Part shown: in pieces, positions 1-64,000 of the stretch
Position numbering within the stretch: position 1 is the first letter of the stretch
Layout: the number at the start of each line of letters is the position of its first letter
From: a virus
DNA: 64,000 bases
Virus record (IMG/VR): IMGVR_UViG_3300037743_000151
Location: 7,980 to 71,979 of that record
Reading direction: 5' to 3' (one strand)
Position numbers and translations under genes: made by a program
Notes under the pieces: generated by a model
Seen by the model: the letters and a program-made list of their open reading frames with translations, nothing else
Databases searched by the model: none
Told to the model about the DNA's origin: nothing

Positions 1-149
1 AAACCTACGAGGTCACCTACCAGGTCCCCGCAACAGAGCACCAGGAGTGCGACCTCTGGTTCGACCAGGAGCAGGTCAAGGCGATCGAGGTCGAGCAGCA
101 GCCGGTGACCGTCATGCAGTGGAAGCCCGTCTTCCCGGCAGCCGACTAG
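1..149 (+). CDS. 3' end of hypothetical protein (start outside window)
   Basis: Open frame from the window edge (codons phased from nt 3) to TAG 147-149; ends ...QQPVTVMQWKPVFPAAD. Confidence 0.4.
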   Translation, partial: TYEVTYQVPATEHQECDLWFDQEQVKAIEVEQQPVTVMQWKPVFPAAD

Positions 150-186
150 CCACCCCTCCCGGCGCCGCCCCAACAAGGAGAACGTG

Positions 187-1659
187 ATGAGTACGAGACT
201 GACGGAACTGTCGCCAGACCAGGTGGCGGCTCTCGCCACTACCCGCGATAAATGGCTCGCCCACGGTCTCGCGACCGGCCCCGCCGACCGTGCGGAGGCG
301 GAGGCGGGGGTGCGTGATGCGTATCGTGCTGCTGGTTTGGAGCCGCCGCAGACTGTGATCTGGCTTGACTCGCCGATGGCTGGCGCGATCGCTGCCTGGA
401 TGTTCACGACTGCTCGGGCTCAGGTCGGGGATCAGGTCGGGGCTCAGGTCCGGGCTCAGGTCTGGGCTCAGGTCCGGGATCAGGTCTGGGATCAGGTCTG
501 GGATCAGGTCGGGGATCAGGTCTGGGCTCAGGTCGGGGATCAGGTCCGGGATCAGGTCTGGGATCAGGTCTGGGATCAGGTCGGGGATCAGGTCGGGGAT
601 CAGGTCGGGGCTCAGGTCCGGGCTCAGGTCCGGGCTCAGGTCGGGGATCAGGTCGGGGATCAGGTCCGGGATCAGGTCGGGGATCAGGTCTGGGCTCAGG
701 TCCGGGATCAGGTCGGGGATCAGGTCTGGGCTCAGGTCGGGGATCAGGTCTGGGCTCAGGTCTGGGCTCAGGTCGGGGATCAGGTCCGGGATCAGGTCCG
801 GGCTCAGGTCTGGGCTCAGGTCTGGGCTCAGGTCTGGGCTCAGGTCGGGGATCAGGTCCGGGCTCAGGTCGGGGATCAGGTCCGGGCTCAGGTCGGGGAT
901 CAGGTCGGGGATCAGGTCTGGGCTCAGGTCGGGGATCAGGTCCGGGCTCAGGTCGGGGATCAGGTCTGGGCTCAGGTCGGGGATCAGGTCGGGGATCAGG
1001 TCTACAAGGCCGTACCCGGACAGCACGACGCCGGATGGCTCTCGTTCTACGACTACTTCCGCACCCACTGCACCATCCAAGAAGCCGACCGGCTCACCGG
1101 CATGATGCGCGTCTCCCAGTCCGCCGGCTGGTGGTGGCCCTTCCAGAACGCCGTCATCCTCACCGAACGTCCCACCAGCCTCCACCGCGACGGCCAAGGC
1201 CGCCTCCACAACGAGACCGGCCCCGCTCTCGCCTACCCCGACGGGTTCGCCATCTGGGCATGGCACGGCACCCGCGTGCCGCGCGACCTCATCGAAACCA
1301 ACTGGAACCTCAAACAGATCTTCGACGAACCCAACGCGGAAATCCGCCGCTGCGCCATCGAAAAAATCGGCTGGGACCAGTTCATCCAAGAGTCCGGCCT
1401 ACGCAAGGTGGCCTCCTGCCCCGACCCCGGGAACGCCCCCTACCACCTCGCCCTCTACGAGCTGCCCGAGCAGCTCGACAACCTCTACGACGAGCCAGCA
1501 CGCATCCTCCTCGCCGTCAACGGCAGCCCGGAACCCGACGGCGAACACCGCCGCTTCGGCCTGCCCGTCCCCGCACACCACACCGACCCCGTCGAAGCCG
1601 CAGCCGAAATGTACGGCTGGCCCGTGGCCGCCTACCAGCAGCTCGAACACCGCCGCTGA
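187..1659 (+). CDS. Tandem-repeat protein: unique N-terminus, about 49 x (G/R/W)(D/A)QV repeats, conserved C-terminal domain with a WWWPF motif (DUF6745-like, from memory)
   Basis: ORF 184..1659. AAGGAG at 175-180 lies 6 nt before ATG 187. The N- and C-terminal parts have normal protein-like composition only in this frame. Confidence 0.75.
415..1002 (+). repeat. Perfect-phase 12-nt tandem repeat CAGGTC[C/T/G]GGG[A/C]T, about 49 units
   Basis: Read directly. Units differ only at unit positions 7 and 11, and no indels were seen. Confidence 0.95.
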
Positions 1660-1696
1660 CCGGCCACCACAACACCCATCACAGAAAGGCACACAC

Positions 1697-2110
1697 ATGA
1701 TCACCCTGTCCCAGCTCGAAACCCTGGCCGCCACCCGCGCCCTGGACCACCTCGACCGCGACGCAGCCCTACCCGTCGTCACCCGCGCCGCCTGCCAGGG
1801 CGACGTATCCGTCCTCCGCGTCACCACCCGGCCCGCCACCACCCCCATCCCGCAGGCCGGCGTCCCCGTCGTCCGCGGCGAGGCCGGAGGCAACACCCAC
1901 TCCCTGCACGCCGCCCCCGCATCGGGCGTGTGCTGGGCCCCGGCCGACGGCCGCGAGGGGGAACTGGCCCTCGGCACGCTCACCGTCCCGGCGGGCGCGG
2001 AGGCGTACCTGCTGCACCCGGAACACGGCGGAATGGCCATCGCCCCGGGCACCTACCGGATCGGCCGGCAGCGTGAGTGGGCTGGTGAGTGGCGTGTCGT
2101 CGCGGACTGA
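1697..2110 (+). CDS. Hypothetical protein
   Basis: ORF with GAAAGG-type SD upstream of ATG 1697; protein-like composition. Confidence 0.6.
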   Translation: MITLSQLETLAATRALDHLDRDAALPVVTRAACQGDVSVLRVTTRPATTPIPQAGVPVVRGEAGGNTHSLHAAPASGVCWAPADGREGELALGTLTVPAGAEAYLLHPEHGGMAIAPGTYRIGRQREWAGEWRVVAD

Positions 2111-2219
2111 CCGTGTGACCACCTGAATCGGCGGCCGCCCCAACGGCCGCCCACCCGGGAGCCCGCCACTTCCCCCGCGGGCTCCCGGGCCCCCAACCAC
2201 CAACAGGAAGAACCCCACC

Positions 2220-2420
2220 ATGACCGGCACCACCACCCGCGGCGACGCCCGCATCCGCCTCCGCGAACACGCCGCCCACCTCTACATCGAAGGCTGCACC
2301 ATCGCGAGCACCGCCCGCCAGATCGGCCGCTCCTACGGCTGCACCCGCACCCTCCTCCTCGAAGCCGGCGTCCGGCTCCGCAAGCCCGGCGGGCACCGCG
2401 GCACCACCTTCCGCAAGTAA
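2220..2420 (+). CDS. Small helix-turn-helix DNA-binding protein
   Basis: 66 aa. The segment CTIASTARQIGRSYGCTRTLLLEAGV looks like an HTH. AGGAAG SD upstream. Confidence 0.55.
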   Translation: MTGTTTRGDARIRLREHAAHLYIEGCTIASTARQIGRSYGCTRTLLLEAGVRLRKPGGHRGTTFRK

Positions 2421-2437
2421 CCGCATTGGAGGCCCCG

Positions 2438-2767
2438 ATGCCCGCCCAACAACCCACCCTCGACGGCACCCTCCCCACCCCGGACGACAGCCTCAGCTAC
2501 CAGGAATGGGCCGACCACATCCGGCCCGCGTTCGTCGAGGCCGCCGAAGCCGGCCGCCGCTTCACCAGCTACGAAATCGCCCGCGACCACGACCTCCCCG
2601 AACCCGCCAACCCCCGTGCCGACTGGGGCAACTTCGTTCAGTCCCTCGTCCGCGACCACGTCATCGAGCACTGCGGCTGGGACGAAACCATCCGCCCCGG
2701 CGGAGAGCACTCCGGGGTGAAGGTTTGGCGCGGCACACGCGCCGCACAAGCCGGACACGCCGCGTAA
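2438..2767 (+). CDS. Hypothetical protein
   Basis: ORF 2426..2767. GGAGG at 2428-2432 favours ATG 2438 as the start. Confidence 0.55.
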   Translation: MPAQQPTLDGTLPTPDDSLSYQEWADHIRPAFVEAAEAGRRFTSYEIARDHDLPEPANPRADWGNFVQSLVRDHVIEHCGWDETIRPGGEHSGVKVWRGTRAAQAGHAA

Positions 2768-2823
2768 CCGCACACGACAACGGCCCCGCACAAGGCGAGG
2801 CCGGAGAGGAGGGAGGGGACGTG

Positions 2824-3162
2824 TCAGGAGTCGACAGCCAGGGCAGCCGAGTGGATCGCCTCGCGGATGATGCGGGACGTCGCCTCGTCGTAGGACTTCG
2901 CGTCAGCCCCCGGCGTCTGGGTGCGTCGGTGCAGCTCGTCGATGATCGCCCGGTCGCGAACCGCCTGTTCGTAGAACTCGGGCGGCACCACCATCGCCAC
3001 CCTCTTGCCGCGCTCCGTGAATGCGCCCGGCCGCTGGCCCCAGCTGACCTCACGGATCAGCGAGGTCAGCGCGGCGCGGGCGTCGGTCATTGCCACGTCG
3101 GCGACGCCGTCGTCCTTGATCTCGATCTTCGGGTGCAGGGCCATGGCCAGAGTGTAAGTCAT
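2824..3162 (-). CDS. Phd/YefM-family antitoxin-like protein (orphan)
   Basis: VAMTDARAALTSLIREV...GKRVAMVVPPEFYEQ matches the Phd/YefM N-terminal pattern. GGAAGGA SD lies before the ATG at 3162. It is the only minus-strand gene in this block. Confidence 0.65.
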   Translation of the reverse strand: MTYTLAMALHPKIEIKDDGVADVAMTDARAALTSLIREVSWGQRPGAFTERGKRVAMVVPPEFYEQAVRDRAIIDELHRRTQTPGADAKSYDEATSRIIREAIHSAALAVDS

Positions 3163-3268
3163 TGCCAATCCTTCCAATATCACCAATCTTTAAAGCAGTA
3201 TGGCAGTGCAAGCCCGACACCGCCAGACCGCAAAACGAGCCATGCCAGATAGACGAAAGGAGGACTGC

Positions 3269-4054
3269 GTGACCGACATCGTGCAGGCACCGAACACCGA
3301 GGAAGCCCGAGCCCGAGCCGACCGCATCCGCTCCGGCATGCGCGTCCTCGCCGCGTGGCAGCAAGACGTAATCGCCGCCTACGCCGCCCGCGACTGGGAC
3401 ACCCTCGGCTACGAGACATGGGACGCGTACATCGACGGCGAGTACGGCGAGCACCGCGTACGACTCCCGCGCGAGCAGCGCCGCGAGATCGTCGCCGGGA
3501 TGTCCGCCGCGGGCATGTCCACCCGAGCTATCGGGGCCGCAGTCGGTGTCCACCACGACACCGTGAACCGCGACGTTCAGGCGACTGTCGGAAATACGAC
3601 AGACGACCAGCCGCGCACGGTGCTGTCCCTCGACGGTCGCGAGCGCCCGGCCACCCGTCCTGCGGTCGACGAGAACGTATGGATCGAGCCCGGCACGGAC
3701 GAGGTGGTCGACGCCGAACTCGTCGACGAGCCCGCGCGCGCCGAGCCCTCCAGGCCGAAGCGTCGCCCCTTCCCCGAGGCGTTCACTGACGCCTCCCATG
3801 ACCTCGCCCGCATCGCGGAACGCCTCGACCGCCTGCGCGACGACGACCGGTTCACCCGCAACCGGCACCAGACCCACCACAGGGCCTCCGACATCGTCCG
3901 AGCCCTGGACTCCGTCACCCAACTCGCCGTCGACATGGACCTGTCCACGGCTGAGACAAGCGAAGAGGCCCGCCGCTGGTGGGCGACGAGCCTCCACAAA
4001 ATCTCCGACGCCCTGCGCGACGTCGCCAACTCCCTCGAACAGGAGCACTCATGA
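3269..4054 (+). CDS. HTH DNA-binding protein (ParB/KorB-like)
   Basis: AAAGGAGGA SD then GTG 3269. The segment AAGMSTRAIGAAVGVHHDTVNRD looks like an HTH. Its stop overlaps the next start (ATGA). Confidence 0.55.
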   Translation: MTDIVQAPNTEEARARADRIRSGMRVLAAWQQDVIAAYAARDWDTLGYETWDAYIDGEYGEHRVRLPREQRREIVAGMSAAGMSTRAIGAAVGVHHDTVNRDVQATVGNTTDDQPRTVLSLDGRERPATRPAVDENVWIEPGTDEVVDAELVDEPARAEPSRPKRRPFPEAFTDASHDLARIAERLDRLRDDDRFTRNRHQTHHRASDIVRALDSVTQLAVDMDLSTAETSEEARRWWATSLHKISDALRDVANSLEQEHS

Positions 4055-4932
4055 ACAACTCCATCGTACCGAGCCCCGCCCACGACGGCCCGATCTACAC
4101 CGTCGTCGACATCACCCCCGACCTCGCCAAGAAGTGGCTCGGCCAGAACACCCACAACCGCAACCTCCGCGAGCGCGTCGTCAACGGCTACGCCGCCGAC
4201 ATGCGCGACGGCAACTGGGTCGAGGACGGCCAGAGCATCAAGTTCGCCAAGGGCGACATCGTCCTCCTCGACAACCCGCCCATCATCGGCGGCGCACTTC
4301 TCGACGGCCAGCACCGTCTCAGCGCCGTCGCCACCGCCGACACCACCATCCGCATGCTCGTCGTCTCCAACCTGCTCGACAGCACGCAAGAGACCATGGA
4401 CACCGGCGCCAAGCGCAGCCTCGGTGACGTCCTCAAGCTCCGCGGCGAGGACCACTATGTCTCGCTGGCCGCCGCTCTTCTCCGCGTCTTCGTGTGGAAG
4501 CACGGAGCCCGCCGGAACCTCAGGCTCGCAGGCGAAGCGCGCCCCACACACCGTCAGCTCCTCAAGGTCCTCGAAGAGCACCCTGAACTGCGACGTTCCG
4601 CCGAGATCTCTGGCCGTGTCAGGAGTTCCGTGCGCCTCACATCCAGCACCGCCGGCCTGTGCCACTGGCTCTTCAACCAGATCGACCAGGGCGACTGTGC
4701 CTTCTTCTTCGCCCGCCTCTGCGACGGCGCTGGCCTGATGCCCGGTGACCCCGTCTACGCCCTGCGCCGGGTGGTGGAGAACCTCGCCAAGGGGCCTGGC
4801 CGCCCCGACGAGGCATACATGACCGCGCTGGTGATCAAGGCGTGGAACCTCTACCGGGCTGGCCAGGAAATCCAGACGCTCGCGTTCAAGTCTGGCGGCG
4901 CCACCCCGGAGGCGTACCCCGAACCCAAGTAG
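4052..4932 (+). CDS. ParB/sulfiredoxin-fold N-terminal domain protein (LLDGQHRL motif)
   Basis: ATG 4052 overlaps the upstream stop. DGQHR-type motif typical of ParB-like nuclease-domain proteins. Confidence 0.6.
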
Positions 4933-5004
4933 CCCCACCGCGGGGCCGTCCACCGCGGCGGCCCCGCTCCTCTCCCCAATCAGCACGGACGGAAGAAGCT
5001 CTTC

Positions 5005-5946
5005 ATGGCCTGGTTCGCCCTCGATGACGGGTTCGACACGCACCCCAAGGTGCGCAAGGCGGGCAACGCCGCCGTCGGTCTCTTCGTGCGCCTCGGCGTC
5101 CACGCCACCAGGCACCTCACCGAGGGCCACCTCGACGGCGACATCGTCCGCCAGTACGGCACCGAGCCCAACGTCCGCAAGCTCATCGCCGTCGGAATGC
5201 TCCACCCGTCCGGGCACACCTGCCCGCGGTGCGAGCAGCCGGCCGACGGCGACTACGTCATCCACGACTACCTCGACTACAACAAGTCCCGCGCGCAGAT
5301 CGAAGCCGCCCGCGAGGCGGCCCGGAAGCGGCAGCAGAAAGGCCGCGACAACGCCCGCTCGAACCGGAATCGCGCTGGAAACGGCTCGGATTCGGGCTCG
5401 ATTCGGAGCGGAAACGGATCCGAATCGGAGCGGAATCGGACCCGAAAAGACCCCCTGTTTGAGGACTCCACCGCAGGTCAGGAAGACCTGTCACGGCGTG
5501 ACACCCATGAGGGTGCAACGGTTGTCCCCTCCCCTCCCCTCCCCTCCCATAACTACGACGGGGCTGAGGTAGATGGGGGATCTACCGGTAGTAGGGCCGC
5601 TGATCTTGACGCTTACGCGCCCACACCCATCGAGGTCGACGGCTTCCAACTGACCGACTCAATGCGCCGCTGGTCCGCCGCCACCTACCCCGGACTCGAC
5701 ATCGACCACGCCACCGCCCAGTTCATCTCCCACTACCGCTCCACCGGCGCCCGCCGGAAGTCGTGGCCCGACGCCTGGCAGAAGTGGATCCGCGACGACG
5801 CCAAAAAGGCCGCCGAGCGCCGCCCATACGGCACGTCGAACGTCATCGCCCTCCCCGGCCAGCACCAGCCCCTCACCGGCACCGACGCGAAAGTCGCCGG
5901 CTGGGCAGCCATCGCCGACCAACTCCGCGAGCAGGGCTCAGCATGA
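5005..5946 (+). CDS. Putative replication or DNA-binding protein (function uncertain)
   Basis: 313 aa. N-terminus MAWFALDDGFDTHPKV..., a CPRC motif, and a basic low-complexity linker. Confidence 0.5.
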   Translation: MAWFALDDGFDTHPKVRKAGNAAVGLFVRLGVHATRHLTEGHLDGDIVRQYGTEPNVRKLIAVGMLHPSGHTCPRCEQPADGDYVIHDYLDYNKSRAQIEAAREAARKRQQKGRDNARSNRNRAGNGSDSGSIRSGNGSESERNRTRKDPLFEDSTAGQEDLSRRDTHEGATVVPSPPLPSHNYDGAEVDGGSTGSRAADLDAYAPTPIEVDGFQLTDSMRRWSAATYPGLDIDHATAQFISHYRSTGARRKSWPDAWQKWIRDDAKKAAERRPYGTSNVIALPGQHQPLTGTDAKVAGWAAIADQLREQGSA

Positions 5947-6101
5947 CCGGCCGCCAGCTCCCCGACGACTGCCCCTGCCCATGGGTGCGACACCCCGACG
6001 GCAACCCCTGGATCCGCTGGCCCCACCCCAACTGCCCGCACCACAGCCCGCCCTTCCGGGCCGGCCCGCCCACCACCTCGATCCGAAAGGCCGAGCGATG
6101 A
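5943..6101 (+). CDS. Small Cys/His-rich hypothetical protein
   Basis: 52 codons with ATGA overlaps at both ends (5943 and 6098). Confidence 0.35.
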   Translation: MTGRQLPDDCPCPWVRHPDGNPWIRWPHPNCPHHSPPFRAGPPTTSIRKAER

Positions 6102-6835
6102 ACCCCACCGAAGCGGCCGAACTCCTCGGCCACTGCTCCTCCTTCGACAACCGCAAGCCGTCCCTTGCCGCCGCCGTCGCGTGGGCATCCGCCCTGCACG
6201 ACATCCCGCTGGATGCCGACGCCAAGGCCGCCGTCGCCAGCTACTACACGACGCCGCCGAGGGATCCGGACGCCAAGTTGTGGATCATGCCGCACCACGT
6301 CCGCACCCTCCGCTCGAAGCTTCGGTCCGTGCGGCTGGAGAACTTCCGGTACGAGCCCATCGCGGGCGAGACCGTCGGCGAGTTCATGGCCCGTTACCGC
6401 GGCCAGGTCCAAGCCATCGCTTCCGGCCGCATCCCGGCCCCGTCCGGCCGGCTCGCGCTGGAGGGCGGACCGACGCGGGAGTTCATGCAGGAGCTGGAGG
6501 CCCGCGGCTGGGACGGCCTCCGCACGGTCCCCGACTCCGACGAGGAAGCCGCCGCCAACACCGTGCGCCGGGCCGGTCCGCTCGGCGTGATCTGCCCCGC
6601 CTGCTCCGCGGCCATAGGACGCCCGTGCAAGACGCCGGGGGGCAACGACCGTCAGCCGCTCGGCAAGCCGCGCCTCAAGCCCCACAGCGCCCGCCTGAGA
6701 GCCGCTCAGGGCGTCCCGGAGGCCACGGAGGCGGAACGGGCCGCACGCGAGCAGCGGATCCGCGAGAGAGCCGCACAGCACCTCGCCCAACACGACGACG
6801 ACATCCCCGACGCCGAGATCGTCGAGACCCCGTGA
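6098..6835 (+). CDS. Hypothetical protein with C-terminal CPxC...C...PH zinc-finger-like motif
   Basis: In-frame ATG 6098 overlaps the upstream stop. C-terminus: CPACSAAIGRPCKTPGG...KPHSARL. Confidence 0.6.
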   Translation: MNPTEAAELLGHCSSFDNRKPSLAAAVAWASALHDIPLDADAKAAVASYYTTPPRDPDAKLWIMPHHVRTLRSKLRSVRLENFRYEPIAGETVGEFMARYRGQVQAIASGRIPAPSGRLALEGGPTREFMQELEARGWDGLRTVPDSDEEAAANTVRRAGPLGVICPACSAAIGRPCKTPGGNDRQPLGKPRLKPHSARLRAAQGVPEATEAERAAREQRIRERAAQHLAQHDDDIPDAEIVETP

Positions 6836-6987
6836 CCCGCCACCCGCCCGCCTGGCAGATCCGCTGCCCCTGGTGCCACGCCCCACCCGGTACCCGCTGC
6901 ACCAGCCCCCGCGGCCGACGACTCGCCATCGACACCCACGACGCACGCACCACCGCATGGACCCGACGACCCCAGGAGACCAAGTGA
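6832..6987 (+). CDS. Small zinc-finger-like protein, paralogous to the C-terminus of the preceding gene
   Basis: GTGA overlap at 6832. CPWCHAPPGTRCTSPRG...THDAR repeats the upstream motif. Confidence 0.45.
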   Translation: MTRHPPAWQIRCPWCHAPPGTRCTSPRGRRLAIDTHDARTTAWTRRPQETK

Positions 6988-7322
6988 CCGCCACGCCCGA
7001 GCCCGTCGTCCGCGCCACGCAGTACGCCGTCAACTGCCTCCCCGAAGACGGCATCGACAGCCACGTCTTCGAGATCACCGTCGAATACCGCGGCAACGAC
7101 CGGTGGGCCGTCAAACGCCACTCCCAATGCCTCGACATCAACGGCGTCTGGGACTGGGAGATGCGCCCCTCCGAACGCGAAGACGACTGGCTCGACACCC
7201 ACCGCTTCGACCTCGACACGGCGCTGCGGCTCGCGAAGGAACAGGCGCCGCTCGTCACCGTGAACGGGCACACCGTCACCGACGCCCTCCGTCTGGCACA
7301 GCAACGACGGGAAGCCCAGTGA
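6984..7322 (+). CDS. Hypothetical protein
   Basis: GTGA overlap at 6984; balanced composition. Confidence 0.55.
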   Translation: MTATPEPVVRATQYAVNCLPEDGIDSHVFEITVEYRGNDRWAVKRHSQCLDINGVWDWEMRPSEREDDWLDTHRFDLDTALRLAKEQAPLVTVNGHTVTDALRLAQQRREAQ

Positions 7323-7546
7323 CCGCGCCCGTGGTCCTGTGTCGCTGCGGTCGCCGTCTTCGTACGCCGGAGTCCCGCGCCGTCGGCATCGGCCCCGTAT
7401 GCGCCAGGAAGCTAGCTGGATTGCCCGCAGACGGCCGCGCAGCCTCTCAGGGCACCCGACTGCCACCCGGACTCTCGCAACGCCCCACGCGCCTTCCTAC
7501 GCCCCCACAGCCCGGACAGACCGAACTCCCCCTGGAGGACACGTGA
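7319..7546 (+). CDS. DUF6011-like small protein
   Basis: GTGA overlap at 7319. CRCGRRLRTPESRAVGIGPVCARK matches the motif as remembered. Confidence 0.55.
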   Translation: MTAPVVLCRCGRRLRTPESRAVGIGPVCARKLAGLPADGRAASQGTRLPPGLSQRPTRLPTPPQPGQTELPLEDT

Positions 7547-7746
7547 CCCCGCTGGAGCGCCTCATGCAGGAAGCCATCCCGGTACGCCCCCCAGCCAAGC
7601 CCGCCTACGAGCCCTGGACCCCCGAGGAACAAGCCCAACACCGCGCCGACCTCGCCGCCGCCGTAGCCGACTGGCACTCCAACGACCACCGCGACATCCG
7701 CAAACGCACCCGCCACCACCGCCTCACCACCCGCACCGCCGCCTGA
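7543..7746 (+). CDS. Hypothetical protein
   Basis: GTGA overlap at 7543. Confidence 0.45.
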   Translation: MTPLERLMQEAIPVRPPAKPAYEPWTPEEQAQHRADLAAAVADWHSNDHRDIRKRTRHHRLTTRTAA

Positions 7747-7771
7747 CGCCGCGACCCGAAAGGCCAACCAC

Positions 7772-8230
7772 ATGACCAGCCCCACCCGCATCCAACGCCG
7801 CACCAAGGGATGGACCCTCGGCAGGGCAGCCGACCCCATCCGAGGCGGCGTCATCGTCAGCCGCCCCTCCCGCTACGGCAACCCCTGCAAGATCGCACTG
7901 ATGCAGGAGATGGGCTACGAAGACCCGCACGCCGCAGCCGCCGACAACTTCCGCATCTGGCTCGCCGGATCCCGCTCCGACGCACCCACCGACGAAGCCG
8001 ACCGCCGCCGCGAACGCATCCTCGCCGGACTCCACCTGCTGCGCGGCAAAGACCTCGCCTGCACCTGCGCCTACGGCAAGGCATGCCACGCCGACGAGTT
8101 GCTGCGCCGCGCCAACATGCCCGCCGCCGAACTCGCCGCCTGGATCAACGTCGTCCGCGCCCGCGTCGACCGCCAGCGGATCGCCTGGGGCGAACAGCCC
8201 ATGTACAGCCCCACCCCCGCCCGCCCGTGA
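7772..8230 (+). CDS. DUF4326-like protein
   Basis: RPSRYGNPC ... LACTCAYGKACHADELL pattern. GAAAGG SD upstream. Confidence 0.6.
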   Translation: MTSPTRIQRRTKGWTLGRAADPIRGGVIVSRPSRYGNPCKIALMQEMGYEDPHAAAADNFRIWLAGSRSDAPTDEADRRRERILAGLHLLRGKDLACTCAYGKACHADELLRRANMPAAELAAWINVVRARVDRQRIAWGEQPMYSPTPARP

Positions 8231-8318
8231 TCACTACCGCGAACCCGCCGACACCCAGACGCCCATCACAACACGCAGCGTCTCGCCACCCGCCCGCCAC
8301 ACACAGCTTGGAGACGAC

Positions 8319-8618
8319 ATGACCACACCCGCCGACGAACTCCGCACCGCCGCCCAGGCGCTGCGTCCATCCTCGCCCGCAGTCGCCGCTCACACCGTGG
8401 CGGTACGGATCACACCCGCTGTCGCGGAGGCCTTCGCCGACTGGCTGGCCGAGACCGCCGAGCACCACGACGCCTCTGTGGTCGCCGCTCGGCAGGTGTG
8501 GGGCAGCGAGGCTGAGGACGAGGCGCATGAGTGGCTCACCACCGGCTACGGCCGCGTGGCCCCGCAGGCGCTTGCCGTCGCTCGCGCGATCAACGCTGCC
8601 GCTTCTCCCGCCCCGTGA
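8319..8618 (+). CDS. Hypothetical protein
   Basis: GGAGAC SD before ATG 8319. Confidence 0.5.
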   Translation: MTTPADELRTAAQALRPSSPAVAAHTVAVRITPAVAEAFADWLAETAEHHDASVVAARQVWGSEAEDEAHEWLTTGYGRVAPQALAVARAINAAASPAP

Positions 8619-8691
8619 CCGCAGAAGGCCGCCCGCTGATCGAAGCAGCGGGCGCCCGGCCCAACCATCCCACACACACCGGAGGACACCC

Positions 8692-8961
8692 GTGCCCACC
8701 CCTGACGACGCCACCGTCGCCCGCATGTACGACGCCATCGAGTACGCCCGGTGGCAGGACCTAGCCGACGCCCTCAACGCGCTCACCGAATGGGGCGCCA
8801 ACCCCCTATTGGCCCTCGCCGACCGTCTCGGCGTGAACGGCATCACTGAGCTGGACCCGGCCGAGGACCACCACACGTACCGGCTGCGGTACCGGGCGCC
8901 ATTCAGCGACGAGCGATCCGACGGCCGTGGTGGCTGGGCTGTCGAGTCCCGCACCCCCTGA
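8692..8961 (+). CDS. Hypothetical protein
   Basis: GGAGGA SD before in-frame GTG 8692 within ORF 8527..8961. Confidence 0.45.
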   Translation: MPTPDDATVARMYDAIEYARWQDLADALNALTEWGANPLLALADRLGVNGITELDPAEDHHTYRLRYRAPFSDERSDGRGGWAVESRTP

Positions 8962-9016
8962 CCACCCGCCCCCTTGCCGGCCGTCTCGTGCGGCCGGCCC
9001 TACCCCTGGAGACCCC

Positions 9017-9994
9017 ATGACCGACCAGACCCGGCACACCCCCGCCGAGGCCGTGCAGTACTGGTACGACGCCGCCGTCGAGCGGCTTGAGGAGCGCGAC
9101 CGGCTGCGTGCCGTCGTCGCGCGGATCCGACAGATGGCCGACTACTGGGAGCAGCAACTCCCGGAGGTGATCCGGACTCCGGCTGTCGTGTCCGCGCTCC
9201 GTGCCGCGATGGAGCCTGTCGTCTCGTCTGTCGGGCAGGCGCCCGCCCCCGACCGCACGGCGCTTGTTGCCCTTGGCGCCGAAGCAATCCGTGCCGCCGC
9301 ATGCCCTGGCTCAGACTGCCCTCACACGGAGGAGGAGTGCGCCGAGCAACGGATCCAGCCTGCGGCTTGGGAGCGGGGCGTGCTTTCCGAGGTGTACGGC
9401 CGCCCGGAGTGGTTTGCTGACGCGGTGCTTGCGGTGCTGCCAGCACCCGCCGACCGGACGGCCGTGCTGCGGGAAGCCGCCGACGCTCTGGACGCGTACA
9501 TCGACCGCTACCGCAGCCCCAGCATCGCCAACTGGACCGGCGCTGTGGCATTCCTGCGCCGCCTGGCCGACGCTGCCGTCGTGTCGGGTCGGACGGCCGA
9601 CGAGACGGGGGACGACCTGACGCCCGTCGGCGGCGCGAAGGGCAACCCGTTCGACTACCACCCCGAGGACGAGGCCGCAGTGCCGGACCAGACCAGCGAG
9701 GCGCCCCGTCGCGGCGACCAGTTCGAGGCGTGGCTGACGATGCAGCGCGACGAACACCGCGACGACGACCGCGGCCAGTGGACCACCCTCGACAACCTCC
9801 TCAACCTGTACCGCCTCCACGCCGACGCGTCTGCCGGTGGCGGGGCGCAGCAGCCGACCGAGGCCCGGACCGTCCTCCCCTGCAACTGGGCCCACACCCG
9901 GACCGAGCACAACTCGCACGACTGGGCGCCGCAGCCCGGCATAGACCCGGTGCACTGCCCCGGGTTCGAGCAGCCGACCGAGGCCCGGCCGTGA
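9017..9994 (+). CDS. Hypothetical protein
   Basis: In-frame ATG 9017 within ORF 8927..9994; 325 aa. Confidence 0.55.
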   Translation: MTDQTRHTPAEAVQYWYDAAVERLEERDRLRAVVARIRQMADYWEQQLPEVIRTPAVVSALRAAMEPVVSSVGQAPAPDRTALVALGAEAIRAAACPGSDCPHTEEECAEQRIQPAAWERGVLSEVYGRPEWFADAVLAVLPAPADRTAVLREAADALDAYIDRYRSPSIANWTGAVAFLRRLADAAVVSGRTADETGDDLTPVGGAKGNPFDYHPEDEAAVPDQTSEAPRRGDQFEAWLTMQRDEHRDDDRGQWTTLDNLLNLYRLHADASAGGGAQQPTEARTVLPCNWAHTRTEHNSHDWAPQPGIDPVHCPGFEQPTEARP

Positions 9995-10881
9995 CGGAGG
10001 CGTGGGAGACCGGCGACCTCGTCATCACCGCGCTCCTCCTGTGGCTGGCCGCGGGCGCGTTCCTCGCCGGGATGCTGTGTGCGGCTGTCGGGAGCGGGGT
10101 GGTGTGGGCGTGGAGGCGGCTGTACGGCCGCTGGAGGCACGCGCAGGCGCGGGACGCACCGCCGGAGCCCCAGCCCCCTGACAGCCCCTCACAGGCCCGC
10201 CTAAGCCACTCGCCGGGGCTCGTACCACCCGAGCCCCGGACTTGGCACCACAAGCCGCCACACGGGTCGCCAGACCCCACGAAGGAGCAACACATGACCA
10301 TCGCCATCGACTTCGACGGCGTCATCCACACCTACGACAAGGGCTGGCACGACGGCACCATCTACGGCGACTTCCTGCCCGACGCGATGCCCGCCATCGA
10401 GACGCTCATGGACCGCGATGCCGTGTTCATCCACACCACCCGCAACCCCCGCCAAGTCGCCCGCTGGATCGAGCGCACCTCCGGCCACAACATCGACTGC
10501 ACCACCCACCTGCCCCGCACCTGGTACGGCCGCCGCAAACCGTTCTGGAACACGCGCGGCCTGCTCCTCGTCACCGACCGGAAACTGCCCGCGACCGTGT
10601 ACATCGACGACCGGGCGCACCACTTCGAGTCCTGGGCACAGACGTTGCCCGCGCTCGGCGTCCCGGACTACCGCAGCGAGCAGGGCGCCCCCGTCGACTG
10701 GCAGGCCATAGCAGGCGAGCGGGAGCAGCAGTTGAAGGCGGCGCTCACCGCCCAGCAGCGGGTGAAAGACGCTCTCAAAGTCATCCACGAGTGGCAGCGG
10801 GACGGCGAGTCGAACGACTACATGACCCGCGTGCACAAGGCCCTCAACCCGCCCGTGTCCGGCACCTCGCAGTCCGCCTGA
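9991..10881 (+). CDS. HAD-superfamily phosphatase-like protein, possibly with an N-terminal transmembrane anchor (alternative start 10294)
   Basis: DFDGV(I)H motif after ATG 10294, which has a GAAGGAG SD. The same frame stays open back to GTG 9991, which forms a GTGA overlap with the upstream gene and encodes a hydrophobic helix plus a Pro-rich linker. Confidence 0.55.
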   Translation: MTEAWETGDLVITALLLWLAAGAFLAGMLCAAVGSGVVWAWRRLYGRWRHAQARDAPPEPQPPDSPSQARLSHSPGLVPPEPRTWHHKPPHGSPDPTKEQHMTIAIDFDGVIHTYDKGWHDGTIYGDFLPDAMPAIETLMDRDAVFIHTTRNPRQVARWIERTSGHNIDCTTHLPRTWYGRRKPFWNTRGLLLVTDRKLPATVYIDDRAHHFESWAQTLPALGVPDYRSEQGAPVDWQAIAGEREQQLKAALTAQQRVKDALKVIHEWQRDGESNDYMTRVHKALNPPVSGTSQSA

Positions 10882-10937
10882 CCCCGCCGCGTCGGCCGCC
10901 CCCACCCCGGGGCGGCCACCACCCCAAAGGACCCCAC

Positions 10938-11168
10938 GTGACCGACACCCCGACCCCCGCCATCGGCCAGATCTGGCAGGACAACGACCCCCGCGCCTAC
11001 GGCCGCAAGCTCCGCATCATCGAAATCACCGACACCCACGCCCTCGTCGAACTCCACCAGCCGAGACTGCCCATCAGCAACGCCAAGCCCGGGCGCCGCA
11101 CCCGCATCCGCCTCGACCGCTTCCGCCCCACCAGCACCGGCTACCGCTACATCGGGACCACCCCATGA
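10938..11168 (+). CDS. Hypothetical small protein
   Basis: In-frame GTG 10938 within ORF 10242..11168. Confidence 0.45.
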   Translation: MTDTPTPAIGQIWQDNDPRAYGRKLRIIEITDTHALVELHQPRLPISNAKPGRRTRIRLDRFRPTSTGYRYIGTTP

Positions 11169-11266
11169 CCCTCGCCACCGCGCTCGGCCTCGCCTGCCCC
11201 GGCATCAGCCTTCTCGCCGCACTCGCACTCGCCATACACGCCATCCGCAACCGGAGGAAACCATGA
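11165..11266 (+). CDS. Small membrane protein (33 aa)
   Basis: MTLATALGLACPGISLLAALALAIHAIRNRRKP. ATGA overlaps at both ends. Confidence 0.35.
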   Translation: MTLATALGLACPGISLLAALALAIHAIRNRRKP

Positions 11267-11628
11267 CCGAACAGCCCTGCCCCTTCTGCGAGATCGTCGC
11301 CAGCCGCGCACCCGCCACCGTCGTGCACGAGTGGTCCGACGTCATCGCCATCGTCCCGCTCAACCCCGTCGTCGACGGCCACACCCTCATCATCCCGAAG
11401 CGCCACGTCCGCGACTTCGCCACCGACCCCGAGGTGTCCGCCGACGCCATGCTGCACGCCGCCCAGCTCATGCGGTGGACCGACCGCCCCATGAACCTGA
11501 TCACCAGTCGGGGGCGCGAGGCGACGCAGTCCGTGATGCATCTTCATCTGCACCTAGTTCCCCGCGCGGCCAACGACGGCCTGGCGCTGCCCTGGCACAG
11601 CGGCCGATCCAAGGCAGGCACCCCGTGA
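11263..11628 (+). CDS. HIT (histidine triad) family nucleotide hydrolase/transferase
   Basis: CPFCEI... and the histidine triad VMHLHLHLVPR. Confidence 0.8.
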   Translation: MTEQPCPFCEIVASRAPATVVHEWSDVIAIVPLNPVVDGHTLIIPKRHVRDFATDPEVSADAMLHAAQLMRWTDRPMNLITSRGREATQSVMHLHLHLVPRAANDGLALPWHSGRSKAGTP

Positions 11629-11846
11629 CCGCCGCCCTGCTCGCCGTCCTCGCCCTGGCCGCCAGCTGGTACATCTGCCACCGCATCGGACGCCACCTCC
11701 AGCGTGCAGCCGTAACCGCCGAACGCCTGACCCGCCCAAGTTCCGACCCCGCACCCATACCCGACCGGGAGCAACTGGACGAGCAGGCCGCCATCGACGA
11801 GACGTTCGACGACATGATCAGCCGCTGGAACGAGGACGCCACATGA
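11625..11846 (+). CDS. Small membrane protein
   Basis: GTGA overlap at 11625. N-terminal hydrophobic helix AALLAVLALAASWYI. Confidence 0.45.
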   Translation: MTAALLAVLALAASWYICHRIGRHLQRAAVTAERLTRPSSDPAPIPDREQLDEQAAIDETFDDMISRWNEDAT

Positions 11847-12046
11847 CCGACCTGTCGTCGTCTCCCCGCGGCGAGCACACGCCTTGGCCGGGCGTCACCT
11901 GGGACACCCGCATTGTTCGCACCGAGCTGACGGTGGATGACGCGGAGGACACCTCCGGCCCCGACATGAATCAGCCACTCCCGCCCCGACCCAACCGGGC
12001 CACCCGCCGCGCACAAGCTCGCGCCAAACGGAAGAAGAACCGTTGA
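11843..12046 (+). CDS. Hypothetical small basic protein
   Basis: ATGA overlap at 11843. Confidence 0.4.
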   Translation: MTDLSSSPRGEHTPWPGVTWDTRIVRTELTVDDAEDTSGPDMNQPLPPRPNRATRRAQARAKRKKNR

Positions 12047-12171
12047 CCGACCGCACCCGCGAGCAGCCCGCGCCCGGCCCGGCTTGACGCCCATGCCACC
12101 ATGGTCCTGCTGTCCGAGTCGCACAAGCTGGCGCGGCCCGGGGACGAATGCGGTACCGGTGATGCAACAGC

Positions 12172-12207
12172 GCGAAGGCCCCGTCGACTTTTCGGCGGGG
12201 CCTTCGC
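12172..12207. terminator. Bidirectional stem-loop between convergent genes
   Basis: GCGAAGGCCCCG (12172-12183) pairs with CGGGGCCTTCGC (12196-12207). Confidence 0.6.
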
Positions 12208-12219
12208 TGCATTCCGGGG

Positions 12220-12666
12220 TCAGGGCCGCCACGACTCCAGGTAGCCGGGCCGGTCCGCGTAGGGCAGCGCGAGCAGGCGCAGCACGTAGTCGCCGTGGAA
12301 CCGGCGCTTGTTTGCCTCCAGGTGCCGCGAGCACGAGTCGTACTCGTCGAAATCCTCGGGGCGTGCGCCCTCGTAATTGATGCAGGGCAGGCCGGGGTGC
12401 GGGTCAGCACCGGGCGGGAGGTAGGCGTCGAGCATCTGCCGTTTCGCGTCGATCTCCCGCAGCACCCGCGCCGGATCATGGCGGACGATGTGCTCAGCGA
12501 CGCCAGCCCAGTTCGCGGAGGCACACTCCTCTGCGCGGTCACCTTCGGTAGCCACGATGACGCCGGTCTCGCCGATCTGCCGGAAGCTGTCGCCTGCTCT
12601 CCGCGCGATCCGCTCATCCTCATCGAGGCAGGCCGTCAGCCACTGCACCAGATCCACGCCGCTCAC
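12220..12666 (-). CDS. DUF6221-like protein
   Basis: HDPARVLREIDAKRQMLD ... LRLLALPYADRPGYLESWRP matches the family as remembered. GTG start overlaps the upstream stop. Confidence 0.6.
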   Translation of the reverse strand: MSGVDLVQWLTACLDEDERIARRAGDSFRQIGETGVIVATEGDRAEECASANWAGVAEHIVRHDPARVLREIDAKRQMLDAYLPPGADPHPGLPCINYEGARPEDFDEYDSCSRHLEANKRRFHGDYVLRLLALPYADRPGYLESWRP

Positions 12667-13208
12667 TCCTCAGCCTCCTCCCGGTCCGCCCACGCCAGCA
12701 GCACCGCCGCCAGATCGCGGGCGTACTGCGGGTCATCCACGACCCGGAGTCGGTTGAACCGGATCGACTGGCCGCGCCCCTGAACGATCACGTAGGCGTC
12801 GCCGCCGCTCGGGTAGTCGGCGATGCTCATGCGGGCGTACTGCCCCGCTTCGGTGCTCGCCAGAAGTGCGGCGAAATCCTGCCGGGTGTACTTCAACGGC
12901 ACCCGCCAGTCGGCGTCGTTGACGGACTCGTTCTCGTCTTGGGCGACGGCAGCCATGGACTCTCCTTGATCGGCTTCCGGGGTGAGGTCGGTCCGCTTGC
13001 CCTGCCGCTTCGGGTTGGCCTCGAACCACGCGGCCACCTCGTCGGCGCGGTAGCGGATTCTCGTGGAGCCCTCCGCCGGAACGGGCTGAGGGAAGGTGGC
13101 GCTGCGCCGGTACGTGTGCACCGACGACCGGCTGACGCCGTGCTCCTCCGCGATCTGCCCGATGGTGATCAAGCGCGGACTCCCCTCGTGTTCAGGGCTT
13201 TTGGGCAC
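12663..13208 (-). CDS. HTH DNA-binding regulator (excisionase/MerR-like N-terminus)
   Basis: ITIGQIAEEHGVSRSSVHTYRR looks like an HTH. GGGAGGA SD lies 7 nt before GTG 13208. The longer ORF runs to 13256. Confidence 0.55.
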   Translation of the reverse strand: MPKSPEHEGSPRLITIGQIAEEHGVSRSSVHTYRRSATFPQPVPAEGSTRIRYRADEVAAWFEANPKRQGKRTDLTPEADQGESMAAVAQDENESVNDADWRVPLKYTRQDFAALLASTEAGQYARMSIADYPSGGDAYVIVQGRGQSIRFNRLRVVDDPQYARDLAAVLLAWADREEAEE

Positions 13209-13279
13209 GGCTACATCCTCCCTGAACATCTGGACAATGTCCAGAAGTTCTGCCACTGTGGAACAGCACCAACGAGTAA

Positions 13280-13322
13280 GCCCCTCGGCCCACTACGGAG
13301 CAGCAACTCCGGGCCGAGGGGC
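13280..13322. other. Extended hairpin in a divergent control region
   Basis: GCCCCTCGGCCC (13280-13291) pairs with GGGCCGAGGGGC (13311-13322). An inner GGAG/CTCC pair extends the stem. Confidence 0.5.
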
Positions 13323-13506
13323 GGACCCACCTCAACCTCTACGAAAAGGCAGGCCCTGACGTGGATCGTATCCACCAGCCCCAAGCCGAACCCACCCCCA
13401 CGCACGAGCGTGCCGGGCACGACCTTCCCCAACGCCTCCCCGTCCCCGCCCCCCGCCCGCACCCCGAGCCCGCCCAGCTCCCCCGCCGCGCCCCCGGGGA
13501 CTCCCT

Positions 13507-13632
13507 GTGAGCGACATCGACGCCGACATCGACGCCGCCTGGGCCCTCACCCAGCAACGCATCGCCGCAGCCGCAGCCGCCGCCGAGGCAGCCGCCCAGG
13601 CCGCACGCGCCGCCGAGGAGGCCACCCGATGA
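13507..13632 (+). CDS. Small Ala-rich protein (41 aa)
   Basis: GTG 13507; its stop overlaps the next ATG (ATGA at 13629). Confidence 0.3.
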   Translation: MSDIDADIDAAWALTQQRIAAAAAAAEAAAQAARAAEEATR

Positions 13633-13733
13633 CCTGCTGCGGACGCCCCATGCAACAAGACGGCAACCAGTACGTCTGCCGCAAATGCGGCGCCTGGACC
13701 GACCCCGGCACACAAGCCGGAGGGCAGCACTGA
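13629..13733 (+). CDS. Small zinc-ribbon-like protein (34 aa)
   Basis: MTCCGRPMQQDGNQYVCRKCGAW; coupled to its neighbours. Confidence 0.4.
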   Translation: MTCCGRPMQQDGNQYVCRKCGAWTDPGTQAGGQH

Positions 13734-13924
13734 TGGGCTGGTTCAACCGCCGCGACCAAACAACCCGCGCCTACCCCGCCGCCGGCACCTCCGTCACCGG
13801 CGACAGCCGCCGCTTCCTTCGGGCCAAGACCGGCGGAGCCCGCCAAGCCGGACGGGGCGCCCAGGCATGGGAGGACGCCGACCGAGCCGACGAGCGCGCC
13901 CGCCGCGGCCGCTGGTCCCGCTAA
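13733..13924 (+). CDS. Small basic protein (63 aa)
   Basis: ATG 13733 overlaps the upstream stop. Confidence 0.4.
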   Translation: MGWFNRRDQTTRAYPAAGTSVTGDSRRFLRAKTGGARQAGRGAQAWEDADRADERARRGRWSR

Positions 13925-14003
13925 CCCACCAGACCGCCGGCCCAGCGCCTACAACCCCCAGAGCGCTGGGCCGGCTTCCGCTCCAGAACAGGACCACACC
14001 GCC

Positions 14004-14162
14004 GTGACCCGCCGCCGCACCACCACCCACCGCATCGGCCTACACAACCCGCTCGGACGCTTGGGCTTCACCGTGCTGGCGGCATTCGCACTCCTCAACG
14101 GACTCCTACTGCCCGGCCTCATCTGCACCGCCATCGCCATCTACGCCTGGAGGAACCGGTGA
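14004..14162 (+). CDS. Small membrane protein (52 aa)
   Basis: VTRRRTTTHRIGLHNPLGRLGFTVLAAFALLNGLLLPGLICTAIAIYAWRNR. GTGA overlap with the next gene. Confidence 0.4.
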   Translation: MTRRRTTTHRIGLHNPLGRLGFTVLAAFALLNGLLLPGLICTAIAIYAWRNR

Positions 14163-15226
14163 AGAAACTCACCGGAGGACAGCGCACCGTCCTCGCCCTC
14201 ACCACGATCCCCATGATCGCGGTCGGGATCGGCGGGGCCATCGGCACCTACGCCAACGCCGCCTCCGTCCTCCACCGCAAAGAGACCGCCCTCGGCGTCG
14301 TCGCGGCCGGCGAAGGCGCCACCCTCGTCGCCGCACTCGTCATGATCGTCGTGACGATGCTCGGGCAGAGCGCACCGGCCGTCGTGCGCGCAGCACTCTG
14401 GCTCCTCCCCGCCACCGCCTCCGTCATGGGCCTCGCCATCGCCCCCACCCTCCGCGAGGCCGTCGTCTTCGCCCTCACCCCCCTCGCCATGACCGCCAGC
14501 GCCGAGGGCGTTTCCTTCCTCGCCCGCCGGATCGTCGTGCACCGCACCGGCGTCGACATCGAGGCGCAGCAGCGGAACGCCTCCACGTTGCGGCAGATCG
14601 CCTACCACCGGGCGCGCGCCGAACGGCACCCGTGGAAGTGGGTACGCAGGCGGTCAACGCTGAAGGTGTGGCGGCTCCTCGGCCACGCGGGCGACGGTGA
14701 CGCGCAGCTGGGCGCCGGGCTCATGGTGGTGCAGCGAGCCCGACTCACCGAGGGCGCCAGCGATGCGCTTGGTGAGCTCCTCAGCGGCAGCCCGGCTCAG
14801 CTTGAGCTCACCGCGGCTCAGCCCCCTGTGAGCCCTGAGCCTGAGCCCACCGACTTCAACGAAGTCGCCGAGACCGCGATCCACGTCGCCACGCCCGAGC
14901 CCCTCAGGGATCCGACACCGGTACCAGTCCTTGACACGGACGTCCTCCGCACCATCTCTGACCTGCCCGTCTCACGTGAGCCCGGCTTGAGCCAGGCTGA
15001 GCCAACCACCGTGAGCCGCGCTGAGCCGAGCCCCGAGCCCGCGCCTGAGCCAGAGATCAACGAGCAGGAACGCCAAGTCCTCGAACTCGCCAACCGGCTC
15101 AGAAACGGTGAGCCGCTCACCAAGACCACCGCCGCCCAGATCCTCGCCGTGAGCCCGGCCACCGCCGGCCGACGACTCAAGGAAGCCCGCGGCCGAATCA
15201 ACGACGGAACGGGGCTGTACCTATGA
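14159..15226 (+). CDS. DUF2637-like polytopic membrane protein with C-terminal HTH (SpdA-like architecture)
   Basis: Four N-terminal hydrophobic segments, then HPWKWVRRRSTLKVWRL, and a C-terminal LTKTTAAQILAVSPATAGRRLKEAR. Confidence 0.6.
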   Translation: MKKLTGGQRTVLALTTIPMIAVGIGGAIGTYANAASVLHRKETALGVVAAGEGATLVAALVMIVVTMLGQSAPAVVRAALWLLPATASVMGLAIAPTLREAVVFALTPLAMTASAEGVSFLARRIVVHRTGVDIEAQQRNASTLRQIAYHRARAERHPWKWVRRRSTLKVWRLLGHAGDGDAQLGAGLMVVQRARLTEGASDALGELLSGSPAQLELTAAQPPVSPEPEPTDFNEVAETAIHVATPEPLRDPTPVPVLDTDVLRTISDLPVSREPGLSQAEPTTVSRAEPSPEPAPEPEINEQERQVLELANRLRNGEPLTKTTAAQILAVSPATAGRRLKEARGRINDGTGLYL

Positions 15227-15843
15227 GCCGCATCCCAGGCGCCGACGAGCTACGTGTGCGCGCCCTCCTCATCGCCCGCCAGGTCGGACCCGACGCCATC
15301 CCGCCGAAGCCCACGACGAGGCCGAAGGACTGGCTCGACGACATCATCACCACCGACATGGCACCCGCCGCCGAGAAGCCGGCGGAGCCCGAGCCGAAGG
15401 AGAAGCCCGCGCCGGCCGCGCCCGCGAAGGCAACCAAGCCGCGCCCCGCCAAGACCGCTACGAAGAAGAAGCCGAAGAAGGCCAAACGGCCCAAGCCCGG
15501 CACCCCCCGCGCGGCGTTCGACGGCCGTCCGCCCGCACCCCGCCAGTCCCTCGCCGACGCCTGGGACCGGGTCCCGTACCGGCTGAAGTGGCTGGCCTAC
15601 CACGCCTCCGCCGCCTATCTCGGCTGGTCAATAGGCCTGGTCGACTGGGCCACCTACGTCACCGCGTGGATCGCCACCACCGGGCTCGTTGGCCCGCAAG
15701 CCCTGTTCTGGTACTGCGCGGCCGGCGGGACCGTCCTCGTCTACCGGCGTACTCGCGGCTGGTGGACGCCCGCCGCGTGGCTTGCTGCCGTCCCTGTTAC
15801 GTCCACTGTCGTCGGCGTGCTCCTGTACGCCCCGCACCCATAA
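15223..15843 (+). CDS. Membrane protein with Lys/Ala/Pro-rich (histone-tail-like) cytoplasmic segment
   Basis: PAKATKPRPAKTATKKKPKKAKRPKP followed by 3-4 hydrophobic helices. ATGA overlap. Confidence 0.55.
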   Translation: MSRIPGADELRVRALLIARQVGPDAIPPKPTTRPKDWLDDIITTDMAPAAEKPAEPEPKEKPAPAAPAKATKPRPAKTATKKKPKKAKRPKPGTPRAAFDGRPPAPRQSLADAWDRVPYRLKWLAYHASAAYLGWSIGLVDWATYVTAWIATTGLVGPQALFWYCAAGGTVLVYRRTRGWWTPAAWLAAVPVTSTVVGVLLYAPHP

Positions 15844-15854
15844 AGGAACCTGTC

Positions 15855-16259
15855 GTGAACAGCGTGTTCGGCAACCTCGGCCCGGTCGGTCTCGCCCTCG
15901 TCCTGACGGTGCTGCTGGTGTTCGGCATCCCCGGCGGCGGGCAGTTGAAGCCGCTCGGCTGGTGGCCGACGCTGCTCCTGTCGATGCTCGCCGGGTCGGC
16001 GTACAAGGCGGCAGGCGGCCTATTCAAGATCGTTCCGGATCTGGTTGGCAGCCTGATCGGCACCGTCAACAGTGTTCTGCCCGGCGCCACGATGCCCGCA
16101 CTCGCCCTCGCGTTGGCGATCTTCATCCTGTTCAAGAAGCTGACCACCAAGCAGGTCGGCCTCCTCGGCATCGCCTTCTGGTACGTCGCTGCAGGCGCGG
16201 GCGGCACGTGGTCGTACCTGTCCGACTCGATCGCTCACCTCGGAACGAGCCTCGCGTGA
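15855..16259 (+). CDS. Polytopic membrane protein (SpdB-like size and topology)
   Basis: In-frame GTG 15855; four hydrophobic segments. Confidence 0.55.
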   Translation: MNSVFGNLGPVGLALVLTVLLVFGIPGGGQLKPLGWWPTLLLSMLAGSAYKAAGGLFKIVPDLVGSLIGTVNSVLPGATMPALALALAIFILFKKLTTKQVGLLGIAFWYVAAGAGGTWSYLSDSIAHLGTSLA

Positions 16260-16975
16260 GCTACTTCAACCTGCGCAAACGCGACACCGAGGCCGAGGTC
16301 GAGCCCGGCGGAGCCGAGGCGGAGGAGCCCGCGGAGACGCCGGAAGAGACCGCCGAGGAGCCGGAAGGGGAACCGGAAGGGGAGCAGCCCGCCAAGCAAC
16401 ACGGGCCGCTCCTCACCGGCATCCTCGGCCCCGGACGGTGGATCGCCGCCCGCCTCGGATCTAGCTGGGCCCTCGGCGTGCACGTCGTGGCCGTGTGGGC
16501 GATCGGCTTCTACGGCGGGTGGATTGCGGCCGGCGTCATCCTCGGATGGCTGGCCGCGGTCCTCGTCTTCGTCCCGCGCGAGTTCAAGGATCGGGTCTCC
16601 GGGTGGATCGAACGGTGGATCAGCGGCCGCTCAGAGCCCGATGAGCAGCCCGAAGAGGAGCGCCCCGCAAGCGCCCCCGAAGAGGTCTACGCCGCCACCC
16701 TCCAATGGGTGCGCGGCCAGGTCGGCGACAGCAACGGAATCCACCTCTCCGACCTCCTGGCCCACGCCCACGCCCACAACCTGCACACCGACCTCGATGT
16801 GACCGCCTTCCGGGCAGTGCTGGAGAGGTGGGGATTCCCCATCCGCCAGCAGCTCAAAGTGGGTGGCAAAAACCGGCCCGGAATCCACCGCGACGACCTT
16901 CCGAAACAGCCCCTTCCGACCCCCTCCCCCGAGGAGACTGGTTCCGCAACTACCACCGCCGTCTACCCGATCTGA
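16256..16975 (+). CDS. Membrane protein with acidic N-terminus and a C-terminal soluble domain
   Basis: GTGA overlap at 16256. A Glu-rich tract is followed by hydrophobic helices (WAIGFYGGWIAAGVILGWLAAVLVFV). Confidence 0.55.
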   Translation: MSYFNLRKRDTEAEVEPGGAEAEEPAETPEETAEEPEGEPEGEQPAKQHGPLLTGILGPGRWIAARLGSSWALGVHVVAVWAIGFYGGWIAAGVILGWLAAVLVFVPREFKDRVSGWIERWISGRSEPDEQPEEERPASAPEEVYAATLQWVRGQVGDSNGIHLSDLLAHAHAHNLHTDLDVTAFRAVLERWGFPIRQQLKVGGKNRPGIHRDDLPKQPLPTPSPEETGSATTTAVYPI

Positions 16976-17022
16976 TCTGCGCAAATACCTTGTCGACTAC
17001 CTGACTTACCTGGACGGTAACC

Positions 17023-17859
17023 GTGCCTACCAAGGGCTCCATCTACACCCTCACCGATCCGCGCGACGGCACCATCAGGTACGTCGGCAAGACCACGAAA
17101 ACCCTGCCAGAACGTCTCGCTGGCCATCTCGCGTCGCCGACCAACCCAGCCATGCGGCTGTGGATCAACACGTTGGCATCGCAGCGGATGCTTCCCCTCA
17201 TCACCCTCGTGACGACCGCGGCGCAAGAGCGGCTCGGAGCCGAAGAAGAGCGACAGATCAGGAGGCACGCCGGGCGAGGGCATCGACTCTTCAACGCGCC
17301 GTACTACCACCAGCATCTGAACGATCTCACCGCCCCGTCCGCAACCCGTAAGCCGAACGTCGCCCTTCTGTCTTCCGAGTTTCCGACCTCGCTGCCCGCC
17401 TTCTATGAGAAGCAGTACGGGGCGCTCGCCCGAGTGCGGATCACGGAGAAGCGGACTGCTGTACTCGTGGCCGCCATCGTCGCTCTCCTGGCCGTCGGAG
17501 TGGTCGCTTACATGCTCCTGAGGCTCCGGCTCGTTCGTTTCGTTGCAGCCGCCAGCATGGTCGGGTTGTACCTCTCCGGCGTCGGTTTCGATCGGCTCGT
17601 GCGGGAACAGTTGCTGCCCCGTCTGCCGGTCGAGCGGATCGTGGCCCTCTGGGACGCATACCTGGCACATCCGCTGATGCTGGTTGCGCTGCACGTTCTG
17701 GCGGCGATGTACTTCCACGCGCTGAGCGTGTACGTCGACATGCGGCGGAGCCTCCCGAAGGCGGTCGATGTGGGCCCCCCGCGCGAGTTTGGCGCCGTGG
17801 AAATTGCTGCGGCAGCGGCCCGTGACCTAGATCTGGCGGTTTTGGAAGCGAGGCCCTGA
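17023..17859 (+). CDS. GIY-YIG nuclease domain fused to a multi-pass membrane domain
   Basis: GSIYTLTDPRDGTIRYVGKTTKTLPERLAGHL...EEERQIR...LFN, then several hydrophobic helices. Confidence 0.65.
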   Translation: MPTKGSIYTLTDPRDGTIRYVGKTTKTLPERLAGHLASPTNPAMRLWINTLASQRMLPLITLVTTAAQERLGAEEERQIRRHAGRGHRLFNAPYYHQHLNDLTAPSATRKPNVALLSSEFPTSLPAFYEKQYGALARVRITEKRTAVLVAAIVALLAVGVVAYMLLRLRLVRFVAAASMVGLYLSGVGFDRLVREQLLPRLPVERIVALWDAYLAHPLMLVALHVLAAMYFHALSVYVDMRRSLPKAVDVGPPREFGAVEIAAAAARDLDLAVLEARP

Positions 17860-18107
17860 TGCCGTGGATCTACGAATGCCGCGCCTGCGACGCCGTGTCA
17901 CCGGACCAGCACGACCGCAGCGAGGACGCCGAAGCGGAGCAGGAACAGCACCGCACGGACGCGCACGGCGAGCTTGCGCCGGCCGCGGGGGACGGGGTAC
18001 GGCGGGTGCACGCGGAGGCCCGCGGTGACGGCTGTCTACCGGCCGGATCGTGGTGGGCTGTGCTGTTCCTGCTGGCGTTGTTCCTGTCGAACTGCTGGGG
18101 CCGCTGA
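17859..18107 (+). CDS. Small protein with C-terminal transmembrane helix
   Basis: TGATG junction at 17859. CRAC motif; C-terminus WWAVLFLLALFLSNCW. Confidence 0.4.
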   Translation: MPWIYECRACDAVSPDQHDRSEDAEAEQEQHRTDAHGELAPAAGDGVRRVHAEARGDGCLPAGSWWAVLFLLALFLSNCWGR

Positions 18108-18162
18108 CCTGTTTGACAGTGCTGGCAGACTGGGTTCACGCGCCGGGACCGCTCGGCAAAAC

Positions 18163-18199
18163 GAAGGCCGCCAGACTTTCCCCCCCATCTGGTGGCCTT
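18163..18199. terminator. Stem-loop between convergent operons
   Basis: GAAGGCCGCC ... GGTGGCCTTC (one G:U pair). A second GC hairpin (CCCGCCC/GGGCGGG) follows at about 18206-18232. Confidence 0.5.
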
Positions 18200-18238
18200 C
18201 GTCATTCCCGCCCCGCTCGATTCCGGGCGGGGCCTTCG

Positions 18239-18697
18239 TCATGCGGTGGGCTCCTCGTCCAGGTTGAGCGACACCTCTGGCCACGCCTTCCCGCCCGAGG
18301 GCATCAGCGTCGCGGCCGCGACCCGCCAGCCGCGCATCACCACGGTCATATCGCTGGGGTCATCAGCGAGCGCGGCCAGCTCGGGCTCGAAGGCTGCGCG
18401 CCCGCGATGCTGGTAATCCATGTCTGCCACGTCTGCGTCGAGCATGCCGACGAGGCGCCCCGTCCGAATCTCGGCCGCGATGCTCTCGGCGTCCGGGTGG
18501 TCGTCGTCCATGATTCCGGCGTAGCGGATCAGGTCGCCGTCGAGCCATACGCGGTCGATGCGGCCGATGCCGGGTTCGCCGGGGCGGATGAGCGGGAGTG
18601 GCAGGGGTCGATGGAGTGCGGGATGTGGGTCGTCAAGTCGGCGCCCGTCGGCCGTGCGGGTGTGGAGGACGGCGAGGACGCCGGTGAAGGTGGTCAT
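18239..18697 (-). CDS. Prohead-protease-like paralog (homologous to polyprotein segment 39401-39900; putative catalytic residues absent)
   Basis: Internal ATG 18697 overlaps the upstream stop. GRIDRVWLDGDLI, LPLPL, LDADVADMD and RVAAATL align to GRIDKIWRDGSLI, LPVPL, IDADSIADAD and RIRAATL. Confidence 0.55.
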   Translation of the reverse strand: MTTFTGVLAVLHTRTADGRRLDDPHPALHRPLPLPLIRPGEPGIGRIDRVWLDGDLIRYAGIMDDDHPDAESIAAEIRTGRLVGMLDADVADMDYQHRGRAAFEPELAALADDPSDMTVVMRGWRVAAATLMPSGGKAWPEVSLNLDEEPTA

Positions 18698-19221
18698 GCG
18701 GTGGGCTCCTTGCTGGCCTTCGGGTCGATCAGGTCGGCGACGCCGCCGTGTTCCCCGCAACAGCCGATGCCGGTGCAATAGTCGTCGCGGCCGGACGCCC
18801 GCTGCTTCTCGGCCAGCTCGTGCGCGTAGTCGTCGAGCGCGTCACCGAACGCCGACGCTGTGTCGGGGTGCTGGTACAGATGCCACAGCCTGTCACGCGC
18901 GCTCATCCGCTCATGCTCCTCGCTACTCACCGGGCGCTCGCGCAGTGCGGCCACCTCAACCCGCAGGTCGTGGATCACCGTGACGAACTGCTCGGTCGTG
19001 TGCGTGGCCAAGTGCTCTCGCGCTGCGGCATCCGTCTGCCGCGCCTCCGTGAGGTAAGCCTGGCGAGCAAACGAGGTCACGTCGTTGACGTCCAGGGCAG
19101 CCGGGTCGATGGCGGCGCCCAGCTCGGCGAGCCGCTCAAGGCTGACTGGTGGGACGTCGTGGTGCCAGCAGCATTCGAGGGGGCACAGGTAGCGGGTCGT
19201 ACCCGGGACGGTCTCGCTCAT
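18694..19221 (-). CDS. Hypothetical protein (Cys-rich; C-terminal AHELAEKQRA...DLIDP module)
   Basis: ATG 19221 overlaps the upstream stop. Confidence 0.55.
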   Translation of the reverse strand: MSETVPGTTRYLCPLECCWHHDVPPVSLERLAELGAAIDPAALDVNDVTSFARQAYLTEARQTDAAAREHLATHTTEQFVTVIHDLRVEVAALRERPVSSEEHERMSARDRLWHLYQHPDTASAFGDALDDYAHELAEKQRASGRDDYCTGIGCCGEHGGVADLIDPKASKEPTA

Positions 19222-19508
19222 CGGGTCTCCTTCTCGCCCGGACGCGCCGCACCCGCGCCGACGGTCGGGTACAGGTCGGGGAAGGCGAAGCACGCGTCGG
19301 CCACCAGAGCCATGACCGCCGAGTCCTTCGGGCATCCCTCCTCCCGGTCACGCATGAGGCCCTGGACGTAGCCCATGACGGCCGCGTCGTGGAAGAGGCC
19401 GCGTTCCCGGTCGGTGAGGCTGGTTAGGAAGGCGTCGACAGCGGTGGCTCGTTCGGCGTCCCGCGCTGCCAGGTAGGTGATCAGGGGGCCGAGCACGGTC
19501 TCGCTCAT
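19218..19508 (-). CDS. Hypothetical protein
   Basis: ATGA coupling at both ends. Confidence 0.5.
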   Translation of the reverse strand: MSETVLGPLITYLAARDAERATAVDAFLTSLTDRERGLFHDAAVMGYVQGLMRDREEGCPKDSAVMALVADACFAFPDLYPTVGAGAARPGEKETR

Positions 19509-19693
19509 GGGGTGTTCTCCTTGCTGCTTACCTCCCACGAGAAGCGGATCACGACCGCGCCGTCCGATCGTCGTTCCATTCGGGTTTCAAGTCTTCCGAT
19601 AGTGAAGGCGTCGTGCTCTTCCGCCAGGGTGAGCGCCTCGCCGTGGGCGTGGTCCAGGTCTTCCCGCAGCTTCTTCTGTGCTCTCGCGCTCAT
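19505..19693 (-). CDS. Hypothetical protein
   Basis: ATGA coupling at both ends. Confidence 0.45.
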   Translation of the reverse strand: MSARAQKKLREDLDHAHGEALTLAEEHDAFTIGRLETRMERRSDGAVVIRFSWEVSSKENTP

Positions 19694-19947
19694 GCGGTCT
19701 GCCCCTCGCTGCCCACCGGGGGCTGGTGGGCAAGCACCGCACTCAGGACCGCATCGGCCAACTCGTAGATGCTCACCTGGCCGTCATACTCCGGCTCGCT
19801 CGCCCAGGGCTGCGGCGGCATCACGCCAGGCATCTGCGCACCCCAGTCCGCTGCGTCCAGTCGTGTGCGGATGGCGTCGGCGATGTCCTGGCGCAGGCGC
19901 TCGTGGGGGTCGATCGTGCCGTCGGCGCGTCGTACTGGCTCGATCAT
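19690..19947 (-). CDS. Hypothetical protein
   Basis: Internal ATG 19947 overlaps the upstream stop. Confidence 0.5.
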   Translation of the reverse strand: MIEPVRRADGTIDPHERLRQDIADAIRTRLDAADWGAQMPGVMPPQPWASEPEYDGQVSIYELADAVLSAVLAHQPPVGSEGQTA

Positions 19948-20402
19948 CCGCTCGTCTCCTCGCTGCCCACCGGGCGCTCCTCGGGGGACAGGTCGAACCC
20001 CGTCGCCTCCCTCAGCCGCGCCTGCTCCTTCTCCAGCCACGCGTCCATACGCTCGGGCGCCACGTCGTCCCTGACGCTGAAGTCCCCGGCAGGCTCGGTG
20101 AACACCGGGCTGGCCGGGCGCCTGAACTCCGACGGGTCCATGTCGGCGAGGAGCAGCAGGCGTTCCCGGCTCCGCTTGTCCCGCTCCCACCCGTCGAGAC
20201 CCGCGCTCACGATCTCGTTCAGCACCCGCTCCGCCGAGTCGTACGGGATGCCCTCGCGCTGCATGGCGGCCTCCATCGCGGCGAGCATGCCGCGCGTCCG
20301 CTCGATGTCGTTGTGCATGGTCGGGTCGTGGTGGTAGGCGTGACGTGCGCCGGGGCGACGCCTGATCTGATCGTCGATGATCCGGTCCGTGAACTCGCTC
20401 AT
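19944..20402 (-). CDS. Hypothetical protein
   Basis: Internal ATG 20402 overlaps the upstream stop. Confidence 0.5.
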   Translation of the reverse strand: MSEFTDRIIDDQIRRRPGARHAYHHDPTMHNDIERTRGMLAAMEAAMQREGIPYDSAERVLNEIVSAGLDGWERDKRSRERLLLLADMDPSEFRRPASPVFTEPAGDFSVRDDVAPERMDAWLEKEQARLREATGFDLSPEERPVGSEETSG

Positions 20403-20989
20403 GCGGTCTGCTCCTCGCTGGCGGCCGGGCGCTCCGGGGCGGTCGTCTTGCGAAGCCGATCGGCGCGGTCCTTGTAACGCGCGTCCGGCTCGATGCGCTG
20501 GGCGGGGACCAGGATCCGATGGGGTCCGAAGCGACGGTTCAGCTCCCCCCACCGCAGATCGGCGCTGCGGTACCCCGCCATGTGCCGCCACTTCTCACCT
20601 TCCCGACGCCAGCGCCGACGGTTCGGCATGACGGTCACCTCGGTCCCGACGGGAGGCTCAGGCTTGATCTCTGGGCTCAGCCCCTGCTCCGCGAGCGACC
20701 TGCGCCACCAGGGGTCACTCATGTACGCATCGAACTCCGGGCTGAAAGACGGCGACACCGTGATGTTGGTGTTGCACGGGGTACAGAGCAAGCCACGCAC
20801 CGCCCACTGCCCCACCGTCGCGTCGTGGTCAACCACCAAGAAGCCGTGCTTCGTGTCTTGCGGAACCGCGCGACAGATCTGGCATCGGCCTTCGGCATGG
20901 GCCAGGAGGCGGTCGTACTCTGCGCAGTCCATCTGGTACACGCGATGGCTGCATGGGCTCTTGGGCGGCTTGATGTGGTTCATCGTCAT
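20399..20989 (-). CDS. Recombination endonuclease VII-like protein
   Basis: CQICRAVPQDTKHGFLVVDHDATVGQWAVRGLLCTPCN matches the Endonuclease_7 pattern (C..C...DHDH-like...RGLLC..CN). Confidence 0.75.
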   Translation of the reverse strand: MTMNHIKPPKSPCSHRVYQMDCAEYDRLLAHAEGRCQICRAVPQDTKHGFLVVDHDATVGQWAVRGLLCTPCNTNITVSPSFSPEFDAYMSDPWWRRSLAEQGLSPEIKPEPPVGTEVTVMPNRRRWRREGEKWRHMAGYRSADLRWGELNRRFGPHRILVPAQRIEPDARYKDRADRLRKTTAPERPAASEEQTA

Positions 20990-21246
20990 CCCAATTCCTG
21001 CTCGGCGCGGACTTTGCGTGCGGCCTCGACGACTTCTCGGTCCGGCCTGTCCGGCAGCTTGGCGCCGGGCTCGCGGATGTACCAGTCGATCAGCTGCCGG
21101 ATCACGGCGGCGCGCTCGGTGCCCATGGCCTTGGCGGCGGCGTCGAAGTCGTACCAGGTGTCGCCAATGCGGATCTGGCGGGCGGGGGTCTTCGGCACGT
21201 TGGGCGACATGCGCCGACTGTATTCGGGTGTAGCTACCTGCGTCAT
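20986..21246 (-). CDS. Ribbon-helix-helix (CopG/Arc-like) regulator
   Basis: RQIRIGDTWYDFDAAAKAMGTERAAVIRQLIDWYI. Paralogous to 58991..59182. It heads the leftward operon next to the operator array. Confidence 0.6.
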   Translation of the reverse strand: MTQVATPEYSRRMSPNVPKTPARQIRIGDTWYDFDAAAKAMGTERAAVIRQLIDWYIREPGAKLPDRPDREVVEAARKVRAEQELG

Positions 21247-21330
21247 CTCTGGGCCTCTCTGGTGTAGCTACAGAATCTCGGTCGAAGTGCTTGCGGTGTA
21301 GCTACACCCAACTGTACGGTGTAGCTACAC
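21228..21330. promoter_or_regulatory. Operator array: four copies of GTGTAGCTAC(AC), two of them perfect 12-bp palindromes
   Basis: Sites at 21228-21237, 21262-21273, 21296-21307 and 21319-21330 (the last two are GTGTAGCTACAC). They lie between divergent genes. Confidence 0.7.
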
Positions 21331-21365
21331 CCCAAGCAAGGGGTCGAACCACCGAGGGGACCCCG

Positions 21366-21749
21366 ATGACTGCCGCCACCCGCACCCGCCGCAACACCCT
21401 CCGCACCGCCACCCGCACCAACCGCGCCCTCGGCTACCGCACCCTCTCCGGCCACATCGCCGCGCTCGTCGACCAGGGCAAGCTGATTCGCACCAGCACC
21501 TTCCTCGACCGCATCGGCGGTGGCGACCTCCCCGACGGCCAGCAGTCCTGGTACGGCCGCCACGCCAAGAAGGCCTACAAGGCACAGCACGGCGCCGACC
21601 CCGTCCGCGTCTGGGCGCAGCACCGCACCACCGGACGCTGGATCCACGTCCACGTCTACGGCCCCATCGACGAAGCCCTGTACGCCGGCCTCCGCTCCTA
21701 CAAGGCCACCCGCCACCTCCTCGCCTCCTCGTACACGGAGGCCGCCTAG
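21366..21749 (+). CDS. Hypothetical basic protein
   Basis: In-frame ATG 21366 downstream of the operator array. Confidence 0.5.
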   Translation: MTAATRTRRNTLRTATRTNRALGYRTLSGHIAALVDQGKLIRTSTFLDRIGGGDLPDGQQSWYGRHAKKAYKAQHGADPVRVWAQHRTTGRWIHVHVYGPIDEALYAGLRSYKATRHLLASSYTEAA

Positions 21750-21803
21750 ACCAACTCCACGACGCAGCAGACGACTCAGATCGCCCCCTCCGAAAGGCCC
21801 GCC

Positions 21804-22247
21804 ATGCGCTTCCAGACCTGCCGCCGCCACCCCAAGTCTGCCCCCTTCATGGCCACCTGCTCCGGCTGCGCCCAGGAGCTGTACGACATCGAGCAGGCCA
21901 ACCGCGCCCGCGCCGAAGCCGGACGCATCGCCAAGGTCGCCCATGCCCTGGGGTTCCGCAACGGCTGGAAGCCGGACCCCCGCCTCGGCGAGACCGCCAC
22001 CAGCCTCACCACGTGGTCCCAGCACGAGCTGAACGACCTGTACGAGCACGTCGGCGGCACGGTCACCGCCCGCGTCGTGCAGCGCACCGGCTCCGACTCG
22101 ACCTGGCAGGCCACCGAGATCACCCTCACCGTCGACGTGCCCGGCGTCGGCCCGGTGACGGTCTCCACCGACTGGTACGAGGAGTACGGCGGCCGCGACC
22201 TGCCGCTGATGCAGGCCATCCCCGACGTCGAGCTGATCGCCGCCTGA
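21804..22247 (+). CDS. Hypothetical protein
   Basis: GAAAGGCCCGCCATG start context. Confidence 0.55.
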   Translation: MRFQTCRRHPKSAPFMATCSGCAQELYDIEQANRARAEAGRIAKVAHALGFRNGWKPDPRLGETATSLTTWSQHELNDLYEHVGGTVTARVVQRTGSDSTWQATEITLTVDVPGVGPVTVSTDWYEEYGGRDLPLMQAIPDVELIAA

Positions 22248-22373
22248 TCCATGCAGCAGAAGGCCCCGGTCCACCGAGCCGGGGCCTCACCACCGTCCTC
22301 TACCCCGTCGATCTCCCCATCGCCGCCCGCGTCCAGCTCCTCGCCGACGCGCTCGCTGCTTGAAAGGCCCGCC

Positions 22374-22562
22374 ATGCTCACCCAGACCACCGCGCTGCCC
22401 ACCGCTCCCGCCAAGCTGGCCGACCTGCTCCTCGCCCCCACCGCCGACACCAACGCCCTTCACCGGCAGCTTGCCGACCAGATCGGCGGCCGGCCCGCCC
22501 GCCAGATCCTGGCCGCCGCCCACCAAATCGCAGCCGACCGACTGTGGAACGCAACCGCCTGA
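22374..22562 (+). CDS. Hypothetical small protein
   Basis: Start context GAAAGGCCCGCCATGC is identical to that of gene 21804. Confidence 0.45.
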   Translation: MLTQTTALPTAPAKLADLLLAPTADTNALHRQLADQIGGRPARQILAAAHQIAADRLWNATA

Positions 22563-22622
22563 CCCCGCTCTACTGGGGCCGTCGACCCGTCGCGGCCCCA
22601 GCCTCGAACAAGGGAGAAACCC

Positions 22623-22895
22623 ATGTACCGCATCGCCATCGTCCGCAAAGGCCAGGCCGCAGACCGCCGCACCTGCGACGGCCGCGGCGAACTCCGCGAC
22701 ATCGTCTGGGAAGTCATCCGCGCCGAAGGCAGCACCATCACCGACGCCGACCATGGTCCGCTCATGCAGCTCATCGGCAACGCCCGCAACCTCGCGGACA
22801 ACGAGGGGTTCGCCGCACTGGAGTTCGGGACCACCGGGATTACCATCCGTCCCGGCCCGATTCCCGCGCCGACGGTCCCCGGCGGCGGATTCTAA
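22623..22895 (+). CDS. Hypothetical protein
   Basis: GGGAGA SD before ATG 22623. Confidence 0.5.
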   Translation: MYRIAIVRKGQAADRRTCDGRGELRDIVWEVIRAEGSTITDADHGPLMQLIGNARNLADNEGFAALEFGTTGITIRPGPIPAPTVPGGGF

Positions 22896-22938
22896 CCAGC
22901 CGCACCCACCACCCGCCCGACCACCAAGGAGAACCCGT

Positions 22939-23829
22939 ATGGGACGCGAAATCCGCCGAGTACCCCTCACCTTCGATTGGCCCCTCAACAAGGTCTGGGA
23001 GGGCTTCCTCAGCCCCGCCTCCCTCGACGGGGAAAAGTGCCCCGACTGCGAGGACGGCTACTCACCCCAAGCCGACAACCTGCACGCCCTCTGGTACGGA
23101 CACATTCCCTTCGACCCCACCAGCACCGGATCCACCCCGTGGCGCGCCGACACCCCGGCAATCCGGGCCCGAGCCGAACGCAACGTGGCCGACGCCCCGG
23201 ACTACTACGGAAGCGGAGAGGGTGCCATCGCCCGCGAGGCGCAGCGGCTGGCCGACCACTTCAACAGCGGATGGCTACACCACATCTCTCAAGACGACGT
23301 TGACGCGCTCATCGCGGCCGGGCGACTCCACGACTTCACCCACACGTGGACCCGCGAGGACGGCTGGCAGCCCGAGGACCCGCCCGTCACGCCCACCGCC
23401 GCCCAGGTCAACGAATGGTCCCTGTCCGGCTTCGGCCACGACGCCATCAACGCGAGCGTTGCGGTCAGCGCCCGCTGCGAGCGTGAGGGCGTCAACCCGA
23501 CCTGCCAGACCTGCGACGGCCACGCCACAATCGAGGCTTACCCCGGCCAGCGCGCCGACGCCGAAGCATGGGAGCCCACCGACCCGCCCGCAGGTGACGG
23601 CTGGCAGCTGTGGGAGACCGTGTCCGAGGGCTCCCCGGTCAGCCCCGTGTTCGCCACCGCCGACGAGCTGGCCGCGTGGATGTCCGACCCGGAGCGCGGC
23701 GACCGCTGGGTCCCGGCTGCCGTGGCCGCGAATTTCATCGCCGACGGCTGGGCGCCAAGCTTTGTAGGAACCGCCAGTGCAGGTTTCGTGTCGGGTGTCG
23801 AGTGGGTCGGCACCCAAGACGACGCCTGA
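22939..23829 (+). CDS. Hypothetical protein (two CxxC pairs)
   Basis: AAGGAGAA SD before ATG 22939; 296 aa. Confidence 0.55.
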   Translation: MGREIRRVPLTFDWPLNKVWEGFLSPASLDGEKCPDCEDGYSPQADNLHALWYGHIPFDPTSTGSTPWRADTPAIRARAERNVADAPDYYGSGEGAIAREAQRLADHFNSGWLHHISQDDVDALIAAGRLHDFTHTWTREDGWQPEDPPVTPTAAQVNEWSLSGFGHDAINASVAVSARCEREGVNPTCQTCDGHATIEAYPGQRADAEAWEPTDPPAGDGWQLWETVSEGSPVSPVFATADELAAWMSDPERGDRWVPAAVAANFIADGWAPSFVGTASAGFVSGVEWVGTQDDA

Positions 23830-23875
23830 CCCCGCCGTACGCTCGAACCGCCACCACGCAACCAGGAGAACCCGC

Positions 23876-24265
23876 ATGACCGACACCCGCTCATTCGCCC
23901 TCGCCGACGTCCTCTCCATCACCACCCCCGCCCTACTCTCCCGCCGCGGCATGGACGGACTCGGCGACCTCCTCAACTACATGACCGGCGACACCCTCAA
24001 GACATGGCAGTTCCTCCGCGCCGCCGACGAATGCACCGCCGCCCTCTGCGCCCAACACCCCTTCCTCGCCGACCTCCAGCCCCCGCAGGGCCTCGACAAG
24101 CCGGACCTCTACGCGTGGCTCGTCGAAGCCGAACGCACCCACGGCGGCCTGATCCGGGTGACGCCACTCGCCGACTGGCAGCACCAGGACCCGAGCACCG
24201 AGCTCCTCGACCGGATCCACCTCGCGCGACTGCGCACCACCGAGTCCGAGCCGCCGCAGGACTGA
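23876..24265 (+). CDS. Hypothetical protein
   Basis: AGGAGAA SD before ATG 23876. Confidence 0.5.
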   Translation: MTDTRSFALADVLSITTPALLSRRGMDGLGDLLNYMTGDTLKTWQFLRAADECTAALCAQHPFLADLQPPQGLDKPDLYAWLVEAERTHGGLIRVTPLADWQHQDPSTELLDRIHLARLRTTESEPPQD

Positions 24266-24280
24266 CCCCGCTACGCCGAA

Positions 24281-24308
24281 GGCCCCGACCCCTCACGAGG
24301 TCGGGGCC
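24281..24308 (+). terminator. Stem-loop terminator
   Basis: GGCCCCGACC - 8-nt loop - GGTCGGGGCC. Confidence 0.6.
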
Positions 24309-24417
24309 TCACCCATTCCGCCCCAGATCCGTAACAGGAACCCACCCTCCCATTCACACCACACCCACATCCGATAACGTGCCCCATCCCACGACACACC
24401 ACACCATGGGGGGATCC

Positions 24418-25026
24418 ATGAGCCAGCCCTACCCGCCCCAACAGCCCTACGGCTACGGCACCCCGCCACCTCCACCGCCGAAGAAGAACAGCACCGGCAA
24501 AATCATCGGCATCGGATGCGGCGGCATCGTCGGCCTCATCGTCGTGATCAGCATCATCGGAGCGCTCGTCAGCAGCGGCGACGACAGCAAGAGCGACACC
24601 GCCTCCACAGCCACGAGCAGCGCACCCGCCGCCCAGAACACGGACCCCGCGCCGGACAAAACCAGCGAGACCCCCGCCGCCGAGGAGCCCAAGGAAGACG
24701 CACCCGTCGCGATCACCGCGAAGAAGACGACGTTCGCAAAGAGCATCCTCGCCGACAGCAGCAAGTACACCAGCGTCCTCGTCACCATCACCAACAACAG
24801 TGACAAGCCGATCAGCGTGAACCCGCTCTGGTTCACCATCACGGACACCGCCGGCACAAAGCACACAGCGGAAATCGGTGTCGACGAGAAGCAGATCGAC
24901 ACCGTAGAGCTGGCCACCGGCGAGAACATCTCCGGCACCATCACCGGGAAGGGCGCCTTCACTGCCAAGTACGTGACCTACGTCGACGGGTTCATCGGCG
25001 ACCCGGTCCGCGCAGACCTGTCCTGA
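24418..25026 (+). CDS. Membrane-anchored DUF4352-like (Ig-like beta-sandwich) protein; moron candidate
   Basis: Pro/Tyr-rich N-terminus, a transmembrane helix (IIGIGCGGIVGLIVVISIIGALV), and VLVTITNNSDKPISVNPLWFTITDTAGTKH. Alternative start 24406. Confidence 0.6.
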   Translation: MSQPYPPQQPYGYGTPPPPPPKKNSTGKIIGIGCGGIVGLIVVISIIGALVSSGDDSKSDTASTATSSAPAAQNTDPAPDKTSETPAAEEPKEDAPVAITAKKTTFAKSILADSSKYTSVLVTITNNSDKPISVNPLWFTITDTAGTKHTAEIGVDEKQIDTVELATGENISGTITGKGAFTAKYVTYVDGFIGDPVRADLS

Positions 25027-25126
25027 CCGTTCCCCACTGGCTGGCCCGACTCGCGCCCACACAGGGCCGGGTCAGCCCGTGCTGTCTCCGGAAGATCACC
25101 ACCGCGTTCCGGGCCACAATCCACCC

Positions 25127-25684
25127 ATGAGCGCCTACCCGGCCCGCTGCCCCGCCCGCAACCTCAACGGCCGCATGTGCGACAAACCCGCCGGCCAAGG
25201 CACCCACCATTTGGGGTACGGAACATGCATCTGGCACCGGGGCGGACACCGCAACGTCGAGGAGGCATGGACCATGGCGCAAGAGATCGCAGCCGAACGC
25301 GACATCACCCCGCACGAAGCGCTACTCGGCCTCGTCCGCACAGCCGCCGCACGAGCAGCATGGACCGACAACATCATTTTCCAGCAGCTCCGCGACCACG
25401 CCGACGGCGGCGGCGACCCGCTGAAACCACCGGACGAACTGGTGCCCTGGCTGCGGCAGTCCCGTGAGGAACGCAGGCTCGCCGCGACCACCGCCAAACT
25501 CGCCGTCGACGCAGGGGTGATGGTCGCATTGGAACGCAGGCTGGACCTGGAAGGCGAGCTGGTGGCCGCGGCCCTGTCCGCTGCGCTGGACGCGGTGGAG
25601 CTGACGCACGAGCAGCGGGTGGCCGCGCTCGGCGCCGCGCAGCAGCACCTGATGCTGGCCGGGGGAGACACGGCCGCAGCCTGA
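25127..25684 (+). CDS. Putative small-terminase-like or DNA-binding protein (uncertain)
   Basis: N-terminal CPARNLNGRMCDKPAGQGTHHLGYGTCIWHRG motif and a helical C-terminus. Confidence 0.35.
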   Translation: MSAYPARCPARNLNGRMCDKPAGQGTHHLGYGTCIWHRGGHRNVEEAWTMAQEIAAERDITPHEALLGLVRTAAARAAWTDNIIFQQLRDHADGGGDPLKPPDELVPWLRQSREERRLAATTAKLAVDAGVMVALERRLDLEGELVAAALSAALDAVELTHEQRVAALGAAQQHLMLAGGDTAAA

Positions 25685-25687
25685 CGG

Positions 25688-25698
25688 CCGGAATGATC
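25688..25698 (+). promoter_or_regulatory. CCGGAATGATC motif, copy 1
   Basis: Exact 11-mer, 30 nt before ATG 25728. A partial second copy, CCGGAATGCGC, follows. Confidence 0.6.
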
Positions 25699-25727
25699 AC
25701 CCGGAATGCGCTGGCACCCTGCCGCGC

Positions 25728-25997
25728 ATGCTCCTCACCCAGGACGGGCTACGCGCCCTCGAAGGCTTCACCCTCTGCGCCGCACCGCTATACGACGAGG
25801 ACTTCAACCGCGTCGAAGGCAACGACGGCATCATGCTCACCTGCCACCACGGGCACGAGCACTTCTGGCAGAAGCACTGGCCCGGACATGTTGCCGCACC
25901 GCGCCTCCGCGACCTGGTCCTCGTAGCGCAGTCGCACTGGGAGCAGGAGCACCGCGAGACGCAGGCTGAGAACGCGGAAGCCGAGGTGGCCAAGTGA
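25728..25997 (+). CDS. Hypothetical protein
   Basis: ORF; its stop overlaps GTG 25994. Confidence 0.5.
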   Translation: MLLTQDGLRALEGFTLCAAPLYDEDFNRVEGNDGIMLTCHHGHEHFWQKHWPGHVAAPRLRDLVLVAQSHWEQEHRETQAENAEAEVAK

Positions 25998-27019
25998 AGC
26001 GCCTGCTCCTCACCGGGGCGTCTGGGTTCGTCGGCGCCACCGTCCTCGCCCACGTCCTCACCCACACGGACTGGCATGTGACGTGTCCGGTGTCGTACCG
26101 GCACCACGGCGACGGCGCCCGCATCAACGCCGTCCTCGACGCCCAGCCCGACGCCCGCGCCCGGGTCGACGTCATCGCCCACGACCTGGCACTCCCGATC
26201 ACGCCGATCCTCGCCGACCGGATCGGCCCGGTCGACTACGTGTGGAACATTGCCTCCGAATCCCACGTCGACCGCAGCCTGTCGGACCCGGTGTCGTTCG
26301 TGCGGAACAACGTCGAACTCCAGCTGAACATGCTGGAGTACGCCCGCCTCGCGAAGCCCCGCATGTTCCTGCACATGTCGACGGATGAAGTGTTCGGGCC
26401 GGCCGAGCCGGGCTACCGGCATCACGAGTGGGACAGCATCCGCCCGTCGAATCCGTACGCGGCCAGCAAGGCGGCGCAGGAAGCGATCGCGTACTCGTAC
26501 TGGCGCGGGATGTCTGTGCCTTTGATCATCACCAACACGATGAACCTTCTTGCACCTGCGCCACAGGCCGCGGAGAAGTTCATTCCGAAGATCGCCCGCG
26601 CCATCTTCGGCGGCGAGAAGCTCACCGTCCACGCCTCCCCGGACGGCGCCTCCGGGTCACGCTGCTGGGTTGATGCCCGCGACTTCGCCGCCGCCTGGCT
26701 GTGGCTCACCGAGCATTTCGACGGCGACGAACGCCTCACCTACTACCCGACGATGCCCACCGGCCCGCTCAGGTACAACATCGTCGGCGAGGAGGCCACC
26801 AACCTCGACGTGGCGCTGCGGATGGCGGAATCGGCCGGCCGCACGCTGGACTACGAGCTGGTCGACTACCACTCGCAGCGGCCGGGCCACGATCACCGGT
26901 ATGCGCTCGACGGGTCGAAGCTCGCCGAACTGGGGTGGCCCGGCCCGCGGCCGCTGGATGACACGCTGTCGGACATCGTGAAGTGGTACGCCGACAACCC
27001 GCAGTGGCTCACCACGTGA
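25994..27019 (+). CDS. NDP-hexose 4,6-dehydratase-like SDR (RmlB-like)
   Basis: TGASGFVG, STDEVFG, YAASK and RPGHDHRYALDGSKL motifs. Confidence 0.8.
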   Translation: MKRLLLTGASGFVGATVLAHVLTHTDWHVTCPVSYRHHGDGARINAVLDAQPDARARVDVIAHDLALPITPILADRIGPVDYVWNIASESHVDRSLSDPVSFVRNNVELQLNMLEYARLAKPRMFLHMSTDEVFGPAEPGYRHHEWDSIRPSNPYAASKAAQEAIAYSYWRGMSVPLIITNTMNLLAPAPQAAEKFIPKIARAIFGGEKLTVHASPDGASGSRCWVDARDFAAAWLWLTEHFDGDERLTYYPTMPTGPLRYNIVGEEATNLDVALRMAESAGRTLDYELVDYHSQRPGHDHRYALDGSKLAELGWPGPRPLDDTLSDIVKWYADNPQWLTT

Positions 27020-27243
27020 GCACGCCAGTCCCCGGAGAGGGGCCCCACCGGCGGGCGGCTAAAGGCTGTCTGAACGACACCGCGAAGTGCCTCGACGAGA
27101 TCCCAATCGGCCGCGTGAACACCGACGTGATGACGGCGCACGCGGCGAAATCCCAAGTCTTCGCCACAGCCGCTGTCGCCCACGCCCTGCTGGAACTCGG
27201 CGATGTCCTGCGCGCCACGCTGCGCGGAGCAGCCGATGAGTGA
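27016..27243 (+). CDS. Hypothetical small protein
   Basis: GTGA overlap at 27016. Confidence 0.35.
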   Translation: MSTPVPGEGPHRRAAKGCLNDTAKCLDEIPIGRVNTDVMTAHAAKSQVFATAAVAHALLELGDVLRATLRGAADE

Positions 27244-27913
27244 CATCTTCCGCGCCGCGGTGATTCCGACGCGGGACCGTCACGACCTGCTCGCCGACTG
27301 CATCAACTCTGTGGTGGATCAGGTTGACCGGGTCATCGTTATCGACAACCTCTCTGATCCGCCGATCGATCCGGAGCCGTGGCACGGCAAGGTCGGCGTG
27401 GTCGCGATCCCGATCGACCCGCCGAACATCAGCACCCTGTGGAACGTCGGCCTTGCGCTCGCCGACGCATCCGCCCACGCCGAGCAGGCCGACCGGTGGG
27501 ACATCGCCGTCCTCAACTCCGACGTCACCGTCCCACCCGGATGGATCGACGGCCTGTCCACCGCGATGCGCTCCACCACCGCGGTCCTCGCCTACCCCGA
27601 CCAGCACGGCGGCCGACACCAGATCCTCCACACGAAGGCCGAGCCGGTGGACCTGCGGACTCGGATCACGGGCTACGCGTACCTGCTGCGCGGCGAGGCA
27701 GGGCTACGCCTCGACGAGACCCTCGCGTGGTGGTACGGCGACGACGACCTCGACTGGCGTGCCCGCGAGCAAGGCGGCGCGCTCCTCGTACCGGGCCTGG
27801 CCGTCGAACACCGCTGCCCGAACGGCTCGATGTACGAACGGCCGGAGCTGAAGACCCAGGCAGGCCGGGACCGCGAGACCTTCAAAGCGAAGTGGGGCCG
27901 CACCCCATGGTGA
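27236..27913 (+). CDS. Family-2-like glycosyltransferase
   Basis: AAVIPTRDR...VIVIDN...NSD...DDDLDWR pattern. Confidence 0.7.
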   Translation: MSDIFRAAVIPTRDRHDLLADCINSVVDQVDRVIVIDNLSDPPIDPEPWHGKVGVVAIPIDPPNISTLWNVGLALADASAHAEQADRWDIAVLNSDVTVPPGWIDGLSTAMRSTTAVLAYPDQHGGRHQILHTKAEPVDLRTRITGYAYLLRGEAGLRLDETLAWWYGDDDLDWRAREQGGALLVPGLAVEHRCPNGSMYERPELKTQAGRDRETFKAKWGRTPW

Positions 27914-27926
27914 ACAGGAGCACAAG

Positions 27927-28733
27927 TTGAAGATTGCAGTAACCGGCGGTAAAGGCCTCCTCGGCCAGGCCACCATCCAAGCAGCCGAAAACGCCGGCCA
28001 CGACGCGTGGGCGTTCGACCGCACCCAAGGCCTCGACATCCTCAGCAGCCTCGACGCACTCGACGGCGCCGACACAGTCATTCACCTGGCCGGGATGCTC
28101 GGCACCTCCGAGCTGTTCGACACCCCAGAGCAGGCAGTCGACGTCAACATCAAGGGCGCGCTACGGATCCTGCAATGGTGCCGAGAACACGACGCCGCAT
28201 ATGTCGGCATCACGATGCCCGACGTGTACCCGTCGGTGTACACCGCGACGAAAGTCTGTGCGCAGCGGCTGGCCACCGCCTGGCATGTGGCCTTTGGGCT
28301 GCCAGTCAGCCATGTACGGGCGTTCAATGCCTACGGTCCCGGGAGTCACATCGGTCCCGGCTATCCGAAGAAGATCGTCCCGACGTTTGCGCGTTCCGCA
28401 TGGGCCGGAAAGCCGCTCCCGGTGGTAGGCAACGGAGAACAAATCGTCGACCTGATCCACGTCGATGACGTGGCCCGGATGCTGATTGACGCGACACAGC
28501 ACGGCGACAACCCAGTGTTCGAAGCCGGCACCGGGCAGCCGGTCACGGTCAGCGAAGTAGCGCACAAGGTCCTCGACATCACCGGCAGCACGGCCGGGAT
28601 CGAGTACCAGCCGATGCGGCGCGGTGAAATCCCGGTGCAGGTCGCTGCGACCGGGGAGGGCTGGGACCGCTTGGACTGGCGGCCGCGCCTGGATTGGGAC
28701 CGGTTCGCGGAGGCCGTGGAGTCGTACCGGTGA
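27927..28733 (+). CDS. NAD-dependent epimerase/reductase (SDR)
   Basis: VTGGKGLLG Rossmann motif and YTATK catalytic motif. TTG start. Confidence 0.7.
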   Translation: MKIAVTGGKGLLGQATIQAAENAGHDAWAFDRTQGLDILSSLDALDGADTVIHLAGMLGTSELFDTPEQAVDVNIKGALRILQWCREHDAAYVGITMPDVYPSVYTATKVCAQRLATAWHVAFGLPVSHVRAFNAYGPGSHIGPGYPKKIVPTFARSAWAGKPLPVVGNGEQIVDLIHVDDVARMLIDATQHGDNPVFEAGTGQPVTVSEVAHKVLDITGSTAGIEYQPMRRGEIPVQVAATGEGWDRLDWRPRLDWDRFAEAVESYR

Positions 28734-29242
28734 CGGAGCGGATCTCCGCTGACTCGTGGCGGAAGCACAAGGGGCACGTAGCCCGCTACCAGTACGCCTC
28801 GCAGCATGTGCGGGCGGGCGAGACAGTAAACGACATCGCGTGCGGGGTCGGCTACGGCTCCGGGTTCTTTCTGCAAGGCCCGTACCGGGGCTACGACCGG
28901 CCCGGCGCGCCCGACCAGAGGTTCCCCGGCTCCTTCCACGCAGCGGACCTCAATGACCCCGGGTGGGAGCCCGCGCCGGCGGATGTGACGGTGTGCTTCG
29001 AGACGCTGGAGCATGTCAAGGATCCGGCCCGGCTGGCGCAGGTGATTTCCCGTACGACACGCAGGTTGATCGTCGTGTCGGTGCCGGTGGTGCCGACCAG
29101 GCACATCAACCCGTACCACTTGCACGACTTCACCGCCGAGGAGATCCCGCCGCTGTTCGACGGGTTTGAGATCGCTGATGAGTGGCCGCAGCCGGAGGAG
29201 CTTGCTCACGTGTGGCTGTTCGAACGGAGTAGCAATGCCTGA
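28730..29242 (+). CDS. Class I SAM-dependent methyltransferase
   Basis: NDIACGVGYGSGF motif I and FETLEHV. GTGA overlap. Confidence 0.7.
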   Translation: MTERISADSWRKHKGHVARYQYASQHVRAGETVNDIACGVGYGSGFFLQGPYRGYDRPGAPDQRFPGSFHAADLNDPGWEPAPADVTVCFETLEHVKDPARLAQVISRTTRRLIVVSVPVVPTRHINPYHLHDFTAEEIPPLFDGFEIADEWPQPEELAHVWLFERSSNA

Positions 29243-29891
29243 CATTGCGATCATCACCGCGGTCTATGACGCTTTCGACACGGTCAAGCCCGTCCTGCCG
29301 CAGACCGGTGCGGATGTGGAGTGGATCCTCGTCACCGACACGCCTCCGGACGCCGAGGCCGCGCAGGGCTGGACGGTGGTGCATGAGGCGCGGCCGGACA
29401 TGCTGCCGGTGCGGGCGGCGAAGGCGGCGAAGTTCGAGCCGTGGAAGTACACGGCCGCGGCCGCGAGTATCTGGGTGGACGCCTCGTTCCGTGTTGTCTC
29501 GCCTCGGTTCGCAGTCGAGGCCATGGAGTATGCGAAGCCGATTGCGCAGTTCGTGCATCCGTGGCGGGACTGCCTGTATGCGGAGGCGATAGAGATTGCT
29601 GCGCTCGGCATGGACCCGGATGGTGTGGCGGCGTGGCAGACGCGCCGGTACCGGGAGGCCGGTCACCCGGCGGGGTGGGGGTTGTGGGCGGCCGGCGTCA
29701 TCGCCCGTCGGCATACGGCCGGGGTGAAGCGGATGGGTGCGGCGTGGGCGCGGGAGGTGGCGGGCGGGTCGGCGCGGGATCAGGTGTCGCAGCCGCACGT
29801 CCTGCGGGAAGCGAGGCTGCGCCCGGCCAGCTTGCCGGGTACGCATCTGGCGAACGCGTGGCTGAAGTACGAGGGGAGCGGACGGCATTGA
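29235..29891 (+). CDS. DUF616-type glycosyltransferase-like protein
   Basis: IAIITAVYDAFD...WILVTD...AAKAAKFEPWKY...IWVDASF pattern. Confidence 0.55.
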   Translation: MPDIAIITAVYDAFDTVKPVLPQTGADVEWILVTDTPPDAEAAQGWTVVHEARPDMLPVRAAKAAKFEPWKYTAAAASIWVDASFRVVSPRFAVEAMEYAKPIAQFVHPWRDCLYAEAIEIAALGMDPDGVAAWQTRRYREAGHPAGWGLWAAGVIARRHTAGVKRMGAAWAREVAGGSARDQVSQPHVLREARLRPASLPGTHLANAWLKYEGSGRH

Positions 29892-30013
29892 GCGGCGGCG
29901 ACGAATGCCCCAAGGGTGGCGAGCATGACTGGGTCAAGCCGCACCCGCTCCCGGCAGATCACAAGTACGAGTGCGCCGCATGCGGGCACTACGACCTCGA
30001 CGACTACATCTAG
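29888..30013 (+). CDS. Small zinc-ribbon-like protein (41 aa)
   Basis: TTG start overlapping the upstream stop. ECPKGGEHDW...YECAACGHY. Confidence 0.3.
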   Translation: MSGGDECPKGGEHDWVKPHPLPADHKYECAACGHYDLDDYI

Positions 30014-30023
30014 TGAGGCACGA

Positions 30024-30269
30024 ATGAGCGAGCAAGTACCGAGCGTTGGCCGAATTGTCCACTACACGAGCTACGGCACACCGGGCGGCGAGTACGGCCA
30101 AGAGTGCCGGGCTGCCATCGTGACTGAGGTCGGGCCCGACAACGGCACCAGCTTCCCGAACCTTGGGCTGTGCGTCCTCAACCCGACCGGCATGTTCTTC
30201 AACCGGGATGTGCCTGCCGGGGGTAACGCCGACGGTGGTACGTGGCACTGGCCGGAGCGTGTCGGATGA
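30024..30269 (+). CDS. Hypothetical small protein
   Basis: In-frame ATG 30024. Confidence 0.5.
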   Translation: MSEQVPSVGRIVHYTSYGTPGGEYGQECRAAIVTEVGPDNGTSFPNLGLCVLNPTGMFFNRDVPAGGNADGGTWHWPERVG

Positions 30270-30703
30270 GACTGGAGATCGGCGGCGGGAAGCTCCTGTC
30301 AGCAGGCTGGACCAACCTCGACCCCAACCACGGCACCGGCGACTGGCGGCGCCTCGCACAAGACACGCCCTGGCCCACCGGCGACCACACGGTAGAGGCC
30401 ATGCGCGCGAGCCACGTCATGGAGCACATCCCCGCCGGGACTGAGCGGATCGCGGTTCTCAACGAAGCCCACCGCGTCCTGCGCCCCGGGGCCGTGTTCG
30501 AGATCCGCGTACCCAACGCCCTGTCCGGAACCTGGCACGCCTACGCCGACCCGACGCACGTCTCCTTCTGGTGCGTGGAGTCGTTCCACTACCTCGACGG
30601 TTCGAAGGCAGCCCACGCCGACTACGGACTCCTGCCGTGGAAGACGATCGAACTCCGCATTCAAGGCGACAACGAGGTCTTGTGGAAGGGGGTGCCGCGA
30701 TGA
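30266..30703 (+). CDS. SAM-dependent methyltransferase-like protein
   Basis: LEIGGG...SHVMEHIP...RVLRPGAVFEIRVPN. ATGA overlap. Confidence 0.6.
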   Translation: MRLEIGGGKLLSAGWTNLDPNHGTGDWRRLAQDTPWPTGDHTVEAMRASHVMEHIPAGTERIAVLNEAHRVLRPGAVFEIRVPNALSGTWHAYADPTHVSFWCVESFHYLDGSKAAHADYGLLPWKTIELRIQGDNEVLWKGVPR

Positions 30704-30915
30704 GCGCCCGCGACGCTCTCATGGGCGCGCTGTGGGACAACTACACCATGGCCGAGAAGAACGCGTTCATCGACGCCTTCGCGCACGAGCTGGCGGAGAA
30801 GCAGCGGGCTGCGGCCAAATCCGAGTTCGACCGGGATGTCTACATCGACGAACTCAGCATGCAGTTCACGGGCAAGGTGATCGACCTCATCGACCCCGAG
30901 GCGCAGAAGCCGTGA
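30700..30915 (+). CDS. Hypothetical protein with AHELAEKQRA...DLIDP module
   Basis: ATGA overlap at 30700. Shares 28 of 29 nt with 18797-18825 on the opposite strand. Confidence 0.5.
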   Translation: MSARDALMGALWDNYTMAEKNAFIDAFAHELAEKQRAAAKSEFDRDVYIDELSMQFTGKVIDLIDPEAQKP

Positions 30916-31481
30916 CCGAACCTGACGTCACGGTCGTCGTCCCCTACCACGCGGCCCGCGTGAAGAACGGCATGCTCAAACGCGCGGCCGACTCCGTCAA
31001 CGCGCAGACCGCACCCCACCACCTGATCGCCGTCGAAGACACCCAACGCCAGGGCGCCGGTGCCACCCGGCAACGCGGCCTCGACCAAGTCGCCACCGAG
31101 TGGACCGCGTTCCTCGACAGCGACGACGAGATGGACCCCACCCACCTGGCGCAGCTCCTCGCCTGCGCCGAGACCACGAGTGCCGACTACGTGTACCCGT
31201 GGTTCCGCGTGAAGGGCGGCCGCGACCCGTTCCCCATGTTCTTCGGCAAACCCTGGGACAACGCCCACCCCCACTCCACCACCATCACCATCCTCGTCCG
31301 CACCGAACTCGCACAGCAGGTCGGCTTCCGGAATGTGGCAGGCGAGGACTTCACGTTCACGAAGGACTGCATCATCGCCGGGGCAAAGATCGTCCACCTA
31401 CCGGTTCGTAGCTGGACGTGGGTCCACCATGGGCGGAACTCCTCCGGCCGACCCGACCGTGGCGACGCCCGCAACCGCTGA
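30912..31481 (+). CDS. Family-2-like glycosyltransferase
   Basis: VTVVVPYH...FLDSDDEM. GTGA overlap. Confidence 0.65.
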   Translation: MTEPDVTVVVPYHAARVKNGMLKRAADSVNAQTAPHHLIAVEDTQRQGAGATRQRGLDQVATEWTAFLDSDDEMDPTHLAQLLACAETTSADYVYPWFRVKGGRDPFPMFFGKPWDNAHPHSTTITILVRTELAQQVGFRNVAGEDFTFTKDCIIAGAKIVHLPVRSWTWVHHGRNSSGRPDRGDARNR

Positions 31482-31561
31482 TACCCAGCATTCGCCGGAC
31501 CGGGCAACGTATCGTGATCCCATACGCGGCGACACTCGCGCCACTGATCGGAGGGCAACGC

Positions 31562-31783
31562 ATGAAGGTCAGACTGTCCGCCTACCTAGACGGTCCGCGA
31601 TCCCTGAACCGCGAGCTGCCCGCGGACTGGTGGTCACGCACCGAGGACCAGCGGGCCGAGTGGATCAACGAGTACAAATCGGATCTGGTTGAAATGCTGC
31701 GCCAGAACACGCTGGCATACGAATGGGAACCCGGGTGGGAAGGGCTGCTACACGGAGAAGGCCCGGACGACCTCGATAACTGA
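31562..31783 (+). CDS. Hypothetical protein
   Basis: GGAGGG SD before ATG 31562. Confidence 0.45.
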   Translation: MKVRLSAYLDGPRSLNRELPADWWSRTEDQRAEWINEYKSDLVEMLRQNTLAYEWEPGWEGLLHGEGPDDLDN

Positions 31784-31939
31784 ACTCGCCGCTGCTGAGT
31801 GGCGCCCCTGTGCGCTTCTTCCCGGGGGCGCCGACGGGTCAATGGGGCATGCACAGCCCTGGAGCACGTCCAGCACACGAGGCACCCACCAGACCACGCT
31901 CCGGAACGCGACAGCCCCCACACCCCCGACAATCCCGGC

Positions 31940-33352
31940 ATGGGCACCAACGACAGGGCGACAGTAGCGGCACGCGCCGCCGCCCTCCTCGGCGCCCAAC
32001 TCACCCCACGCTGGACACCACTACCCCACCAAGTACCGCCCCCCGGCAACTGGTATGGCTGGCTCCTCCTCGCCGGCCGCGGCGCCGGCAAGACCGACGC
32101 CTGCGCCGAATACATCGCCCGCCACATCGCCGGACCACCCTGCCTCCCGGGCCCGGTACCCCACTGGGTCGGCATCATTGCGCCCACCCAGGGCGACGCC
32201 GTCACCGCCTGCGTGTCCGGGCCGTCCGGTATCAAAGCCCATGACCCCACCGCCGTCGGCCCGATCACCACGGCAGGCGGCACCGTCGTCCGCTGGCCCA
32301 ACGGGAGTCAGGCCAAGCTGTACGGGGCGAATAGTCCGGAAGATGTGGAAAGGCTCCGCGCTGGGGGCAATACCTGCGTGGCCTGGTTGGAGGAATTTGC
32401 CGCGTGGCGGCACATGCAGGACGCCTTCGACCAACTCCGCTTCGGCCTCCGCTCCGGTCCGCGCCCACACTGGGTCGCCTCCACCACCCCGAAGCCCAAA
32501 CCCCTACTGAAGCGCCTCATGCAAGGCGAGATCCCGAACGTCGTCACCACCACGGCGACCATGTACGACAACCCACATCTCCCGCAGCACATCCGCGACA
32601 TGCTCGAAGACGCCTACGCGGGAACCGACCTCGGCGAGCAGGAGCTGTACGGCCGACTCCTCGACGAGATCAAGAACGCCCTATGGCGAAGGAAGTTCCT
32701 CGCCGCCGGCCGCATGCGCCTCGACGACCTGCCGGACCTCATCCGCCGAACGGTCGGCGTCGACCCTTCCGGCGGCGCAGGGGAGCAGGGCATCGTCGTC
32801 ACCGCGAAGTCGGGGCTTCTGCTACCCGGACTGCTGCCCGGCCCCGAGCTGGACCCCGACGAACCGGCCCCGGTCGGTGCACCACGCCCGCAGCCGCACG
32901 GCTTTGTCCTGGACGACCGGTCGTGCCAGCTCCCGCCGGAGGGCTGGGGGCAGCGCGCGGTACAGGCCGCGATCGACTGGGAGGCCGAGGACGTGGCGGT
33001 AGAGGTCAACTACGGGGGGGACCAAGCGATCGCCGTGATCCGCACAGCGATGGAGAAACTCGGGGTGGATATCCCGATCCGGAAGGTGCGCGCGTCGCAG
33101 GGCAAGGCGATCCGTGCACAGCCAGTGGCCGCGCTCAGCGCTCAGGGCCGGTGGCATCACGCGGGCACATTCCCGGAATTGGAGGACCAGCTAGCCACGT
33201 GGTACCCGGAGTTGGGCTGGTCGCCCGATCGCCTCGACGCACTCGTATGGGGACCATGGCATATGAAACTCGTGGGCACGATGACGCACGGCCAGGGTTC
33301 GTTGGGCGGGGATCTGGCCAGAAAGCAGATTGTCGGGGGGCGGCTACGGTGA
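31940..33352 (+). CDS. Terminase large subunit
   Basis: Walker A LLAGRGAGKTD, WLEEFA, and a C-terminal nuclease-like VGVDPSGG...VEVNYGGD. Confidence 0.85.
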   Translation: MGTNDRATVAARAAALLGAQLTPRWTPLPHQVPPPGNWYGWLLLAGRGAGKTDACAEYIARHIAGPPCLPGPVPHWVGIIAPTQGDAVTACVSGPSGIKAHDPTAVGPITTAGGTVVRWPNGSQAKLYGANSPEDVERLRAGGNTCVAWLEEFAAWRHMQDAFDQLRFGLRSGPRPHWVASTTPKPKPLLKRLMQGEIPNVVTTTATMYDNPHLPQHIRDMLEDAYAGTDLGEQELYGRLLDEIKNALWRRKFLAAGRMRLDDLPDLIRRTVGVDPSGGAGEQGIVVTAKSGLLLPGLLPGPELDPDEPAPVGAPRPQPHGFVLDDRSCQLPPEGWGQRAVQAAIDWEAEDVAVEVNYGGDQAIAVIRTAMEKLGVDIPIRKVRASQGKAIRAQPVAALSAQGRWHHAGTFPELEDQLATWYPELGWSPDRLDALVWGPWHMKLVGTMTHGQGSLGGDLARKQIVGGRLR

Positions 33353-33606
33353 CGGGCATGAGCATCTGGAGAACGGTCGGCCACGACGGGCCGGAGGTCG
33401 TTGGGATCCCAGACGAGACGGACGCCGTGCACTATCGAGGCGGCGGGGAGGCCACCGCCACCGTCGACGTCGCCGTGACCAGCATGCACGGCGGGGTGCG
33501 CCTCGGTATCGAGTTCGATGGCTCGACGAAGGATGTCCTCCTCGACCGGGAGAACGTGGCGCTGTTGCGTGACCGGCTGACGGTCGTACTGGAGGGTGAG
33601 TCGTGA
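33349..33606 (+). CDS. Hypothetical protein
   Basis: GTGA overlap at 33349 (alternative ATG 33358). Confidence 0.45.
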   Translation: MTGMSIWRTVGHDGPEVVGIPDETDAVHYRGGGEATATVDVAVTSMHGGVRLGIEFDGSTKDVLLDRENVALLRDRLTVVLEGES

Positions 33607-34037
33607 GTCTGTGGTTGCTGCTGCTCGTGATGGCGCTCGCGGTGTACCGGCTTACCCGCTTGGTCGTGGCTGACACGTTCCCGCCGGTGCTGTGGCTGCG
33701 TGACCGGCTTGTCGGTGGGTGGCGTGAGCCGACGATGAAGGAGCAGCATCACGATGCGTTCCCGACCGGGGAGGTCGAGGAGGGCTGCTTCAAGAGCATT
33801 CCAAACCTGGGCATGTTCGGGCTGCTCGACGGTGAGTTGCAGATTTACGGCCGCCGGTGGAAGTGGTCGCCGTTCTGGTTGGCTGATCTGTTGTCGTGTC
33901 CGTTTTGCGCGTCGGGGTGGATTGCTGTCGGGGTGACGGCGGGTGTGTGGGCCACGGTCGGTCTGCCGGTGCCGCTGCTGGTGTGGCTGGCGGTGTGGGC
34001 GGTGGGCGGCCTGTTGGCGTCGCAGGAGTGGGCGTGA
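33603..34037 (+). CDS. DUF1360-like membrane protein
   Basis: Hydrophobic N-terminus, LSCPFCASGWIAVGV, and further transmembrane segments. Confidence 0.6.
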   Translation: MSLWLLLLVMALAVYRLTRLVVADTFPPVLWLRDRLVGGWREPTMKEQHHDAFPTGEVEEGCFKSIPNLGMFGLLDGELQIYGRRWKWSPFWLADLLSCPFCASGWIAVGVTAGVWATVGLPVPLLVWLAVWAVGGLLASQEWA

Positions 34038-34120
34038 CGCCGGAACGCGGGCCGGAGACGGGCCCGTAGCATTCAGGGTGTAGGAGCCGGGCCTTCGGGT
34101 TCCGGGGTGGTGGCGCACAG

Positions 34121-34151
34121 GGGCCGTCCGCAGTGGGCATGCGGACGGCCC
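34121..34151. other. 11-bp stem hairpin
   Basis: GGGCCGTCCGC - 9-nt loop - GCGGACGGCCC. Confidence 0.6.
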
Positions 34152-34197
34152 TCGCTGCTGCTCGGGGTGTGGGAAGGGGCCGCCTCCGTAGAGACGG

Positions 34198-34600
34198 CCC
34201 CACCAAGAAGAGCCACGCCACGCCCTGCCTTGCCTCGCCCTGCCGAGCCATGCGCTGGTCAGCTTAACGGCGAAGGGCTCCACCGAAGTGGAGCCCACCA
34301 AGAAGAGCCTTGCCATACCACGCAATGCCGAGCCGAGCGCTGCCCAACCGAGCGCTGCCTTGCCATGACCAGCCAAGCGGAGGCTAGCCCGAGGGCTTCA
34401 CAGTACCGCCAGAGCCGTCATTCTGAATACATCTCTTCTTTCGGAGTGACACATGACGGTATATATTCGCGTGGTGCCACCGGCACGCTCGGCGTGGCAC
34501 TGCCCGGCAAGCTGAGGCATGGCATGGCCTGGCGGGGCACGGCGGGTCATGGCTAGTCAAGGCCAGGCGGGGTAAGGCACGGCGCGGCTCTTCTTGGCTT
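34198..34600. repeat. Repeat-rich non-coding region with direct and inverted 12-16-mers, degenerate GCCNTGCC/GGCANGGC tracts and an AT-rich core
   Basis: CCCACCAAGAAGAGCC at 34198-34213 and 34294-34309. Inverted GGCTCTTCTTGG at 34586-34597. Hairpin at 34275-34296. AT-rich core at 34421-34470. Confidence 0.8.
34421..34470 (+). promoter_or_regulatory. AT-rich island with a TATATAT element (candidate promoter, or origin/cos core)
   Basis: About 40% GC by hand count in a very GC-rich background. It lies 165 nt upstream of ATG 34635. Confidence 0.4.
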
Positions 34601-34634
34601 GGTTCCCACCACCACACGGCACGGAGGACACCGA

Positions 34635-35207
34635 ATGCAGTTCCGCATCACCATCACTGGCACCGCCGAACTCCTCATGCACAACGCCCGCTTGTCCAAC
34701 CCCATTGACCCCGCAGCCAAAGCGATGAAGGCCGTCACCTCCAAGCGCGTCAAGACCGACGACGACCACGAGGAGTTGGCCCGCCTCGAACACCTCGGCT
34801 CGCTTTACTACGACCCCGAGATCGGACCGTTCGTCCCCGGCCAGAACATCGAACGCGCTCTCGTCGACGCCGCCAAGGTCACCAAGTCCGGCGTCAAGGT
34901 CACACGCGGCGTGTTCATCTCCACCAACGTCAACCCCCTCGCCTACAAGGGGCCGCGCGACATCGACGGCCTGTGGGCAGACGAGAACTTCCGGCACATG
35001 GCATCCGTCAAGGTCCAGCAGAACCGCGTGATGCGCTGCCGCCCCATGTTCCGGACCTGGCGCACCGAGGCGGAAGGCACACTGGACACCCGAGTTCTGT
35101 CCCTCGAAGAACTCCAGGGCATCGCGGACACGGCAGGAGCGATGATCGGTCTCGGTGACTACCGCCCCCGCTACGGCCGCTTCACTGCGGAGGTAACCAA
35201 GCTGTGA
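34635..35207 (+). CDS. Hypothetical protein (190 aa, unknown family)
   Basis: GGAGGA SD before ATG 34635. Composition is protein-like and lower in GC than the neighbours. Confidence 0.6.
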   Translation: MQFRITITGTAELLMHNARLSNPIDPAAKAMKAVTSKRVKTDDDHEELARLEHLGSLYYDPEIGPFVPGQNIERALVDAAKVTKSGVKVTRGVFISTNVNPLAYKGPRDIDGLWADENFRHMASVKVQQNRVMRCRPMFRTWRTEAEGTLDTRVLSLEELQGIADTAGAMIGLGDYRPRYGRFTAEVTKL

Positions 35208-35716
35208 ACGGCGTCAAGACCCGCGTGGACGTCCTGTACGAGCTGTTCCAGCGTGCAGACCTAGTCACTTACGAGCAGGCCGCAGAAGCCCTTGGGCTCG
35301 ACCCGATACAGGACCGGAAAGCCATCCGGGACACCATGGGACGCGTCAGAAGGAAGCTGCTCGCCAGGGATGGGCGGGCGCTCCGTTCCGTCCCAGACGT
35401 CGGCTACCGGATCGCTGAACCGAACGAGCACATCACCCTGTACCGCGAGCGTAAGAAGCGTGGGACAAATCAGCTCGTGACGGGTCGCGACGAGCTGAAA
35501 GGCACTGACCTTTCGAGCCTGACGCAGGAGGGCCGGGATGCTGTCCTGGCGGAGAGTGTCGCGGCATCTCGGATCATCGACTTCATCGTGTCGACGGATC
35601 GTCGCTTGCGGAAGCAGGAGGCGAAGATCGATGAGATCAAGGGTGAAGTGACCCGCAACGCCGAGGAGTCTGCGGAGATCAAGAAACGCCTCACCCAGTT
35701 GGAACAGCCTGGGTAG
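35204..35716 (+). CDS. wHTH-like N-terminus plus coiled-coil protein (unknown; small-terminase-like or regulator)
   Basis: GTGA overlap at 35204. C-terminus: RRLRKQEAKIDEIKGEVTRNAEESAEIKKRLTQLE. Confidence 0.55.
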   Translation: MNGVKTRVDVLYELFQRADLVTYEQAAEALGLDPIQDRKAIRDTMGRVRRKLLARDGRALRSVPDVGYRIAEPNEHITLYRERKKRGTNQLVTGRDELKGTDLSSLTQEGRDAVLAESVAASRIIDFIVSTDRRLRKQEAKIDEIKGEVTRNAEESAEIKKRLTQLEQPG

Positions 35717-35720
35717 AGGT

Positions 35721-35772
35721 TGCGGCCGGACATGGCGTGACGTGTCCTGGCACGGTGCGGCCGGACATGGCG
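35721..35772 (+). repeat. 17-nt direct repeat TGCGGCCGGACATGGCG x2
   Basis: Copies at 35721-35737 and 35756-35772. Confidence 0.85.
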
Positions 35773-35816
35773 GGGCAAGGCCGGGCGGGGCGCGGCGCGG
35801 CGGGGCTTCTCTGGGT

Positions 35817-35842
35817 GGGCCCCCACCTTCGGGTGGGGGCCC
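35817..35842 (+). terminator. Strong stem-loop (11-bp stem, TTCG loop)
   Basis: GGGCCCCCACC TTCG GGTGGGGGCCC. Confidence 0.7.
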
Positions 35843-35852
35843 TTCGCCATGC

Positions 35853-35863
35853 CCGGAATGATC
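35853..35863 (+). promoter_or_regulatory. CCGGAATGATC motif, copy 2
   Basis: Exact 11-mer (13-mer GCCCGGAATGATC shared with copy 4), 54 nt before portal ATG 35917. Confidence 0.6.
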
Positions 35864-35916
35864 TTCTCGGCCGCGCTCTTACCCTCCCCTCGCAGACCGC
35901 GAACAGGGAGACCCGG

Positions 35917-37698
35917 ATGGCCTGGTGGCACACCTTCACCCGACGCGGCACACCCACGCCCACACCCCTCCCCACCCACACCGAACAGCAACCCAACGCA
36001 ATCACCGCCGCCGCAGCACCCGTCTCCAGCCCCCGCACCGACCTCATCCGCAACACCGACGGCTGGCAAGAAGAAGTCTGGGGATTCCACGACACCCTCG
36101 GCGAATTCCGGTACGCCACCGACTGGGAAGCCAAACGCTTCTCCCGCGTCCGCCTCTACGCCGCCAAGCTGGAGCCAGGGGCCGACGAGCCCGTACGCGC
36201 CAAGGCCGGAACCGCCGTCGACCTCATGACGGCGTTCGCTGGTGGCCCCGCCGGACAAGCGCAGATCATGGGCGGCCTCGCCACGCAACTACGGGTCCCC
36301 GGCGAGGGCTACCTCATCGTCGAGAGCGTGAGCGGTATCGAGCAGTGGTCGGTGCGCTCCATCGACGAAGTCCGTGCCGCACGCCAGCGGTACGAGGTCA
36401 TCGACGAGAACAGCCCGCAGTCCGGCAACAACTGGCGCCCCCTCGCCCCCGACTCGATGGCACCGATCCGGGTATGGCGGCCGAACAAGCGCTGGCACCA
36501 CATCGCCGACAGCCCCACCCGCGCCGCGCGTTCCACGATGCGGGAACTGGAGTTGGTGAACCGGCACATCGTTGCCCAGTACCTGTCGCGGCTCGCGTCC
36601 GCCGGTGTCGTCATGTTCCCGTCGGAGGTCACCTTCCCGCAGAAGGAGGAGTTCGCCGACGCGCCGGACCCGTTTGTCGCCGAGTGGATCGAGAACGCGA
36701 GGGTCGCGATCGATCAGCCGGGCACCGCCAGTGCCGTGATCCCGATGCCGATCAAGGTGCCTTCCGAGCTCGTCGAAAAGATCAAGCATCTCGACTTCAC
36801 CCTGAAGATCGACGAGAAGATCATCGAGAAGCGGGACAGCGCCATCAAGCGCCTCGCCTCCCAGCTCAACGTGCCCGCCGAAGTCCTACTCGGCATGGGC
36901 GATTTGAACCACTGGAACGCCTGGAGCAGCGACGAAACCAGCCTCAAAGTCGACGTCGCCCCCGACGCCGAACTCATCTGCCAGGCCATGACCACCGGCT
37001 ACCTCCAGCCCCGCCTCAAAGCATCCGGCGTCGAAGACTGGGCGAACTGGGTCATCTGGTACGACATGTCAGAACTGACCCTGCGCCCCGACCGGTCAGA
37101 CGACGCCATCGCCCTGTACGACCGCCTGGAACTCAACGGCGCAGCCCTCCGCCGCGAAACCGGATTCAACGAAGCCGACAAGCCGACCAACGAGGAACTC
37201 AAAGAGCAGGCCCTCAAGGTCATCATCCACACCCTGCCGTCCGGCGCCGGTAGCGCGCTCACCGAACTCATCGGCGAGCAGGTCACCATCGCCGCGACCG
37301 CACCCATCGCCCCCGGCGAACAACCCGAGCCGGAGCCCCCGCCGGAAGACCGCACACCACCCGACCCCGACATTGCACGCGAGGCGACCGCGCAAGCCCG
37401 CGAGGACCGCATGGTTGCGCAGGCCCGCGAGCTGCACGCCGTCCGGTTCACGGTCGGCCGGCCTACGGAGCTGCTGCACCCGGCGGCGTGTTCGCAGCAC
37501 GCCTACTCCTGCCCGTTCACGCACGCCGCATTGAAGCTCGCCGACCTGCCGAGGCCCGGGACGTCGGGTGTGTATGAGGCGCGCCTGGATCCGTTCGGCC
37601 GGTTCACGATCGGCCGGCATGCGCCGCTGATGGACACGTCCGGCTTCTTCTCGACGATGACTCGGAGCAGTAATGGATTCGCTCGCAGCCGCGGCTGA
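35917..37698 (+). CDS. Portal protein
   Basis: AGGGAGA SD. About 590 aa, positioned before MuF/protease. Typical portal length and composition. Confidence 0.75.
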   Translation: MAWWHTFTRRGTPTPTPLPTHTEQQPNAITAAAAPVSSPRTDLIRNTDGWQEEVWGFHDTLGEFRYATDWEAKRFSRVRLYAAKLEPGADEPVRAKAGTAVDLMTAFAGGPAGQAQIMGGLATQLRVPGEGYLIVESVSGIEQWSVRSIDEVRAARQRYEVIDENSPQSGNNWRPLAPDSMAPIRVWRPNKRWHHIADSPTRAARSTMRELELVNRHIVAQYLSRLASAGVVMFPSEVTFPQKEEFADAPDPFVAEWIENARVAIDQPGTASAVIPMPIKVPSELVEKIKHLDFTLKIDEKIIEKRDSAIKRLASQLNVPAEVLLGMGDLNHWNAWSSDETSLKVDVAPDAELICQAMTTGYLQPRLKASGVEDWANWVIWYDMSELTLRPDRSDDAIALYDRLELNGAALRRETGFNEADKPTNEELKEQALKVIIHTLPSGAGSALTELIGEQVTIAATAPIAPGEQPEPEPPPEDRTPPDPDIAREATAQAREDRMVAQARELHAVRFTVGRPTELLHPAACSQHAYSCPFTHAALKLADLPRPGTSGVYEARLDPFGRFTIGRHAPLMDTSGFFSTMTRSSNGFARSRG

Positions 37699-40600
37699 CG
37701 GCTCGCACATGTCGGGCGCGATGGTGGCGCTGATGCCGACGCCGGAGGATGCGGCCCGGCTGGCGATCGAGGGCGGCGAGGACGCGGAGCAACTGCACCT
37801 GACGCTGTACTTCCTCGGCGACGACGGCGACGCGTGGACCGAGGACCAGCAAGCAGAGCTGATCGGCAGCCTGCGAGCGCTCGCCGCCTCCCAACTATCC
37901 GGGCCCATCACCGGGTTCGCGTTCGGTGCGAACCACTGGAACGCAGGCAGCGACTCCCCGTCGTGGGTGTGGGCCGTCGGCGACGACCGCGACCGGGAGG
38001 CCGACGCACCCTCACTGGCCGCCGCGCGCACGGTCACCACGATGGCGCTGGAGGACATCCACGAGCGGCCGTATCTCCCTGTGCAGCACTCGCCTTGGGT
38101 GCCGCATATCTGTGCCGCGTACTCCGATGAGCTGGACCTCATCATCGCCCTGGAGGAGCGCCTCGGACCGGTCGTCTTCGACCGGATCCGGGTGGCGTTC
38201 GCCGGGGACTACACCGACATCCCCCTCGGCGGCGCGGTGACTGCGGCGGCCGAGTGCACTTGCCCTCCGCAGGCTGCAGCCGAATCGGACAGCGATCCGG
38301 ACTGTCGGCACCATGCGTACAACATCCTGATCGCCGCCGGGGCGTCACTGCGTCGTCAGCCCACCGAGTTGGAGCTCGCCTCCCGCGTCGACTTCGCCGC
38401 CATGGACAAGGCCTGGCACGAAGCCGTCGACAGCACCGTCGAAGCCTGGGCCGACATCCAGACCGCGATGCGAGCCGAGGTCACCGCCAGCATCCAGGCC
38501 GCAGCCGAAGCCGACGACTTGGACAGCCTCGACGGCCTCACCATCGACACCGCTGACGGCGCCGCCCTCCTGATCGCCCGCATGATCGCCTACGCGCGGG
38601 AGGCAGGCGAGCAGCAGCAGGCCGAGGCCGAAGCGCAGGGCGTCAGCGTCCCGGAGTGGTCGCTGGACGATGAGGCGATCACCGCAGCTGCGATCCGGGA
38701 CCGGCTGCGGCAGATCGGCCGGACGGCCGCGCGGGTGCTGGGTGTCGGGCTGGTGCAGTCCGCGGTCCGGCAGGCGATGCGCGTATGGGGCTCCGGGTCG
38801 GCGCAGCAGGTGGCGGCGCAGGTCGACGAGCACCTTGCCGGGCTGTCGGGTGCGGCTGTCGAGGAGCAGGTTGGCGGGGCGATGTCGGCGGCCCAGAACG
38901 AGGGGCGCCTCGCGGTGCTCGCGGTCGCGCCGGCCGCCCTGCACGTGGCCACGGAGGCGCTCGACCTCAACTCATGTAAGCCCTGCCGCGACATCGACGG
39001 CACCGAGTACGACACCCTCACCGCGGCCCGTACCGCTTACCCGTCCGGCGGCTACACGGGCTGTCTCGGCGGCGCGCGCTGTCGGGGCACGCTCGTCACC
39101 GTGTGGCCTCAGGACAGCGAGCAGGCCGCCGCCGGAATGATCTTGGCTGCGAGCGCGGCCACAATACCGCCGACCGACCACGAGCAAGGAGGCGGCAGCG
39201 TGCCGTACAGCATCGTGCAAGACCACCCGGACTGCGGTGCCGACAAGCCGTGGGCCGTCACCAAGGACGCCGACAACAGCCTGATGGGCTGCCACGACAG
39301 CGAGGCCGCAGCCGAGGAGCAGCGCGCCGCCCTGTATGCCGAAGAGGGCGGCATGCCCAACGACATGGACAAGCCCGACGACGAGGACATGGACTACGCA
39401 GGCAAGACCGCCCCCTGGCGTGGCCCCCTCGCCATCGAAGGACAGGTCACCGGCGACGGCCGCGAATTCGCCCCCGAAGCCCTCACCTGGGCCGAACTCC
39501 CCGTACCACTCCGGTGGAACAAGGAAGACTCCCACGGCGGAGAAGCCCGCACCATCGCAGTCAACGTGGGCCGCATCGACAAGATCTGGCGCGACGGCAG
39601 CCTCATCATGGGCGAAGGCGTTCTCGACCTCTCCGACGACGACGGCCGCCGCGTCCACGCCAAGATCGAAGGCAAGTTCCTCCGCGGCGTGTCCATCGAC
39701 GCCGACTCCATCGCCGACGCCGACGTCGAGTTCGTGTGGCCCGAAGACGCCAACGCCGGAACCGAAGAAGGCGAAGAGGGCGACCTGCTGGAGATGCTGT
39801 TCGCCCAGCCGGAGAAAATGATTTTCCACGGCGGACGCATCCGCGCCGCGACCCTCGTCGACATCCCCGCCTTCGCCGAGGCGTACATCGCACTCCTCGA
39901 CGAGGCCGGCGCGGTCGTGGCCGGAGGGCAGCCCATTGGCGAGGCCGCGCTTCAGCTGGCGTTGCAGGAGATGGGTGCGGTAGGCACCCACACCACCGCC
40001 ACCTCCGATGGGCCCTGGGACGCAGGCGTGAACGAGAAGCGCATCGACGGCCCGCTGACGGTCGCGAAGGCGCGGGCGGCGTACGGCTGGTACGACGGCG
40101 CCGCAGTCTCCGACGGCGAACTGCCGAAGTCCGCGGCAAAGTTCCTGCACCACGAGATCAACGCCGACGGAACCGCGGGCGCGGCGAACCTTGCCGCCTG
40201 CTCGGCATCCATCGGCGCCTTGCACGGCGCCCGCGGCGGCACGAGCATCCCGGACGCGGACCGGCGCGGCGTGTACGACCACGTTGCCGGGCACCTGCGG
40301 GACGCGGGGCAGGAGCCGGAGCCGTTCCGTTCCCTGCGTTCCGTCACCGCCAGCGCTCCGGCCTCGCATCCGGCGATGACCGGCATGTGGAAGCCTCCCG
40401 CCGAGTGGTTCAGTGATCCGGATCTGCCGTTCCACTGCGGGATCGTCGTCACCGACCAGGGGCGCCTGTACGGGCATGCGGCGCCGTGGGGCGCCTGCCA
40501 TATCGGGTTCGACGGCGAGTGCGTCACCGTCCCGAGGGAGAGTGAGCACTCGCACTACATGACCGGTGAGACGGTCTGTGACGACGGGTCGCGGGTGGCG

Positions 40601-41044
40601 GTCGGTCAGATCACTGTGGGGACGGGGCATGCGCCGCTGCATTTCGGGGCGCAGCCTGCGGCGGAGCACTACGACAACACGGGCACCGCGGTGGCGGATG
40701 TCGCGGTCGGCAACGACAAGCACGGCATTTGGGTCGCGGGTGCGATCCGTCCGAACGCCGACCCTCTGAGTGTGTACGAGCTGCGGGCATCCGGGCGGGT
40801 GTCGGGTGACTGGCGGCGTATCGGCGGCCAGCTGCGCATGGTCGGACTGCTCGGGGTCAACGTCGCCGGGTTCCTGGAGGAGGCGAAGATGCGGACGTTG
40901 GTTTCCGCTGGGCGGCCTCAGGCGTTGGTGGCGGCGGGTGTTCCGAAGCAGCGGTGGGCCATGTCGAAGGACGAGATGGAGCGTCAGGCCGTGCGGGTCG
41001 TGATGCGGATGCTCAGCCGTCGCGTGCACCCGGGAAGGGGGTGA
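37673..41044 (+). CDS. Polyprotein: 2H-phosphoesterase-like domain + MuF-like minor capsid domain + capsid maturation protease-like region
   Basis: HLTLYF and HICAAY motifs at the N-terminus. MuF signature CKPCRDIDGTEY...GGARCRGTLV. Protease-like segment LPVPLRWNKEDSHGG...LRGVSIDADS. Alternative start ATG 37709. Confidence 0.7.
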   Translation: MDSLAAAADGSHMSGAMVALMPTPEDAARLAIEGGEDAEQLHLTLYFLGDDGDAWTEDQQAELIGSLRALAASQLSGPITGFAFGANHWNAGSDSPSWVWAVGDDRDREADAPSLAAARTVTTMALEDIHERPYLPVQHSPWVPHICAAYSDELDLIIALEERLGPVVFDRIRVAFAGDYTDIPLGGAVTAAAECTCPPQAAAESDSDPDCRHHAYNILIAAGASLRRQPTELELASRVDFAAMDKAWHEAVDSTVEAWADIQTAMRAEVTASIQAAAEADDLDSLDGLTIDTADGAALLIARMIAYAREAGEQQQAEAEAQGVSVPEWSLDDEAITAAAIRDRLRQIGRTAARVLGVGLVQSAVRQAMRVWGSGSAQQVAAQVDEHLAGLSGAAVEEQVGGAMSAAQNEGRLAVLAVAPAALHVATEALDLNSCKPCRDIDGTEYDTLTAARTAYPSGGYTGCLGGARCRGTLVTVWPQDSEQAAAGMILAASAATIPPTDHEQGGGSVPYSIVQDHPDCGADKPWAVTKDADNSLMGCHDSEAAAEEQRAALYAEEGGMPNDMDKPDDEDMDYAGKTAPWRGPLAIEGQVTGDGREFAPEALTWAELPVPLRWNKEDSHGGEARTIAVNVGRIDKIWRDGSLIMGEGVLDLSDDDGRRVHAKIEGKFLRGVSIDADSIADADVEFVWPEDANAGTEEGEEGDLLEMLFAQPEKMIFHGGRIRAATLVDIPAFAEAYIALLDEAGAVVAGGQPIGEAALQLALQEMGAVGTHTTATSDGPWDAGVNEKRIDGPLTVAKARAAYGWYDGAAVSDGELPKSAAKFLHHEINADGTAGAANLAACSASIGALHGARGGTSIPDADRRGVYDHVAGHLRDAGQEPEPFRSLRSVTASAPASHPAMTGMWKPPAEWFSDPDLPFHCGIVVTDQGRLYGHAAPWGACHIGFDGECVTVPRESEHSHYMTGETVCDDGSRVAVGQITVGTGHAPLHFGAQPAAEHYDNTGTAVADVAVGNDKHGIWVAGAIRPNADPLSVYELRASGRVSGDWRRIGGQLRMVGLLGVNVAGFLEEAKMRTLVSAGRPQALVAAGVPKQRWAMSKDEMERQAVRVVMRMLSRRVHPGRG
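39132..39142 (+). promoter_or_regulatory. CCGGAATGATC motif, copy 3 (inside the polyprotein ORF)
   Basis: Exact 11-mer, 58 nt before in-frame GTG 39200, which is preceded by AAGGAGG. Confidence 0.5.
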
Positions 41045-41131
41045 ATGGATCGTGTGCAGTTGCAACAAGAGGCGTCGCCCGACACCTCCTCCGCCACCTC
41101 CTCCGAGCGTCTGACCTTTACAAATGCCGGT

Positions 41132-41158
41132 CCGGCCAACCTAATTGACGTTGGCCGG
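41132..41158 (+). other. Hairpin with AT-rich loop; candidate promoter TTGACG-17-TATGCG
   Basis: CCGGCCAAC - ctaattgac - GTTGGCCGG. TTGACG at 41145-41150 and TATGCG at 41168-41173. Flanked by GGATCGTGTGC direct repeats (41047 and 41157). Confidence 0.4.
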
Positions 41159-41237
41159 ATCGTGTGCTATGCGCTAACCTCGGCGATCAAAGGGCGCCAA
41201 CACCGCAGGCGCACACCCCTTCACGCCGGAGGACAAC

Positions 41238-42998
41238 GTGCCAGCCGAGGAACTCTTCAGCGCCCCCACCGACCTCACCCTCGTCGGCGACGACGAACTC
41301 GCCGCCCTCGAAACACAGGGCATCGCCGAGTTCGAGCGCGTCGAAGTCCTTCAGGACGTCGACCCCGAGACCGTCGGCTACGCGCTGCGCCTCGCCAACG
41401 ACCTCGACCGCGTCCGCGCCGAACTCCGAGTCCGCGAGGTCCGCGCCCAGGCCAACGCCGAACTCCAGAGCACCCGCGTCGGCGAACAGCTCGCCGCACT
41501 CAAGGCCCGCGTCCACGGCGAACCCGCAACCCCCGCCGCCGCCGGCGCAGCCGCCGCGGCCATCGACCCCGAAGCGATCGCCGCCGCCGCCGCACGGGGC
41601 GTCACCGCAGGCATGATCGCCATGATGGGCGAACGCCGCGGCAACCTCGACCCCGAGGCCCTCGCACGGCGGGCCACCGCGTCCCTCGCCGAGACTGCCC
41701 GGCACGCCCCCGCGCCGAAGGTCCCCGCCGCGAAGCTCGCGGTCACCGCATCGGTGGACATCCCCGGCGTCGCCCACGGCGGTGAACTCCCCACCCTGCG
41801 CAGCCTGGCCGAGGTCGTGTCGCGCAAGGCCAAGTCGATGCCGGTCACGCAGGACAACCCGAACCACCAGCTCGTCGCGTCGATCCGCAACGACTTCTCG
41901 CACACCATCGACGACCGCACCAGCCCCGGACAGGTCAAGGACCTCATCGAGTTCCTCACCGGCCCCGACAAGCAGCAGGCGTTGGTGGCCGGCGGCGGAT
42001 GGTGCGCCCCGTCCGAGATCCGCTACGACTTCTTCAACATCGCCTGCGAAGACGGCATGATCGACCTGCCCACCTTCGGCGTCAGCCGCGGCGGCATCCA
42101 GTTCCCCGTCTCCCCGAGCCTCGCCGACGCACTCGGCGGCGGCACCGCCTTCGCCGGATTCGCCGCCACCCTCTCCAACACGTCGACGCCGTTCCTGTGG
42201 ACCGAGGCCGACGACATCGCCGCCGCCACCGGCTCCCCGACGAAGCCGTGCATCCGCGTTCCCTGCCCGGACTTCGACGAAGCGCGCCTTGAGTGCTACG
42301 GCTACTGCCTCACCGCAGGCAACCTCACCGACGACGCCTACCCCGAGGCGACGCAGCACATGCTGCAACTCCTCATGTCCGCGCACGCGCACGTCATCAA
42401 CGCCCAACTGATCGCCCAGATGCTCCTCGCGTCCAGCGCGACCACCACCATCACCGGCGGCGCAGTCACCGACGCAGCAGCCCCCAAGATTTACAACGCG
42501 GTCGGACTGGCCGCCACCGACTACCGTGCCCGCTACGGCATGTGCATCGACGACGTCCTCGAAGTCGTCCTCCCGTACTGGGTCCGCGAAGTCATTCGCG
42601 GCGACCTCGCCTGGAAGGCAGGCGTTGAACTCCAGGCCGTCACCAACGCGGAGGTCGACTCCTACTTCGTCGCCCGCAACGTCCGCCCGCAGTGGGTCAA
42701 CGACTGGCAGGTCCGCGGCGCCTCGCAGTTCGGCAACGCCACCGCGATGACGGCTTGGCCGACGACCGTGGACTTCCTCATCTACGCGGCCGGCACGTTC
42801 ATCCACGGCAACGGCCTGTCCCTGGACCTCGGTGTGATCCGCGACTCGGTTCTCAACGAGACCAACGACCACACCGCGGCCTGGTCCGAGGAGTGCCACC
42901 TTGTGGCCCGGGTCGGCCACGAGTCCCGCCGCTACACGGTCGGCTTCAACGTCAACGGCTCCACGTCGGCGCTCCTCACCGGCACTGTCCGCGTCTGA
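41238..42998 (+). CDS. Major capsid protein with N-terminal scaffold-like (coiled-coil/Ala-rich) region
   Basis: GGAGGA SD and GTG start; 586 aa. GGGWCAPSE motif region typical of actinophage capsid proteins. Lies after the protease. Confidence 0.7.
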   Translation: MPAEELFSAPTDLTLVGDDELAALETQGIAEFERVEVLQDVDPETVGYALRLANDLDRVRAELRVREVRAQANAELQSTRVGEQLAALKARVHGEPATPAAAGAAAAAIDPEAIAAAAARGVTAGMIAMMGERRGNLDPEALARRATASLAETARHAPAPKVPAAKLAVTASVDIPGVAHGGELPTLRSLAEVVSRKAKSMPVTQDNPNHQLVASIRNDFSHTIDDRTSPGQVKDLIEFLTGPDKQQALVAGGGWCAPSEIRYDFFNIACEDGMIDLPTFGVSRGGIQFPVSPSLADALGGGTAFAGFAATLSNTSTPFLWTEADDIAAATGSPTKPCIRVPCPDFDEARLECYGYCLTAGNLTDDAYPEATQHMLQLLMSAHAHVINAQLIAQMLLASSATTTITGGAVTDAAAPKIYNAVGLAATDYRARYGMCIDDVLEVVLPYWVREVIRGDLAWKAGVELQAVTNAEVDSYFVARNVRPQWVNDWQVRGASQFGNATAMTAWPTTVDFLIYAAGTFIHGNGLSLDLGVIRDSVLNETNDHTAAWSEECHLVARVGHESRRYTVGFNVNGSTSALLTGTVRV

Positions 42999-43039
42999 CC
43001 ATCTCAGTGGAACAAGTAGCAGAAGGGTGGTGAGCGCCG

Positions 43040-43921
43040 GTGGCCGGAGCACGCCAGATCATCGCGCCGCCGACGTTCACCGCCCTGTCGTACGGGCTGT
43101 GGGACACCATCCAGCACCCCGCCCCGCCGCCGCACTGGCAGCAGGGCGTCACCTGGATCGAGCACTGCCCCACCGCGGACACGACGTACGACGAATGCCT
43201 CGCCGTCACCGGCACCGGGGGCGCACCGCCCGAACCGCCCGCCAAGACCAGCAACGTCGAGCAGACGTTCCGGGGTGCTACCCCGTTCACGGTGTCCGCC
43301 GAGTTCGAATGCTCTCCGGTGGGTGTGGGCGAGGCAGGGTCGGTTGCCGCTGATGCGCTGGCCCGGGTGGAGCAGCAGCAGGTAGAGGCGGCGTTCTGGA
43401 CGGGCACGGCCGGCGGGCAGCCGGTGGTGTTCCCGCATCTTGCGGCGGACGCCGAGGTGCTGGACTCGCAGGACATTGTGCTTCAGCCCGTCGCCTCCCC
43501 AGTTGTGACGGGCGCTGATGTGGCGCATGCGCTTGGTGAGCTGGAGCAGGATCTCGCCGCCTGCTACGCCGGGCAGGGCCTTATTCACGTCCCGCGTCTG
43601 GCGCTGCCCACCCTCGCTGCCGCCTATCTGGTTGTCGAGCGGGACGGGCTGCTGTACACCCCGGCCGGGAACCGGATCGTGGTCGGCGGCGGCTACACCG
43701 GCACCGGCCCCGACGGCGCCGCGCCAGCCGCCGGAACGGCGTGGATCTATGCGACCGGGAGCGCGTTCGGTTACCGCAGTGACGTGTTCTTCACCGAGGT
43801 CCGCGACTCCCTGGACCGGTCCGCGAACACCATCCGCATGATCGCCGAGCGCACCTACGTACTCGGCTTCGAGTGCTGCTTGCTGGCGGCGCACATCGTC
43901 CTGGGCGTGCCCACCGAGTAG
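43040..43921 (+). CDS. Structural protein, function unknown
   Basis: 293 aa, directly after the capsid gene. Confidence 0.5.
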   Translation: MAGARQIIAPPTFTALSYGLWDTIQHPAPPPHWQQGVTWIEHCPTADTTYDECLAVTGTGGAPPEPPAKTSNVEQTFRGATPFTVSAEFECSPVGVGEAGSVAADALARVEQQQVEAAFWTGTAGGQPVVFPHLAADAEVLDSQDIVLQPVASPVVTGADVAHALGELEQDLAACYAGQGLIHVPRLALPTLAAAYLVVERDGLLYTPAGNRIVVGGGYTGTGPDGAAPAAGTAWIYATGSAFGYRSDVFFTEVRDSLDRSANTIRMIAERTYVLGFECCLLAAHIVLGVPTE

Positions 43922-43933
43922 GAGTAGATCACC

Positions 43934-44611
43934 ATGGCAGCTACGTCGACGTGTGCAACTCCCATCAAGGGCACGCACATGCGGATCATCGAACTCGACG
44001 CGTGCGGGGTGCCGGTCACCGGCACTGACGGGATGGTCGGTGTCTCGTCCGGTTTCGTGCAGGTCGAGATGGAACCCGACTACGAGGACGGCGAAGAGTT
44101 CTTCGAGCGGACCGCCTCCGGGCAGCCGTGCGTAAACCAGAAGGACGACCCCACGTTGAAGCGGATGGGGCTGACGGTGCAGATGTGTGAGGTCAACGTC
44201 TCCCTCATCTCGTACATCATCAGCGCCCGCGAACTGGTCACCGGGACACCGACGACGGGCACCGGCTTCGCTGTGGCGGAGGGCAACTCGACAAACCGGT
44301 TCAGCCTGGAGGTGTGGCAGGAAGTCGCAGGGTCCGGGGCGTGTGACGCGTCGGGGAACCAGCGGTACATCTACCACGCGTGGCCCAACGTCGGCGCCAC
44401 CCAGATCGGCTCCTACACCATCGAGAACGGGCGTAGCACGTTCGAGTTCACCTCCGAAACCAGGGGTGCGGGCGCAACGTGGGACACGCTCGTCGGGGAG
44501 GACTTCCTCCCTGCCGGTGAGTCGGTGGACACCGACGAGCATTGGGTGTGGAACGTGACCACGACCGCACCGCCGACCGTGGCGTGCGACCCGACGACGC
44601 TCGCCGCATAG
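43934..44611 (+). CDS. Putative major tail (tube)-like structural protein
   Basis: 225 aa; beta-rich composition. The assignment is tentative. Confidence 0.4.
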   Translation: MAATSTCATPIKGTHMRIIELDACGVPVTGTDGMVGVSSGFVQVEMEPDYEDGEEFFERTASGQPCVNQKDDPTLKRMGLTVQMCEVNVSLISYIISARELVTGTPTTGTGFAVAEGNSTNRFSLEVWQEVAGSGACDASGNQRYIYHAWPNVGATQIGSYTIENGRSTFEFTSETRGAGATWDTLVGEDFLPAGESVDTDEHWVWNVTTTAPPTVACDPTTLAA

Positions 44612-44621
44612 GCCGCACGCC

Positions 44622-45155
44622 GTGGCAATGACCCTGCTCCAGGCACACAGCGCGGTCCCCGATGCCCACGGAGACCGCGCTTACGCCGACGCGAAATTCG
44701 TACCCCTCGAAGGGGACGTCATCAGCAAGACACGCACCGTGGACAAGCCCACAGACGAACCCAGAACATCGACCACCCTGGAAGACGACACCAGCCTGAC
44801 AGTTGAGGTCGCCGCAAATGCCAGGTACGCCGTGGACGCCTTCCTCATCGTCGACGGTGACCCCGAGGCGGCCATGAGTCTGACGTTCACGGCCCCGTCC
44901 GACGCCTCGGGTTCGTGGACCCCTATGGCACCGACAACGGCCGGGGGGGCGGAAATCCAACTGAAGCCCCTCTCCTTCGGTGAGGGCGCCACCGTCGGCG
45001 TCACCACCGAAGGCGTGATCATTCCCCCGCGGGGCTCCCTCGCCACCGGTGCCACCGCAGGAGCGTTCACACTCCGATGGGCGCCGGCCACCACACCCGC
45101 CGGGCCGCTTACCTTGCAGGCCGGGTCCTGGCTGCTGCTGACACGTACGGGGTGA
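44622..45155 (+). CDS. Structural protein (beta-sandwich-like), function unknown
   Basis: ORF with GTG 44622 or ATG 44628 as start. Confidence 0.5.
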   Translation: MAMTLLQAHSAVPDAHGDRAYADAKFVPLEGDVISKTRTVDKPTDEPRTSTTLEDDTSLTVEVAANARYAVDAFLIVDGDPEAAMSLTFTAPSDASGSWTPMAPTTAGGAEIQLKPLSFGEGATVGVTTEGVIIPPRGSLATGATAGAFTLRWAPATTPAGPLTLQAGSWLLLTRTG

Positions 45156-45161
45156 GGCGGC

Positions 45162-46340
45162 ATGCCTCTGGCGCAGTACACCGACACCTTCTGGTTCCCC
45201 AACGGCAGTCCTGCGGTGAACATTGCTGTCCAGGTGTTTCCGCGCAACTCCAGCATCCCGGCCACTTTGTACACCGACGCCACCGGTACCACCCAGATTG
45301 TCAGCCCTGCCACCTCCGGCACTGGCGGGCTGTCGTTCTGGGCCGAGTCGGGCGACTACTGGGTGCACCTGGACACCGAAACTTTCGATGTCACGGTGGG
45401 TATGTCGCAGGAGCAGGCCGACCTGTCCACTGGTGTTGCGTCCGGCGGTGAGATCTCCGTCAATGCCCTGAACCCGTCTGCGGTGGACATCACTGAGATG
45501 GATGGCTACATCGTCGACTACATCGCAGGCAACCAGGCAGAACCGGTGATCACGCGGGTGAAGACGCCTGCGCAGACGATCCCGATGGATGCTGCCGCAC
45601 TGGCGAGGGCGGTGACGTGGTGGGTTGCCGACAGTGGCGGGAACATCATCCAGCAGGCAGGCAAGCCCGATCCGGTGCAGCGCCGCACGCACATCATGCT
45701 GGGTGTGACCGCGCATACCGGTGGTGTGATCGGTGTGGATCAGACGCTGCCGGTGATCCTGCCGTGGGTGGGTAATCAGCTCGTCGACTTGATGGAGGCG
45801 TTGGGGCCGTTCAGCGTTTCCGGGAACGTGATCACCGCGAACGGTGCGAACCTGATGCTGAACCACAGTGCGGGCACGATGTTCGCCCGTGCTTTCAACC
45901 ACTACTCCAGCGGTGTCCTCACCCGCAACCCGCATATTTCGACGACGCAGGCGCAGACGCCGGCCACTTTCATTCAGATCACCGGTTCGGCGACCACCGC
46001 GCCAGCGTTGACGCAGACGGTCGATGTCGCGAACTGGGACAACGCTGGGGTGATCACTCCAGTGGGTGGGGGTACCAACGCTTCAACCATCCTGCGCGTT
46101 TTCCTGTTCGCCAACAACAACATCAACTTTCAGTTGATCATCCAGTACGGGCAGGCCACCTACAGCAGCCTCTCTGCTGCGGTGAACGCGATCGGCGCGG
46201 CGCCGTTCGTGGTCAACCCGACTTTCAACCCGGGCACCGGCACTTTGATCGCGTGGATTGCCGTGACCCGCACGGCAACCAACCTGTCCGACATCACGCA
46301 GGCCGTGATTGTGACGGCCCCCAAATTCGCGACACCCTAG
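45162..46340 (+). CDS. Fiber or minor-tail-like structural protein
   Basis: 392 aa, Thr/Ala/Gly/Asn-rich, with an N-terminal Ig-like pattern (VNIAVQVFPRNSSIPATLYTDATG). Confidence 0.5.
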   Translation: MPLAQYTDTFWFPNGSPAVNIAVQVFPRNSSIPATLYTDATGTTQIVSPATSGTGGLSFWAESGDYWVHLDTETFDVTVGMSQEQADLSTGVASGGEISVNALNPSAVDITEMDGYIVDYIAGNQAEPVITRVKTPAQTIPMDAAALARAVTWWVADSGGNIIQQAGKPDPVQRRTHIMLGVTAHTGGVIGVDQTLPVILPWVGNQLVDLMEALGPFSVSGNVITANGANLMLNHSAGTMFARAFNHYSSGVLTRNPHISTTQAQTPATFIQITGSATTAPALTQTVDVANWDNAGVITPVGGGTNASTILRVFLFANNNINFQLIIQYGQATYSSLSAAVNAIGAAPFVVNPTFNPGTGTLIAWIAVTRTATNLSDITQAVIVTAPKFATP

Positions 46341-46349
46341 GAGGCTGCG

Positions 46350-47189
46350 ATGCCGGTCATCAACCCGACGCCGCAGGCCACCCCTAGCGGCAGTGGCGGC
46401 ACTACCGGGCCGTGCGCGGACTGGCCGGTGACGTGGACCTGCGACGTGACCACCCTGAATCCGGCCGTGACCGGGCTCGCCGTGTCGATGGCGACGGAAA
46501 CCCTGTGGGCGCTGACCGGAATGCGGTTCGGAACCTGCGAAATCACACTCCGGCCGTGCGCCCGCTCATGCGACGACGGCCGCTTCTATGACGACTTCGG
46601 GCCCCCGTGGGAAGGCGGCCGCTCCTACCCCCAGCCCGCCCTCATCGGCGGCCTCTGGTTCAACCTCACCTGCGGCTCCTGCGGCGGGAACTGCTCCTGC
46701 TCCACCGTGTCCGAGGTGCTGCTGCCGGCGCCGGTCCACACGATCGTGGAAGTGCTGATCGATGGGACGCCGATGGCGAGCGGCGCCTACCGGGTGGACA
46801 ACCACCGGCTGCTGGTGCGCACGGACGGCGGTGTGTGGCCGCGCTGCAACGACCTGTCGAAGGAGGACACGGAGGAAGGGACTTGGAGCGTCACAGCAAC
46901 GTACGGTGAGGCACTACCGGACGGGGCGTCCCTGGCTGTGGGCCAGTTGGCGTGTGAGATCGCGAAGGCTGCGGCGGGTGGGGACTGCAAGCTGCCTGCC
47001 GGTCTTCAGCAGTTGGTGCGGCAGGGTGTGACGATCTCCTATCCGGATGTGGGGGAGTTGTTCCGGCAGGGCCGCACGGGCTTGTATCTGGTGGACATGC
47101 TCGTGTCGACGTGGAATCCGTATGGGTTGCGGCAACGCTCGCGGGTGTACTCCGTGGACCGGCCGTCGGTGCGTAGGGCGGGGACCTGA
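46350..47189 (+). CDS. Head-to-tail adaptor/connector-like protein (Cys-rich)
   Basis: AGGAGG SD; position in the head-tail joining block. Confidence 0.5.
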   Translation: MPVINPTPQATPSGSGGTTGPCADWPVTWTCDVTTLNPAVTGLAVSMATETLWALTGMRFGTCEITLRPCARSCDDGRFYDDFGPPWEGGRSYPQPALIGGLWFNLTCGSCGGNCSCSTVSEVLLPAPVHTIVEVLIDGTPMASGAYRVDNHRLLVRTDGGVWPRCNDLSKEDTEEGTWSVTATYGEALPDGASLAVGQLACEIAKAAAGGDCKLPAGLQQLVRQGVTISYPDVGELFRQGRTGLYLVDMLVSTWNPYGLRQRSRVYSVDRPSVRRAGT

Positions 47190-47191
47190 CC

Positions 47192-47698
47192 ATGCCGATG
47201 ATCTCCGGCCCGTTGAAGTGGTACACCGTCGCCTCCATCATCGAGCAGGCCGTATACGCCAAACTCACCACCAAGCCCGACCGCCACAGCGTGGTGCCGG
47301 GTGCGATCGCCTGGGATGAGTGCGACTGCGGACTCCTCGCCGTCAGCGCGGCCCGGATCTTCCTCAGCGAGACGTTCCCCGACGAACTGTCGCGCCGTAT
47401 CGGCAACGCCTGCGACGCACCCTACGAGGTCGCTGAGGTCGTCATCCAAGTCGTGCGGTGCGCGCCGAACCCGGACGACCCGCTGACCGCTCCCACGACA
47501 GCCGAACTGGACGCCTCCGCACAAGAGGTGCTGCGGGACGCGGACGAGATGCTGAAGGGCACCTCGGTGAATCTGTGCGAGATGAACCGGGACCGGGACA
47601 TCGCCGACTTCATGGTGCGCCCGCTGACCGCGCAGGGCCCGTCGGGTGGCTGCGTCGGCAACGAGCTGCGGGCGTACGTCGCCCTCGGCCGGAACTGA
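47192..47698 (+). CDS. Head-tail joining protein (putative)
   Basis: Position and size. Confidence 0.45.
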   Translation: MPMISGPLKWYTVASIIEQAVYAKLTTKPDRHSVVPGAIAWDECDCGLLAVSAARIFLSETFPDELSRRIGNACDAPYEVAEVVIQVVRCAPNPDDPLTAPTTAELDASAQEVLRDADEMLKGTSVNLCEMNRDRDIADFMVRPLTAQGPSGGCVGNELRAYVALGRN

Positions 47699-47712
47699 CC
47701 GGGAGGCCGCCC

Positions 47713-48105
47713 ATGTTCACGGTGTCCACGAGCTTCAATCTCGACCGCACCCGCATACAGCGGATGCTGCGTCTGCCGGGCGGCATCGTCTACCGCGACA
47801 TGGAACGCAGGCTGCGCCGTGTCGAAACCGAAGCGATCCGCCGCGCGCCCGGAAGCATGGGCTCCACCATCCGGGCGCAGATCCGCCGCGGTCCGGGCGG
47901 CGACTTCCAGGGCGTCATCCGGGTGAACCACCCAGCCGCCATCTTCGTTACTGGAGGAACTCGCCCTCACCGCATCACTCCCCGCAGGCAGGGCGGTGTG
48001 CTGCGGTTCACGGTAAACGGGCAGGTCGTGTACGCGAGGTACGTCAACCACCCTGGTACAAAACCGAACGATTTTTTGAGGCAGGCGCTGAGGGCGGCTC
48101 TCTAA
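47713..48105 (+). CDS. HK97 gp10-like head-tail or tail-completion protein
   Basis: In-frame ATG 47713. HPAAIFVTGGTRPHRITPR...YARYVNHPGTKPNDFL. Confidence 0.55.
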   Translation: MFTVSTSFNLDRTRIQRMLRLPGGIVYRDMERRLRRVETEAIRRAPGSMGSTIRAQIRRGPGGDFQGVIRVNHPAAIFVTGGTRPHRITPRRQGGVLRFTVNGQVVYARYVNHPGTKPNDFLRQALRAAL

Positions 48106-48109
48106 CCGC

Positions 48110-48120
48110 CCGGAATGATC
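48110..48120 (+). promoter_or_regulatory. CCGGAATGATC motif, copy 4
   Basis: Exact 11-mer, 29 nt before ATG 48149. Confidence 0.6.
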
Positions 48121-48148
48121 ATGCCCGGGGGCGACCTACCGTCCCACC

Positions 48149-48598
48149 ATGACCGAGCCCACCACCAGCGAGCCGCCCGTCAAGGACTTCAGCCGCCAAC
48201 GCAAGCGGCTCCAGTTCCGCATCGACGACGACCTGTTCGAAGCCGCCCGCGCACTGCCCGGCAAAACCCTCGCACGATTCGCCGCCCGCTTCGCCGACAT
48301 CGAGAACACCCCCGTCACGCAGCAGCTCGACATCTTCGCCGAAGCCCTCAGCATGGTCCTCCTCCCCGAGTCCAACGCCCGCTTCCAAAAGCGACTGGAC
48401 GACCTGGAACAGCCCATCGAACTGGAGCAGGCCAGCGACGTCATCACCTGGCTCCTGGAGGAGTACGGCCTGCGCCCTACCGAGCCGTCCTCGGAATCGT
48501 CCAGTGGGCCGTCCAGCCCGGCATCTGGCACGAACTCGACGGGCGTGCAGCAGCCGCAGGCTTCGATCCCGGCGACCTTCCAGCCGACCGCTTCCTGA
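48149..48598 (+). CDS. Tail assembly chaperone (G-like)
   Basis: Lies directly upstream of the tape measure gene. The Ser-rich tail suggests the productive frame switches. Confidence 0.65.
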   Translation: MTEPTTSEPPVKDFSRQRKRLQFRIDDDLFEAARALPGKTLARFAARFADIENTPVTQQLDIFAEALSMVLLPESNARFQKRLDDLEQPIELEQASDVITWLLEEYGLRPTEPSSESSSGPSSPASGTNSTGVQQPQASIPATFQPTAS

Positions 48599-48825
48599 AC
48601 TGGATTTACGCCGAAATGGTCCAGCGCCTCAGCGTCCGCGAGAACGAAAAGCCCGAGACCGCCCGCCGGCGGTTCGACGGGCAACTCAGCGTGCGCGCAT
48701 GGACCACCCCCGGCACAGAAGACAAGACGCCTGAGCCGCGTGATTCCAGGGCCCCGTATTGGTGGGACGGCGACGAGGACGCCAGCCAGTCCTTCCTCAC
48801 CGCAATGGGGGTGACCCTCACGTGA
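48149..48825 (+). CDS. Tail assembly chaperone, -1 frameshift-extended isoform (GT-like; candidate)
   Basis: The -1 frame is open through 48825 with protein-like sequence from about 48480 (VLGIVQWAVQPGIWHELDG...). It ends by overlapping the tape measure start. No slippery site was identified. Confidence 0.45.
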
Positions 48826-51602
48826 GCACCCCCGCAGGCGGCGGCCTCCTCGGCGATGCGACTATCCGCGTCGACGCCAACACCGACCCCGCGATCCTCG
48901 CCCTCAACGGTTTCTCCCGCGACGCACAGGGCCGCATCCGAGACGTCCGCGGCCGGTTCGTTGCCGACGGCACCGTCATCACCCGCTCCCTCACCACCGC
49001 GGCCGGAGGCGGCAACCGCTTCAGCGCCAGCCTGCGCGGCCTGACCAGCATCGCCGGGAGCGCCGGCGCGGTCCTCGGCAGGGTGGGTCTCGGTCTTGGG
49101 GCCGTGGGCGCGGCGGCCGGAACAGCGGCGCCCCTGCTCGCCGGGATCGTCACCACCTTGCAGAACGTTGCCCCCGCCGGCGCGGTCGCGGTCACCGGAA
49201 TGCTGGCCGTGACGCAGGCCTCTGCCGCCATCAAGCTGGGCATGGTCGGCGTGCAGGACGCTGTCACCGCCGCGTTCGACACGTCGGAGGACGGGGCGAA
49301 AAAGTTCGACGAGGCTTTGAAGAAGCTCGCGCCCAACGCGCGCGCGTTCGCCGTCCAGGTCCGAGAGTTGCAGCCCGCGTTCCAAAAGTTGCAGCAGGGC
49401 GTTCAGAACCGGCTGTTCGCCGGGTTCGCCACCGAACTTGAGCGACTGTCCACCAGCGCCCTGCCAGTGTTCCGCGCCAACCTCAACAACACCGCCACCA
49501 TCCTCAACAGGATGGCCCTCGGCGCAGGCAGCGCGGCCCGCACGCTGGCCACGAACGGCACCCTCGGCAAAGCCATGGCCGGAGCCAACACCGGTCTGTC
49601 GAACCTGCGGACGATCCCCGGGCAGGTCGTCACCGCGCTCGGCCAGCTCGCTGCGGCGGGCTCTCCGGCATTCGACAGGCTGACTGCCAGGGCTGCGTCG
49701 GCGGCTACGACGATCACCGAGAAGCTGTCGACGGCGTTCAAATCCGGGGCGCTACAGAACGCTGTCGATACGGCGATCGGCCTGCTGAAAGATTTGGGCA
49801 CCGTAGCCGCGAACGTGTTCTCCGCTCTCGGCAACATCATGGCGCCGGTCCAGGCAGCGGGCGGCGGCCTGATCGGCACGCTGGTGCAGATCACGGGCGC
49901 CCTCAAGTCGGCGACGGGCACTGAGCAGTTCCAGGCTGCGATCAGTTCGCTGGCCAACGTCATGGGTACTTTGGCCCGCACCGTGGGTCCGCTACTCGGG
50001 CAGGCGCTGGCCAGCGTCGCCCCGATCTTTATCGCACTCGGTCCACCCGTTCAGCGCTTGATCGAAAACTTGGGGGCCGGGCTTTCACCAATCATCGTCG
50101 GGCTCGGTCCCGTCCTGGCGGCTGCGGCGGATGCCTTCGGGATCCTCATCGACGCCGTGTCACCTTTGCTGCCGATCGCCGGGGATCTGATTGCGTCACT
50201 GCTGCCCCCCCTGGTGCCGCTTCTGACTGCCGTCGGCGACGCCTTCGCCCAGGCCGGGCCTGTCGTTCAAATCCTCGGCAACGCCTTGCAGTCCGCCCTT
50301 CAGCCCGTCCTGGCGAAACTGCCTTCCCTGGTCGCGCCGTTGGCTGAGCACTTCTCGACAATGGCGTCGGAGGTCTTCCCGGTCCTCGCCGAGACCGCTA
50401 TCGCCCTGGCCCCCTCCCTCCTCCAAATAGGGCAGGCGTTCGGGGATGTCCTGGTGGCGTCCGGTCCCCTCATCGCCGCCCTGTCCCAACTCACCGTGCA
50501 ACTCCTGCCCGCGCTCCTGCCGCTGCTCACCCCGCTGATCAACACCGTCGTTGCCCTGGCGTCCGCACTCGCGGGCCAGCTTGCCTCCACCATGACCAAC
50601 CTGGTAGTGCCCGCCCTCCAGCTCGTCACCAATCTCCTGCGCGGCGACTTCTCCGCAGCCTGGACTTCCCTGAAAACGCTGGTCGCCGGCGTCGCGGCAC
50701 ACTTCACTGGCACCCTGTCGAGGATCGCCGGCGTGGTCGGGTCCATCCTGCGCGGCATCGTCGACCGCTTCACGTGGCTGTACAACGTCCTCATCGGGAA
50801 CAGCATCATCCCCGACCTGGTGCGCGGCATCGTGTCCTGGTTCGGCCGTCTGGCCAGCATGATCCTGGCCCCTCTGGAGCGTTTCCGGTCCTTCGTCGTC
50901 GCCAGGTTCACCGCAGTTGTGAACTGGGCTCGCGGGTTCCCCGGCCGCATGGTGTCCGCTCTGGCCGCGCTCGGTGGCCAACTCGCGTCGCTCGCCGGCA
51001 GCGCCCTGTCCCGTTTCCGTAACGCCGTCGTCTCGGGCGGCAACTCGGCAGTCTCGTGGATACGCGGCCTGCCCGGCCGTGCGCTGAGCGCGCTCGGCAA
51101 CCTCAGCGGCTACTTGGTCAGCTCCGGACGTTCACTGATCAGTGGTTTCGTCCAGGGCATCCTGAGCAAGATCGGGGATGTGACGAGCGCGGTCGGCAGC
51201 GTCGTCAGCAAGGCCCGCGATCTTCTTCCCTTCAGCCCCGCGAAGGAAGGCCCCTTCTCGGGACGCGGATGGACGCTCTACTCCGGGCGTGCGATCAGTG
51301 AGTCCATCGCAGAAGGCTTGGTGCAGCGGGCGGCTTTGGTGCAGCGGGCTGCGGCTGCGGTGGCACAGTCGGCGCGGGATGCGGTCGCATTGCCGATGGC
51401 GGGCAGTTCGGCGTTGTCGGGGCGCTCGGCCGGGGCGTCTCTCGGCGTGAACACCGTGCGGACTGCGGCGGGCGGCGCGCCCACAACAGTGATCCTGAAC
51501 GTGAACCTGACCAATGCCGGACTGATCGGTTCGCAGCGGGACCTGAAGAACTGGCTCGTCACCTCAATGGATGAACTGCGCCTGCAAGGACGCCTCCCAT
51601 GA
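48822..51602 (+). CDS. Tape measure protein
   Basis: 926 aa, Ala/Gly/Leu-rich helical repeats. GTGA overlap at 48822. Confidence 0.85.
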   Translation: MSTPAGGGLLGDATIRVDANTDPAILALNGFSRDAQGRIRDVRGRFVADGTVITRSLTTAAGGGNRFSASLRGLTSIAGSAGAVLGRVGLGLGAVGAAAGTAAPLLAGIVTTLQNVAPAGAVAVTGMLAVTQASAAIKLGMVGVQDAVTAAFDTSEDGAKKFDEALKKLAPNARAFAVQVRELQPAFQKLQQGVQNRLFAGFATELERLSTSALPVFRANLNNTATILNRMALGAGSAARTLATNGTLGKAMAGANTGLSNLRTIPGQVVTALGQLAAAGSPAFDRLTARAASAATTITEKLSTAFKSGALQNAVDTAIGLLKDLGTVAANVFSALGNIMAPVQAAGGGLIGTLVQITGALKSATGTEQFQAAISSLANVMGTLARTVGPLLGQALASVAPIFIALGPPVQRLIENLGAGLSPIIVGLGPVLAAAADAFGILIDAVSPLLPIAGDLIASLLPPLVPLLTAVGDAFAQAGPVVQILGNALQSALQPVLAKLPSLVAPLAEHFSTMASEVFPVLAETAIALAPSLLQIGQAFGDVLVASGPLIAALSQLTVQLLPALLPLLTPLINTVVALASALAGQLASTMTNLVVPALQLVTNLLRGDFSAAWTSLKTLVAGVAAHFTGTLSRIAGVVGSILRGIVDRFTWLYNVLIGNSIIPDLVRGIVSWFGRLASMILAPLERFRSFVVARFTAVVNWARGFPGRMVSALAALGGQLASLAGSALSRFRNAVVSGGNSAVSWIRGLPGRALSALGNLSGYLVSSGRSLISGFVQGILSKIGDVTSAVGSVVSKARDLLPFSPAKEGPFSGRGWTLYSGRAISESIAEGLVQRAALVQRAAAAVAQSARDAVALPMAGSSALSGRSAGASLGVNTVRTAAGGAPTTVILNVNLTNAGLIGSQRDLKNWLVTSMDELRLQGRLP

Positions 51603-52381
51603 CCTGGTCCCCGTGCGTCACCGGCACCGCCTACCAGATCGCCGTCGACTGGGCCGCCGACGATGACTTCATCGACCCCTTCGACGACATCACCGCAGAC
51701 ATCCTCGACCGCACCATCAGCATCGCCTACGGCCGCGACCAAAACCGGCAGCTGTCACCCGGCCGCGTCGGTAACGCCGCGTTCGCCCTGTGCAACGTGG
51801 ATCGCCTGTACTCGCCCGAAAACCAGGACAGCAGCCTGTACGGCGACCTCGAACCCGGCCGGGAAACTCGCATCCAGGCCACCTACCAGGGCACCGTCTA
51901 CCCGCTGTTCTACGGGCGCCTCAACGATTTCACCGTCCACCCCGACCGCTCCGACCGCTCCGTTGATTTCACCGCCCTCGACGGCCTGTCCACCCTCCAG
52001 GGCGTCAAAATTTCCACCGCCCTCTACCAGGCCTTGCGCACCGGGGAGATCGTCAACATCATCCTCGACCACGTCGGATGGCCTGCCGGGCGCCGTGACA
52101 TCGACGCCGGCGCCACCTTCACCCACTACTGGTGGGAGGAAGGCACGACCGCCTTCGACGCCATCCAGAACGTGGTCGGCGCCGAGGGGCCGCCGTCGAT
52201 CGCCTACATCGCATCTGACGGCACGTTCACTTTCCGCGACCGGCATCACCGGCTGCTGCGCCCCGCATCGGTGACGTCGCAGGCCACCTTCGCCCAGACA
52301 CCCAGCGCAGCCCAGTGCTGCGACATCACCGGTTACGGCGACGCCGGATACGGCGACTGCGCTTACGGAGGAGGAGCCTGA
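51599..52381 (+). CDS. Distal tail (Dit-like) minor tail protein
   Basis: ATGA overlap after the tape measure gene. Confidence 0.6.
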   Translation: MTWSPCVTGTAYQIAVDWAADDDFIDPFDDITADILDRTISIAYGRDQNRQLSPGRVGNAAFALCNVDRLYSPENQDSSLYGDLEPGRETRIQATYQGTVYPLFYGRLNDFTVHPDRSDRSVDFTALDGLSTLQGVKISTALYQALRTGEIVNIILDHVGWPAGRRDIDAGATFTHYWWEEGTTAFDAIQNVVGAEGPPSIAYIASDGTFTFRDRHHRLLRPASVTSQATFAQTPSAAQCCDITGYGDAGYGDCAYGGGA

Positions 52382-52995
52382 TGATTACGGTGCCCACGAT
52401 TGGGCAATCCGGCTGGGGGCCCGTACTGAACACGGCCCTGACGGACCTGGACACTGCCGCTACGAGCGCGCGTGCCGGATCCAACCCAGCCGATCAGCTG
52501 TTTATCGCCTGGGGCTACGACTCCGAGCACGCCAGTTCCACCAACATCCTCACCTCCGGCACCGTGTACCTGCACAAGCTGTGGCTCCCCGCCGGGTCGA
52601 CGGTGTCCAGCCTCGGCTGGACCATTACTACTGCCGGCGCCACCCTGACCGCCGGGCAGTCGCTGATGGGCCTCTACGACGCTGCCGGAACCCTGCTTGC
52701 GGTCACCGCCGACCAGTCGGGCAGCTGGACTTCCACCGGTTTCAAGAACCCCGCCGTCACTGCTCCACTCGGCATCACCACGTCCGCCTACTACTACGTT
52801 GCGATCCTCTCGGTCGGTACCACGCCACCCACCGGGGCGTCCTCCCCCGGGTTGCAGACCACTTACAACGCGGGCGTGACCGGGGCGGACCTGCGTCACG
52901 CGGTCGGGGCCACCGCGCAGACCACACTGCCCGCGTCGATCACCATGTCAGGCAACACGTCCACCAACGTGTCCACCTGGGCCGTAGCGGTGTAG
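52381..52995 (+). CDS. Minor tail protein
   Basis: In-frame ATG 52381 overlaps the upstream stop by 1 nt. Confidence 0.55.
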   Translation: MITVPTIGQSGWGPVLNTALTDLDTAATSARAGSNPADQLFIAWGYDSEHASSTNILTSGTVYLHKLWLPAGSTVSSLGWTITTAGATLTAGQSLMGLYDAAGTLLAVTADQSGSWTSTGFKNPAVTAPLGITTSAYYYVAILSVGTTPPTGASSPGLQTTYNAGVTGADLRHAVGATAQTTLPASITMSGNTSTNVSTWAVAV

Positions 52996-53007
52996 GGGAG
53001 GCGCCTT

Positions 53008-53883
53008 GTGACGTTCGACTTCACCGCCCCGTTCGAGTACCAGCACGGCTGGCGCGACATCGTCAACGACGTCCTCCAGGACGTCGACCAGCGCGCACAG
53101 AACGCGGACCTGACGTCGGTGTGGAGCACGGAGTCACCGTTCTCGATCCTCACCGGGCAGACGGTGGAGATCAAGGCTGTCGCCTCTGACCCGTTCCTCA
53201 ACGCGGTCGCTCCGACAGCGTCCGGCGACGACCCGGACATCGTGTACACCGGCACCGGAACCGTATCGACCACCCTCACCCGGGACTCGGGGCAGTCGAC
53301 CATCATCCGCATCACCTCTGCGGGCGGACCCGCGACGGTGCTGTCGATGCGGCTGCGTGCCCGCGCGGTGCCGGTCGGACACACCATCCAGATCCGCGAG
53401 CAGGACCCCGGATCAATCACCGTCCACGGGCTGCGCACATATCCGCAGGACATTCCCCTCGCCACCGCCAACGATGTGGAGGCGGTCGCGGAGGTGATCG
53501 TCGCGCAGTACGCGACCCGCCGCCCGATCGTGTCGATGCGGATCGTGGCGCAAGATCCGGCGCACCTGGTGGAAATCTTCACCCGGACTCTGTCGGACCG
53601 AATCCACATCCGTAACACGGAACTCGGTATGGACGCGGACTTCTTCATCGAGCAGCTTGAGCACACCATCACCCGCATCGATCCGGACCGGCCGCCGATC
53701 CACGCCCTTGTCCTGGGCTGCGAGAAAGATCGTGACGCCCCGAACAAGAACCCCTTCACGTTCGACAAGACGGGCGCCGGATTCGACGACGGGTTTTTCG
53801 ACCCGATCGCCGCAGACGACCCGGACACCGTATGGATCTGGGACACCCAGTCGGAGTTCGACACCCACGAGTTCGGAACCTGA
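53008..53883 (+). CDS. Minor tail protein
   Basis: GGGGAGG SD and GTG 53008. Confidence 0.55.
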   Translation: MTFDFTAPFEYQHGWRDIVNDVLQDVDQRAQNADLTSVWSTESPFSILTGQTVEIKAVASDPFLNAVAPTASGDDPDIVYTGTGTVSTTLTRDSGQSTIIRITSAGGPATVLSMRLRARAVPVGHTIQIREQDPGSITVHGLRTYPQDIPLATANDVEAVAEVIVAQYATRRPIVSMRIVAQDPAHLVEIFTRTLSDRIHIRNTELGMDADFFIEQLEHTITRIDPDRPPIHALVLGCEKDRDAPNKNPFTFDKTGAGFDDGFFDPIAADDPDTVWIWDTQSEFDTHEFGT

Positions 53884-53892
53884 GGAGGCGTG

Positions 53893-54264
53893 ATGCAACT
53901 GTTGACGGCCACCGCGCGCGCGTATGTCTACAACGGCATGTGGGTGGCGGACTGCCCGCAGGACTGCGGCGGCGTGGAGCCCCTGTTCGAGGCGAAACGA
54001 CGGGGCGGCCCGCGGGTGATCCGCTGCACGCTGTTCCACTGCTCGTACTGCAAGTTCGCGACGAGCCGCATCGACTGGCCGGACAGCGAGCAGGAGATCA
54101 CGGCCGTCCTCGATTTGCGGCCGATCCCTCACAACCGGAACTGGTATCCGGCCGGTCATCCGACGGCGCTCCGGTTCGGAATCCCGCACGGCCAATCCGT
54201 GAGAGACCTACAGGACGAGAACGCCGAGCACGGCGTGCCCGCATCCCCGAGCGAGGTGGCCTGA
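53893..54264 (+). CDS. Hypothetical Cys-rich protein in the tail module
   Basis: AGGAGG SD before ATG 53893. CPQDCGG...CSYCKF. Confidence 0.5.
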   Translation: MQLLTATARAYVYNGMWVADCPQDCGGVEPLFEAKRRGGPRVIRCTLFHCSYCKFATSRIDWPDSEQEITAVLDLRPIPHNRNWYPAGHPTALRFGIPHGQSVRDLQDENAEHGVPASPSEVA

Positions 54265-54800
54265 TGGCTTGGACAGCGCCAATGACGGCGGTCGCAAATA
54301 CCGTATTCACGGCGGCACAGTTCAATACGCATGTTCGAGACAACCTGAACGAAACCGCTCCCGCGAAGGCCACCGCGGCGGGCAGGATCTTCGTCACCAC
54401 CGGCGCCAACTCGATCGCAGAACGGCCGCTCGAAACCGCTGCGATCTCCACACCACAGACCACGACATCCGTCACCTACGCCGACCTAGGCACGATCGGC
54501 CCGTCGGTGACCATCACCACCGGGCCAGCCGCGATCGTGTGGGTCTCCTCGTTCCTACAGAACGACACGTCGGGTGCTTCGAGTCACGTCAGCTTCGCGG
54601 TCACGGGGGCGACGGCGATCGCCGCCTCCGATGTGGAAGCGATCCGCTTCAACGCGTCTACCGTGAGCGACTTCATGCGGGCCGGGATCACGTCGAAGGT
54701 GGTTCTGACCCCGGGTTCCAACACGTTCACGATGAAGTACCGGGTGTCTGGCGGTACGGGGACGTTCGCAAACCGGTCCATCACCGTCATGTCCCTGTGA
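54264..54800 (+). CDS. Minor tail protein
   Basis: MAWTAPMTAVANTVFTAAQFNTHVRDNLNETAPAKAT resembles the N-terminus of actinophage minor tail proteins. Confidence 0.6.
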   Translation: MAWTAPMTAVANTVFTAAQFNTHVRDNLNETAPAKATAAGRIFVTTGANSIAERPLETAAISTPQTTTSVTYADLGTIGPSVTITTGPAAIVWVSSFLQNDTSGASSHVSFAVTGATAIAASDVEAIRFNASTVSDFMRAGITSKVVLTPGSNTFTMKYRVSGGTGTFANRSITVMSL

Positions 54801-54806
54801 GGAAGC

Positions 54807-55310
54807 ATGTATCCCGCCAAGACGATCTACAACATCGAGTGCCCGACGATCCTCGGCCTGTACACCACGGACGAGGTCACCGCGTCGAAGCTGAACGTCA
54901 ACGGCGGTGACCCCGACCTGTACGCCACCATGCTCCGCGTCGTTGTCCCCGTCGCGGCCGGCGACTTCATACGCGCCGAGGGCTGGGCGCGCGTCACCAA
55001 CGACCTGGGCTACAACGTCGGTGTCGGCTGGCACCTGTGGATGTACGACGCCGACAACGGCCTCGGCGCGTCCGGGGTGTGGGCGCAGATCTCCCCGCTG
55101 TGTGGGGAGAACGTCACCCCGAACATGCACCACATGCCACTCGCGATCAAGGCCACCTACCAGGTTCCCGACGCGTGGCCCGAAGACCACCGCGCCGTCG
55201 TCGTGCTCCGTGCCAGCGCGCACTCCACCGCCTGGCAGCCCGGCCACCAGATCACCGTCGACAAGCCTTACGGCTACCTCGAAGCCGAACGCCTGAGGGA
55301 AGGAGTCTGA
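54807..55310 (+). CDS. Hypothetical tail-associated protein
   Basis: ORF between the minor tail genes and the endolysin. Confidence 0.5.
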   Translation: MYPAKTIYNIECPTILGLYTTDEVTASKLNVNGGDPDLYATMLRVVVPVAAGDFIRAEGWARVTNDLGYNVGVGWHLWMYDADNGLGASGVWAQISPLCGENVTPNMHHMPLAIKATYQVPDAWPEDHRAVVVLRASAHSTAWQPGHQITVDKPYGYLEAERLREGV

Positions 55311-55314
55311 CGCC

Positions 55315-56064
55315 ATGGCCGCACCACTCTCCCCAGACAGACTGATCGCGATCCTCAAGGCCGAGGGCGTGAAGGTCTCCGAGTACTCGGGCTGGCGGAC
55401 GCGCGAGCGTGACGACGAGACCGGCAAAACGTTCGGCCCCGTCCACATGATCCTCAACCACCACACCGCGGGCCGCGACGACCTGCACGTGGTGGCTCGC
55501 AACGGCTACAGCGGACTGCCCGCCCCCCTCGCGCACATCTGGCTCGGCCGAACCGGCGTGGCCTGGCTGTGCAGCGCTGGCCGCGCCAACCACGCCGGCC
55601 TCATGGCGCAGAATGCGTACAACGCGTTCCTCAACGAGGCGACCACGCACCCGGCCCCGGCCAAGTCGTCCGGCACGGTCGACGGCAACGACGTCGCCTA
55701 CGGCATCGAGACGGAAAACCGCGGCGACGACAAGGACATCTACCCGCGCGTCCAGTACGACGCCTGGGTACGGATCAACGCCGCGTTCTGCCGCGAGTAC
55801 GAGTGGACGGCCGAGTCGTGCGGCGCCCACAAGGAAACCTCGATCGAGGGCAAGCCGGACCCGCGCGGCCCGGTCGAGGGCTACGGCACCCGCAGCAAGT
55901 TCGACTTCACCCCGGGCCAGTTCCGCAAGGACGTGGCCGAGCGGCTGAAGCACGCCGCCTCGTGGTCGCCCGGCACCGCGCCGCCGGCGCCGAAGGCGCC
56001 GACCGTTGAGGAGCGGCTGGCCGCTCTGGAGAAGCGCGTCACCGCGCTGGAAAAGGGAGCCTGA
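55315..56064 (+). CDS. Endolysin: N-acetylmuramoyl-L-alanine amidase (PGRP/amidase_2-like) with C-terminal coiled coil
   Basis: ILNHHTAG, RANHAG, GIETENRGD and HKETS motifs. Confidence 0.8.
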   Translation: MAAPLSPDRLIAILKAEGVKVSEYSGWRTRERDDETGKTFGPVHMILNHHTAGRDDLHVVARNGYSGLPAPLAHIWLGRTGVAWLCSAGRANHAGLMAQNAYNAFLNEATTHPAPAKSSGTVDGNDVAYGIETENRGDDKDIYPRVQYDAWVRINAAFCREYEWTAESCGAHKETSIEGKPDPRGPVEGYGTRSKFDFTPGQFRKDVAERLKHAASWSPGTAPPAPKAPTVEERLAALEKRVTALEKGA

Positions 56065-56066
56065 CC

Positions 56067-56261
56067 GTGAAGATCTCGAAGTACTGGAAGGCCGTCGTCG
56101 CCGCGCTCGCGGCCGGAGCCGGAGCCGTGACGACGGCAGCGCAGGACGGCCAGATCACCGGCGAGGAGTGGTGGACCGCAGCTGTCGCTGTCCTCGCCGC
56201 GCTCGGACTGACCTGGGCCGTACCGAACAAGCCGTCAACTGGAGAGGACAAGCAGGCATGA
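56067..56261 (+). CDS. Holin-like protein with two transmembrane helices
   Basis: 64 aa with two hydrophobic helices, directly after the endolysin. Confidence 0.6.
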   Translation: MKISKYWKAVVAALAAGAGAVTTAAQDGQITGEEWWTAAVAVLAALGLTWAVPNKPSTGEDKQA

Positions 56262-56542
56262 GCAGCCCCTTGGAAGGACGTATCCGCGCCCTGGCCCGCG
56301 AGGAAGCCACCGCGCTCCTCGGCGTCGGCCAGCCCAACGAGTCGGCGCACGGGACAGCCGAGTTGCAGCAGCAGATCACCGATCTGCACGAGCACCTCCA
56401 TGTGGCCGCCACCAGCATCAGCAGACTGGAACAGCGCATCGACGCACTGGAGAAGGCGCCCGGGCAGACGGACCAGGAGGAACGCCCGACAGCACGGCGC
56501 ACGCCACGCAAGACGGGCGGGATCACATCCACCCCGGAATGA
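56258..56542 (+). CDS. Coiled-coil lysis-cassette accessory protein (putative)
   Basis: ATGA overlap at 56258. Confidence 0.45.
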   Translation: MSSPLEGRIRALAREEATALLGVGQPNESAHGTAELQQQITDLHEHLHVAATSISRLEQRIDALEKAPGQTDQEERPTARRTPRKTGGITSTPE

Positions 56543-56544
56543 TC
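56534..56544 (+). promoter_or_regulatory. CCGGAATGATC motif, copy 5
   Basis: Exact 11-mer, 30 nt before GTG 56574. Its ATG opens a 12-codon uORF that ends in a GTGA overlap with that start. Confidence 0.6.
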
Positions 56545-56573
56545 TTTGCGGGCGGGCTCGTACTGTCCCGCTC

Positions 56574-57659
56574 GTGAAGGTCCTCGTATACCCCAGCGAC
56601 AACTACGGCTGCGGCTCATTCCGGATGCGGTGGCCTGGTGAGGCTTGCGCCGCGACCGGGCACGACGTCCACGTCGTGAGCCAGGACAAGCGGTCCGTGC
56701 GCCTGGTCATGGAGCGCGACACAGTCCGCGATGTCCTCGTCGACGGCGTGGACGTCGTGGTTCTCCAGCGGGTGACGCACGCCCACATGGCGCAGGCCGT
56801 CGGCGTGCTCCGCGCGAAGGGCGTCACGGTGGTGGTCGACGTAGACGACGACCTGTCCGCGATCCATCCCTCGAACCCGGCATGGGCGATGCACCATCCC
56901 GGCAATGAGGGCCGGCGGATGGTGGGCGGGAAGGTGAACCGGCATTCGTGGCGCAACCTCGCGGCGGCGTGCCGGGACGCGACGCTGGTGACAGTATCGA
57001 CGCCGGCACTGCTGGACGTGTACGCCCGGCACGGGCGAGGGGTGGTGCTGCCGAACTATCTGCCGGATCACTACTACGGGCTGCCGCGTACGGATTCGGA
57101 TGTGGTCGGCTGGCCTGGTTCATTCCACTCGCACCCGAACGATCCGGAGGCGGTGGGCGGTGCGGTTGCGCGTCTCGTCGACGAGGGCGCTCAGTTCGTG
57201 ATGCGTGGGGATCCGTCGGGTGCGGGGAAGGCGTTCGGTCTGGCGGCGGATCCTGCGGGTGGTGGGGTGTCGATCGAGGAGTGGCCGCGGGCGGTTGCCG
57301 AGTTGGGGGTGGGGATCGCGCCGCTGGCGGACACGAAGTTCAATATGTCCAAGTCTTGGTTGAAGTGCGTCGAGATGTCAGCCTGTGGAGTGCCGTGGGT
57401 GGCGTCGCCGCGCGCCGAGTACAAGCGCATTCACGCGATGGGCGCTGGGCTTCTCGCTGACCGGCCGCGGACTTGGTACCGGGAGGTGAAGCGGCTGCGG
57501 GAATCGGCTGCCATGCGTCAGGAGCTGAGCGAGGCGGGGCGCGCGGTAGCCGAGCAGCTCCGGTTGTCTCAGCACGCGTGGAAGTGGATGGAGGCTTGGG
57601 AGAGGGCGTACGAGTTGCAGCAGGCTACTCCGCAGAGAGCGATAGCCCTTCCAGCGTAG
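56574..57659 (+). CDS. Glycosyltransferase (GT-B/GT4-like)
   Basis: VKVLVYPSDNYGCGSFRMRWP... About 360 aa with two Rossmann-like halves. Confidence 0.55.
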   Translation: MKVLVYPSDNYGCGSFRMRWPGEACAATGHDVHVVSQDKRSVRLVMERDTVRDVLVDGVDVVVLQRVTHAHMAQAVGVLRAKGVTVVVDVDDDLSAIHPSNPAWAMHHPGNEGRRMVGGKVNRHSWRNLAAACRDATLVTVSTPALLDVYARHGRGVVLPNYLPDHYYGLPRTDSDVVGWPGSFHSHPNDPEAVGGAVARLVDEGAQFVMRGDPSGAGKAFGLAADPAGGGVSIEEWPRAVAELGVGIAPLADTKFNMSKSWLKCVEMSACGVPWVASPRAEYKRIHAMGAGLLADRPRTWYREVKRLRESAAMRQELSEAGRAVAEQLRLSQHAWKWMEAWERAYELQQATPQRAIALPA

Positions 57660-57867
57660 GTGCAGGGATCGTCCCGTCGGGCACGTCGAGGGTGAGCGTG
57701 ACGGCGGTTCCGTCGTCGGAGACCTCGACAGCAACCACGGTGGCCTCTGCGTCTTCCGATCCTTCGATCCGGAGCGGCACGACGCATCCCACTTGGCTGT
57801 CGAAGGCGTTGTGAGCAAACCGTTCCCCGGGTGCTGCGTGCTGTGAGGTGTTCAGGCGTGGCGTCAT
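57625..57867 (-). CDS. Hypothetical small protein
   Basis: ORF convergent with, and overlapping, the 3' end of the glycosyltransferase gene. Confidence 0.35.
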   Translation of the reverse strand: MTPRLNTSQHAAPGERFAHNAFDSQVGCVVPLRIEGSEDAEATVVAVEVSDDGTAVTLTLDVPDGTIPAPTLEGLSLSAE

Positions 57868-57881
57868 AGCCCGAGTATTGC

Positions 57882-58292
57882 CTACGCCGCGGTCACGGGT
57901 AGCGGTGTAGCGGCGATCGGTTCCTCGCGCACGTCACGGATCCACGAGATGCCGCAGGCCACACAGAGTTCGTGCGGGTCCTCGTACACCAGCGCGGTAC
58001 CCAGGCACAGCGGGCACTTCGCGCGGGTGCGGACGCGCCGGAGCTGGTTGCGCTGGTAGGTGGTGGTGCCAGCCCAGTAGCCCTCCGTGCCGTGGAGCAT
58101 CGCCCACGCCAGGCATTTGGTGCGGACATCGCAGGTGCGGCACCACTGCTGCGCCTGATTCACGCCGTGCTCGGTCTCTACGTCGGGGACGAAGTCGAAG
58201 CCAGCGGACACACAGGGTGCGCCCGCCTGCCATTCGGTGCCTTCGGCGCTGATGGCGGTGAGGATGCGCTTCTCGAAGTCCATGCCAACCAC
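57882..58292 (-). CDS. WhiB-like (Wbl) transcription factor with C-terminal zinc-ribbon extension
   Basis: C...CRTCDVRTKCLAWAM...GYWAGTT followed by CPLC...CVACG. Confidence 0.7.
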   Translation of the reverse strand: MVGMDFEKRILTAISAEGTEWQAGAPCVSAGFDFVPDVETEHGVNQAQQWCRTCDVRTKCLAWAMLHGTEGYWAGTTTYQRNQLRRVRTRAKCPLCLGTALVYEDPHELCVACGISWIRDVREEPIAATPLPVTAA

Positions 58293-58295
58293 CCT

Positions 58296-58550
58296 TCAGG
58301 GGCACGGGGTGTCGTCGGCGACGGACCACACGATCGCCCCACGGTCGAGGCACTGCCGGATACGCCCAGCCCTCTTCAGCCGCTGCACGGACAGGGCGAT
58401 GGTGGGCCGGTCAAGGCCGGTCGCTGTGGCGAGGGCGCTGCGGGATGCGACGCCTTCCGTGATGAGCCGGTAGATGGTTTCGTCGCGGGCGATGACGTCG
58501 GGGTTGCGGGGTCGTCCGGGGCGTCCTGTGCGGTGAGCGGTCTGCTGCAT
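58296..58550 (-). CDS. Winged-helix (MarR-like) regulator
   Basis: Internal ATG 58550. RLITEGVASRSALATATGLDRPTIALSVQRLKRAGRI. Confidence 0.55.
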   Translation of the reverse strand: MQQTAHRTGRPGRPRNPDVIARDETIYRLITEGVASRSALATATGLDRPTIALSVQRLKRAGRIRQCLDRGAIVWSVADDTPCP

Positions 58551-58656
58551 GCGCGGCTCGCATTCACTTGGCCGGGTTGCTGAATACCAGTATGCAGACG
58601 GGTGCAAGTCAGCCACTGATGGCCGGAATATGCCACACGGTTCGAATGCAACACTC

Positions 58657-58668
58657 CCGTTCGAACGG
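58657..58668. promoter_or_regulatory. Perfect 12-bp palindrome CCGTTCGAACGG (operator candidate)
   Basis: Lies in the divergent intergenic region, with a related CGGTTCGAAT 20 nt upstream. Confidence 0.45.
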
Positions 58669-58704
58669 CCCGCACCCTTGGGGCCTTGCACGACGGAGAA
58701 CCCC

Positions 58705-58953
58705 ATGGACCTGATCATCTACCTCGGCGGAGGCTCAGCCGCACTCCTCGCCATCGGCGCACTCGCCCGCGGAATATGGCGCATCAACCGGCGCATCGTG
58801 ACGATCGTGAACGCGGTGCAGGAGCTGTCACCGAACGGCGGCCGGTCCATCAAGGACACGGTGACACGCACGGAACGCAAGGTCGATGACACGGCGCAGG
58901 AACTGTCCCAGCTGAAGCAGCAGTTCGACGAACACCTATCGAGCGGCACCTGA
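58705..58953 (+). CDS. Membrane-anchored coiled-coil protein
   Basis: GGAGAA SD. N-terminal hydrophobic helix LIIYLGGGSAALLAIGALA. Confidence 0.5.
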   Translation: MDLIIYLGGGSAALLAIGALARGIWRINRRIVTIVNAVQELSPNGGRSIKDTVTRTERKVDDTAQELSQLKQQFDEHLSSGT

Positions 58954-58990
58954 GCAGCGCCTCGGCTTCGGCTGGGAGGGGGCCGCTTCG

Positions 58991-59182
58991 TCATGCTCCG
59001 GTCTGGTTGGCCTTCTCGTCGTCCGTCTTGGCGGGGGTGGCAGCGTACCGGTGGAGCGCGGTCACGACGACGTCCGTGATGGTCCTGCCCTCCGCTGCCG
59101 CCTTCGCCTTCACGGCGCTCCAGACACCGTCGGGTACGCGGACGTTGCGGATGGGCGTCTCGCCCGTTTTCGGCCTGGCCAC
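58991..59182 (-). CDS. Ribbon-helix-helix regulator (paralog of 20986..21246)
   Basis: RNVRVPDGVWSAVKAKAAAEGRTITDVVVTALHRY. GTG start with GAAGGGGG SD. Confidence 0.6.
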   Translation of the reverse strand: MARPKTGETPIRNVRVPDGVWSAVKAKAAAEGRTITDVVVTALHRYAATPAKTDDEKANQTGA

Positions 59183-59194
59183 TTGGCTACCCCC

Positions 59195-59280
59195 TTCTGT
59201 GTGTAGGTACAGAAACTAGCATCCATCTTGGAAGACGACTTGACAAGGGTCTCTCATGGGCGCATTCTGTAGGTACACAA
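59195..59280. promoter_or_regulatory. Two TGTAGGTACA operator-like sites flanking a TTGACA -35-like hexamer
   Basis: TGTAGGTACA at 59202-59211 and 59268-59277; TTGACA at 59240-59245. Confidence 0.6.
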
Positions 59281-59304
59281 ACCGGCACCGAACAGGGAGA
59301 TTCA

Positions 59305-60192
59305 GTGAGCGTGATGACCGAGAACAAGACCGAGACGTTCGAGGGCGTCGACCCCAGCAACGTGCGCGAGGGAGACCGCCTCCAGTTCATCACCCGGGAC
59401 ACCGGATTCAACGGACGCGGCCTCTACCCGCGCACCGGTACGGTCACCAAGGTCACCGAGAAGACGATCCATGTCACCTGCGACGCGCCTGAGCTCGCCA
59501 GGCCGGAGGTCGCAGTTCTGCGACGCCACATCCCCACCTGGGTCTCCCGCGCCGTCCGCCGGATCGTCACTGAGCAGCCCACCACCACCCGCACCGCCGC
59601 CGACTTCCCCAAGGGCACCCGCGTCACGTCAGCCGATGGCCAGACGGGGACCGTCAACGGATACGACATCGGCCGCGTCACCAACGCCGAGCACGTCAAC
59701 TACGGCCGCGAGTACATTGGCGTGACGTGGGACCCGACCGAGTCGATCCCTTGGGGAGGGCGCAGCCGCCCCTTCACCGACGAGCTGACCACCGTGGCCG
59801 CCGCCGACGCCGACGAGGCGTCGTTCCAGCCGGGCGAGCGGGTCGTGCACGCGGACGGTCGTAGCTTCAAGTTCGTGAGCGTGAACCCGGAGGACTCCAC
59901 CCGCATCCTCGTCGAGCGGCCCACTGACGGTCGTGTGGTGTCGTGGCGCCTGAGCGAGTGCCGGGCGGAGAGCGAGACCGAGACCGCCGCCGGGCACGGT
60001 GAGACCGACAAGCTCCACCGCGAGCTGTGCGGCGACCAGCCCCGCAAGACCCCGGATCTCCGGCAGCTGGCCAACCCGAAGAAGGCCGACCCCGAGACGA
60101 TCGCCGAGATCCACGCCAGCCGCTGCCAGGACTGCAAGGGCGCCGGGTGCCCGCAGTGCGGCTACAAGGGAGTCCCGCGCACCGTCTGCTGA
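59305..60192 (+). CDS. Hypothetical protein with C-terminal CxxC-x4-CxxC
   Basis: AGGGAGA SD and GTG 59305. Confidence 0.55.
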   Translation: MSVMTENKTETFEGVDPSNVREGDRLQFITRDTGFNGRGLYPRTGTVTKVTEKTIHVTCDAPELARPEVAVLRRHIPTWVSRAVRRIVTEQPTTTRTAADFPKGTRVTSADGQTGTVNGYDIGRVTNAEHVNYGREYIGVTWDPTESIPWGGRSRPFTDELTTVAAADADEASFQPGERVVHADGRSFKFVSVNPEDSTRILVERPTDGRVVSWRLSECRAESETETAAGHGETDKLHRELCGDQPRKTPDLRQLANPKKADPETIAEIHASRCQDCKGAGCPQCGYKGVPRTVC

Positions 60193-60210
60193 CCCTGGTC
60201 ACCAGCCCCC

Positions 60211-60230
60211 GCCCCGCCGTCGCGCGGGGC
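60211..60230. terminator. Stem-loop between convergent genes
   Basis: GCCCCGC - 6-nt loop - GCGGGGC, then TTC. Confidence 0.45.
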
Positions 60231-60240
60231 TTCGGCGCGT

Positions 60241-60432
60241 TCACGCCGCGTCGGCGACCGCCTGTTCAGCCCGCACGGCCGCCGCCCACTCCACCACCAA
60301 CGCCGCGTACACCGCCCGCTCCCCGGCCGACAGCCTGCCGCCCGCCCGCAGCCACAGGGCACGAATCTCGGCATTCACACAGGCAGCAGACCGCACGGAA
60401 CCACAAACGGGAATGGAGGGGGACATACACAC
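60241..60432 (-). CDS. Doubtful small ORF downstream of the integrase
   Basis: 63-aa ORF only; no SD or motif recognised. Confidence 0.2.
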   Translation of the reverse strand: MCMSPSIPVCGSVRSAACVNAEIRALWLRAGGRLSAGERAVYAALVVEWAAAVRAEQAVADAA

Positions 60433-60444
60433 ATCCTACGGCGA

Positions 60445-61338
60445 TCAAAGATCACCCAGATTCAGCCCACGCGCCTCATCAGCAGCACGCCTCGCCGCAG
60501 TCGCCCGCGTATACCGATCAATCATGTCCCGCCGCGACCACCCAGCCACCGCCATCAACCCCCCCTCCGACCCACCCCGCTGAAGCCACCTCCCAGCCGC
60601 CGTATGCCGCAAAACATGAGGATGAAAATCAGGAATGCCAGCCAACGAAGCACGCCGCACGAGACTGTCGTACAGGCCCGAATAGCCGATGGTCTTACCC
60701 CGGTCCCCGAGCCACAGATCCGAAGTGGAAGCCAGCCGGTGGGCCCGACGCAGACGCAGGTACCGGTCGACCGCCCGGCATGTCTGCGGGCCGACGGGTA
60801 TGGTGCGTCCTTTGCCGCCCTTGCCGCGGCGCACGATCGCGGTGCCGGCGGACAGGTCGATGTCGCCTGCTTCCATGGCGACGACTTCGCCGATCCTCGC
60901 CCCCGTCTCCAGCATCAGGCGGATGATCGCCTCGTCGCGGCGTTCCCAGAAGTCCTTGCCGGCGCACGCCTTGATCAACGCGCGAAGCTGGTCGTCGGAT
61001 AGTTCAGGGATAATTTTGCTATCAAGCTTGGGCGGTTTCAGGCCCACCAGGGAGTCACTGTCGAGCTCTCCCTCATCGGCCAGCCATGCGGAGAACCGGC
61101 GCAGGGACAGCTGCCGGGAGCGGGCTGTGGCAGCCTCTGCGCCCTCGTCGAGGAGGTCGGCGACGAAGGCGTTCACTACGGCTCGTGTGAGGTCAGGGCT
61201 GCGGTCGGTGCGCTCGCACCAGGCGATGAAGCGTTTGATGCCGTCGGTGTAGGTCTTCACGGTCTGTGGGCTTTTGCGTTCGGCGCGTAGGTGGAGGGTC
61301 CAGGAGGTGAGGAGACTGTGCATGTCGTCGGTGGTCAT
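60445..61338 (-). CDS. int: Tyrosine recombinase/integrase (XerC/D-like)
   Basis: Core-binding domain plus ARIGEV...HVLRHTAA...GWSRRDMIDRYT catalytic region. ATG 61338 overlaps the upstream stop. Confidence 0.85.
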   Translation of the reverse strand: MTTDDMHSLLTSWTLHLRAERKSPQTVKTYTDGIKRFIAWCERTDRSPDLTRAVVNAFVADLLDEGAEAATARSRQLSLRRFSAWLADEGELDSDSLVGLKPPKLDSKIIPELSDDQLRALIKACAGKDFWERRDEAIIRLMLETGARIGEVVAMEAGDIDLSAGTAIVRRGKGGKGRTIPVGPQTCRAVDRYLRLRRAHRLASTSDLWLGDRGKTIGYSGLYDSLVRRASLAGIPDFHPHVLRHTAAGRWLQRGGSEGGLMAVAGWSRRDMIDRYTRATAARRAADEARGLNLGDL

Positions 61339-61970
61339 ATGATCTCTTCCCCCCACGTCATTCTTCGCGCCTCAGCGAAGGCGCGTTCTTCCAGTTCAGC
61401 CTTGGTGTAGGGGTGCTGTTCGTCACCCGATAGGACGGCCTCGACAGAGCCGGGGCGCCAGTCCAGCGCCGTCTCCACACCCTCCAGGAATGCCTTGGCG
61501 TACCGGTCCCGAATGCCCCTCTCCAGCGCGCGCACGTCCTCGACATCGGCGCCGCACCGCTGCGCGATAACGCGCTGGCTGAGACGCTGCCTGGTGCGCT
61601 CCACCCGGAACCGCCGCCCGAGCCGCTGCCACGCGAGTTCGTCAGGCAGGAACCGCAGTCCCATCTCGTCTGCTTCAATGCGGCGCCAGTTGTGGGTCTC
61701 GTTGTACTTAGGCAGGAGCGCTCTGATCTGGCGTTCTTCAACCTTTTCGGCTATGAGGCGGCTTGGGTATCGCTCCCATGTCACCTTGGCTGCTTCCTTG
61801 ATCCACGCGGATCCGCCGCGTCGGTGGCCCTGAATGCGTTGTGCCAGGTCATCGGTGACGCCTATGTAGAGCAGGTCCCCGGAGGCGTCGTAGCCGTAGT
61901 AGACGAATGAGGCATTGTGGGCGCGCAGGAGGAATTCTCCGGTGGCCTGCGGCGCTGGTGACTGGCGCAT
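61335..61970 (-). CDS. GIY-YIG nuclease domain + XRE-type HTH protein
   Basis: FVYYGYDASGDLLYIGVTDDLAQRIQGH...E...PKYN, then RTRQRLSQRVIAQRCGADVEDVRALERG. Confidence 0.65.
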   Translation of the reverse strand: MRQSPAPQATGEFLLRAHNASFVYYGYDASGDLLYIGVTDDLAQRIQGHRRGGSAWIKEAAKVTWERYPSRLIAEKVEERQIRALLPKYNETHNWRRIEADEMGLRFLPDELAWQRLGRRFRVERTRQRLSQRVIAQRCGADVEDVRALERGIRDRYAKAFLEGVETALDWRPGSVEAVLSGDEQHPYTKAELEERAFAEARRMTWGEEII

Positions 61971-62152
61971 GTCGAGAACCCTAGCGAAATGATCTTGGAA
62001 ATGCTATCTCCACTGGGAGCGCCATGCTTCGGACAGCAAAGCGCCCCCGACCATGTTTGTAAAGGTCAGGGGCACTTTCCGTGCTGCCGATCAGTCGAGG
62101 TAGTCGCGCACTACACCTCTCCCAACGCCATGCTTAACCTCGGAAGATGAGG

Positions 62153-62395
62153 TCACACGCTACCGCCATGCTTTGCAATACCCTCGACTGAACTCATCTG
62201 TAGATCATCCGCCGTACACACCTCCAGCACGTCCGGGCAGCCATCGGCCACCAGCCCGATCACCCGGACCGCATCTGCCTCGCTGATCTGCGCCGGGTCG
62301 TACGACGCATACAGGCCGCAGTTGCCGGGGTGAAGCGCGACAGCTGTGCCGGGCGTATGTTCGCGCGCCTCAAGGCTGAGTGTCAGCGCGCCCAT
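62153..62395 (-). CDS. Hypothetical small protein
   Basis: AAGGGGGA SD before internal ATG 62395. Confidence 0.45.
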   Translation of the reverse strand: MGALTLSLEAREHTPGTAVALHPGNCGLYASYDPAQISEADAVRVIGLVADGCPDVLEVCTADDLQMSSVEGIAKHGGSV

Positions 62396-62557
62396 TTGTC
62401 CCCCTTGTCTCGTGTGTGCTGGCCGCACAACGTTCGAAAGGACCGCACGCACGTCCATCGTCGAGCCAGAAACTGTACGCCGCACCGTCCACCACAGAAC
62501 CCGCGATGCATAAATGCATGCCCTTTCAACACGTATCGGCTGTACGTAAACAAACGG

Positions 62558-62926
62558 TCAGCGCAAGTCGCCATCCCCCTCATCCCGCGCGCGCTCGGCC
62601 TGCCGCTGCACCGCATCCTCGTCCGGAGCACTGGTCCCGGGCGCCGTGAGCGCGATCCCTTCGCCGGTCTGGGTGACGACCAGGCCGAGGAACTGGTAAG
62701 CCGCCGCCGCCTGCACCGGGGCGACGGGGAGGCGTAGGCCGGCGGCGATGGCCCGGATGAGGGGCGGGTCGATGTGTACGTTCTTGCCGTTGGCGATCTT
62801 CCACAGGACTCCTCTGCTGGGCCGGTATCCGGTGCGTTCGTCGATGGCCTGCTCTTCGAACTTGGCGTAGGTGAGTGGTCTGCCTGTGCCGACACGTTCG
62901 GCGACGAGTTCGGTGAGGGTCTGCAT
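62558..62926 (-). CDS. Repressor-like DNA-binding protein (XRE/CI-like position)
   Basis: Divergent from a Cro-like gene. N-terminal part: TYAKFEEQAIDERTGYRPSRGVLWKIANGK. Confidence 0.5.
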   Translation of the reverse strand: MQTLTELVAERVGTGRPLTYAKFEEQAIDERTGYRPSRGVLWKIANGKNVHIDPPLIRAIAAGLRLPVAPVQAAAAYQFLGLVVTQTGEGIALTAPGTSAPDEDAVQRQAERARDEGDGDLR

Positions 62927-63006
62927 GGTGGTGTCCTCGCTTGCGGGGGCTGGCGGTTGGTGGGTGTGGGGGGCGAACCTCCGCCCGAGTCAGCGTCATT
63001 GTCCAC

Positions 63007-63143
63007 GTTCAAGAACACTCACGCGCCCCCGGCCTCGGATGTTCAAGCAGAACGCTACGGAAAACGGGGACAGGATCGGGTGATTCCCGCACAGCACTGG
63101 ACAGCACAGCAACGCCATGCTTAGCTTGTCCATGTTCACGAAC
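63007..63143. promoter_or_regulatory. GTTC-N2-GAAC operator-like sites in a divergent switch region
   Basis: GTTCAAGAAC at 63007-63016 and GTTCACGAAC at 63134-63143. GTTCAAGCAGAAC at 63041-63053 is related. Another GTTCAAGAAC lies at 63414-63423 inside coding sequence. Confidence 0.45.
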
Positions 63144-63165
63144 GTGGACGCCACGGGAGGAACTG

Positions 63166-63447
63166 GTGCCCGACACCGAACCCATCTACCGCCTCACAAA
63201 CGCCCCACTCCTGAAACGGCTCATGCGAGGCCCGACCGAAAACGGCCGCCGCCACACAGCGCGCAGCCTCGCCGACGCAACCGGCATCAGCAAAAGCAAA
63301 ATCTGGCACATGATCCACGGGCGACAGCCCAAGCTCCCCCGGAGCAAAATGCACGCCGTCCTCAACGAAGTCGACGCCGAACAGGGCTGGCTTTTCACGC
63401 CCATCACATACACGTTCAAGAACGCGAACACGGAGGAAGAGAGATGA
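63166..63447 (+). CDS. Cro/XRE-like HTH protein
   Basis: GGGAGGA SD and GTG 63166. RSLADATGISKSKIWHMIHGRQ. Confidence 0.55.
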   Translation: MPDTEPIYRLTNAPLLKRLMRGPTENGRRHTARSLADATGISKSKIWHMIHGRQPKLPRSKMHAVLNEVDAEQGWLFTPITYTFKNANTEEER

Positions 63448-63701
63448 ACGCCGAAGAACGCCGACTCCGCGCCCAGCTCGGCGCAGAGATGAGCTGGGCG
63501 AAAACCCCCGACCGCACCGCCCGTACCGCACCCGGCAGCCGCGCCGCCGAAGCCCGCTTCGAGAAGCAGGCCCGCGAGATGCACCCGGACGCCGGCGACG
63601 AGTTCATTGCGAAGGTCGCCGAAAACCTGCGGCGGGCGCACTTCAGGCGCATGGGGCTGGAGTCGGCGCGTAGGCGCCGGGAGCGCACGTCGGCCGCCTG
63701 A
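63444..63701 (+). CDS. Hypothetical basic protein
   Basis: ATGA overlap at 63444. Confidence 0.5.
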   Translation: MNAEERRLRAQLGAEMSWAKTPDRTARTAPGSRAAEARFEKQAREMHPDAGDEFIAKVAENLRRAHFRRMGLESARRRRERTSAA

Positions 63702-63781
63702 CCAAAAGAAGCGGGGCCGCCCCGGACACGACCCGGATGCGACCCCAGACCCACTGAAGCACGAAGCAAGGAGTGGACCTC

Positions 63782-64000
63782 ATGAACAAGCCTACCGACC
63801 TACCCGGCACCAGCGTCCTCGTGATGACGCTGCCGAAGGCCCCCCTGCCGGATGCGGAGAAGGCTCGCGCGCTGGCTCAGAACCGGAACGCGTTCACGGT
63901 GGACTGCCTGATCGACGGCAGCAACCTGCCGGCGCCGGTGCGGATTCCGCGGGCGGAGTCGGTGCACGTGATGTGCGCGGACGTCGACGACCTCGGTGAG
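63782..64000 (+). CDS. 5' part of hypothetical protein (runs off the window)
   Basis: AAGGAG SD before ATG 63782; the frame is open to the window end. Confidence 0.45.
   Translation, partial: MNKPTDLPGTSVLVMTLPKAPLPDAEKARALAQNRNAFTVDCLIDGSNLPAPVRIPRAESVHVMCADVDDLGE

Follow-up and report, generated by a model that had tools for sequence, protein, structure and literature searches.

What is a block of small membrane-protein genes, laid out like the spread genes of Streptomyces conjugative plasmids, doing in a phage that shows no DNA pump to go with it? In those plasmids SpdB2 is a pore-forming, oligomerising protein that binds double-stranded DNA non-specifically and is needed for pock formation, and TraB is an FtsK-like pump whose C-terminal winged helix recognises clt, a set of clustered 8-bp direct repeats. 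A multiprotein TraB-Spd DNA translocation complex has been described for Streptomyces plasmids (Thoma et al. 2015, PMC4447253), where the genes of the spd operons are translationally coupled and spdB2 precedes traB in pSVH1.

The gene block and its phage

The DNA analysed here, called the window below, is a stretch of 64,000 nucleotides from the IMG/VR virus record IMGVR_UViG_3300037743_000151. It contains both tailed-phage markers, a terminase large subunit (31799-33352; Terminase_6N, E 3.6e-21) and a portal (35737-37698; Phage_portal match below threshold), the region of the latter matching 877 phage records by tblastn, of which the matches listed carry a portal annotation. An integrase gene lies at 60445-61356, and relatives lie on viral contigs of 66-72 kb. 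The phage that hosts the block is a Streptomyces phage, and the block is a real set of genes, embedded among early-type genes and outside the structural genes of a phage without an FtsK/TraB-like translocase. The features discussed below are as follows.

12172-12207, no strand assigned: 16-bp-stem hairpin between convergent genes (dG -39.1 kcal/mol; z -5.3 on the plus and -5.0 on the minus strand)
12220-12666, minus strand: DUF6221 protein, 148 aa (Pfam PF19730, E 4.6e-30), co-oriented with the next gene
12663-13256, minus strand: HTH_17 (MerR/excisionase-type) DNA-binding protein, 197 aa (Pfam PF12728, E 5.6e-6, at the cut-off)
13224-13322, no strand assigned: putative divergent control region (palindrome and hairpin)
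13507-13632, plus strand: g1, uncertain gene call, Ala-rich ORF of 41 aa
13629-13733, plus strand: g2, gene call, zinc-ribbon-like CxxC...CxxC peptide of 34 aa
13733-13924, plus strand: g3, gene call, basic protein of 63 aa (15 K+R)
13936-13975, plus strand: perfect 13-bp-stem hairpin in the g3-g4 gap (dG -34.8, z -6.0)
14004-14162, plus strand: g4, gene call, 52 aa, single transmembrane (TM) segment, translationally coupled to g5
14159-15226, plus strand: g5, core protein of 355 aa (PHROG 16651, E 1.2e-58)
15223-15843, plus strand: g6, 206 aa, Pro/Ala/Lys-rich N-terminal half and Trp-rich membrane C-terminal half
15855-16259, plus strand: g7, small polytopic membrane protein of 134 aa (PHROG 38677, E 5.3e-32)
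16256-16975, plus strand: g8, 239 aa, acidic N-terminal tail, two TM helices, C-terminal winged helix (aa 141-214)
17023-17859, plus strand: g9, GIY-YIG-like N-terminal domain (Pfam E 9.4e-4, below cut-off) and 3-4 TM helices
17859-18107, plus strand: g10, 82 aa, C..C...H...H motif and C-terminal TM anchor (13 syntenic homologues)
18161-18233, no strand assigned: two neighbouring GC-rich hairpins (dG -53.4, z -7.2 on the plus strand)

A sequence-only reading of this DNA had described eight rightward genes chained by overlaps. Five of the seven junctions among g1-g8 do overlap (g1/g2 ATGA, g2/g3 TGATG, g4/g5 GTGA, g5/g6 ATGA, g7/g8 GTGA), but the chain is broken by a gap of 79 bp, holding a hairpin, between g3 and g4 and by one of 11 bp between g6 and g7; likewise, all eight genes were called, but the module runs on past 16975 with g9 and g10. 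Third-position GC supports the reading frames from about 14000 on and gives weaker support to g1-g3, and the hairpin at 13936-13975, a possible internal terminator or attenuator, may divide g1-g3 from g4-g10.

The same reading took the block to be bounded by terminators. The hairpins are indeed strong, and the right-hand pair forms the boundary between the rightward block and leftward genes; the left one, probably a bidirectional terminator, delimits the divergent HTH_17/DUF6221 pair and not the block itself. DUF6221 homologues adjoin g5 at six other loci and are thus a recurrent neighbour of g5 modules, and a 62% identical homologue of the HTH_17 protein lies upstream of the module in locus L016. 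The divergently transcribed HTH_17 gene is a candidate local regulator and not a GntR/KorA gene. The putative control region consists of the palindrome GAACATCTGGACA-T-TGTCCAGAAGTTC (13224-13250), found by repeat scan, and a 12-bp-stem hairpin (13280-13322, z -5.8).

Proteins encoded by the block

No block protein matches any Pfam or NCBIfam family above threshold, all hits being sub-threshold. Their membrane location is well predicted: the TM segments derived from hydropathy agree with those described earlier from the sequence. At the left end, g1 has no homologue in 270 loci and only low-complexity, sub-threshold Pfam matches. A 91% identical copy of g2, which resembles Zn_ribbon_TiaS below threshold (E 0.006), occurs in the closest relative, L012, with a further relative of g2 in L068, and g3 has a 62% identical copy in L033. 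Homologues of g4 lie immediately 5' of g5 at eight loci, and g4 accompanies g5 in both of the module types described below.

The core protein, g5, is predicted from hydropathy and an AlphaFold model to consist of four TM helices (6-36, 43-67, 74-94 and 98-130 in the model), a cytoplasmic helical stretch, a disordered Pro/Glu linker and, at the C-terminus, an HTH of three helices. It belongs to a large, unnamed Streptomyces family with 846 homologues, labelled 'conjugal transfer protein' in some RefSeq records, whose alignment shows conserved polar motifs in the TM helices (AAGEGA, LGQ, TPxAMTAxxEG, ARRxV). Conservation is strongest in this TM bundle and not in the HTH, and at the DNA level 14165-14759, within g5, is the only segment of window positions 1-25000 conserved with plasmids. 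The C-terminal HTH proposed from the sequence holds, being present in the AlphaFold model and matched, below threshold, by Sigma70_r4 (E 0.002), beyond which g5 gave nothing in Pfam at E <= 1.

The DUF2637 (PF10935) label first attached to g5 therefore falls; the plasmid and phage homologues of g5, pJV1 SpdB2 and pIJ101 SpdB lack a PF10935 match as well, and the precomputed Pfam assignment is '-' for all 120 homologues listed out of the 846. Nor did profile comparison detect similarity to the characterised spread proteins: the g5 family profile aligned to pJV1 SpdB2 with an hhalign probability of 0.4% (P 0.13), through the two C-terminal HTHs alone, and to pIJ101 SpdB with 0.1%, and local hmmsearch/hhalign runs agree. 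As modelled, g5 has the architecture of SpdB2 in an unnamed family without detectable sequence similarity to pJV1 SpdB2 or pIJ101 SpdB.

The second protein with a well predicted DNA-binding fold is g8, whose winged helix is modelled by AlphaFold at pLDDT 90-96 with the topology H-b-H-H-b-b; wHTH proteins head its Foldseek list, none significantly. The g8 family comprises 618 clusters at 50% identity, nearly all of 180-290 aa, and the best 150 of these span 81-516 aa, none being of translocase length. Syntenic homologues exist for g6 (15 loci) and for g7 (14), the latter with about four TM segments by family consensus. The histone-tail-like segment noticed in g6 is a real Lys/Ala/Pro tract, but the family does not conserve it: what is kept is the membrane half alone, and the tract varies from 1 to 16 Lys. 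The last conserved gene of the module is g10, and g9, with a homologue 3' of g8 in L015, is an accessory gene and not a constant member. As a membrane-anchored, nuclease-like protein inside the block, g9 fits a part in exclusion better than one in spread. None of g6, g7, g8 and g10 has a counterpart among the pJV1 or pIJ101 proteins.

Translocase or g8

That traB, kor and rep are missing, as had been stated for the window, was borne out by every search. A translocase was found neither in the flanks of close relatives nor, by tblastn with eight translocases, by a scan for Walker-A motifs and by an iterated HMM, in the window, about 8 kb of the source record lying outside it. By tblastn, six GntR proteins gave no TraR/KorA match in the window, and neither pZL12-type ParA/ParB nor pJV1-type Rep was found there. 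A k-mer cluster scan showed no clt-like 8-mer clusters near the block, and picked up nothing but four copies of GCTGAGCC within the linker of g5, likely an artefact of the coding sequence.

The comparison of g5 loci took in 136 distinct ones, found on plasmids and phage-plasmids, in isolated phages and prophages, and in genomes. A TraB-like translocase lies 0.8-5 kb downstream of g5 in 95 of them (about 70%), while 25, the window counted, have g8 in its place, usually with g6, g7 and g10; the two never occur together (0/136). In 76 informative loci drawn from different Streptomyces genomes, a translocase lies 0.8-3.5 kb downstream in 64, g8 is present in five and both in none, and a table of 68 loci, 53 from viral contigs, has 38 translocases (detected by iterated HMM), 22 g8 genes and no locus with both. 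Thus g8 occupies the slot that TraB holds in most g5 loci. On a 15-kb plasmid and in pSLE1-type phage-plasmids, g5 homologues sit 5' of TraB-like genes in operons divergent from GntR regulators.

The g5 sequences of the two module types are interleaved (for example, a g8-type sequence, L193, is 81% identical to a translocase-type one, L029), and g5 has therefore swapped partners repeatedly. The synteny of g6-g7-g8-g10 persists down to 30-45% identity in many loci, distant ones included. The form without a translocase recurs, in at least 25 distinct loci, as a conserved variant that has partner genes of its own, so that the captured plasmid module first proposed, in the sense of a truncated capture, is too simple a description. 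We found no description of a substitution of g8 for TraB in the literature, and it appears to be new. The earlier idea of a Spd-like block in a phage survives in the architecture of g5 and in the linkage of its family to GntR-controlled tra operons and TraB, but not as detectable homology to the Spd proteins of pJV1 or pIJ101.

What the block may do

Since g8 stands in for the translocase and is never found beside it, we tentatively read the block, with somewhat less than even confidence, as a phage-borne, motor-less variant of the membrane apparatus by which Streptomyces conjugative elements handle DNA in spread and transfer. The candidate roles are tethering or passage of DNA at hyphal membranes, or exclusion. 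The block proteins would form an assembly in the cytoplasmic membrane, their DNA-binding domains toward the cytoplasm, and would keep the DNA of the phage or prophage at that membrane or at the cross-wall, with g8 providing DNA recognition as the C-terminal winged helix of TraB does for clt. DNA might then cross between hyphal compartments, either passively through a g5 channel or driven by a pump acting in trans, which could be a host FtsK/SffA-type protein or the TraB of a co-resident plasmid. That the proteins form a complex, bind DNA and move it is our inference. Against this reading, no block protein is significantly similar to an experimentally characterised Spd, no motor was found in the window or in the flanks of close relatives, the scan showed no clt-like 8-mer cluster near the block, and the basic tail of g6 is not conserved.

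Rather less likely, though the strongest competitor, is an exclusion or decoy module, in which a membrane complex of the lysogen bars or destroys incoming DNA, whether transferred by TraB-driven conjugation or injected by related phages; g8 would fill the g5/Spd channel as a stand-in lacking a pump, and g9 would be a nuclease bound to the membrane. The mutual exclusiveness of g8 and TraB agrees with this, as do the GIY-YIG-like g9, a NERD nuclease in the equivalent block of pSITFR-21c, the moron-like placing (off the structural genes, with its own divergent regulator and strong hairpins on either side) and the membership of pJV1 SpdB3, a classical spread protein, in the Pycsar-effector TM family. 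However, the nuclease genes are not constant in the module, the GIY-YIG match stays under the Pfam cut-off, and nothing that would serve as toxin, sensor or ATPase turned up. None of g1-g10 matches PADLOC-DB 2.0 at E <= 0.01, which also leaves the membrane-based defence system suggested earlier without PADLOC support.

An improbable reading is that g5 and g8 anchor the phage genome to the membrane for replication, segregation or regulation, without intercellular transfer. HTH or winged-helix ends on two membrane proteins would suit it, and so would the resemblance of the g5 HTH to sigma-70 region 4 (Sigma70_r4 below threshold; Foldseek 3n97), the early-type neighbourhood and the labelling of some g5 homologues as DNA-binding protein or sigma factor, but it leaves the tight g5-TraB linkage (95/136 loci) unexplained, and the conservation of the TM bundle with its polar motifs above that of the HTH argues for a membrane function beyond anchoring. 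Very hard to credit is the idea that the block is what is left of a plasmid tra/spd operon, decaying and functionless in the phage after the loss of traB, for although translocase, Kor and Rep are absent from the window and the downstream genes of L012 differ from those of the window, the ORFs are intact, their starts are coupled and their third-position GC bias is strong, the g6-g7-g8-g10 synteny is kept in many loci, and the g8 family is broad.

Carried further, the motor-less reading leads to a speculative and rather unlikely scheme, in which Streptomyces mobile elements use two interchangeable membrane DNA-conduits, a powered one (a g5-type channel with TraB) and an unpowered, DNA-recognising one (g5 with g6, g7, g8 and g10) favoured by temperate phages and by prophages. 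The second form would either borrow a host or plasmid FtsK-like pump to pass naked phage DNA between hyphal compartments or, as a decoy with no pump, close the conduit to incoming conjugative DNA. In either case, if the scheme is true, phages would have a layer of spread or exclusion that is independent of the virion and specific to mycelial bacteria.

Comparison with known systems

The likeness to SpdB2 lies in layout. Like g5, pJV1 SpdB2 (about 360 aa) starts with four TM helices and runs through a long linker, charged or disordered, to an HTH-like C-terminal end; SpdB2 of pSVH1 and pJV1 and g5 alike come from translationally coupled operons of small membrane proteins, and g5 homologues, too, adjoin traB. 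In pJV1, however, spdB2 lies downstream of traB, whereas g5 lies upstream of the translocase slot, and where DNA binding, oligomerisation and pore formation belong to SpdB2, only a cytoplasmic HTH is predicted for g5. With the TraB-Spd complex the g5 family shares a genomic link to TraB, but TraB itself, a GntR TraR/KorA gene and any recognisable clt are missing from the window.

Elements of the pSLE1 type are replicons that contain a phage and encode a g5 homologue of full length (58% identity); pSLE1 has been described as sharing synteny with the plasmid-phage pZL12 (PMC4487206). Unlike the window, these elements have a GntR gene, ParAB and, 3.5 kb downstream of g5, a TraB-like gene, and pSLE1/pZL12 share with the window only g5, part of the terminase and one other gene (the last two at 35-37% identity), pZL12 itself having a different membrane protein in the g5 slot. 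The Woodruffvirus phages TP1604, YDN12, Xkcd426, Mischief19 and phiSAJS1 differ from the window in keeping the translocase, one small gene away, and in lacking g6, g7, g8 and g10. At their right genome end they carry a g5-like and FtsK-like pair, the g5 homologue being 44-53% identical over the TM domain, and since these are isolated phages, the g5 family is at home in phages. The presence of SpdB2-like genes in actinophages was already reported by Thoma et al. (2015, PMC4447253), with the suggestion that they might serve to spread the phage DNA.

Organization of the membrane gene block

By genomic linkage and architecture, the rightward block g1-g10 is a phage version of the membrane module that serves spread and transfer in conjugative elements. 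The sequence-only reading had recognized this kind of module, and that part stands, but the DUF2637 family offered as its basis does not: g5, the core SpdB2-like protein, has no DUF2637 match in Pfam even at E <= 1, and none of the ten products scored above threshold against Pfam, NCBIfam or PADLOC models. Genes were called from frame analysis and inspection of start codons, in a window with a G+C content of 65-72%.

Genes of the block (coordinates from the window start)
13507-13632, +, g1, called by frame analysis and start codons
13629-13733, +, g2, called by frame analysis and start codons
13733-13924, +, g3, called by frame analysis and start codons
14004-14162, +, g4, transmembrane (TM) peptide by hydropathy
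14159-15226, +, g5, polytopic protein by hydropathy
15223-15843, +, g6, membrane domain by hydropathy
15855-16259, +, g7, membrane domain by hydropathy
16256-16975, +, g8, membrane domain by hydropathy
17023-17859, +, g9, same unit as g1-g8, membrane domain by hydropathy
17859-18107, +, g10, same unit as g1-g8, membrane domain by hydropathy

Hydropathy agrees with the earlier description of g4 as a TM peptide, of g5 as polytopic and of membrane domains in g6, g7 and g8. The chain of overlapping genes is real at five junctions (ATGA, TGATG, GTGA, ATGA and GTGA) but is interrupted between g3 and g4, by 79 bp carrying a perfect 13-bp-stem hairpin (13936-13975, z -6.0), and between g6 and g7, by 11 bp. 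The first gap may divide the block into two sub-operons, g1-g3 and g4-g10. No homologue of g1 turned up in any of the loci compared, and it is doubtful as a gene. The two hairpins taken to bound the block, at 12172-12207 and about 18161-18233, are both genuine and strong, and the first borders the divergent pair HTH_17 (12663-13256) and DUF6221 (12220-12666). In the divergent control region ahead of g1 (13224-13322), a 13/13 palindrome overlaps the HTH_17 start, and 30 bp beyond it lies a perfect 12-bp-stem hairpin.

DUF6221 genes also adjoin g5 modules elsewhere, of the translocase and g8 types alike and often in several tandem copies (beside the window copy, 18296-19080 in comparison locus L001, 8468-8812 in L010 and 8416-8853 in L029). 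Directly after g8, g9 encodes a GIY-YIG-like domain fused to 3-4 TM helices, and the equivalent block of plasmid pSITFR-21c includes a NERD-type nuclease. Membrane-tethered nucleases are recurrent in these modules (g9, 13057-13929 in locus L015 and 18009-18674 in L068), yet they are no constant members.

The g5 family and its downstream partner

The g5 protein matches PHROG 16651 (1.2e-58) and g7 matches PHROG 38677 (5.3e-32), both annotated as of unknown function; the g5 family has at least 846 members. Alignment and an AlphaFold model place a four-helix TM bundle with invariant polar motifs at aa 6-130 of g5. AlphaFold predicts, with good support, two cytoplasmic helices at aa 134-176; a disordered Pro/Glu-rich linker and an HTH follow (model and alignment), the latter a predicted three-helix fold at aa 302-351 that resembles sigma-70 region 4. 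Foldseek found no significant match to g5 in the PDB. At the DNA level, a single stretch within window positions 1-25000 is conserved with plasmids, namely 14165-14759, which encodes the TM domain. The linker-coding region (14793-15095) contains four of the seven copies in the window of the octamer GCTGAGCC/CGGCTCAG; these repeats are probably a by-product of coding for a repeated 'AEP' peptide rather than clt, the DNA site recognized by TraB, and a search for clusters of short repeats turned up no convincing clt-like array near the block.

On small plasmids, a GntR gene is followed by small ORFs, a g5-like gene and the gene for an 815-aa FtsK-like protein. The pSLE1-type phage-plasmids (85-91 kb) carry a g5-like gene in a GntR-controlled operon, with a TraB-like protein 3.5 kb further on, and in Woodruffvirus phages, where FtsK-like genes are routinely annotated, a g5-like gene and one small gene come before an FtsK-like translocase gene that closes the genome.

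All comparison loci were scanned with iterated HMMs built for the translocase and for g4-g10. Across the 68 loci tabulated, 53 of which are g5 loci on viral contigs, a translocase lies 1.2-5 kb downstream of g5 in 38 (type A), and a g8 homologue lies 1.5-2.5 kb downstream in 22 (type B), usually with g6, g7 and g10; no locus among the 68 has both. In a second, independent set of 80 loci, taken from different Streptomyces genomes, a translocase was present in 64 and g8 in five; seven had neither, four were too short to judge, and again none had both. Among 136 distinct g5 N-domains (95 type A, 25 type B, 16 unclassified), the type-B sequences fall into several groups interleaved with type A, which implies repeated exchange of the partner; g4 occurs with g5 in either type. 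Upstream of distant g6-g7-g8 modules stands a protein without detectable homology to g5 but of like build, with TM helices and a linker that leads to an HTH-like end. In loci L271 (4524-6278) and L272 (891-1955) the TM helices number 3-4, the linker is long and of low complexity, and the HTH-like part is C-terminal; the same architecture was thus recruited from a different family.

The g8 protein opens with an acidic N-tail, followed by two TM helices and a conserved 75-aa domain, which AlphaFold predicts to be a winged helix (H-b-H-H-b-b, pLDDT 90-96). Its best Foldseek matches in the PDB are almost all winged-helix DNA binders, none of them significant, and its sequence matched no PDB chain. 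Clustered at 50% identity, the family has 618 representatives, of which the 150 with the best scores measure 81-516 aa, mostly 180-290 aa, with none of translocase length, and no Pfam domain was found in the family, longer members included. We rejected a truncated TraB as the origin of g8, as hhalign aligns only its winged helix with the TraB C-terminus, at a probability of 0.2%; g8 is a family of its own and not a broken TraB.

Phage context and absence of a translocase

Genes for a terminase large subunit, a portal and a tyrosine integrase lie in the window, and its structural genes are 70-90% identical to those on viral contigs of 66-72 kb; it therefore represents a temperate siphophage-like element. 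All relatives found come from Streptomyces or Kitasatospora. The block had no megablast match in phages, and g7 and g8 had no tblastn match in isolated phages. The whole window is not a phage-plasmid of the pZL12/pSLE1 type, with which it has in common only g5 and, at 35-37% identity, a portion of the terminase and a single further gene.

Several other features accompany the phage genes. A long 12-nt coding tandem repeat (415-890, within the gene at 184-1659) yields DQVW-type tetrapeptides in the N-terminal half of a DUF6745 protein, a family abundant on viral contigs, where 129 relatives were found. The early region includes a HIT-family (histidine triad) hydrolase gene (11263-11628; Pfam E 3.2e-16), of which L015 has a 58% identical copy in the corresponding place. 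Between two divergent genes, 20986-21246 (-) and 21291-21749 (+), the 14-bp palindrome GGTGTAGCTACACC occurs four times (21227-21335); this array resembles repressor operators and is probably the immunity switch. Just upstream of the terminase, 25994-28733 encodes two NAD-dependent epimerase/dehydratases and a GT2 glycosyltransferase, and L010 has a 2OG-Fe(II) oxygenase, glycosyltransferases and a methyltransferase in the same place; such sugar genes could have a role in modifying DNA or surface sugars.

That the window lacks traB was borne out. Eight translocases used as tblastn queries, a scan for Walker A and the translocase HMM brought up nothing in the window but the terminase P-loop, and tblastn showed neither GntR, pZL12-type ParAB nor pJV1-type Rep there. 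Among close relatives, L176, L178 and L179 continue for 8.3 kb past the right end and L095 for 10 kb before the left end. The two flanks overlap, as they should in a circular or permuted genome, and neither contains a translocase. Identical copies of g5 and of g8 are each listed on a JGI contig of 71,979 bp, which places about 8 kb of the source outside the window, judged here through these relatives only. The missing TraB is no accident of capture but marks a conserved alternative module.

Possible roles of the block

We tentatively favour a role in which phage DNA would be tethered at the membrane or septum and passed on, with g8 and g5 recognizing the DNA and a pump either borrowed in trans or dispensed with altogether. 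An exclusion or decoy module is a less likely alternative, and the PADLOC scan of g1-g10, in which no family exceeded threshold, speaks against it. Genome anchoring or regulation seems more doubtful still, and a dead remnant is highly improbable.

Comparison with known spread systems

Little is understood of how DNA gets across hyphal cross-walls when Streptomyces conjugate, and the diversity of the Spd proteins defeats tracking by sequence. The g5 proteins form one large, easily recognized family, usually upstream of TraB, on plasmids, chromosomal loci, phage-plasmids and phages, and the either/or relation between the pump and the small membrane winged-helix protein g8 is clean. Type-B loci offer a natural "motor-less" comparison for dissecting the Spd channel alone, and the block genes are concrete targets for asking about virion-free DNA spread or exclusion in mycelium by temperate actinophages; even without a phenotype, the result has value for annotation, these genes all being labelled "hypothetical" at present. 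Thoma et al. wrote of putative homologues of SpdB2 in actinophages that might aid the spread of phage DNA (PMC4447253). Within the literature consulted, three points appear new: g5 as a defined family that usually neighbours TraB, the set formed by g6, g7, g8 and g10, and the strict alternation of this set with the translocase.

Profiles of g5-g8 gave nothing significant against SpdA, SpdB and KilB of pIJ101, SpdB1-3 and TraA of pJV1, or pZL12.73c. A Pfam search matched the classical spread protein pJV1 SpdB3 (L270 1778-2221) to PycTM, the TM domain of Pycsar defence effectors (1.6e-14), and a pSLE1 gene (L004 3878-4330) is annotated likewise; plasmid 'spread' proteins thus have an unexpected family link with a defence effector. 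While pIJ101 SpdB and pZL12.73c show no similarity to g5, pJV1 SpdB2 (371 aa) has the same layout, but profile comparison is non-significant and aligns only the C-terminal HTHs; g5 is thus SpdB2-like in looks and not demonstrably of the SpdB2 family. The C-terminal winged helix of TraB reads clt, and the likeness of g8 to it is one of position only.

Follow-up and report, generated by a model that had tools for sequence, protein, structure and literature searches.

Cluster A stoperators are asymmetric, orientation-dependent sites that block elongation and occur at more than 20 positions genome-wide (PMC9283540), and the start-associated sequences of cluster K phages, which contain AGGAG, lie 3-7 nt from the start codon (PMC3203893). 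At host promoters, WhiA-WhiB and WhiB7 bind the DNA and contact sigma region 4; in such systems a WhiB-like (Wbl) protein occupies region 4 of sigma-A while an AT-hook or a partner HTH reads the DNA immediately 5' of -35, and this holds for a leaderless promoter too (PMC3905903, PMC10243135). Phage Wbls also bind sigma-A region 4 (PMC13013590). The element described here, CCGGAATGATC, recurs in a 64,000-nt stretch of phage DNA (the window) and is probably the upstream recognition box of a lineage-specific late promoter, with a separate -10 hexamer read by a sigma-A-type polymerase and a factor bound to CCGGAAT. Literature searches returned no element equivalent to these promoters, so the view of an earlier note on this DNA that the element is not a described one appears correct. 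Portal identity to the nearest cultured phages is at most 39%, and the phages hosting the element form an undescribed lineage of temperate phages of actinomycetes (Streptomyces-type).

The window contains five copies of CCGGAATGATC where 0.04 are expected by chance, and 0 of 100 dinucleotide shuffles reached five. All are exact and on the + strand, as first reported, with none on the - strand. A k-mer census identified CCGGAATGATC as the sole low-GC, intergenic-enriched 11-mer with at least five dispersed copies in the window. Several finer observations were likewise confirmed: the copies lie 30, 54, 58, 29 and 30 nt from their start codons (copies 1-5), copies 2 and 4 have the 13-mer GCCCGGAATGATC in common, TT directly follows copies 2, 3 and 5, and AAGGAGG precedes GTG 39200. 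There are zero copies in the first 25 kb of the window and zero in a partial sample of the early-region loci of relatives.

A late promoter read by a phage-specified factor, with AATGAT as its -10, was one of three roles originally suggested. The evidence favours this role but not the anatomy, as on sequence grounds the -10 is a separate nAnnnT hexamer 16-17 nt downstream of the 11-mer. Each of the five exact copies is trailed by a hexamer with A2 and T6 at 16 nt, or 17 nt in copy 3 (CACCCT, TACCCT, CACAAT, TACCGT and TACTGT for copies 1-5), a coupling present at almost none of the other ATGAT sites, and the 11-mer would then lie at about -40 to -30, a numbering that shifts by a few bases if transcription does not start at the start codons. 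At copies 1, 4 and 5 the ATG or GTG follows 6-7 nt past the hexamer, the geometry of a leaderless mRNA, and start-codon distances of 29-30 nt are explained if these mRNAs are leaderless. Three weaker members with the core CCGGAA at equal distance were found at 25088 (g50), 31901 (large terminase) and 58623 (g95). The first two had gone unnoticed and are each kept in 16-18 relatives, the one at 25088 having been retrieved by an architecture scan of the window; the third, previously described only as a related sequence (CCGGAATATGCC), is a genuine conserved variant member. Together with the five exact copies they give eight putative promoters, all between 25.0 and 58.7 kb:

P0, 25088..25129, + strand: CCGGAAGATCA at 25088-25098, 16-nt spacer, CACAAT at 25115-25120, 6 nt, ATG 25127 (g50)
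P1 (copy 1), 25688..25730, + strand: CCGGAATGATC, 16 nt, CACCCT at 25715-25720, 7 nt, ATG 25728 (g51)
P2, 31901..31942, + strand: CCGGAACGCGA, 16 nt, GACAAT at 31928-31933, 6 nt, ATG 31940 (large terminase)
Terminator-like hairpin, 35817..35842, + strand: GC-rich, 11-bp stem, UUCG loop, ends 10 nt before P3
P3 (copy 2), 35853..35885, + strand: CCGGAATGATC, 16 nt, TACCCT at 35880-35885
P4 (copy 3), 39132..39202, + strand: CCGGAATGATC, 17 nt, CACAAT at 39160-39165, Shine-Dalgarno (SD) AAGGAGG at 39186-39192, in-frame GTG 39200
P5 (copy 4), 48110..48151, + strand: CCGGAATGATC, 16 nt, TACCGT at 48137-48142, 6 nt, ATG 48149 (g79)
P6 (copy 5), 56534..56576, + strand: CCGGAATGATC, 16 nt, TACTGT at 56561-56566, 7 nt, GTG 56574 (glycosyltransferase g91)
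P7, 58623..58668, + strand: CCGGAATATGC, 16 nt, AACACT at 58650-58655, palindrome CCGTTCGAACGG at 58657-58668, leader, ATG 58705 (g95)

All eight stand ahead of virion, packaging or glycosylation genes, and canonical sigma-70 promoters were not found in the late region. The site GCGAAATGATCTTGG at 61984-61998 (+ strand), which the earlier note took for a degenerate copy, is not a family member, since it is not conserved (relatives carry unrelated sequence at the motif position), no nAnnnT hexamer occurs at 16-17 nt, and the sole ORF behind it has 12 codons.

Five of the eight (P0, P1, P2, P5 and P6) have leaderless geometry, their start codon 6-7 nt past the hexamer being the independently called gene start, so that transcription would begin at the A or G of the start codon. 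P0 is the first promoter of the late region, and its architecture with an invariant CCGGAAGATCA stands ahead of the g50 homolog in 16/16 relatives examined, usually directly past a hairpin. Behind P1 and g51 lies a sugar-nucleotide epimerase/glycosyltransferase cluster, in which both domains were found. The P1 spacer holds a second CCGGAATG at 25701; in relatives CCGGAATG is invariant, the last 3 nt read ATC, ACC, GGG, CGC or AGC, and the hexamer is CATCCT or CACCAT with the ATG 7 nt later. Ahead of the terminase, about 18 relatives carry CCGGA(A/C)N..-16-(G/C)ACAAT-6-ATG. The gene behind P5, g79, is presumed to be a tail assembly chaperone because the gene pair precedes the tape measure, and in dozens of relatives the length of the protein N-terminus varies while the ATG stays 6-7 nt past the hexamer. 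One relative carries CCGGAACGATC at P6. The TGA within the P6 motif is the stop codon of g90.

The remaining three (P3, P4 and P7) would give mRNAs with a leader and an SD sequence. At P3 a leader of about 25-30 nt with the SD AGGGAG precedes portal ATG 35917, and the hairpin ahead of it (-38.7 kcal/mol over a 63-nt stretch, z = -2.0) has equivalents immediately 5' of the portal promoter in relatives. P4 sits inside g70 (37673-41044), a MuF/protease fusion, and its predicted product is a separate C-terminal protein of 614 aa with the head-maturation protease. The rare codons GGA, TTG and ACA, which make up its motif and hexamer, are unchanged in 20/20 unique relatives while third positions nearby vary (0.45-0.85); codon usage in the window is 10% for GGA, 4.4% for ACA, 1.8% for ATA and 13% for CAA. 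Judged from these codons, it is rare codons that hold the in-gene copy in place. P7 belongs to a divergent control region common to g94 and g95, the latter encoding a small membrane protein; its perfect palindrome is likely an operator, and about nine distinct relatives carry CCGGAAT, four variable nt, 16 nt, nACACT and the palindrome ahead of g95 homologs.

Conservation of motif and spacing, a check proposed at the outset, was found across more than 100 related sequences of uncultured phages and prophages, Streptomyces prophages among them, in which the 11-mer is invariant at orthologous positions and the hexamer persists while the spacer changes freely. Phylogenetic footprinting shows information peaks at the 11-mer and the hexamer only. 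Among 25 unique P3 orthologues, with 23 distinct spacers, the 11-mer has a column identity of 1.00, the spacer 0.69, the hexamer 0.90 and the upstream flank 0.51. At loci anchored on proteins, a choice unbiased for the -10, 45/46 distinct exact 11-mers are accompanied by the hexamer; conversely, the motif or a 1-nt variant of it stands 16 nt ahead of 58 of 67 TACCGT-N6/7-ATG sites. A scan of IMG/VR gave about 100 genuine sites, 73 with leaderless geometry, at which N-terminal length again varies, with the ATG still at its fixed distance from the hexamer. The motif is absent from orthologous sites of a more distant lineage (L174) and is therefore lineage-specific. These comparisons establish the cis-anatomy at the level of sequence, and show that it is conserved and confined to late genes, "late" referring to gene content only.

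The motif lies on the coding strand ahead of start codons, as would also be expected of an RNA signal on read-through transcripts, acting in processing to leaderless 5' ends, antiterminator loading or translational enhancement, and the cluster K sequences show that conserved motifs can occur near starts. Those sequences, however, include an SD-like AGGAG close to the start, whereas the present motif is 29-58 nt away and has no SD. RNAalifold found 0 conserved pairs across the eight sites, Rfam gave no match, conservation is lacking in the bases just 5' of the ATG, where cleavage would occur, and a bipartite signal whose 16-nt spacer is free and whose hexamer has A2/T6 is the signature of a DNA promoter. 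The RNA processing or antitermination role of the earlier note is thus unsupported, and we regard an RNA-level signal as very improbable.

A repressor site that silences late genes in the lysogen, by occluding -35 or blocking elongation, is somewhat less remote, though still unlikely. The motif is asymmetric, has one orientation relative to transcription and lies mostly in short intergenic gaps, as do cluster A stoperators, it overlaps the -35 region, a classical repressor position, and a monomer with two DNA-binding modules, which g94 possesses, can read an asymmetric site (PMC9283540). In contrast to the genome-wide stoperators, however, there are only eight sites, restricted to the late region, and in each the first base is locked 27-28 nt from the -10 hexamer, a coupling that elongation blocks do not need. 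The motif is unchanged while integrase, repressor and cro modules are mosaic among relatives (4-6 of 32; tyrosine versus serine integrase), and the promoters minus the motif have no recognisable -35, so that the polymerase would still need a recruiter. The stoperator-like role first suggested accordingly lacks support.

A dedicated sigma factor, divergent and phage-encoded or a host alternative, could read CCGGAATGATC as -35 and TACCGT as -10 with no activator. We consider this improbable, if less so than repression. Among phages with proteins as far apart as 45-85% identity, the motif remains extremely invariant, the preference for TACCGT/TACCCT exceeds a minimal A2/T6, and TACCGT over any TAnnnT could point to such a sigma. 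The pentamer GGAAT/GGAAC resembles the -35 box of ECF sigma promoters, the SigR promoter being GGAAT-N18-GTT. However, ECF geometry fails: the region 16-19 nt past GGAAT is non-conserved spacer, and the conserved hexamer starts 20 nt past it with only A2 and T6 invariant. The most invariant bases (CCGGA) lie upstream of the place of region 4 for a sigma with a 16-18 nt spacer, the proteins scanned (g1-g58, g60-g63, g65, g67-g68 and g91-g103) yielded no sigma-70 family domain bar one sub-threshold hit, and a low-power metagenome scan gave no matches ahead of ordinary cellular genes. The sub-threshold hit is a region-4 match at the C-terminus of membrane protein g29, present in one relative only.

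A sigma-A-type late promoter with its own recruiting factor directs attention to two adjacent genes:

g94, 58296-58550, - strand: 84 aa, invariant N-terminal GRPGRPR (AT-hook-like), HTH_24 winged helix (Pfam/PHROGs, alignment)
g93, 57882-58283, - strand: WhiB-like Fe-S protein, basic tail, C-terminal Zn-ribbon (Pfam/PHROGs)

We tentatively suggest that g94-g93, a conserved phage operon, encodes the factor binding CCGGAAT, a possibility we hold to be real but doubtful. The pair would act like WhiA-WhiB or WhiB7 at host promoters, and g93 has PDB similarity to Streptomyces WhiB in an RNAP complex and to WhiB1. The genes are adjacent in 32/32 related loci in which neighbouring integration and immunity genes are mosaic, and are the sole putative regulator pair in this conserved core, though the early regions of relatives are a partial sample that a conserved early activator or sigma could have escaped. 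Their co-occurrence with the motif is confounded by shared descent. Homologs of g94 differ in their recognition helix while the DNA motif stays invariant, which counts against g94 as the reader, and as a small wHTH protein it could instead be an autoregulator at the palindrome next to its own promoter. A CCGGAA-type promoter was not found ahead of g94-g93, the pair having its own TGCATAAT-type upstream region.

We propose that the late promoter consists of a core CCGGAA(T)(G), extended to CCGGAATGATC in the strongest members, a free spacer of 16 (rarely 17) nt and an nAnnnT hexamer, with TACCGT and TACCCT its commonest forms, such as region 2 of a housekeeping sigma-A/HrdB-type sigma recognises. 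A host sigma-A-type RNA polymerase would read this -10 and another factor CCGGAAT at about -40 to -34. This invariant CCGGAAT is situated just 5' of the place where sigma region 4 reads a -35 hexamer, with hardly any overlap, and ATGATC matches TTGACA at T-G-A only, so that the promoters are probably inactive with host polymerase alone and would be activated by a factor bound to CCGGAAT and in contact with sigma region 4. The virion region (25-59 kb) would be split into separately initiated units comprising g50; the sugar cluster; terminase; portal and MuF; protease, capsid and tail; chaperone, tape measure and minor tail; glycosyltransferase; and g95. The unit that starts within the MuF/protease gene would encode its protease-containing product in frame.

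The 11-mer CCGGAATGATC has exactly five matches in the 64-kb window, all on the + strand (copies 1 to 5, at 25688, 35853, 39132, 48110 and 56534). Only 0.04 matches are expected by chance and 0/100 dinucleotide shuffles reached five, in agreement with the earlier note, made from the sequence alone, which had held that five same-strand copies are not accidental; its coordinates are right, as are its distances to start codons, the 13-mer shared by two copies, the TT that follows three copies and the AAGGAGG ahead of GTG 39200. A mismatch search with shuffle controls, which that note had proposed, found no exact copy on the - strand of the window and, at two mismatches, 37 sites versus 19 expected, the extra sites being mostly background. 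The window has a G+C content of 65-72% along its whole length, and in a k-mer census CCGGAATGATC is unmatched among low-GC 11-mers in having five copies that are scattered and for the most part intergenic; the remaining repeated words are GC-rich coding words or tandem repeats within the first gene. This gene, g1, encodes a DUF6745 protein whose N-terminal half (355-1000) is made up of long tandem repeats coding for QVGDQV, QVWAQV and QVRAQV units, which give rise to many recurring 11-13-mers.

On a gene map built from codon log-odds, copies 1, 2 and 4 are intergenic, in gaps measuring 43-200 nt, the final codons of g90 extend into copy 5 (the TGA inside this copy being the g90 stop codon), and copy 3 is internal to g70, a MuF/protease gene of 1123 codons. 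Aligning the five copies brings out a second conserved block, the hexamer nAnnnT, 16 nt past the 11-mer (17 nt in copy 3), and the ATGAT sites of the window with such a hexamer at that spacing are essentially just the five exact copies. At copies 1, 4 and 5 an independently called start codon lies 6-7 nt past the hexamer, where the transcript would begin, and leaderless mRNAs are therefore predicted; the start distances of 29-30 nt noted earlier arise because they comprise 16 + 6 + 6 or 7 nt. Copies 2 and 3 have instead a leader with a Shine-Dalgarno (SD) sequence (AGGGAG and AAGGAGG, respectively). Both strands of the window were scanned for a CCGGA core with an nAnnnT hexamer at the spacing typical of the family, which gave 18 matches on the + strand and 7 on the - strand, with a background of ~8 per strand. 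Eight of the + strand matches stand out as intergenic or conserved, namely the five exact copies and three variants.

Members of the promoter family in the window (position, strand, arrangement)
P0, 25088, + strand: CCGGAAGATCA, 16 nt, CACAAT, 6 nt, ATG of g50
P1 (copy 1), 25688, + strand: exact 11-mer, hexamer CACCCT
P2, 31901, + strand: CCGGAACGCGA, 16 nt, GACAAT, 6 nt, ATG of the large terminase
P3 (copy 2), 35853, + strand: exact 11-mer, hexamer TACCCT
P4 (copy 3), 39132, + strand: exact 11-mer, hexamer CACAAT
P5 (copy 4), 48110, + strand: exact 11-mer, hexamer TACCGT
P6 (copy 5), 56534, + strand: exact 11-mer, hexamer TACTGT
P7, 58623, + strand: CCGGAATATGC, 16 nt, AACACT, leader, then g95

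The genes behind the eight promoters are g50 (function not known; always the first of its block), sugar-nucleotide epimerases and glycosyltransferases, the large terminase, portal, protease and major head protein, the tape measure with the gene pair upstream of it, and a further glycosyltransferase. All members lie between 25.0 and 58.7 kb, and we found none in the first 25 kb of the window or in ~76 kb of early-region sequence from relatives (related uncultured phages, prophages and metagenome contigs, whose loci carry L-numbers); that these are late genes we infer from their content. The variant before g50 is kept in 16/16 relatives examined and that before the terminase in ~18. The sequence at 58623, which the earlier note had described as related to the motif, proves to be a conserved promoter member before g95 in ~9 relatives, followed by a conserved perfect palindrome; its degenerate copy at 61984 does not belong to the family, as the position is unrelated in relatives, lacks a hexamer and has just a 12-codon ORF behind it.

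The palindrome, CCGTTCGAACGG, is 12 bp long (58657-58668) and directly follows the -10 of the g95 promoter, and a half-related GGTTCGAA occupies the spacer of that promoter, within the divergent g94/g95 control region. It is probably the operator of a dimeric regulator, perhaps g94 itself. A recurring operator built on the palindrome CGTTCGAACG was considered and rejected, since this sequence is unique to the P7 region and shows no enrichment. Beside the integrase and g99, a noncoding block at 62005-62050 (TATCTCCACTGG..AGCGCCATGCTTCGGACAGCAAAGCGCCCCCGACC) is common to relatives at 75-85% identity with differing flanking genes; it may be an attP core or another recombination or regulatory site, and no tRNA was detected.

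A strong hairpin lies directly before the portal promoter in the window and in relatives, implying that transcription must restart there. Copy 2 alone has one, hairpins upstream of copies 1, 4 and 5 not being significant. Between terminase and portal, a reverse ORF called as g66 was discarded; the real gene is a + strand membrane-protein gene of 144 codons at 33603-34037, with atypical codon usage and conserved in most relatives. It is followed by a block (34040-35716) comprising ~600 nt of noncoding sequence with several GC-rich hairpins and an AT-rich, promoter-like patch (~34420-34480, TATATT), then g67 (34635-35207, function not known) and g68 (35204-35716, an OmpR-like winged helix with a long coiled-coil). 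The block is missing from relatives, whose hairpin abuts the portal promoter. It resembles a moron that was inserted together with a promoter and terminators of its own, and may be a cassette for defence or regulation.

As in a sigma-70-type -10, nAnnnT is present at 16-17 nt in 8/8 window sites, and A2 and T6 are the only bases common to all hexamer variants (TACCGT, TACCCT, TAGCCT, TACTGT, CACAAT, CATCCT, GACAAT and AACACT). A TTGACA-like -35 at 16-18 nt before the -10 was not found: ATGATC matches it at 3/6 positions, and the last bases of ATGATC differ in weaker members. An E. coli-type sigma-70 consensus scan returned 0 promoters in 25-64 kb. The earlier note had proposed a late-promoter element with AATGAT as its -10; the promoter reading stands, and the -10 assignment gives way to the separate hexamer 16-17 nt downstream, so that the 11-mer itself, judged by its position, is assigned to the -35 region rather than to a -10 box. 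Sigma-70-type promoters start transcription 5-9 nt past the -10. If +1 is the leaderless start codon, with a 7-nt discriminator, the 11-mer would span -40 to -30, CCGGA falling at -40 to -36 and ATGATC at -35 to -30, with its T, G and A coinciding with those of TTGACA.

Orthologous variants reveal a hierarchy among the bases of the box. CCGGA is almost never altered and is the most invariant part of the motif in all classes, and the AT(G) after it is usually retained, with T to C tolerated (for example, CCGGAACGATC). The last three bases are ATC in strong promoters, ACC, GGG, CGC or AGC in relatives of the copy-1 class, and differ again in the g95, g50 and terminase classes. The copy-1-class spacer (25699-25714 in the window) has a second conserved element, a direct CCGGAATG at 25701 in the window and GGATTCC/GGATCC, an inverted CGGAAT, in relatives (L004, L158-L173), always with CGCTGG after it. 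This arrangement points to an additional binding step at the first promoter of the sugar cluster.

Comparison with relatives, a check that the earlier note had called for, shows that the motif is invariant and its spacing kept at orthologous sites. The exact 11-mer is present upstream of the portal and inside the MuF/protease gene in every portal-anchored relative, as well as at the copy-1 and copy-4 positions where the loci reach that far, always on the coding strand. Information content across 29 nonredundant sites peaks at the 11-mer and the hexamer with little between, and among 25 distinct portal promoters, which have 23 different spacers, column identity is 1.00 for the 11-mer, 0.69 for the spacer, 0.90 for the hexamer and 0.51 upstream. 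A hexamer accompanies 45/46 distinct exact 11-mers in loci fetched by protein similarity, a sample unbiased for the hexamer. In the reverse test, the exact motif was found 16 nt before 56/67 distinct TACCGT-N6/7-ATG/GTG sites, and CCGGAACGATC before 2 more. Scanning the viral collection (IMG/VR) for 11-mer-N16-TACNNT recovered 116 stretches, ~100 of them clearly genuine; in 73 of these ATG or GTG follows the hexamer by 6-7 nt, and most of the others have a leader, as at the portal.

The same locking of the start codon, 6-7 nt after the hexamer, holds at five window sites, with leaderless geometry and no SD at the starts 25127, 25728, 31940, 48149 and 56574, and most family promoters of the window would thus give leaderless transcripts. 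Leaderless mRNAs are described as a frequent arrangement in actinobacteria (PMC4633059). In the chaperone class the length of the protein N-terminus differs by up to ~30 residues while the ATG stays locked to the hexamer, which strongly argues that the start is set by the promoter. Membership is not fixed: the g85 homolog has a leaderless family promoter in relatives L028, L031 and L212-L214, whereas g85 in the window (53840-53893) has GAGGAGG and a coupled start with no family promoter, indicating that individual family promoters are gained and lost between close relatives. In L284, L314 and L335 the exact promoter, with a TTCCGGAA palindrome before it, drives a leaderless excisionase-like helix-turn-helix (HTH) gene (MAYLSAAHAARYLAVSERTV...), a class not found behind the motif in the window.

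The extreme invariance of the motif and the strong preference for TACCGT are what would be expected if a dedicated sigma factor read both boxes. However, among the window proteins scanned (Pfam, PHROGs) there was neither a sigma factor nor an RNA polymerase, and a C-terminal Sigma70_r4 match in g29 was dismissed as sub-threshold, within a membrane protein and present in one relative only. ECF sigma factors such as SigR/SigH recognize GGAAT-N18-GTT, with GGAAT or GGAAC as the -35 pentamer. Although this pentamer is present in our motif, the ECF-type spacing fails, because the bases 16-19 nt downstream, where an ECF promoter has its conserved CGT or GTT -10 box, belong to the variable spacer and the conserved hexamer, with only A2 and T6 conserved, begins 20 nt downstream. 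We therefore regard a dedicated sigma factor as improbable.

The intragenic copy carries an additional signature of selection. In the g70 frame copy 3 reads ...GCC GGA ATG ATC TTG ... ACA ATA..., and several such codons are rare in the window within their synonymous families (GGA 10%, ACA 4.4%, ATA 1.8%, CAA 13%). GGA, TTG and ACA of copy 3 are fixed in 20/20 distinct relatives, with neighbouring third positions at 0.45-0.85, and this fixation of rare codons argues for a DNA signal under selection beyond the protein sequence. Downstream are AAGGAGG and the in-frame GTG 39200, from which the predicted product of 614 residues includes the head-maturation protease region. Copy 3 would likely serve to make a separate protease-containing C-terminal product, probably at higher output. 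Gene g35 in the early region (18239-18697, - strand, 152 aa) shares 30-62% identity with an interior part of the g70 protein and its relatives. On sequence grounds, it represents the duplication of a structural-gene domain in the nonstructural arm.

The phages that carry the family have no close cultured representative. The best DNA match to a deposited phage is 74% over ~540 nt, the nearest cultured phages share a portal identity of <=39%, an exact-protein look-up of the major capsid protein returned no record, and our literature search found no described equivalent of the promoter family, in line with the earlier note, which had not recognized the motif as a described element. Relatives are abundant in uncultured viral contigs and prophages and include one Nocardioidaceae MAG, and g94 homologs occur in several Streptomyces genomes. 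In two loci a prophage with a serine integrase and the family promoter is integrated beside ordinary Streptomyces genes. These integrated relatives, together with the lack of a close cultured phage, identify a temperate lineage of Streptomyces and related actinomycetes, that is, undescribed Streptomyces-type temperate phages. The window integrase is of the tyrosine type. The integration module has been swapped, the window having a tyrosine integrase and a GIY-YIG/HTH protein at 60445-61338 and the close Streptomyces prophage relatives L212/L213 a large serine recombinase (3184-4788) beside a ChlI/ComM-type host gene.

A motif of the host regulon, read before cellular genes, would be expected to precede such genes in metagenomes, and no ordinary cellular gene was found behind it among the metagenome matches listed, a low-power test. 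These matches comprise the same phage gene classes, the new class before the excisionase-like HTH gene, some chance matches and ~25 matches to a single conserved, unrelated coding sequence (...GCCATGTCCGGAATGATCGCCTCGACNTCGGANATACCGT..., in L219, L220, L222, L228, L241 and ~20 others, on contigs of ~60% G+C), a caution that one conserved gene can dominate exact-pattern metagenome scans. An RNA processing or antitermination signal, another role proposed in the earlier note, is not supported, as RNA structure and Rfam searches found nothing; neither a tRNA nor an Rfam match was found in the window.

The pattern among distant relatives fits a lineage-specific, phage-encoded reader, if anecdotally: the motif is missing at both orthologous positions in L174 (a distant lineage, portal 53% identical), and the L024/L025 lineage, which has a g93-like WhiB-like (Wbl) protein without g94, has a single variant promoter over 20 kb. 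The conserved core contains no putative regulators other than g94 and g93, an overlapping pair adjacent in 32/32 loci and next to the glycosyltransferase; the integrase, repressor-like and cro-like genes are mosaic (4-6/32 relatives). In 14-18 relatives the 10 kb preceding g50 are mosaic and no early gene there is universal, the commonest, g43, being present in 7. Two other candidates were set aside: g68, a weak OmpR-type winged helix beside the portal promoter, because the g67-g68 insertion is missing from motif-bearing relatives, and g50, an unlikely reader since it is itself behind P0 and a 51%-identical copy exists in the motif-less L174.

The g93 product is WhiB-like, with four Cys ligands, a G-[VIY]-W-[GA]-G turn (GYWAG), a basic tail and an extra Zn-ribbon, and is encoded by the element itself; it matches Pfam PF02467 with 35.9 bits (cut-off 23.6) and PHROG WhiB families, and aligns to the Streptomyces WhiB of the RNAP complex (8dy9) and to WhiB1 (5oay) with E ~2-4e-5. 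The g94 product has an invariant N-terminal GRPGRPR (AT-hook-like) and an HTH_24 winged helix. Wbl proteins, phage ones included, bind region 4 of the housekeeping sigma (PMC13013590), and the leaderless sepX promoter is served by WhiA and WhiB together: the WhiA HTH recognizes an asymmetric GACAC upstream of the -35, and WhiB connects WhiA to sigma region 4 (PMC10243135). As placed by the predicted transcription start, CCGGAAT fits the WhiB-WhiA geometry at sepX. By analogy, g93 would dock onto the host housekeeping sigma at region 4 while its operon partner g94 would recognize CCGGAAT, directly before the -35 position, the two redirecting host polymerase to otherwise silent, mostly leaderless promoters. 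The pair is a candidate reader of the motif with a fairly low probability, and a two-protein, sigma-docking activator that switches on the late genes of the lineage has a similarly low one. Against g94 as reader, its recognition helix varies among homologs while the motif is constant; co-occurrence of the pair with the motif is confounded by shared ancestry, and g94 may simply autoregulate via the palindrome near its own promoter. The region upstream of g94-g93 has no family promoter and carries a conserved TGCATAAT instead.

Whatever reads it, the promoter class is phage-specific, with a host-type -10 kept and the -35 replaced by its own box. In T4 middle promoters (MotA box plus AsiA, sigma appropriation) the host -10 is likewise kept and the -35 replaced by an asymmetric box at a fixed distance, which is read by a phage protein working through sigma region 4. 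The resemblance is functional only: no MotA or AsiA homolog was found in the window proteins tested (Pfam, PHROGs), the box lies at approximately -40 to -30 here versus a MotA box centred at -30, and the genes served here are late genes of a temperate actinophage with mostly leaderless transcripts. Closer to the putative host, Wbl-dependent promoters (WhiA/WhiB at sepX, the WhiB7 regulon) have a sigma-A-type -10 and a short asymmetric element directly upstream of the -35 position, as with CCGGAAT. There, the WhiA C-terminal HTH reads GACAC or the WhiB7 AT-hook an AT-rich patch, each module being tethered to sigma-A region 4 through a Wbl (PMC10243135, PMC3905903). The elements therefore differ in sequence, and the spacing is rigid here, whereas the WhiA motif varies in position and orientation; moreover, g94 is not a WhiA homolog and the link of g94-g93 to the motif is one that we infer.

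Two other actinophage motifs invite comparison. Cluster A stoperators, the model for a repressor-site role suggested in the earlier note, are asymmetric 11-13 bp sites, several copies of which lie along transcription, often in short intergenic gaps, and all members here are similarly on the coding strand. However, stoperators number >20 genome-wide, exert negative control via the immunity repressor and have no link to a -10 (PMC9283540), whereas our eight sites are confined to the late region and each keeps a set distance to its -10. The motif is also unchanged in relatives with different immunity modules (mosaic repressor and cro genes; serine versus tyrosine integrase), and a stoperator-like function is consequently unlikely. 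The cluster K SAS (GGGATAGGAGCCC) is a conserved asymmetric motif in one orientation before a subset of starts, conserved across subclusters ahead of differing genes, located 3-7 bp from the start, containing the SD and confined to nonstructural genes (PMC3203893). Our motif ends 29-58 nt before the start, has no AGGAG/SD, is paired with a -10 and serves structural genes, the majority of them with leaderless geometry.

The finding is real and biologically meaningful: the 11-mer is very probably the upstream box of a conserved, lineage-specific family of late promoters, mostly leaderless and with one intragenic member. Little is understood of how actinobacteriophages control their late genes, and for the numerous WhiB-like proteins of phages hardly any targets have been assigned. 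Here is an exact, highly conserved cis-element, with eight sites per genome and >100 sites in relatives, that predicts transcription starts to the nucleotide and whose intragenic member would yield a separate protease-containing protein. It may serve as a marker for transcription units and true leaderless starts in an uncultured phage lineage, and possibly as a source of tight, orthogonal, phage-induced expression parts for Streptomyces. The list of candidate readers is short, and inducible Streptomyces prophages offer a direct test of the switch; which protein reads the motif is a more interesting question than the promoter family itself. If the g93-g94 reading were true, it would be the first defined role of a phage Wbl in late-gene control and an actinobacterial counterpart of T4 sigma appropriation, made from Wbl parts.
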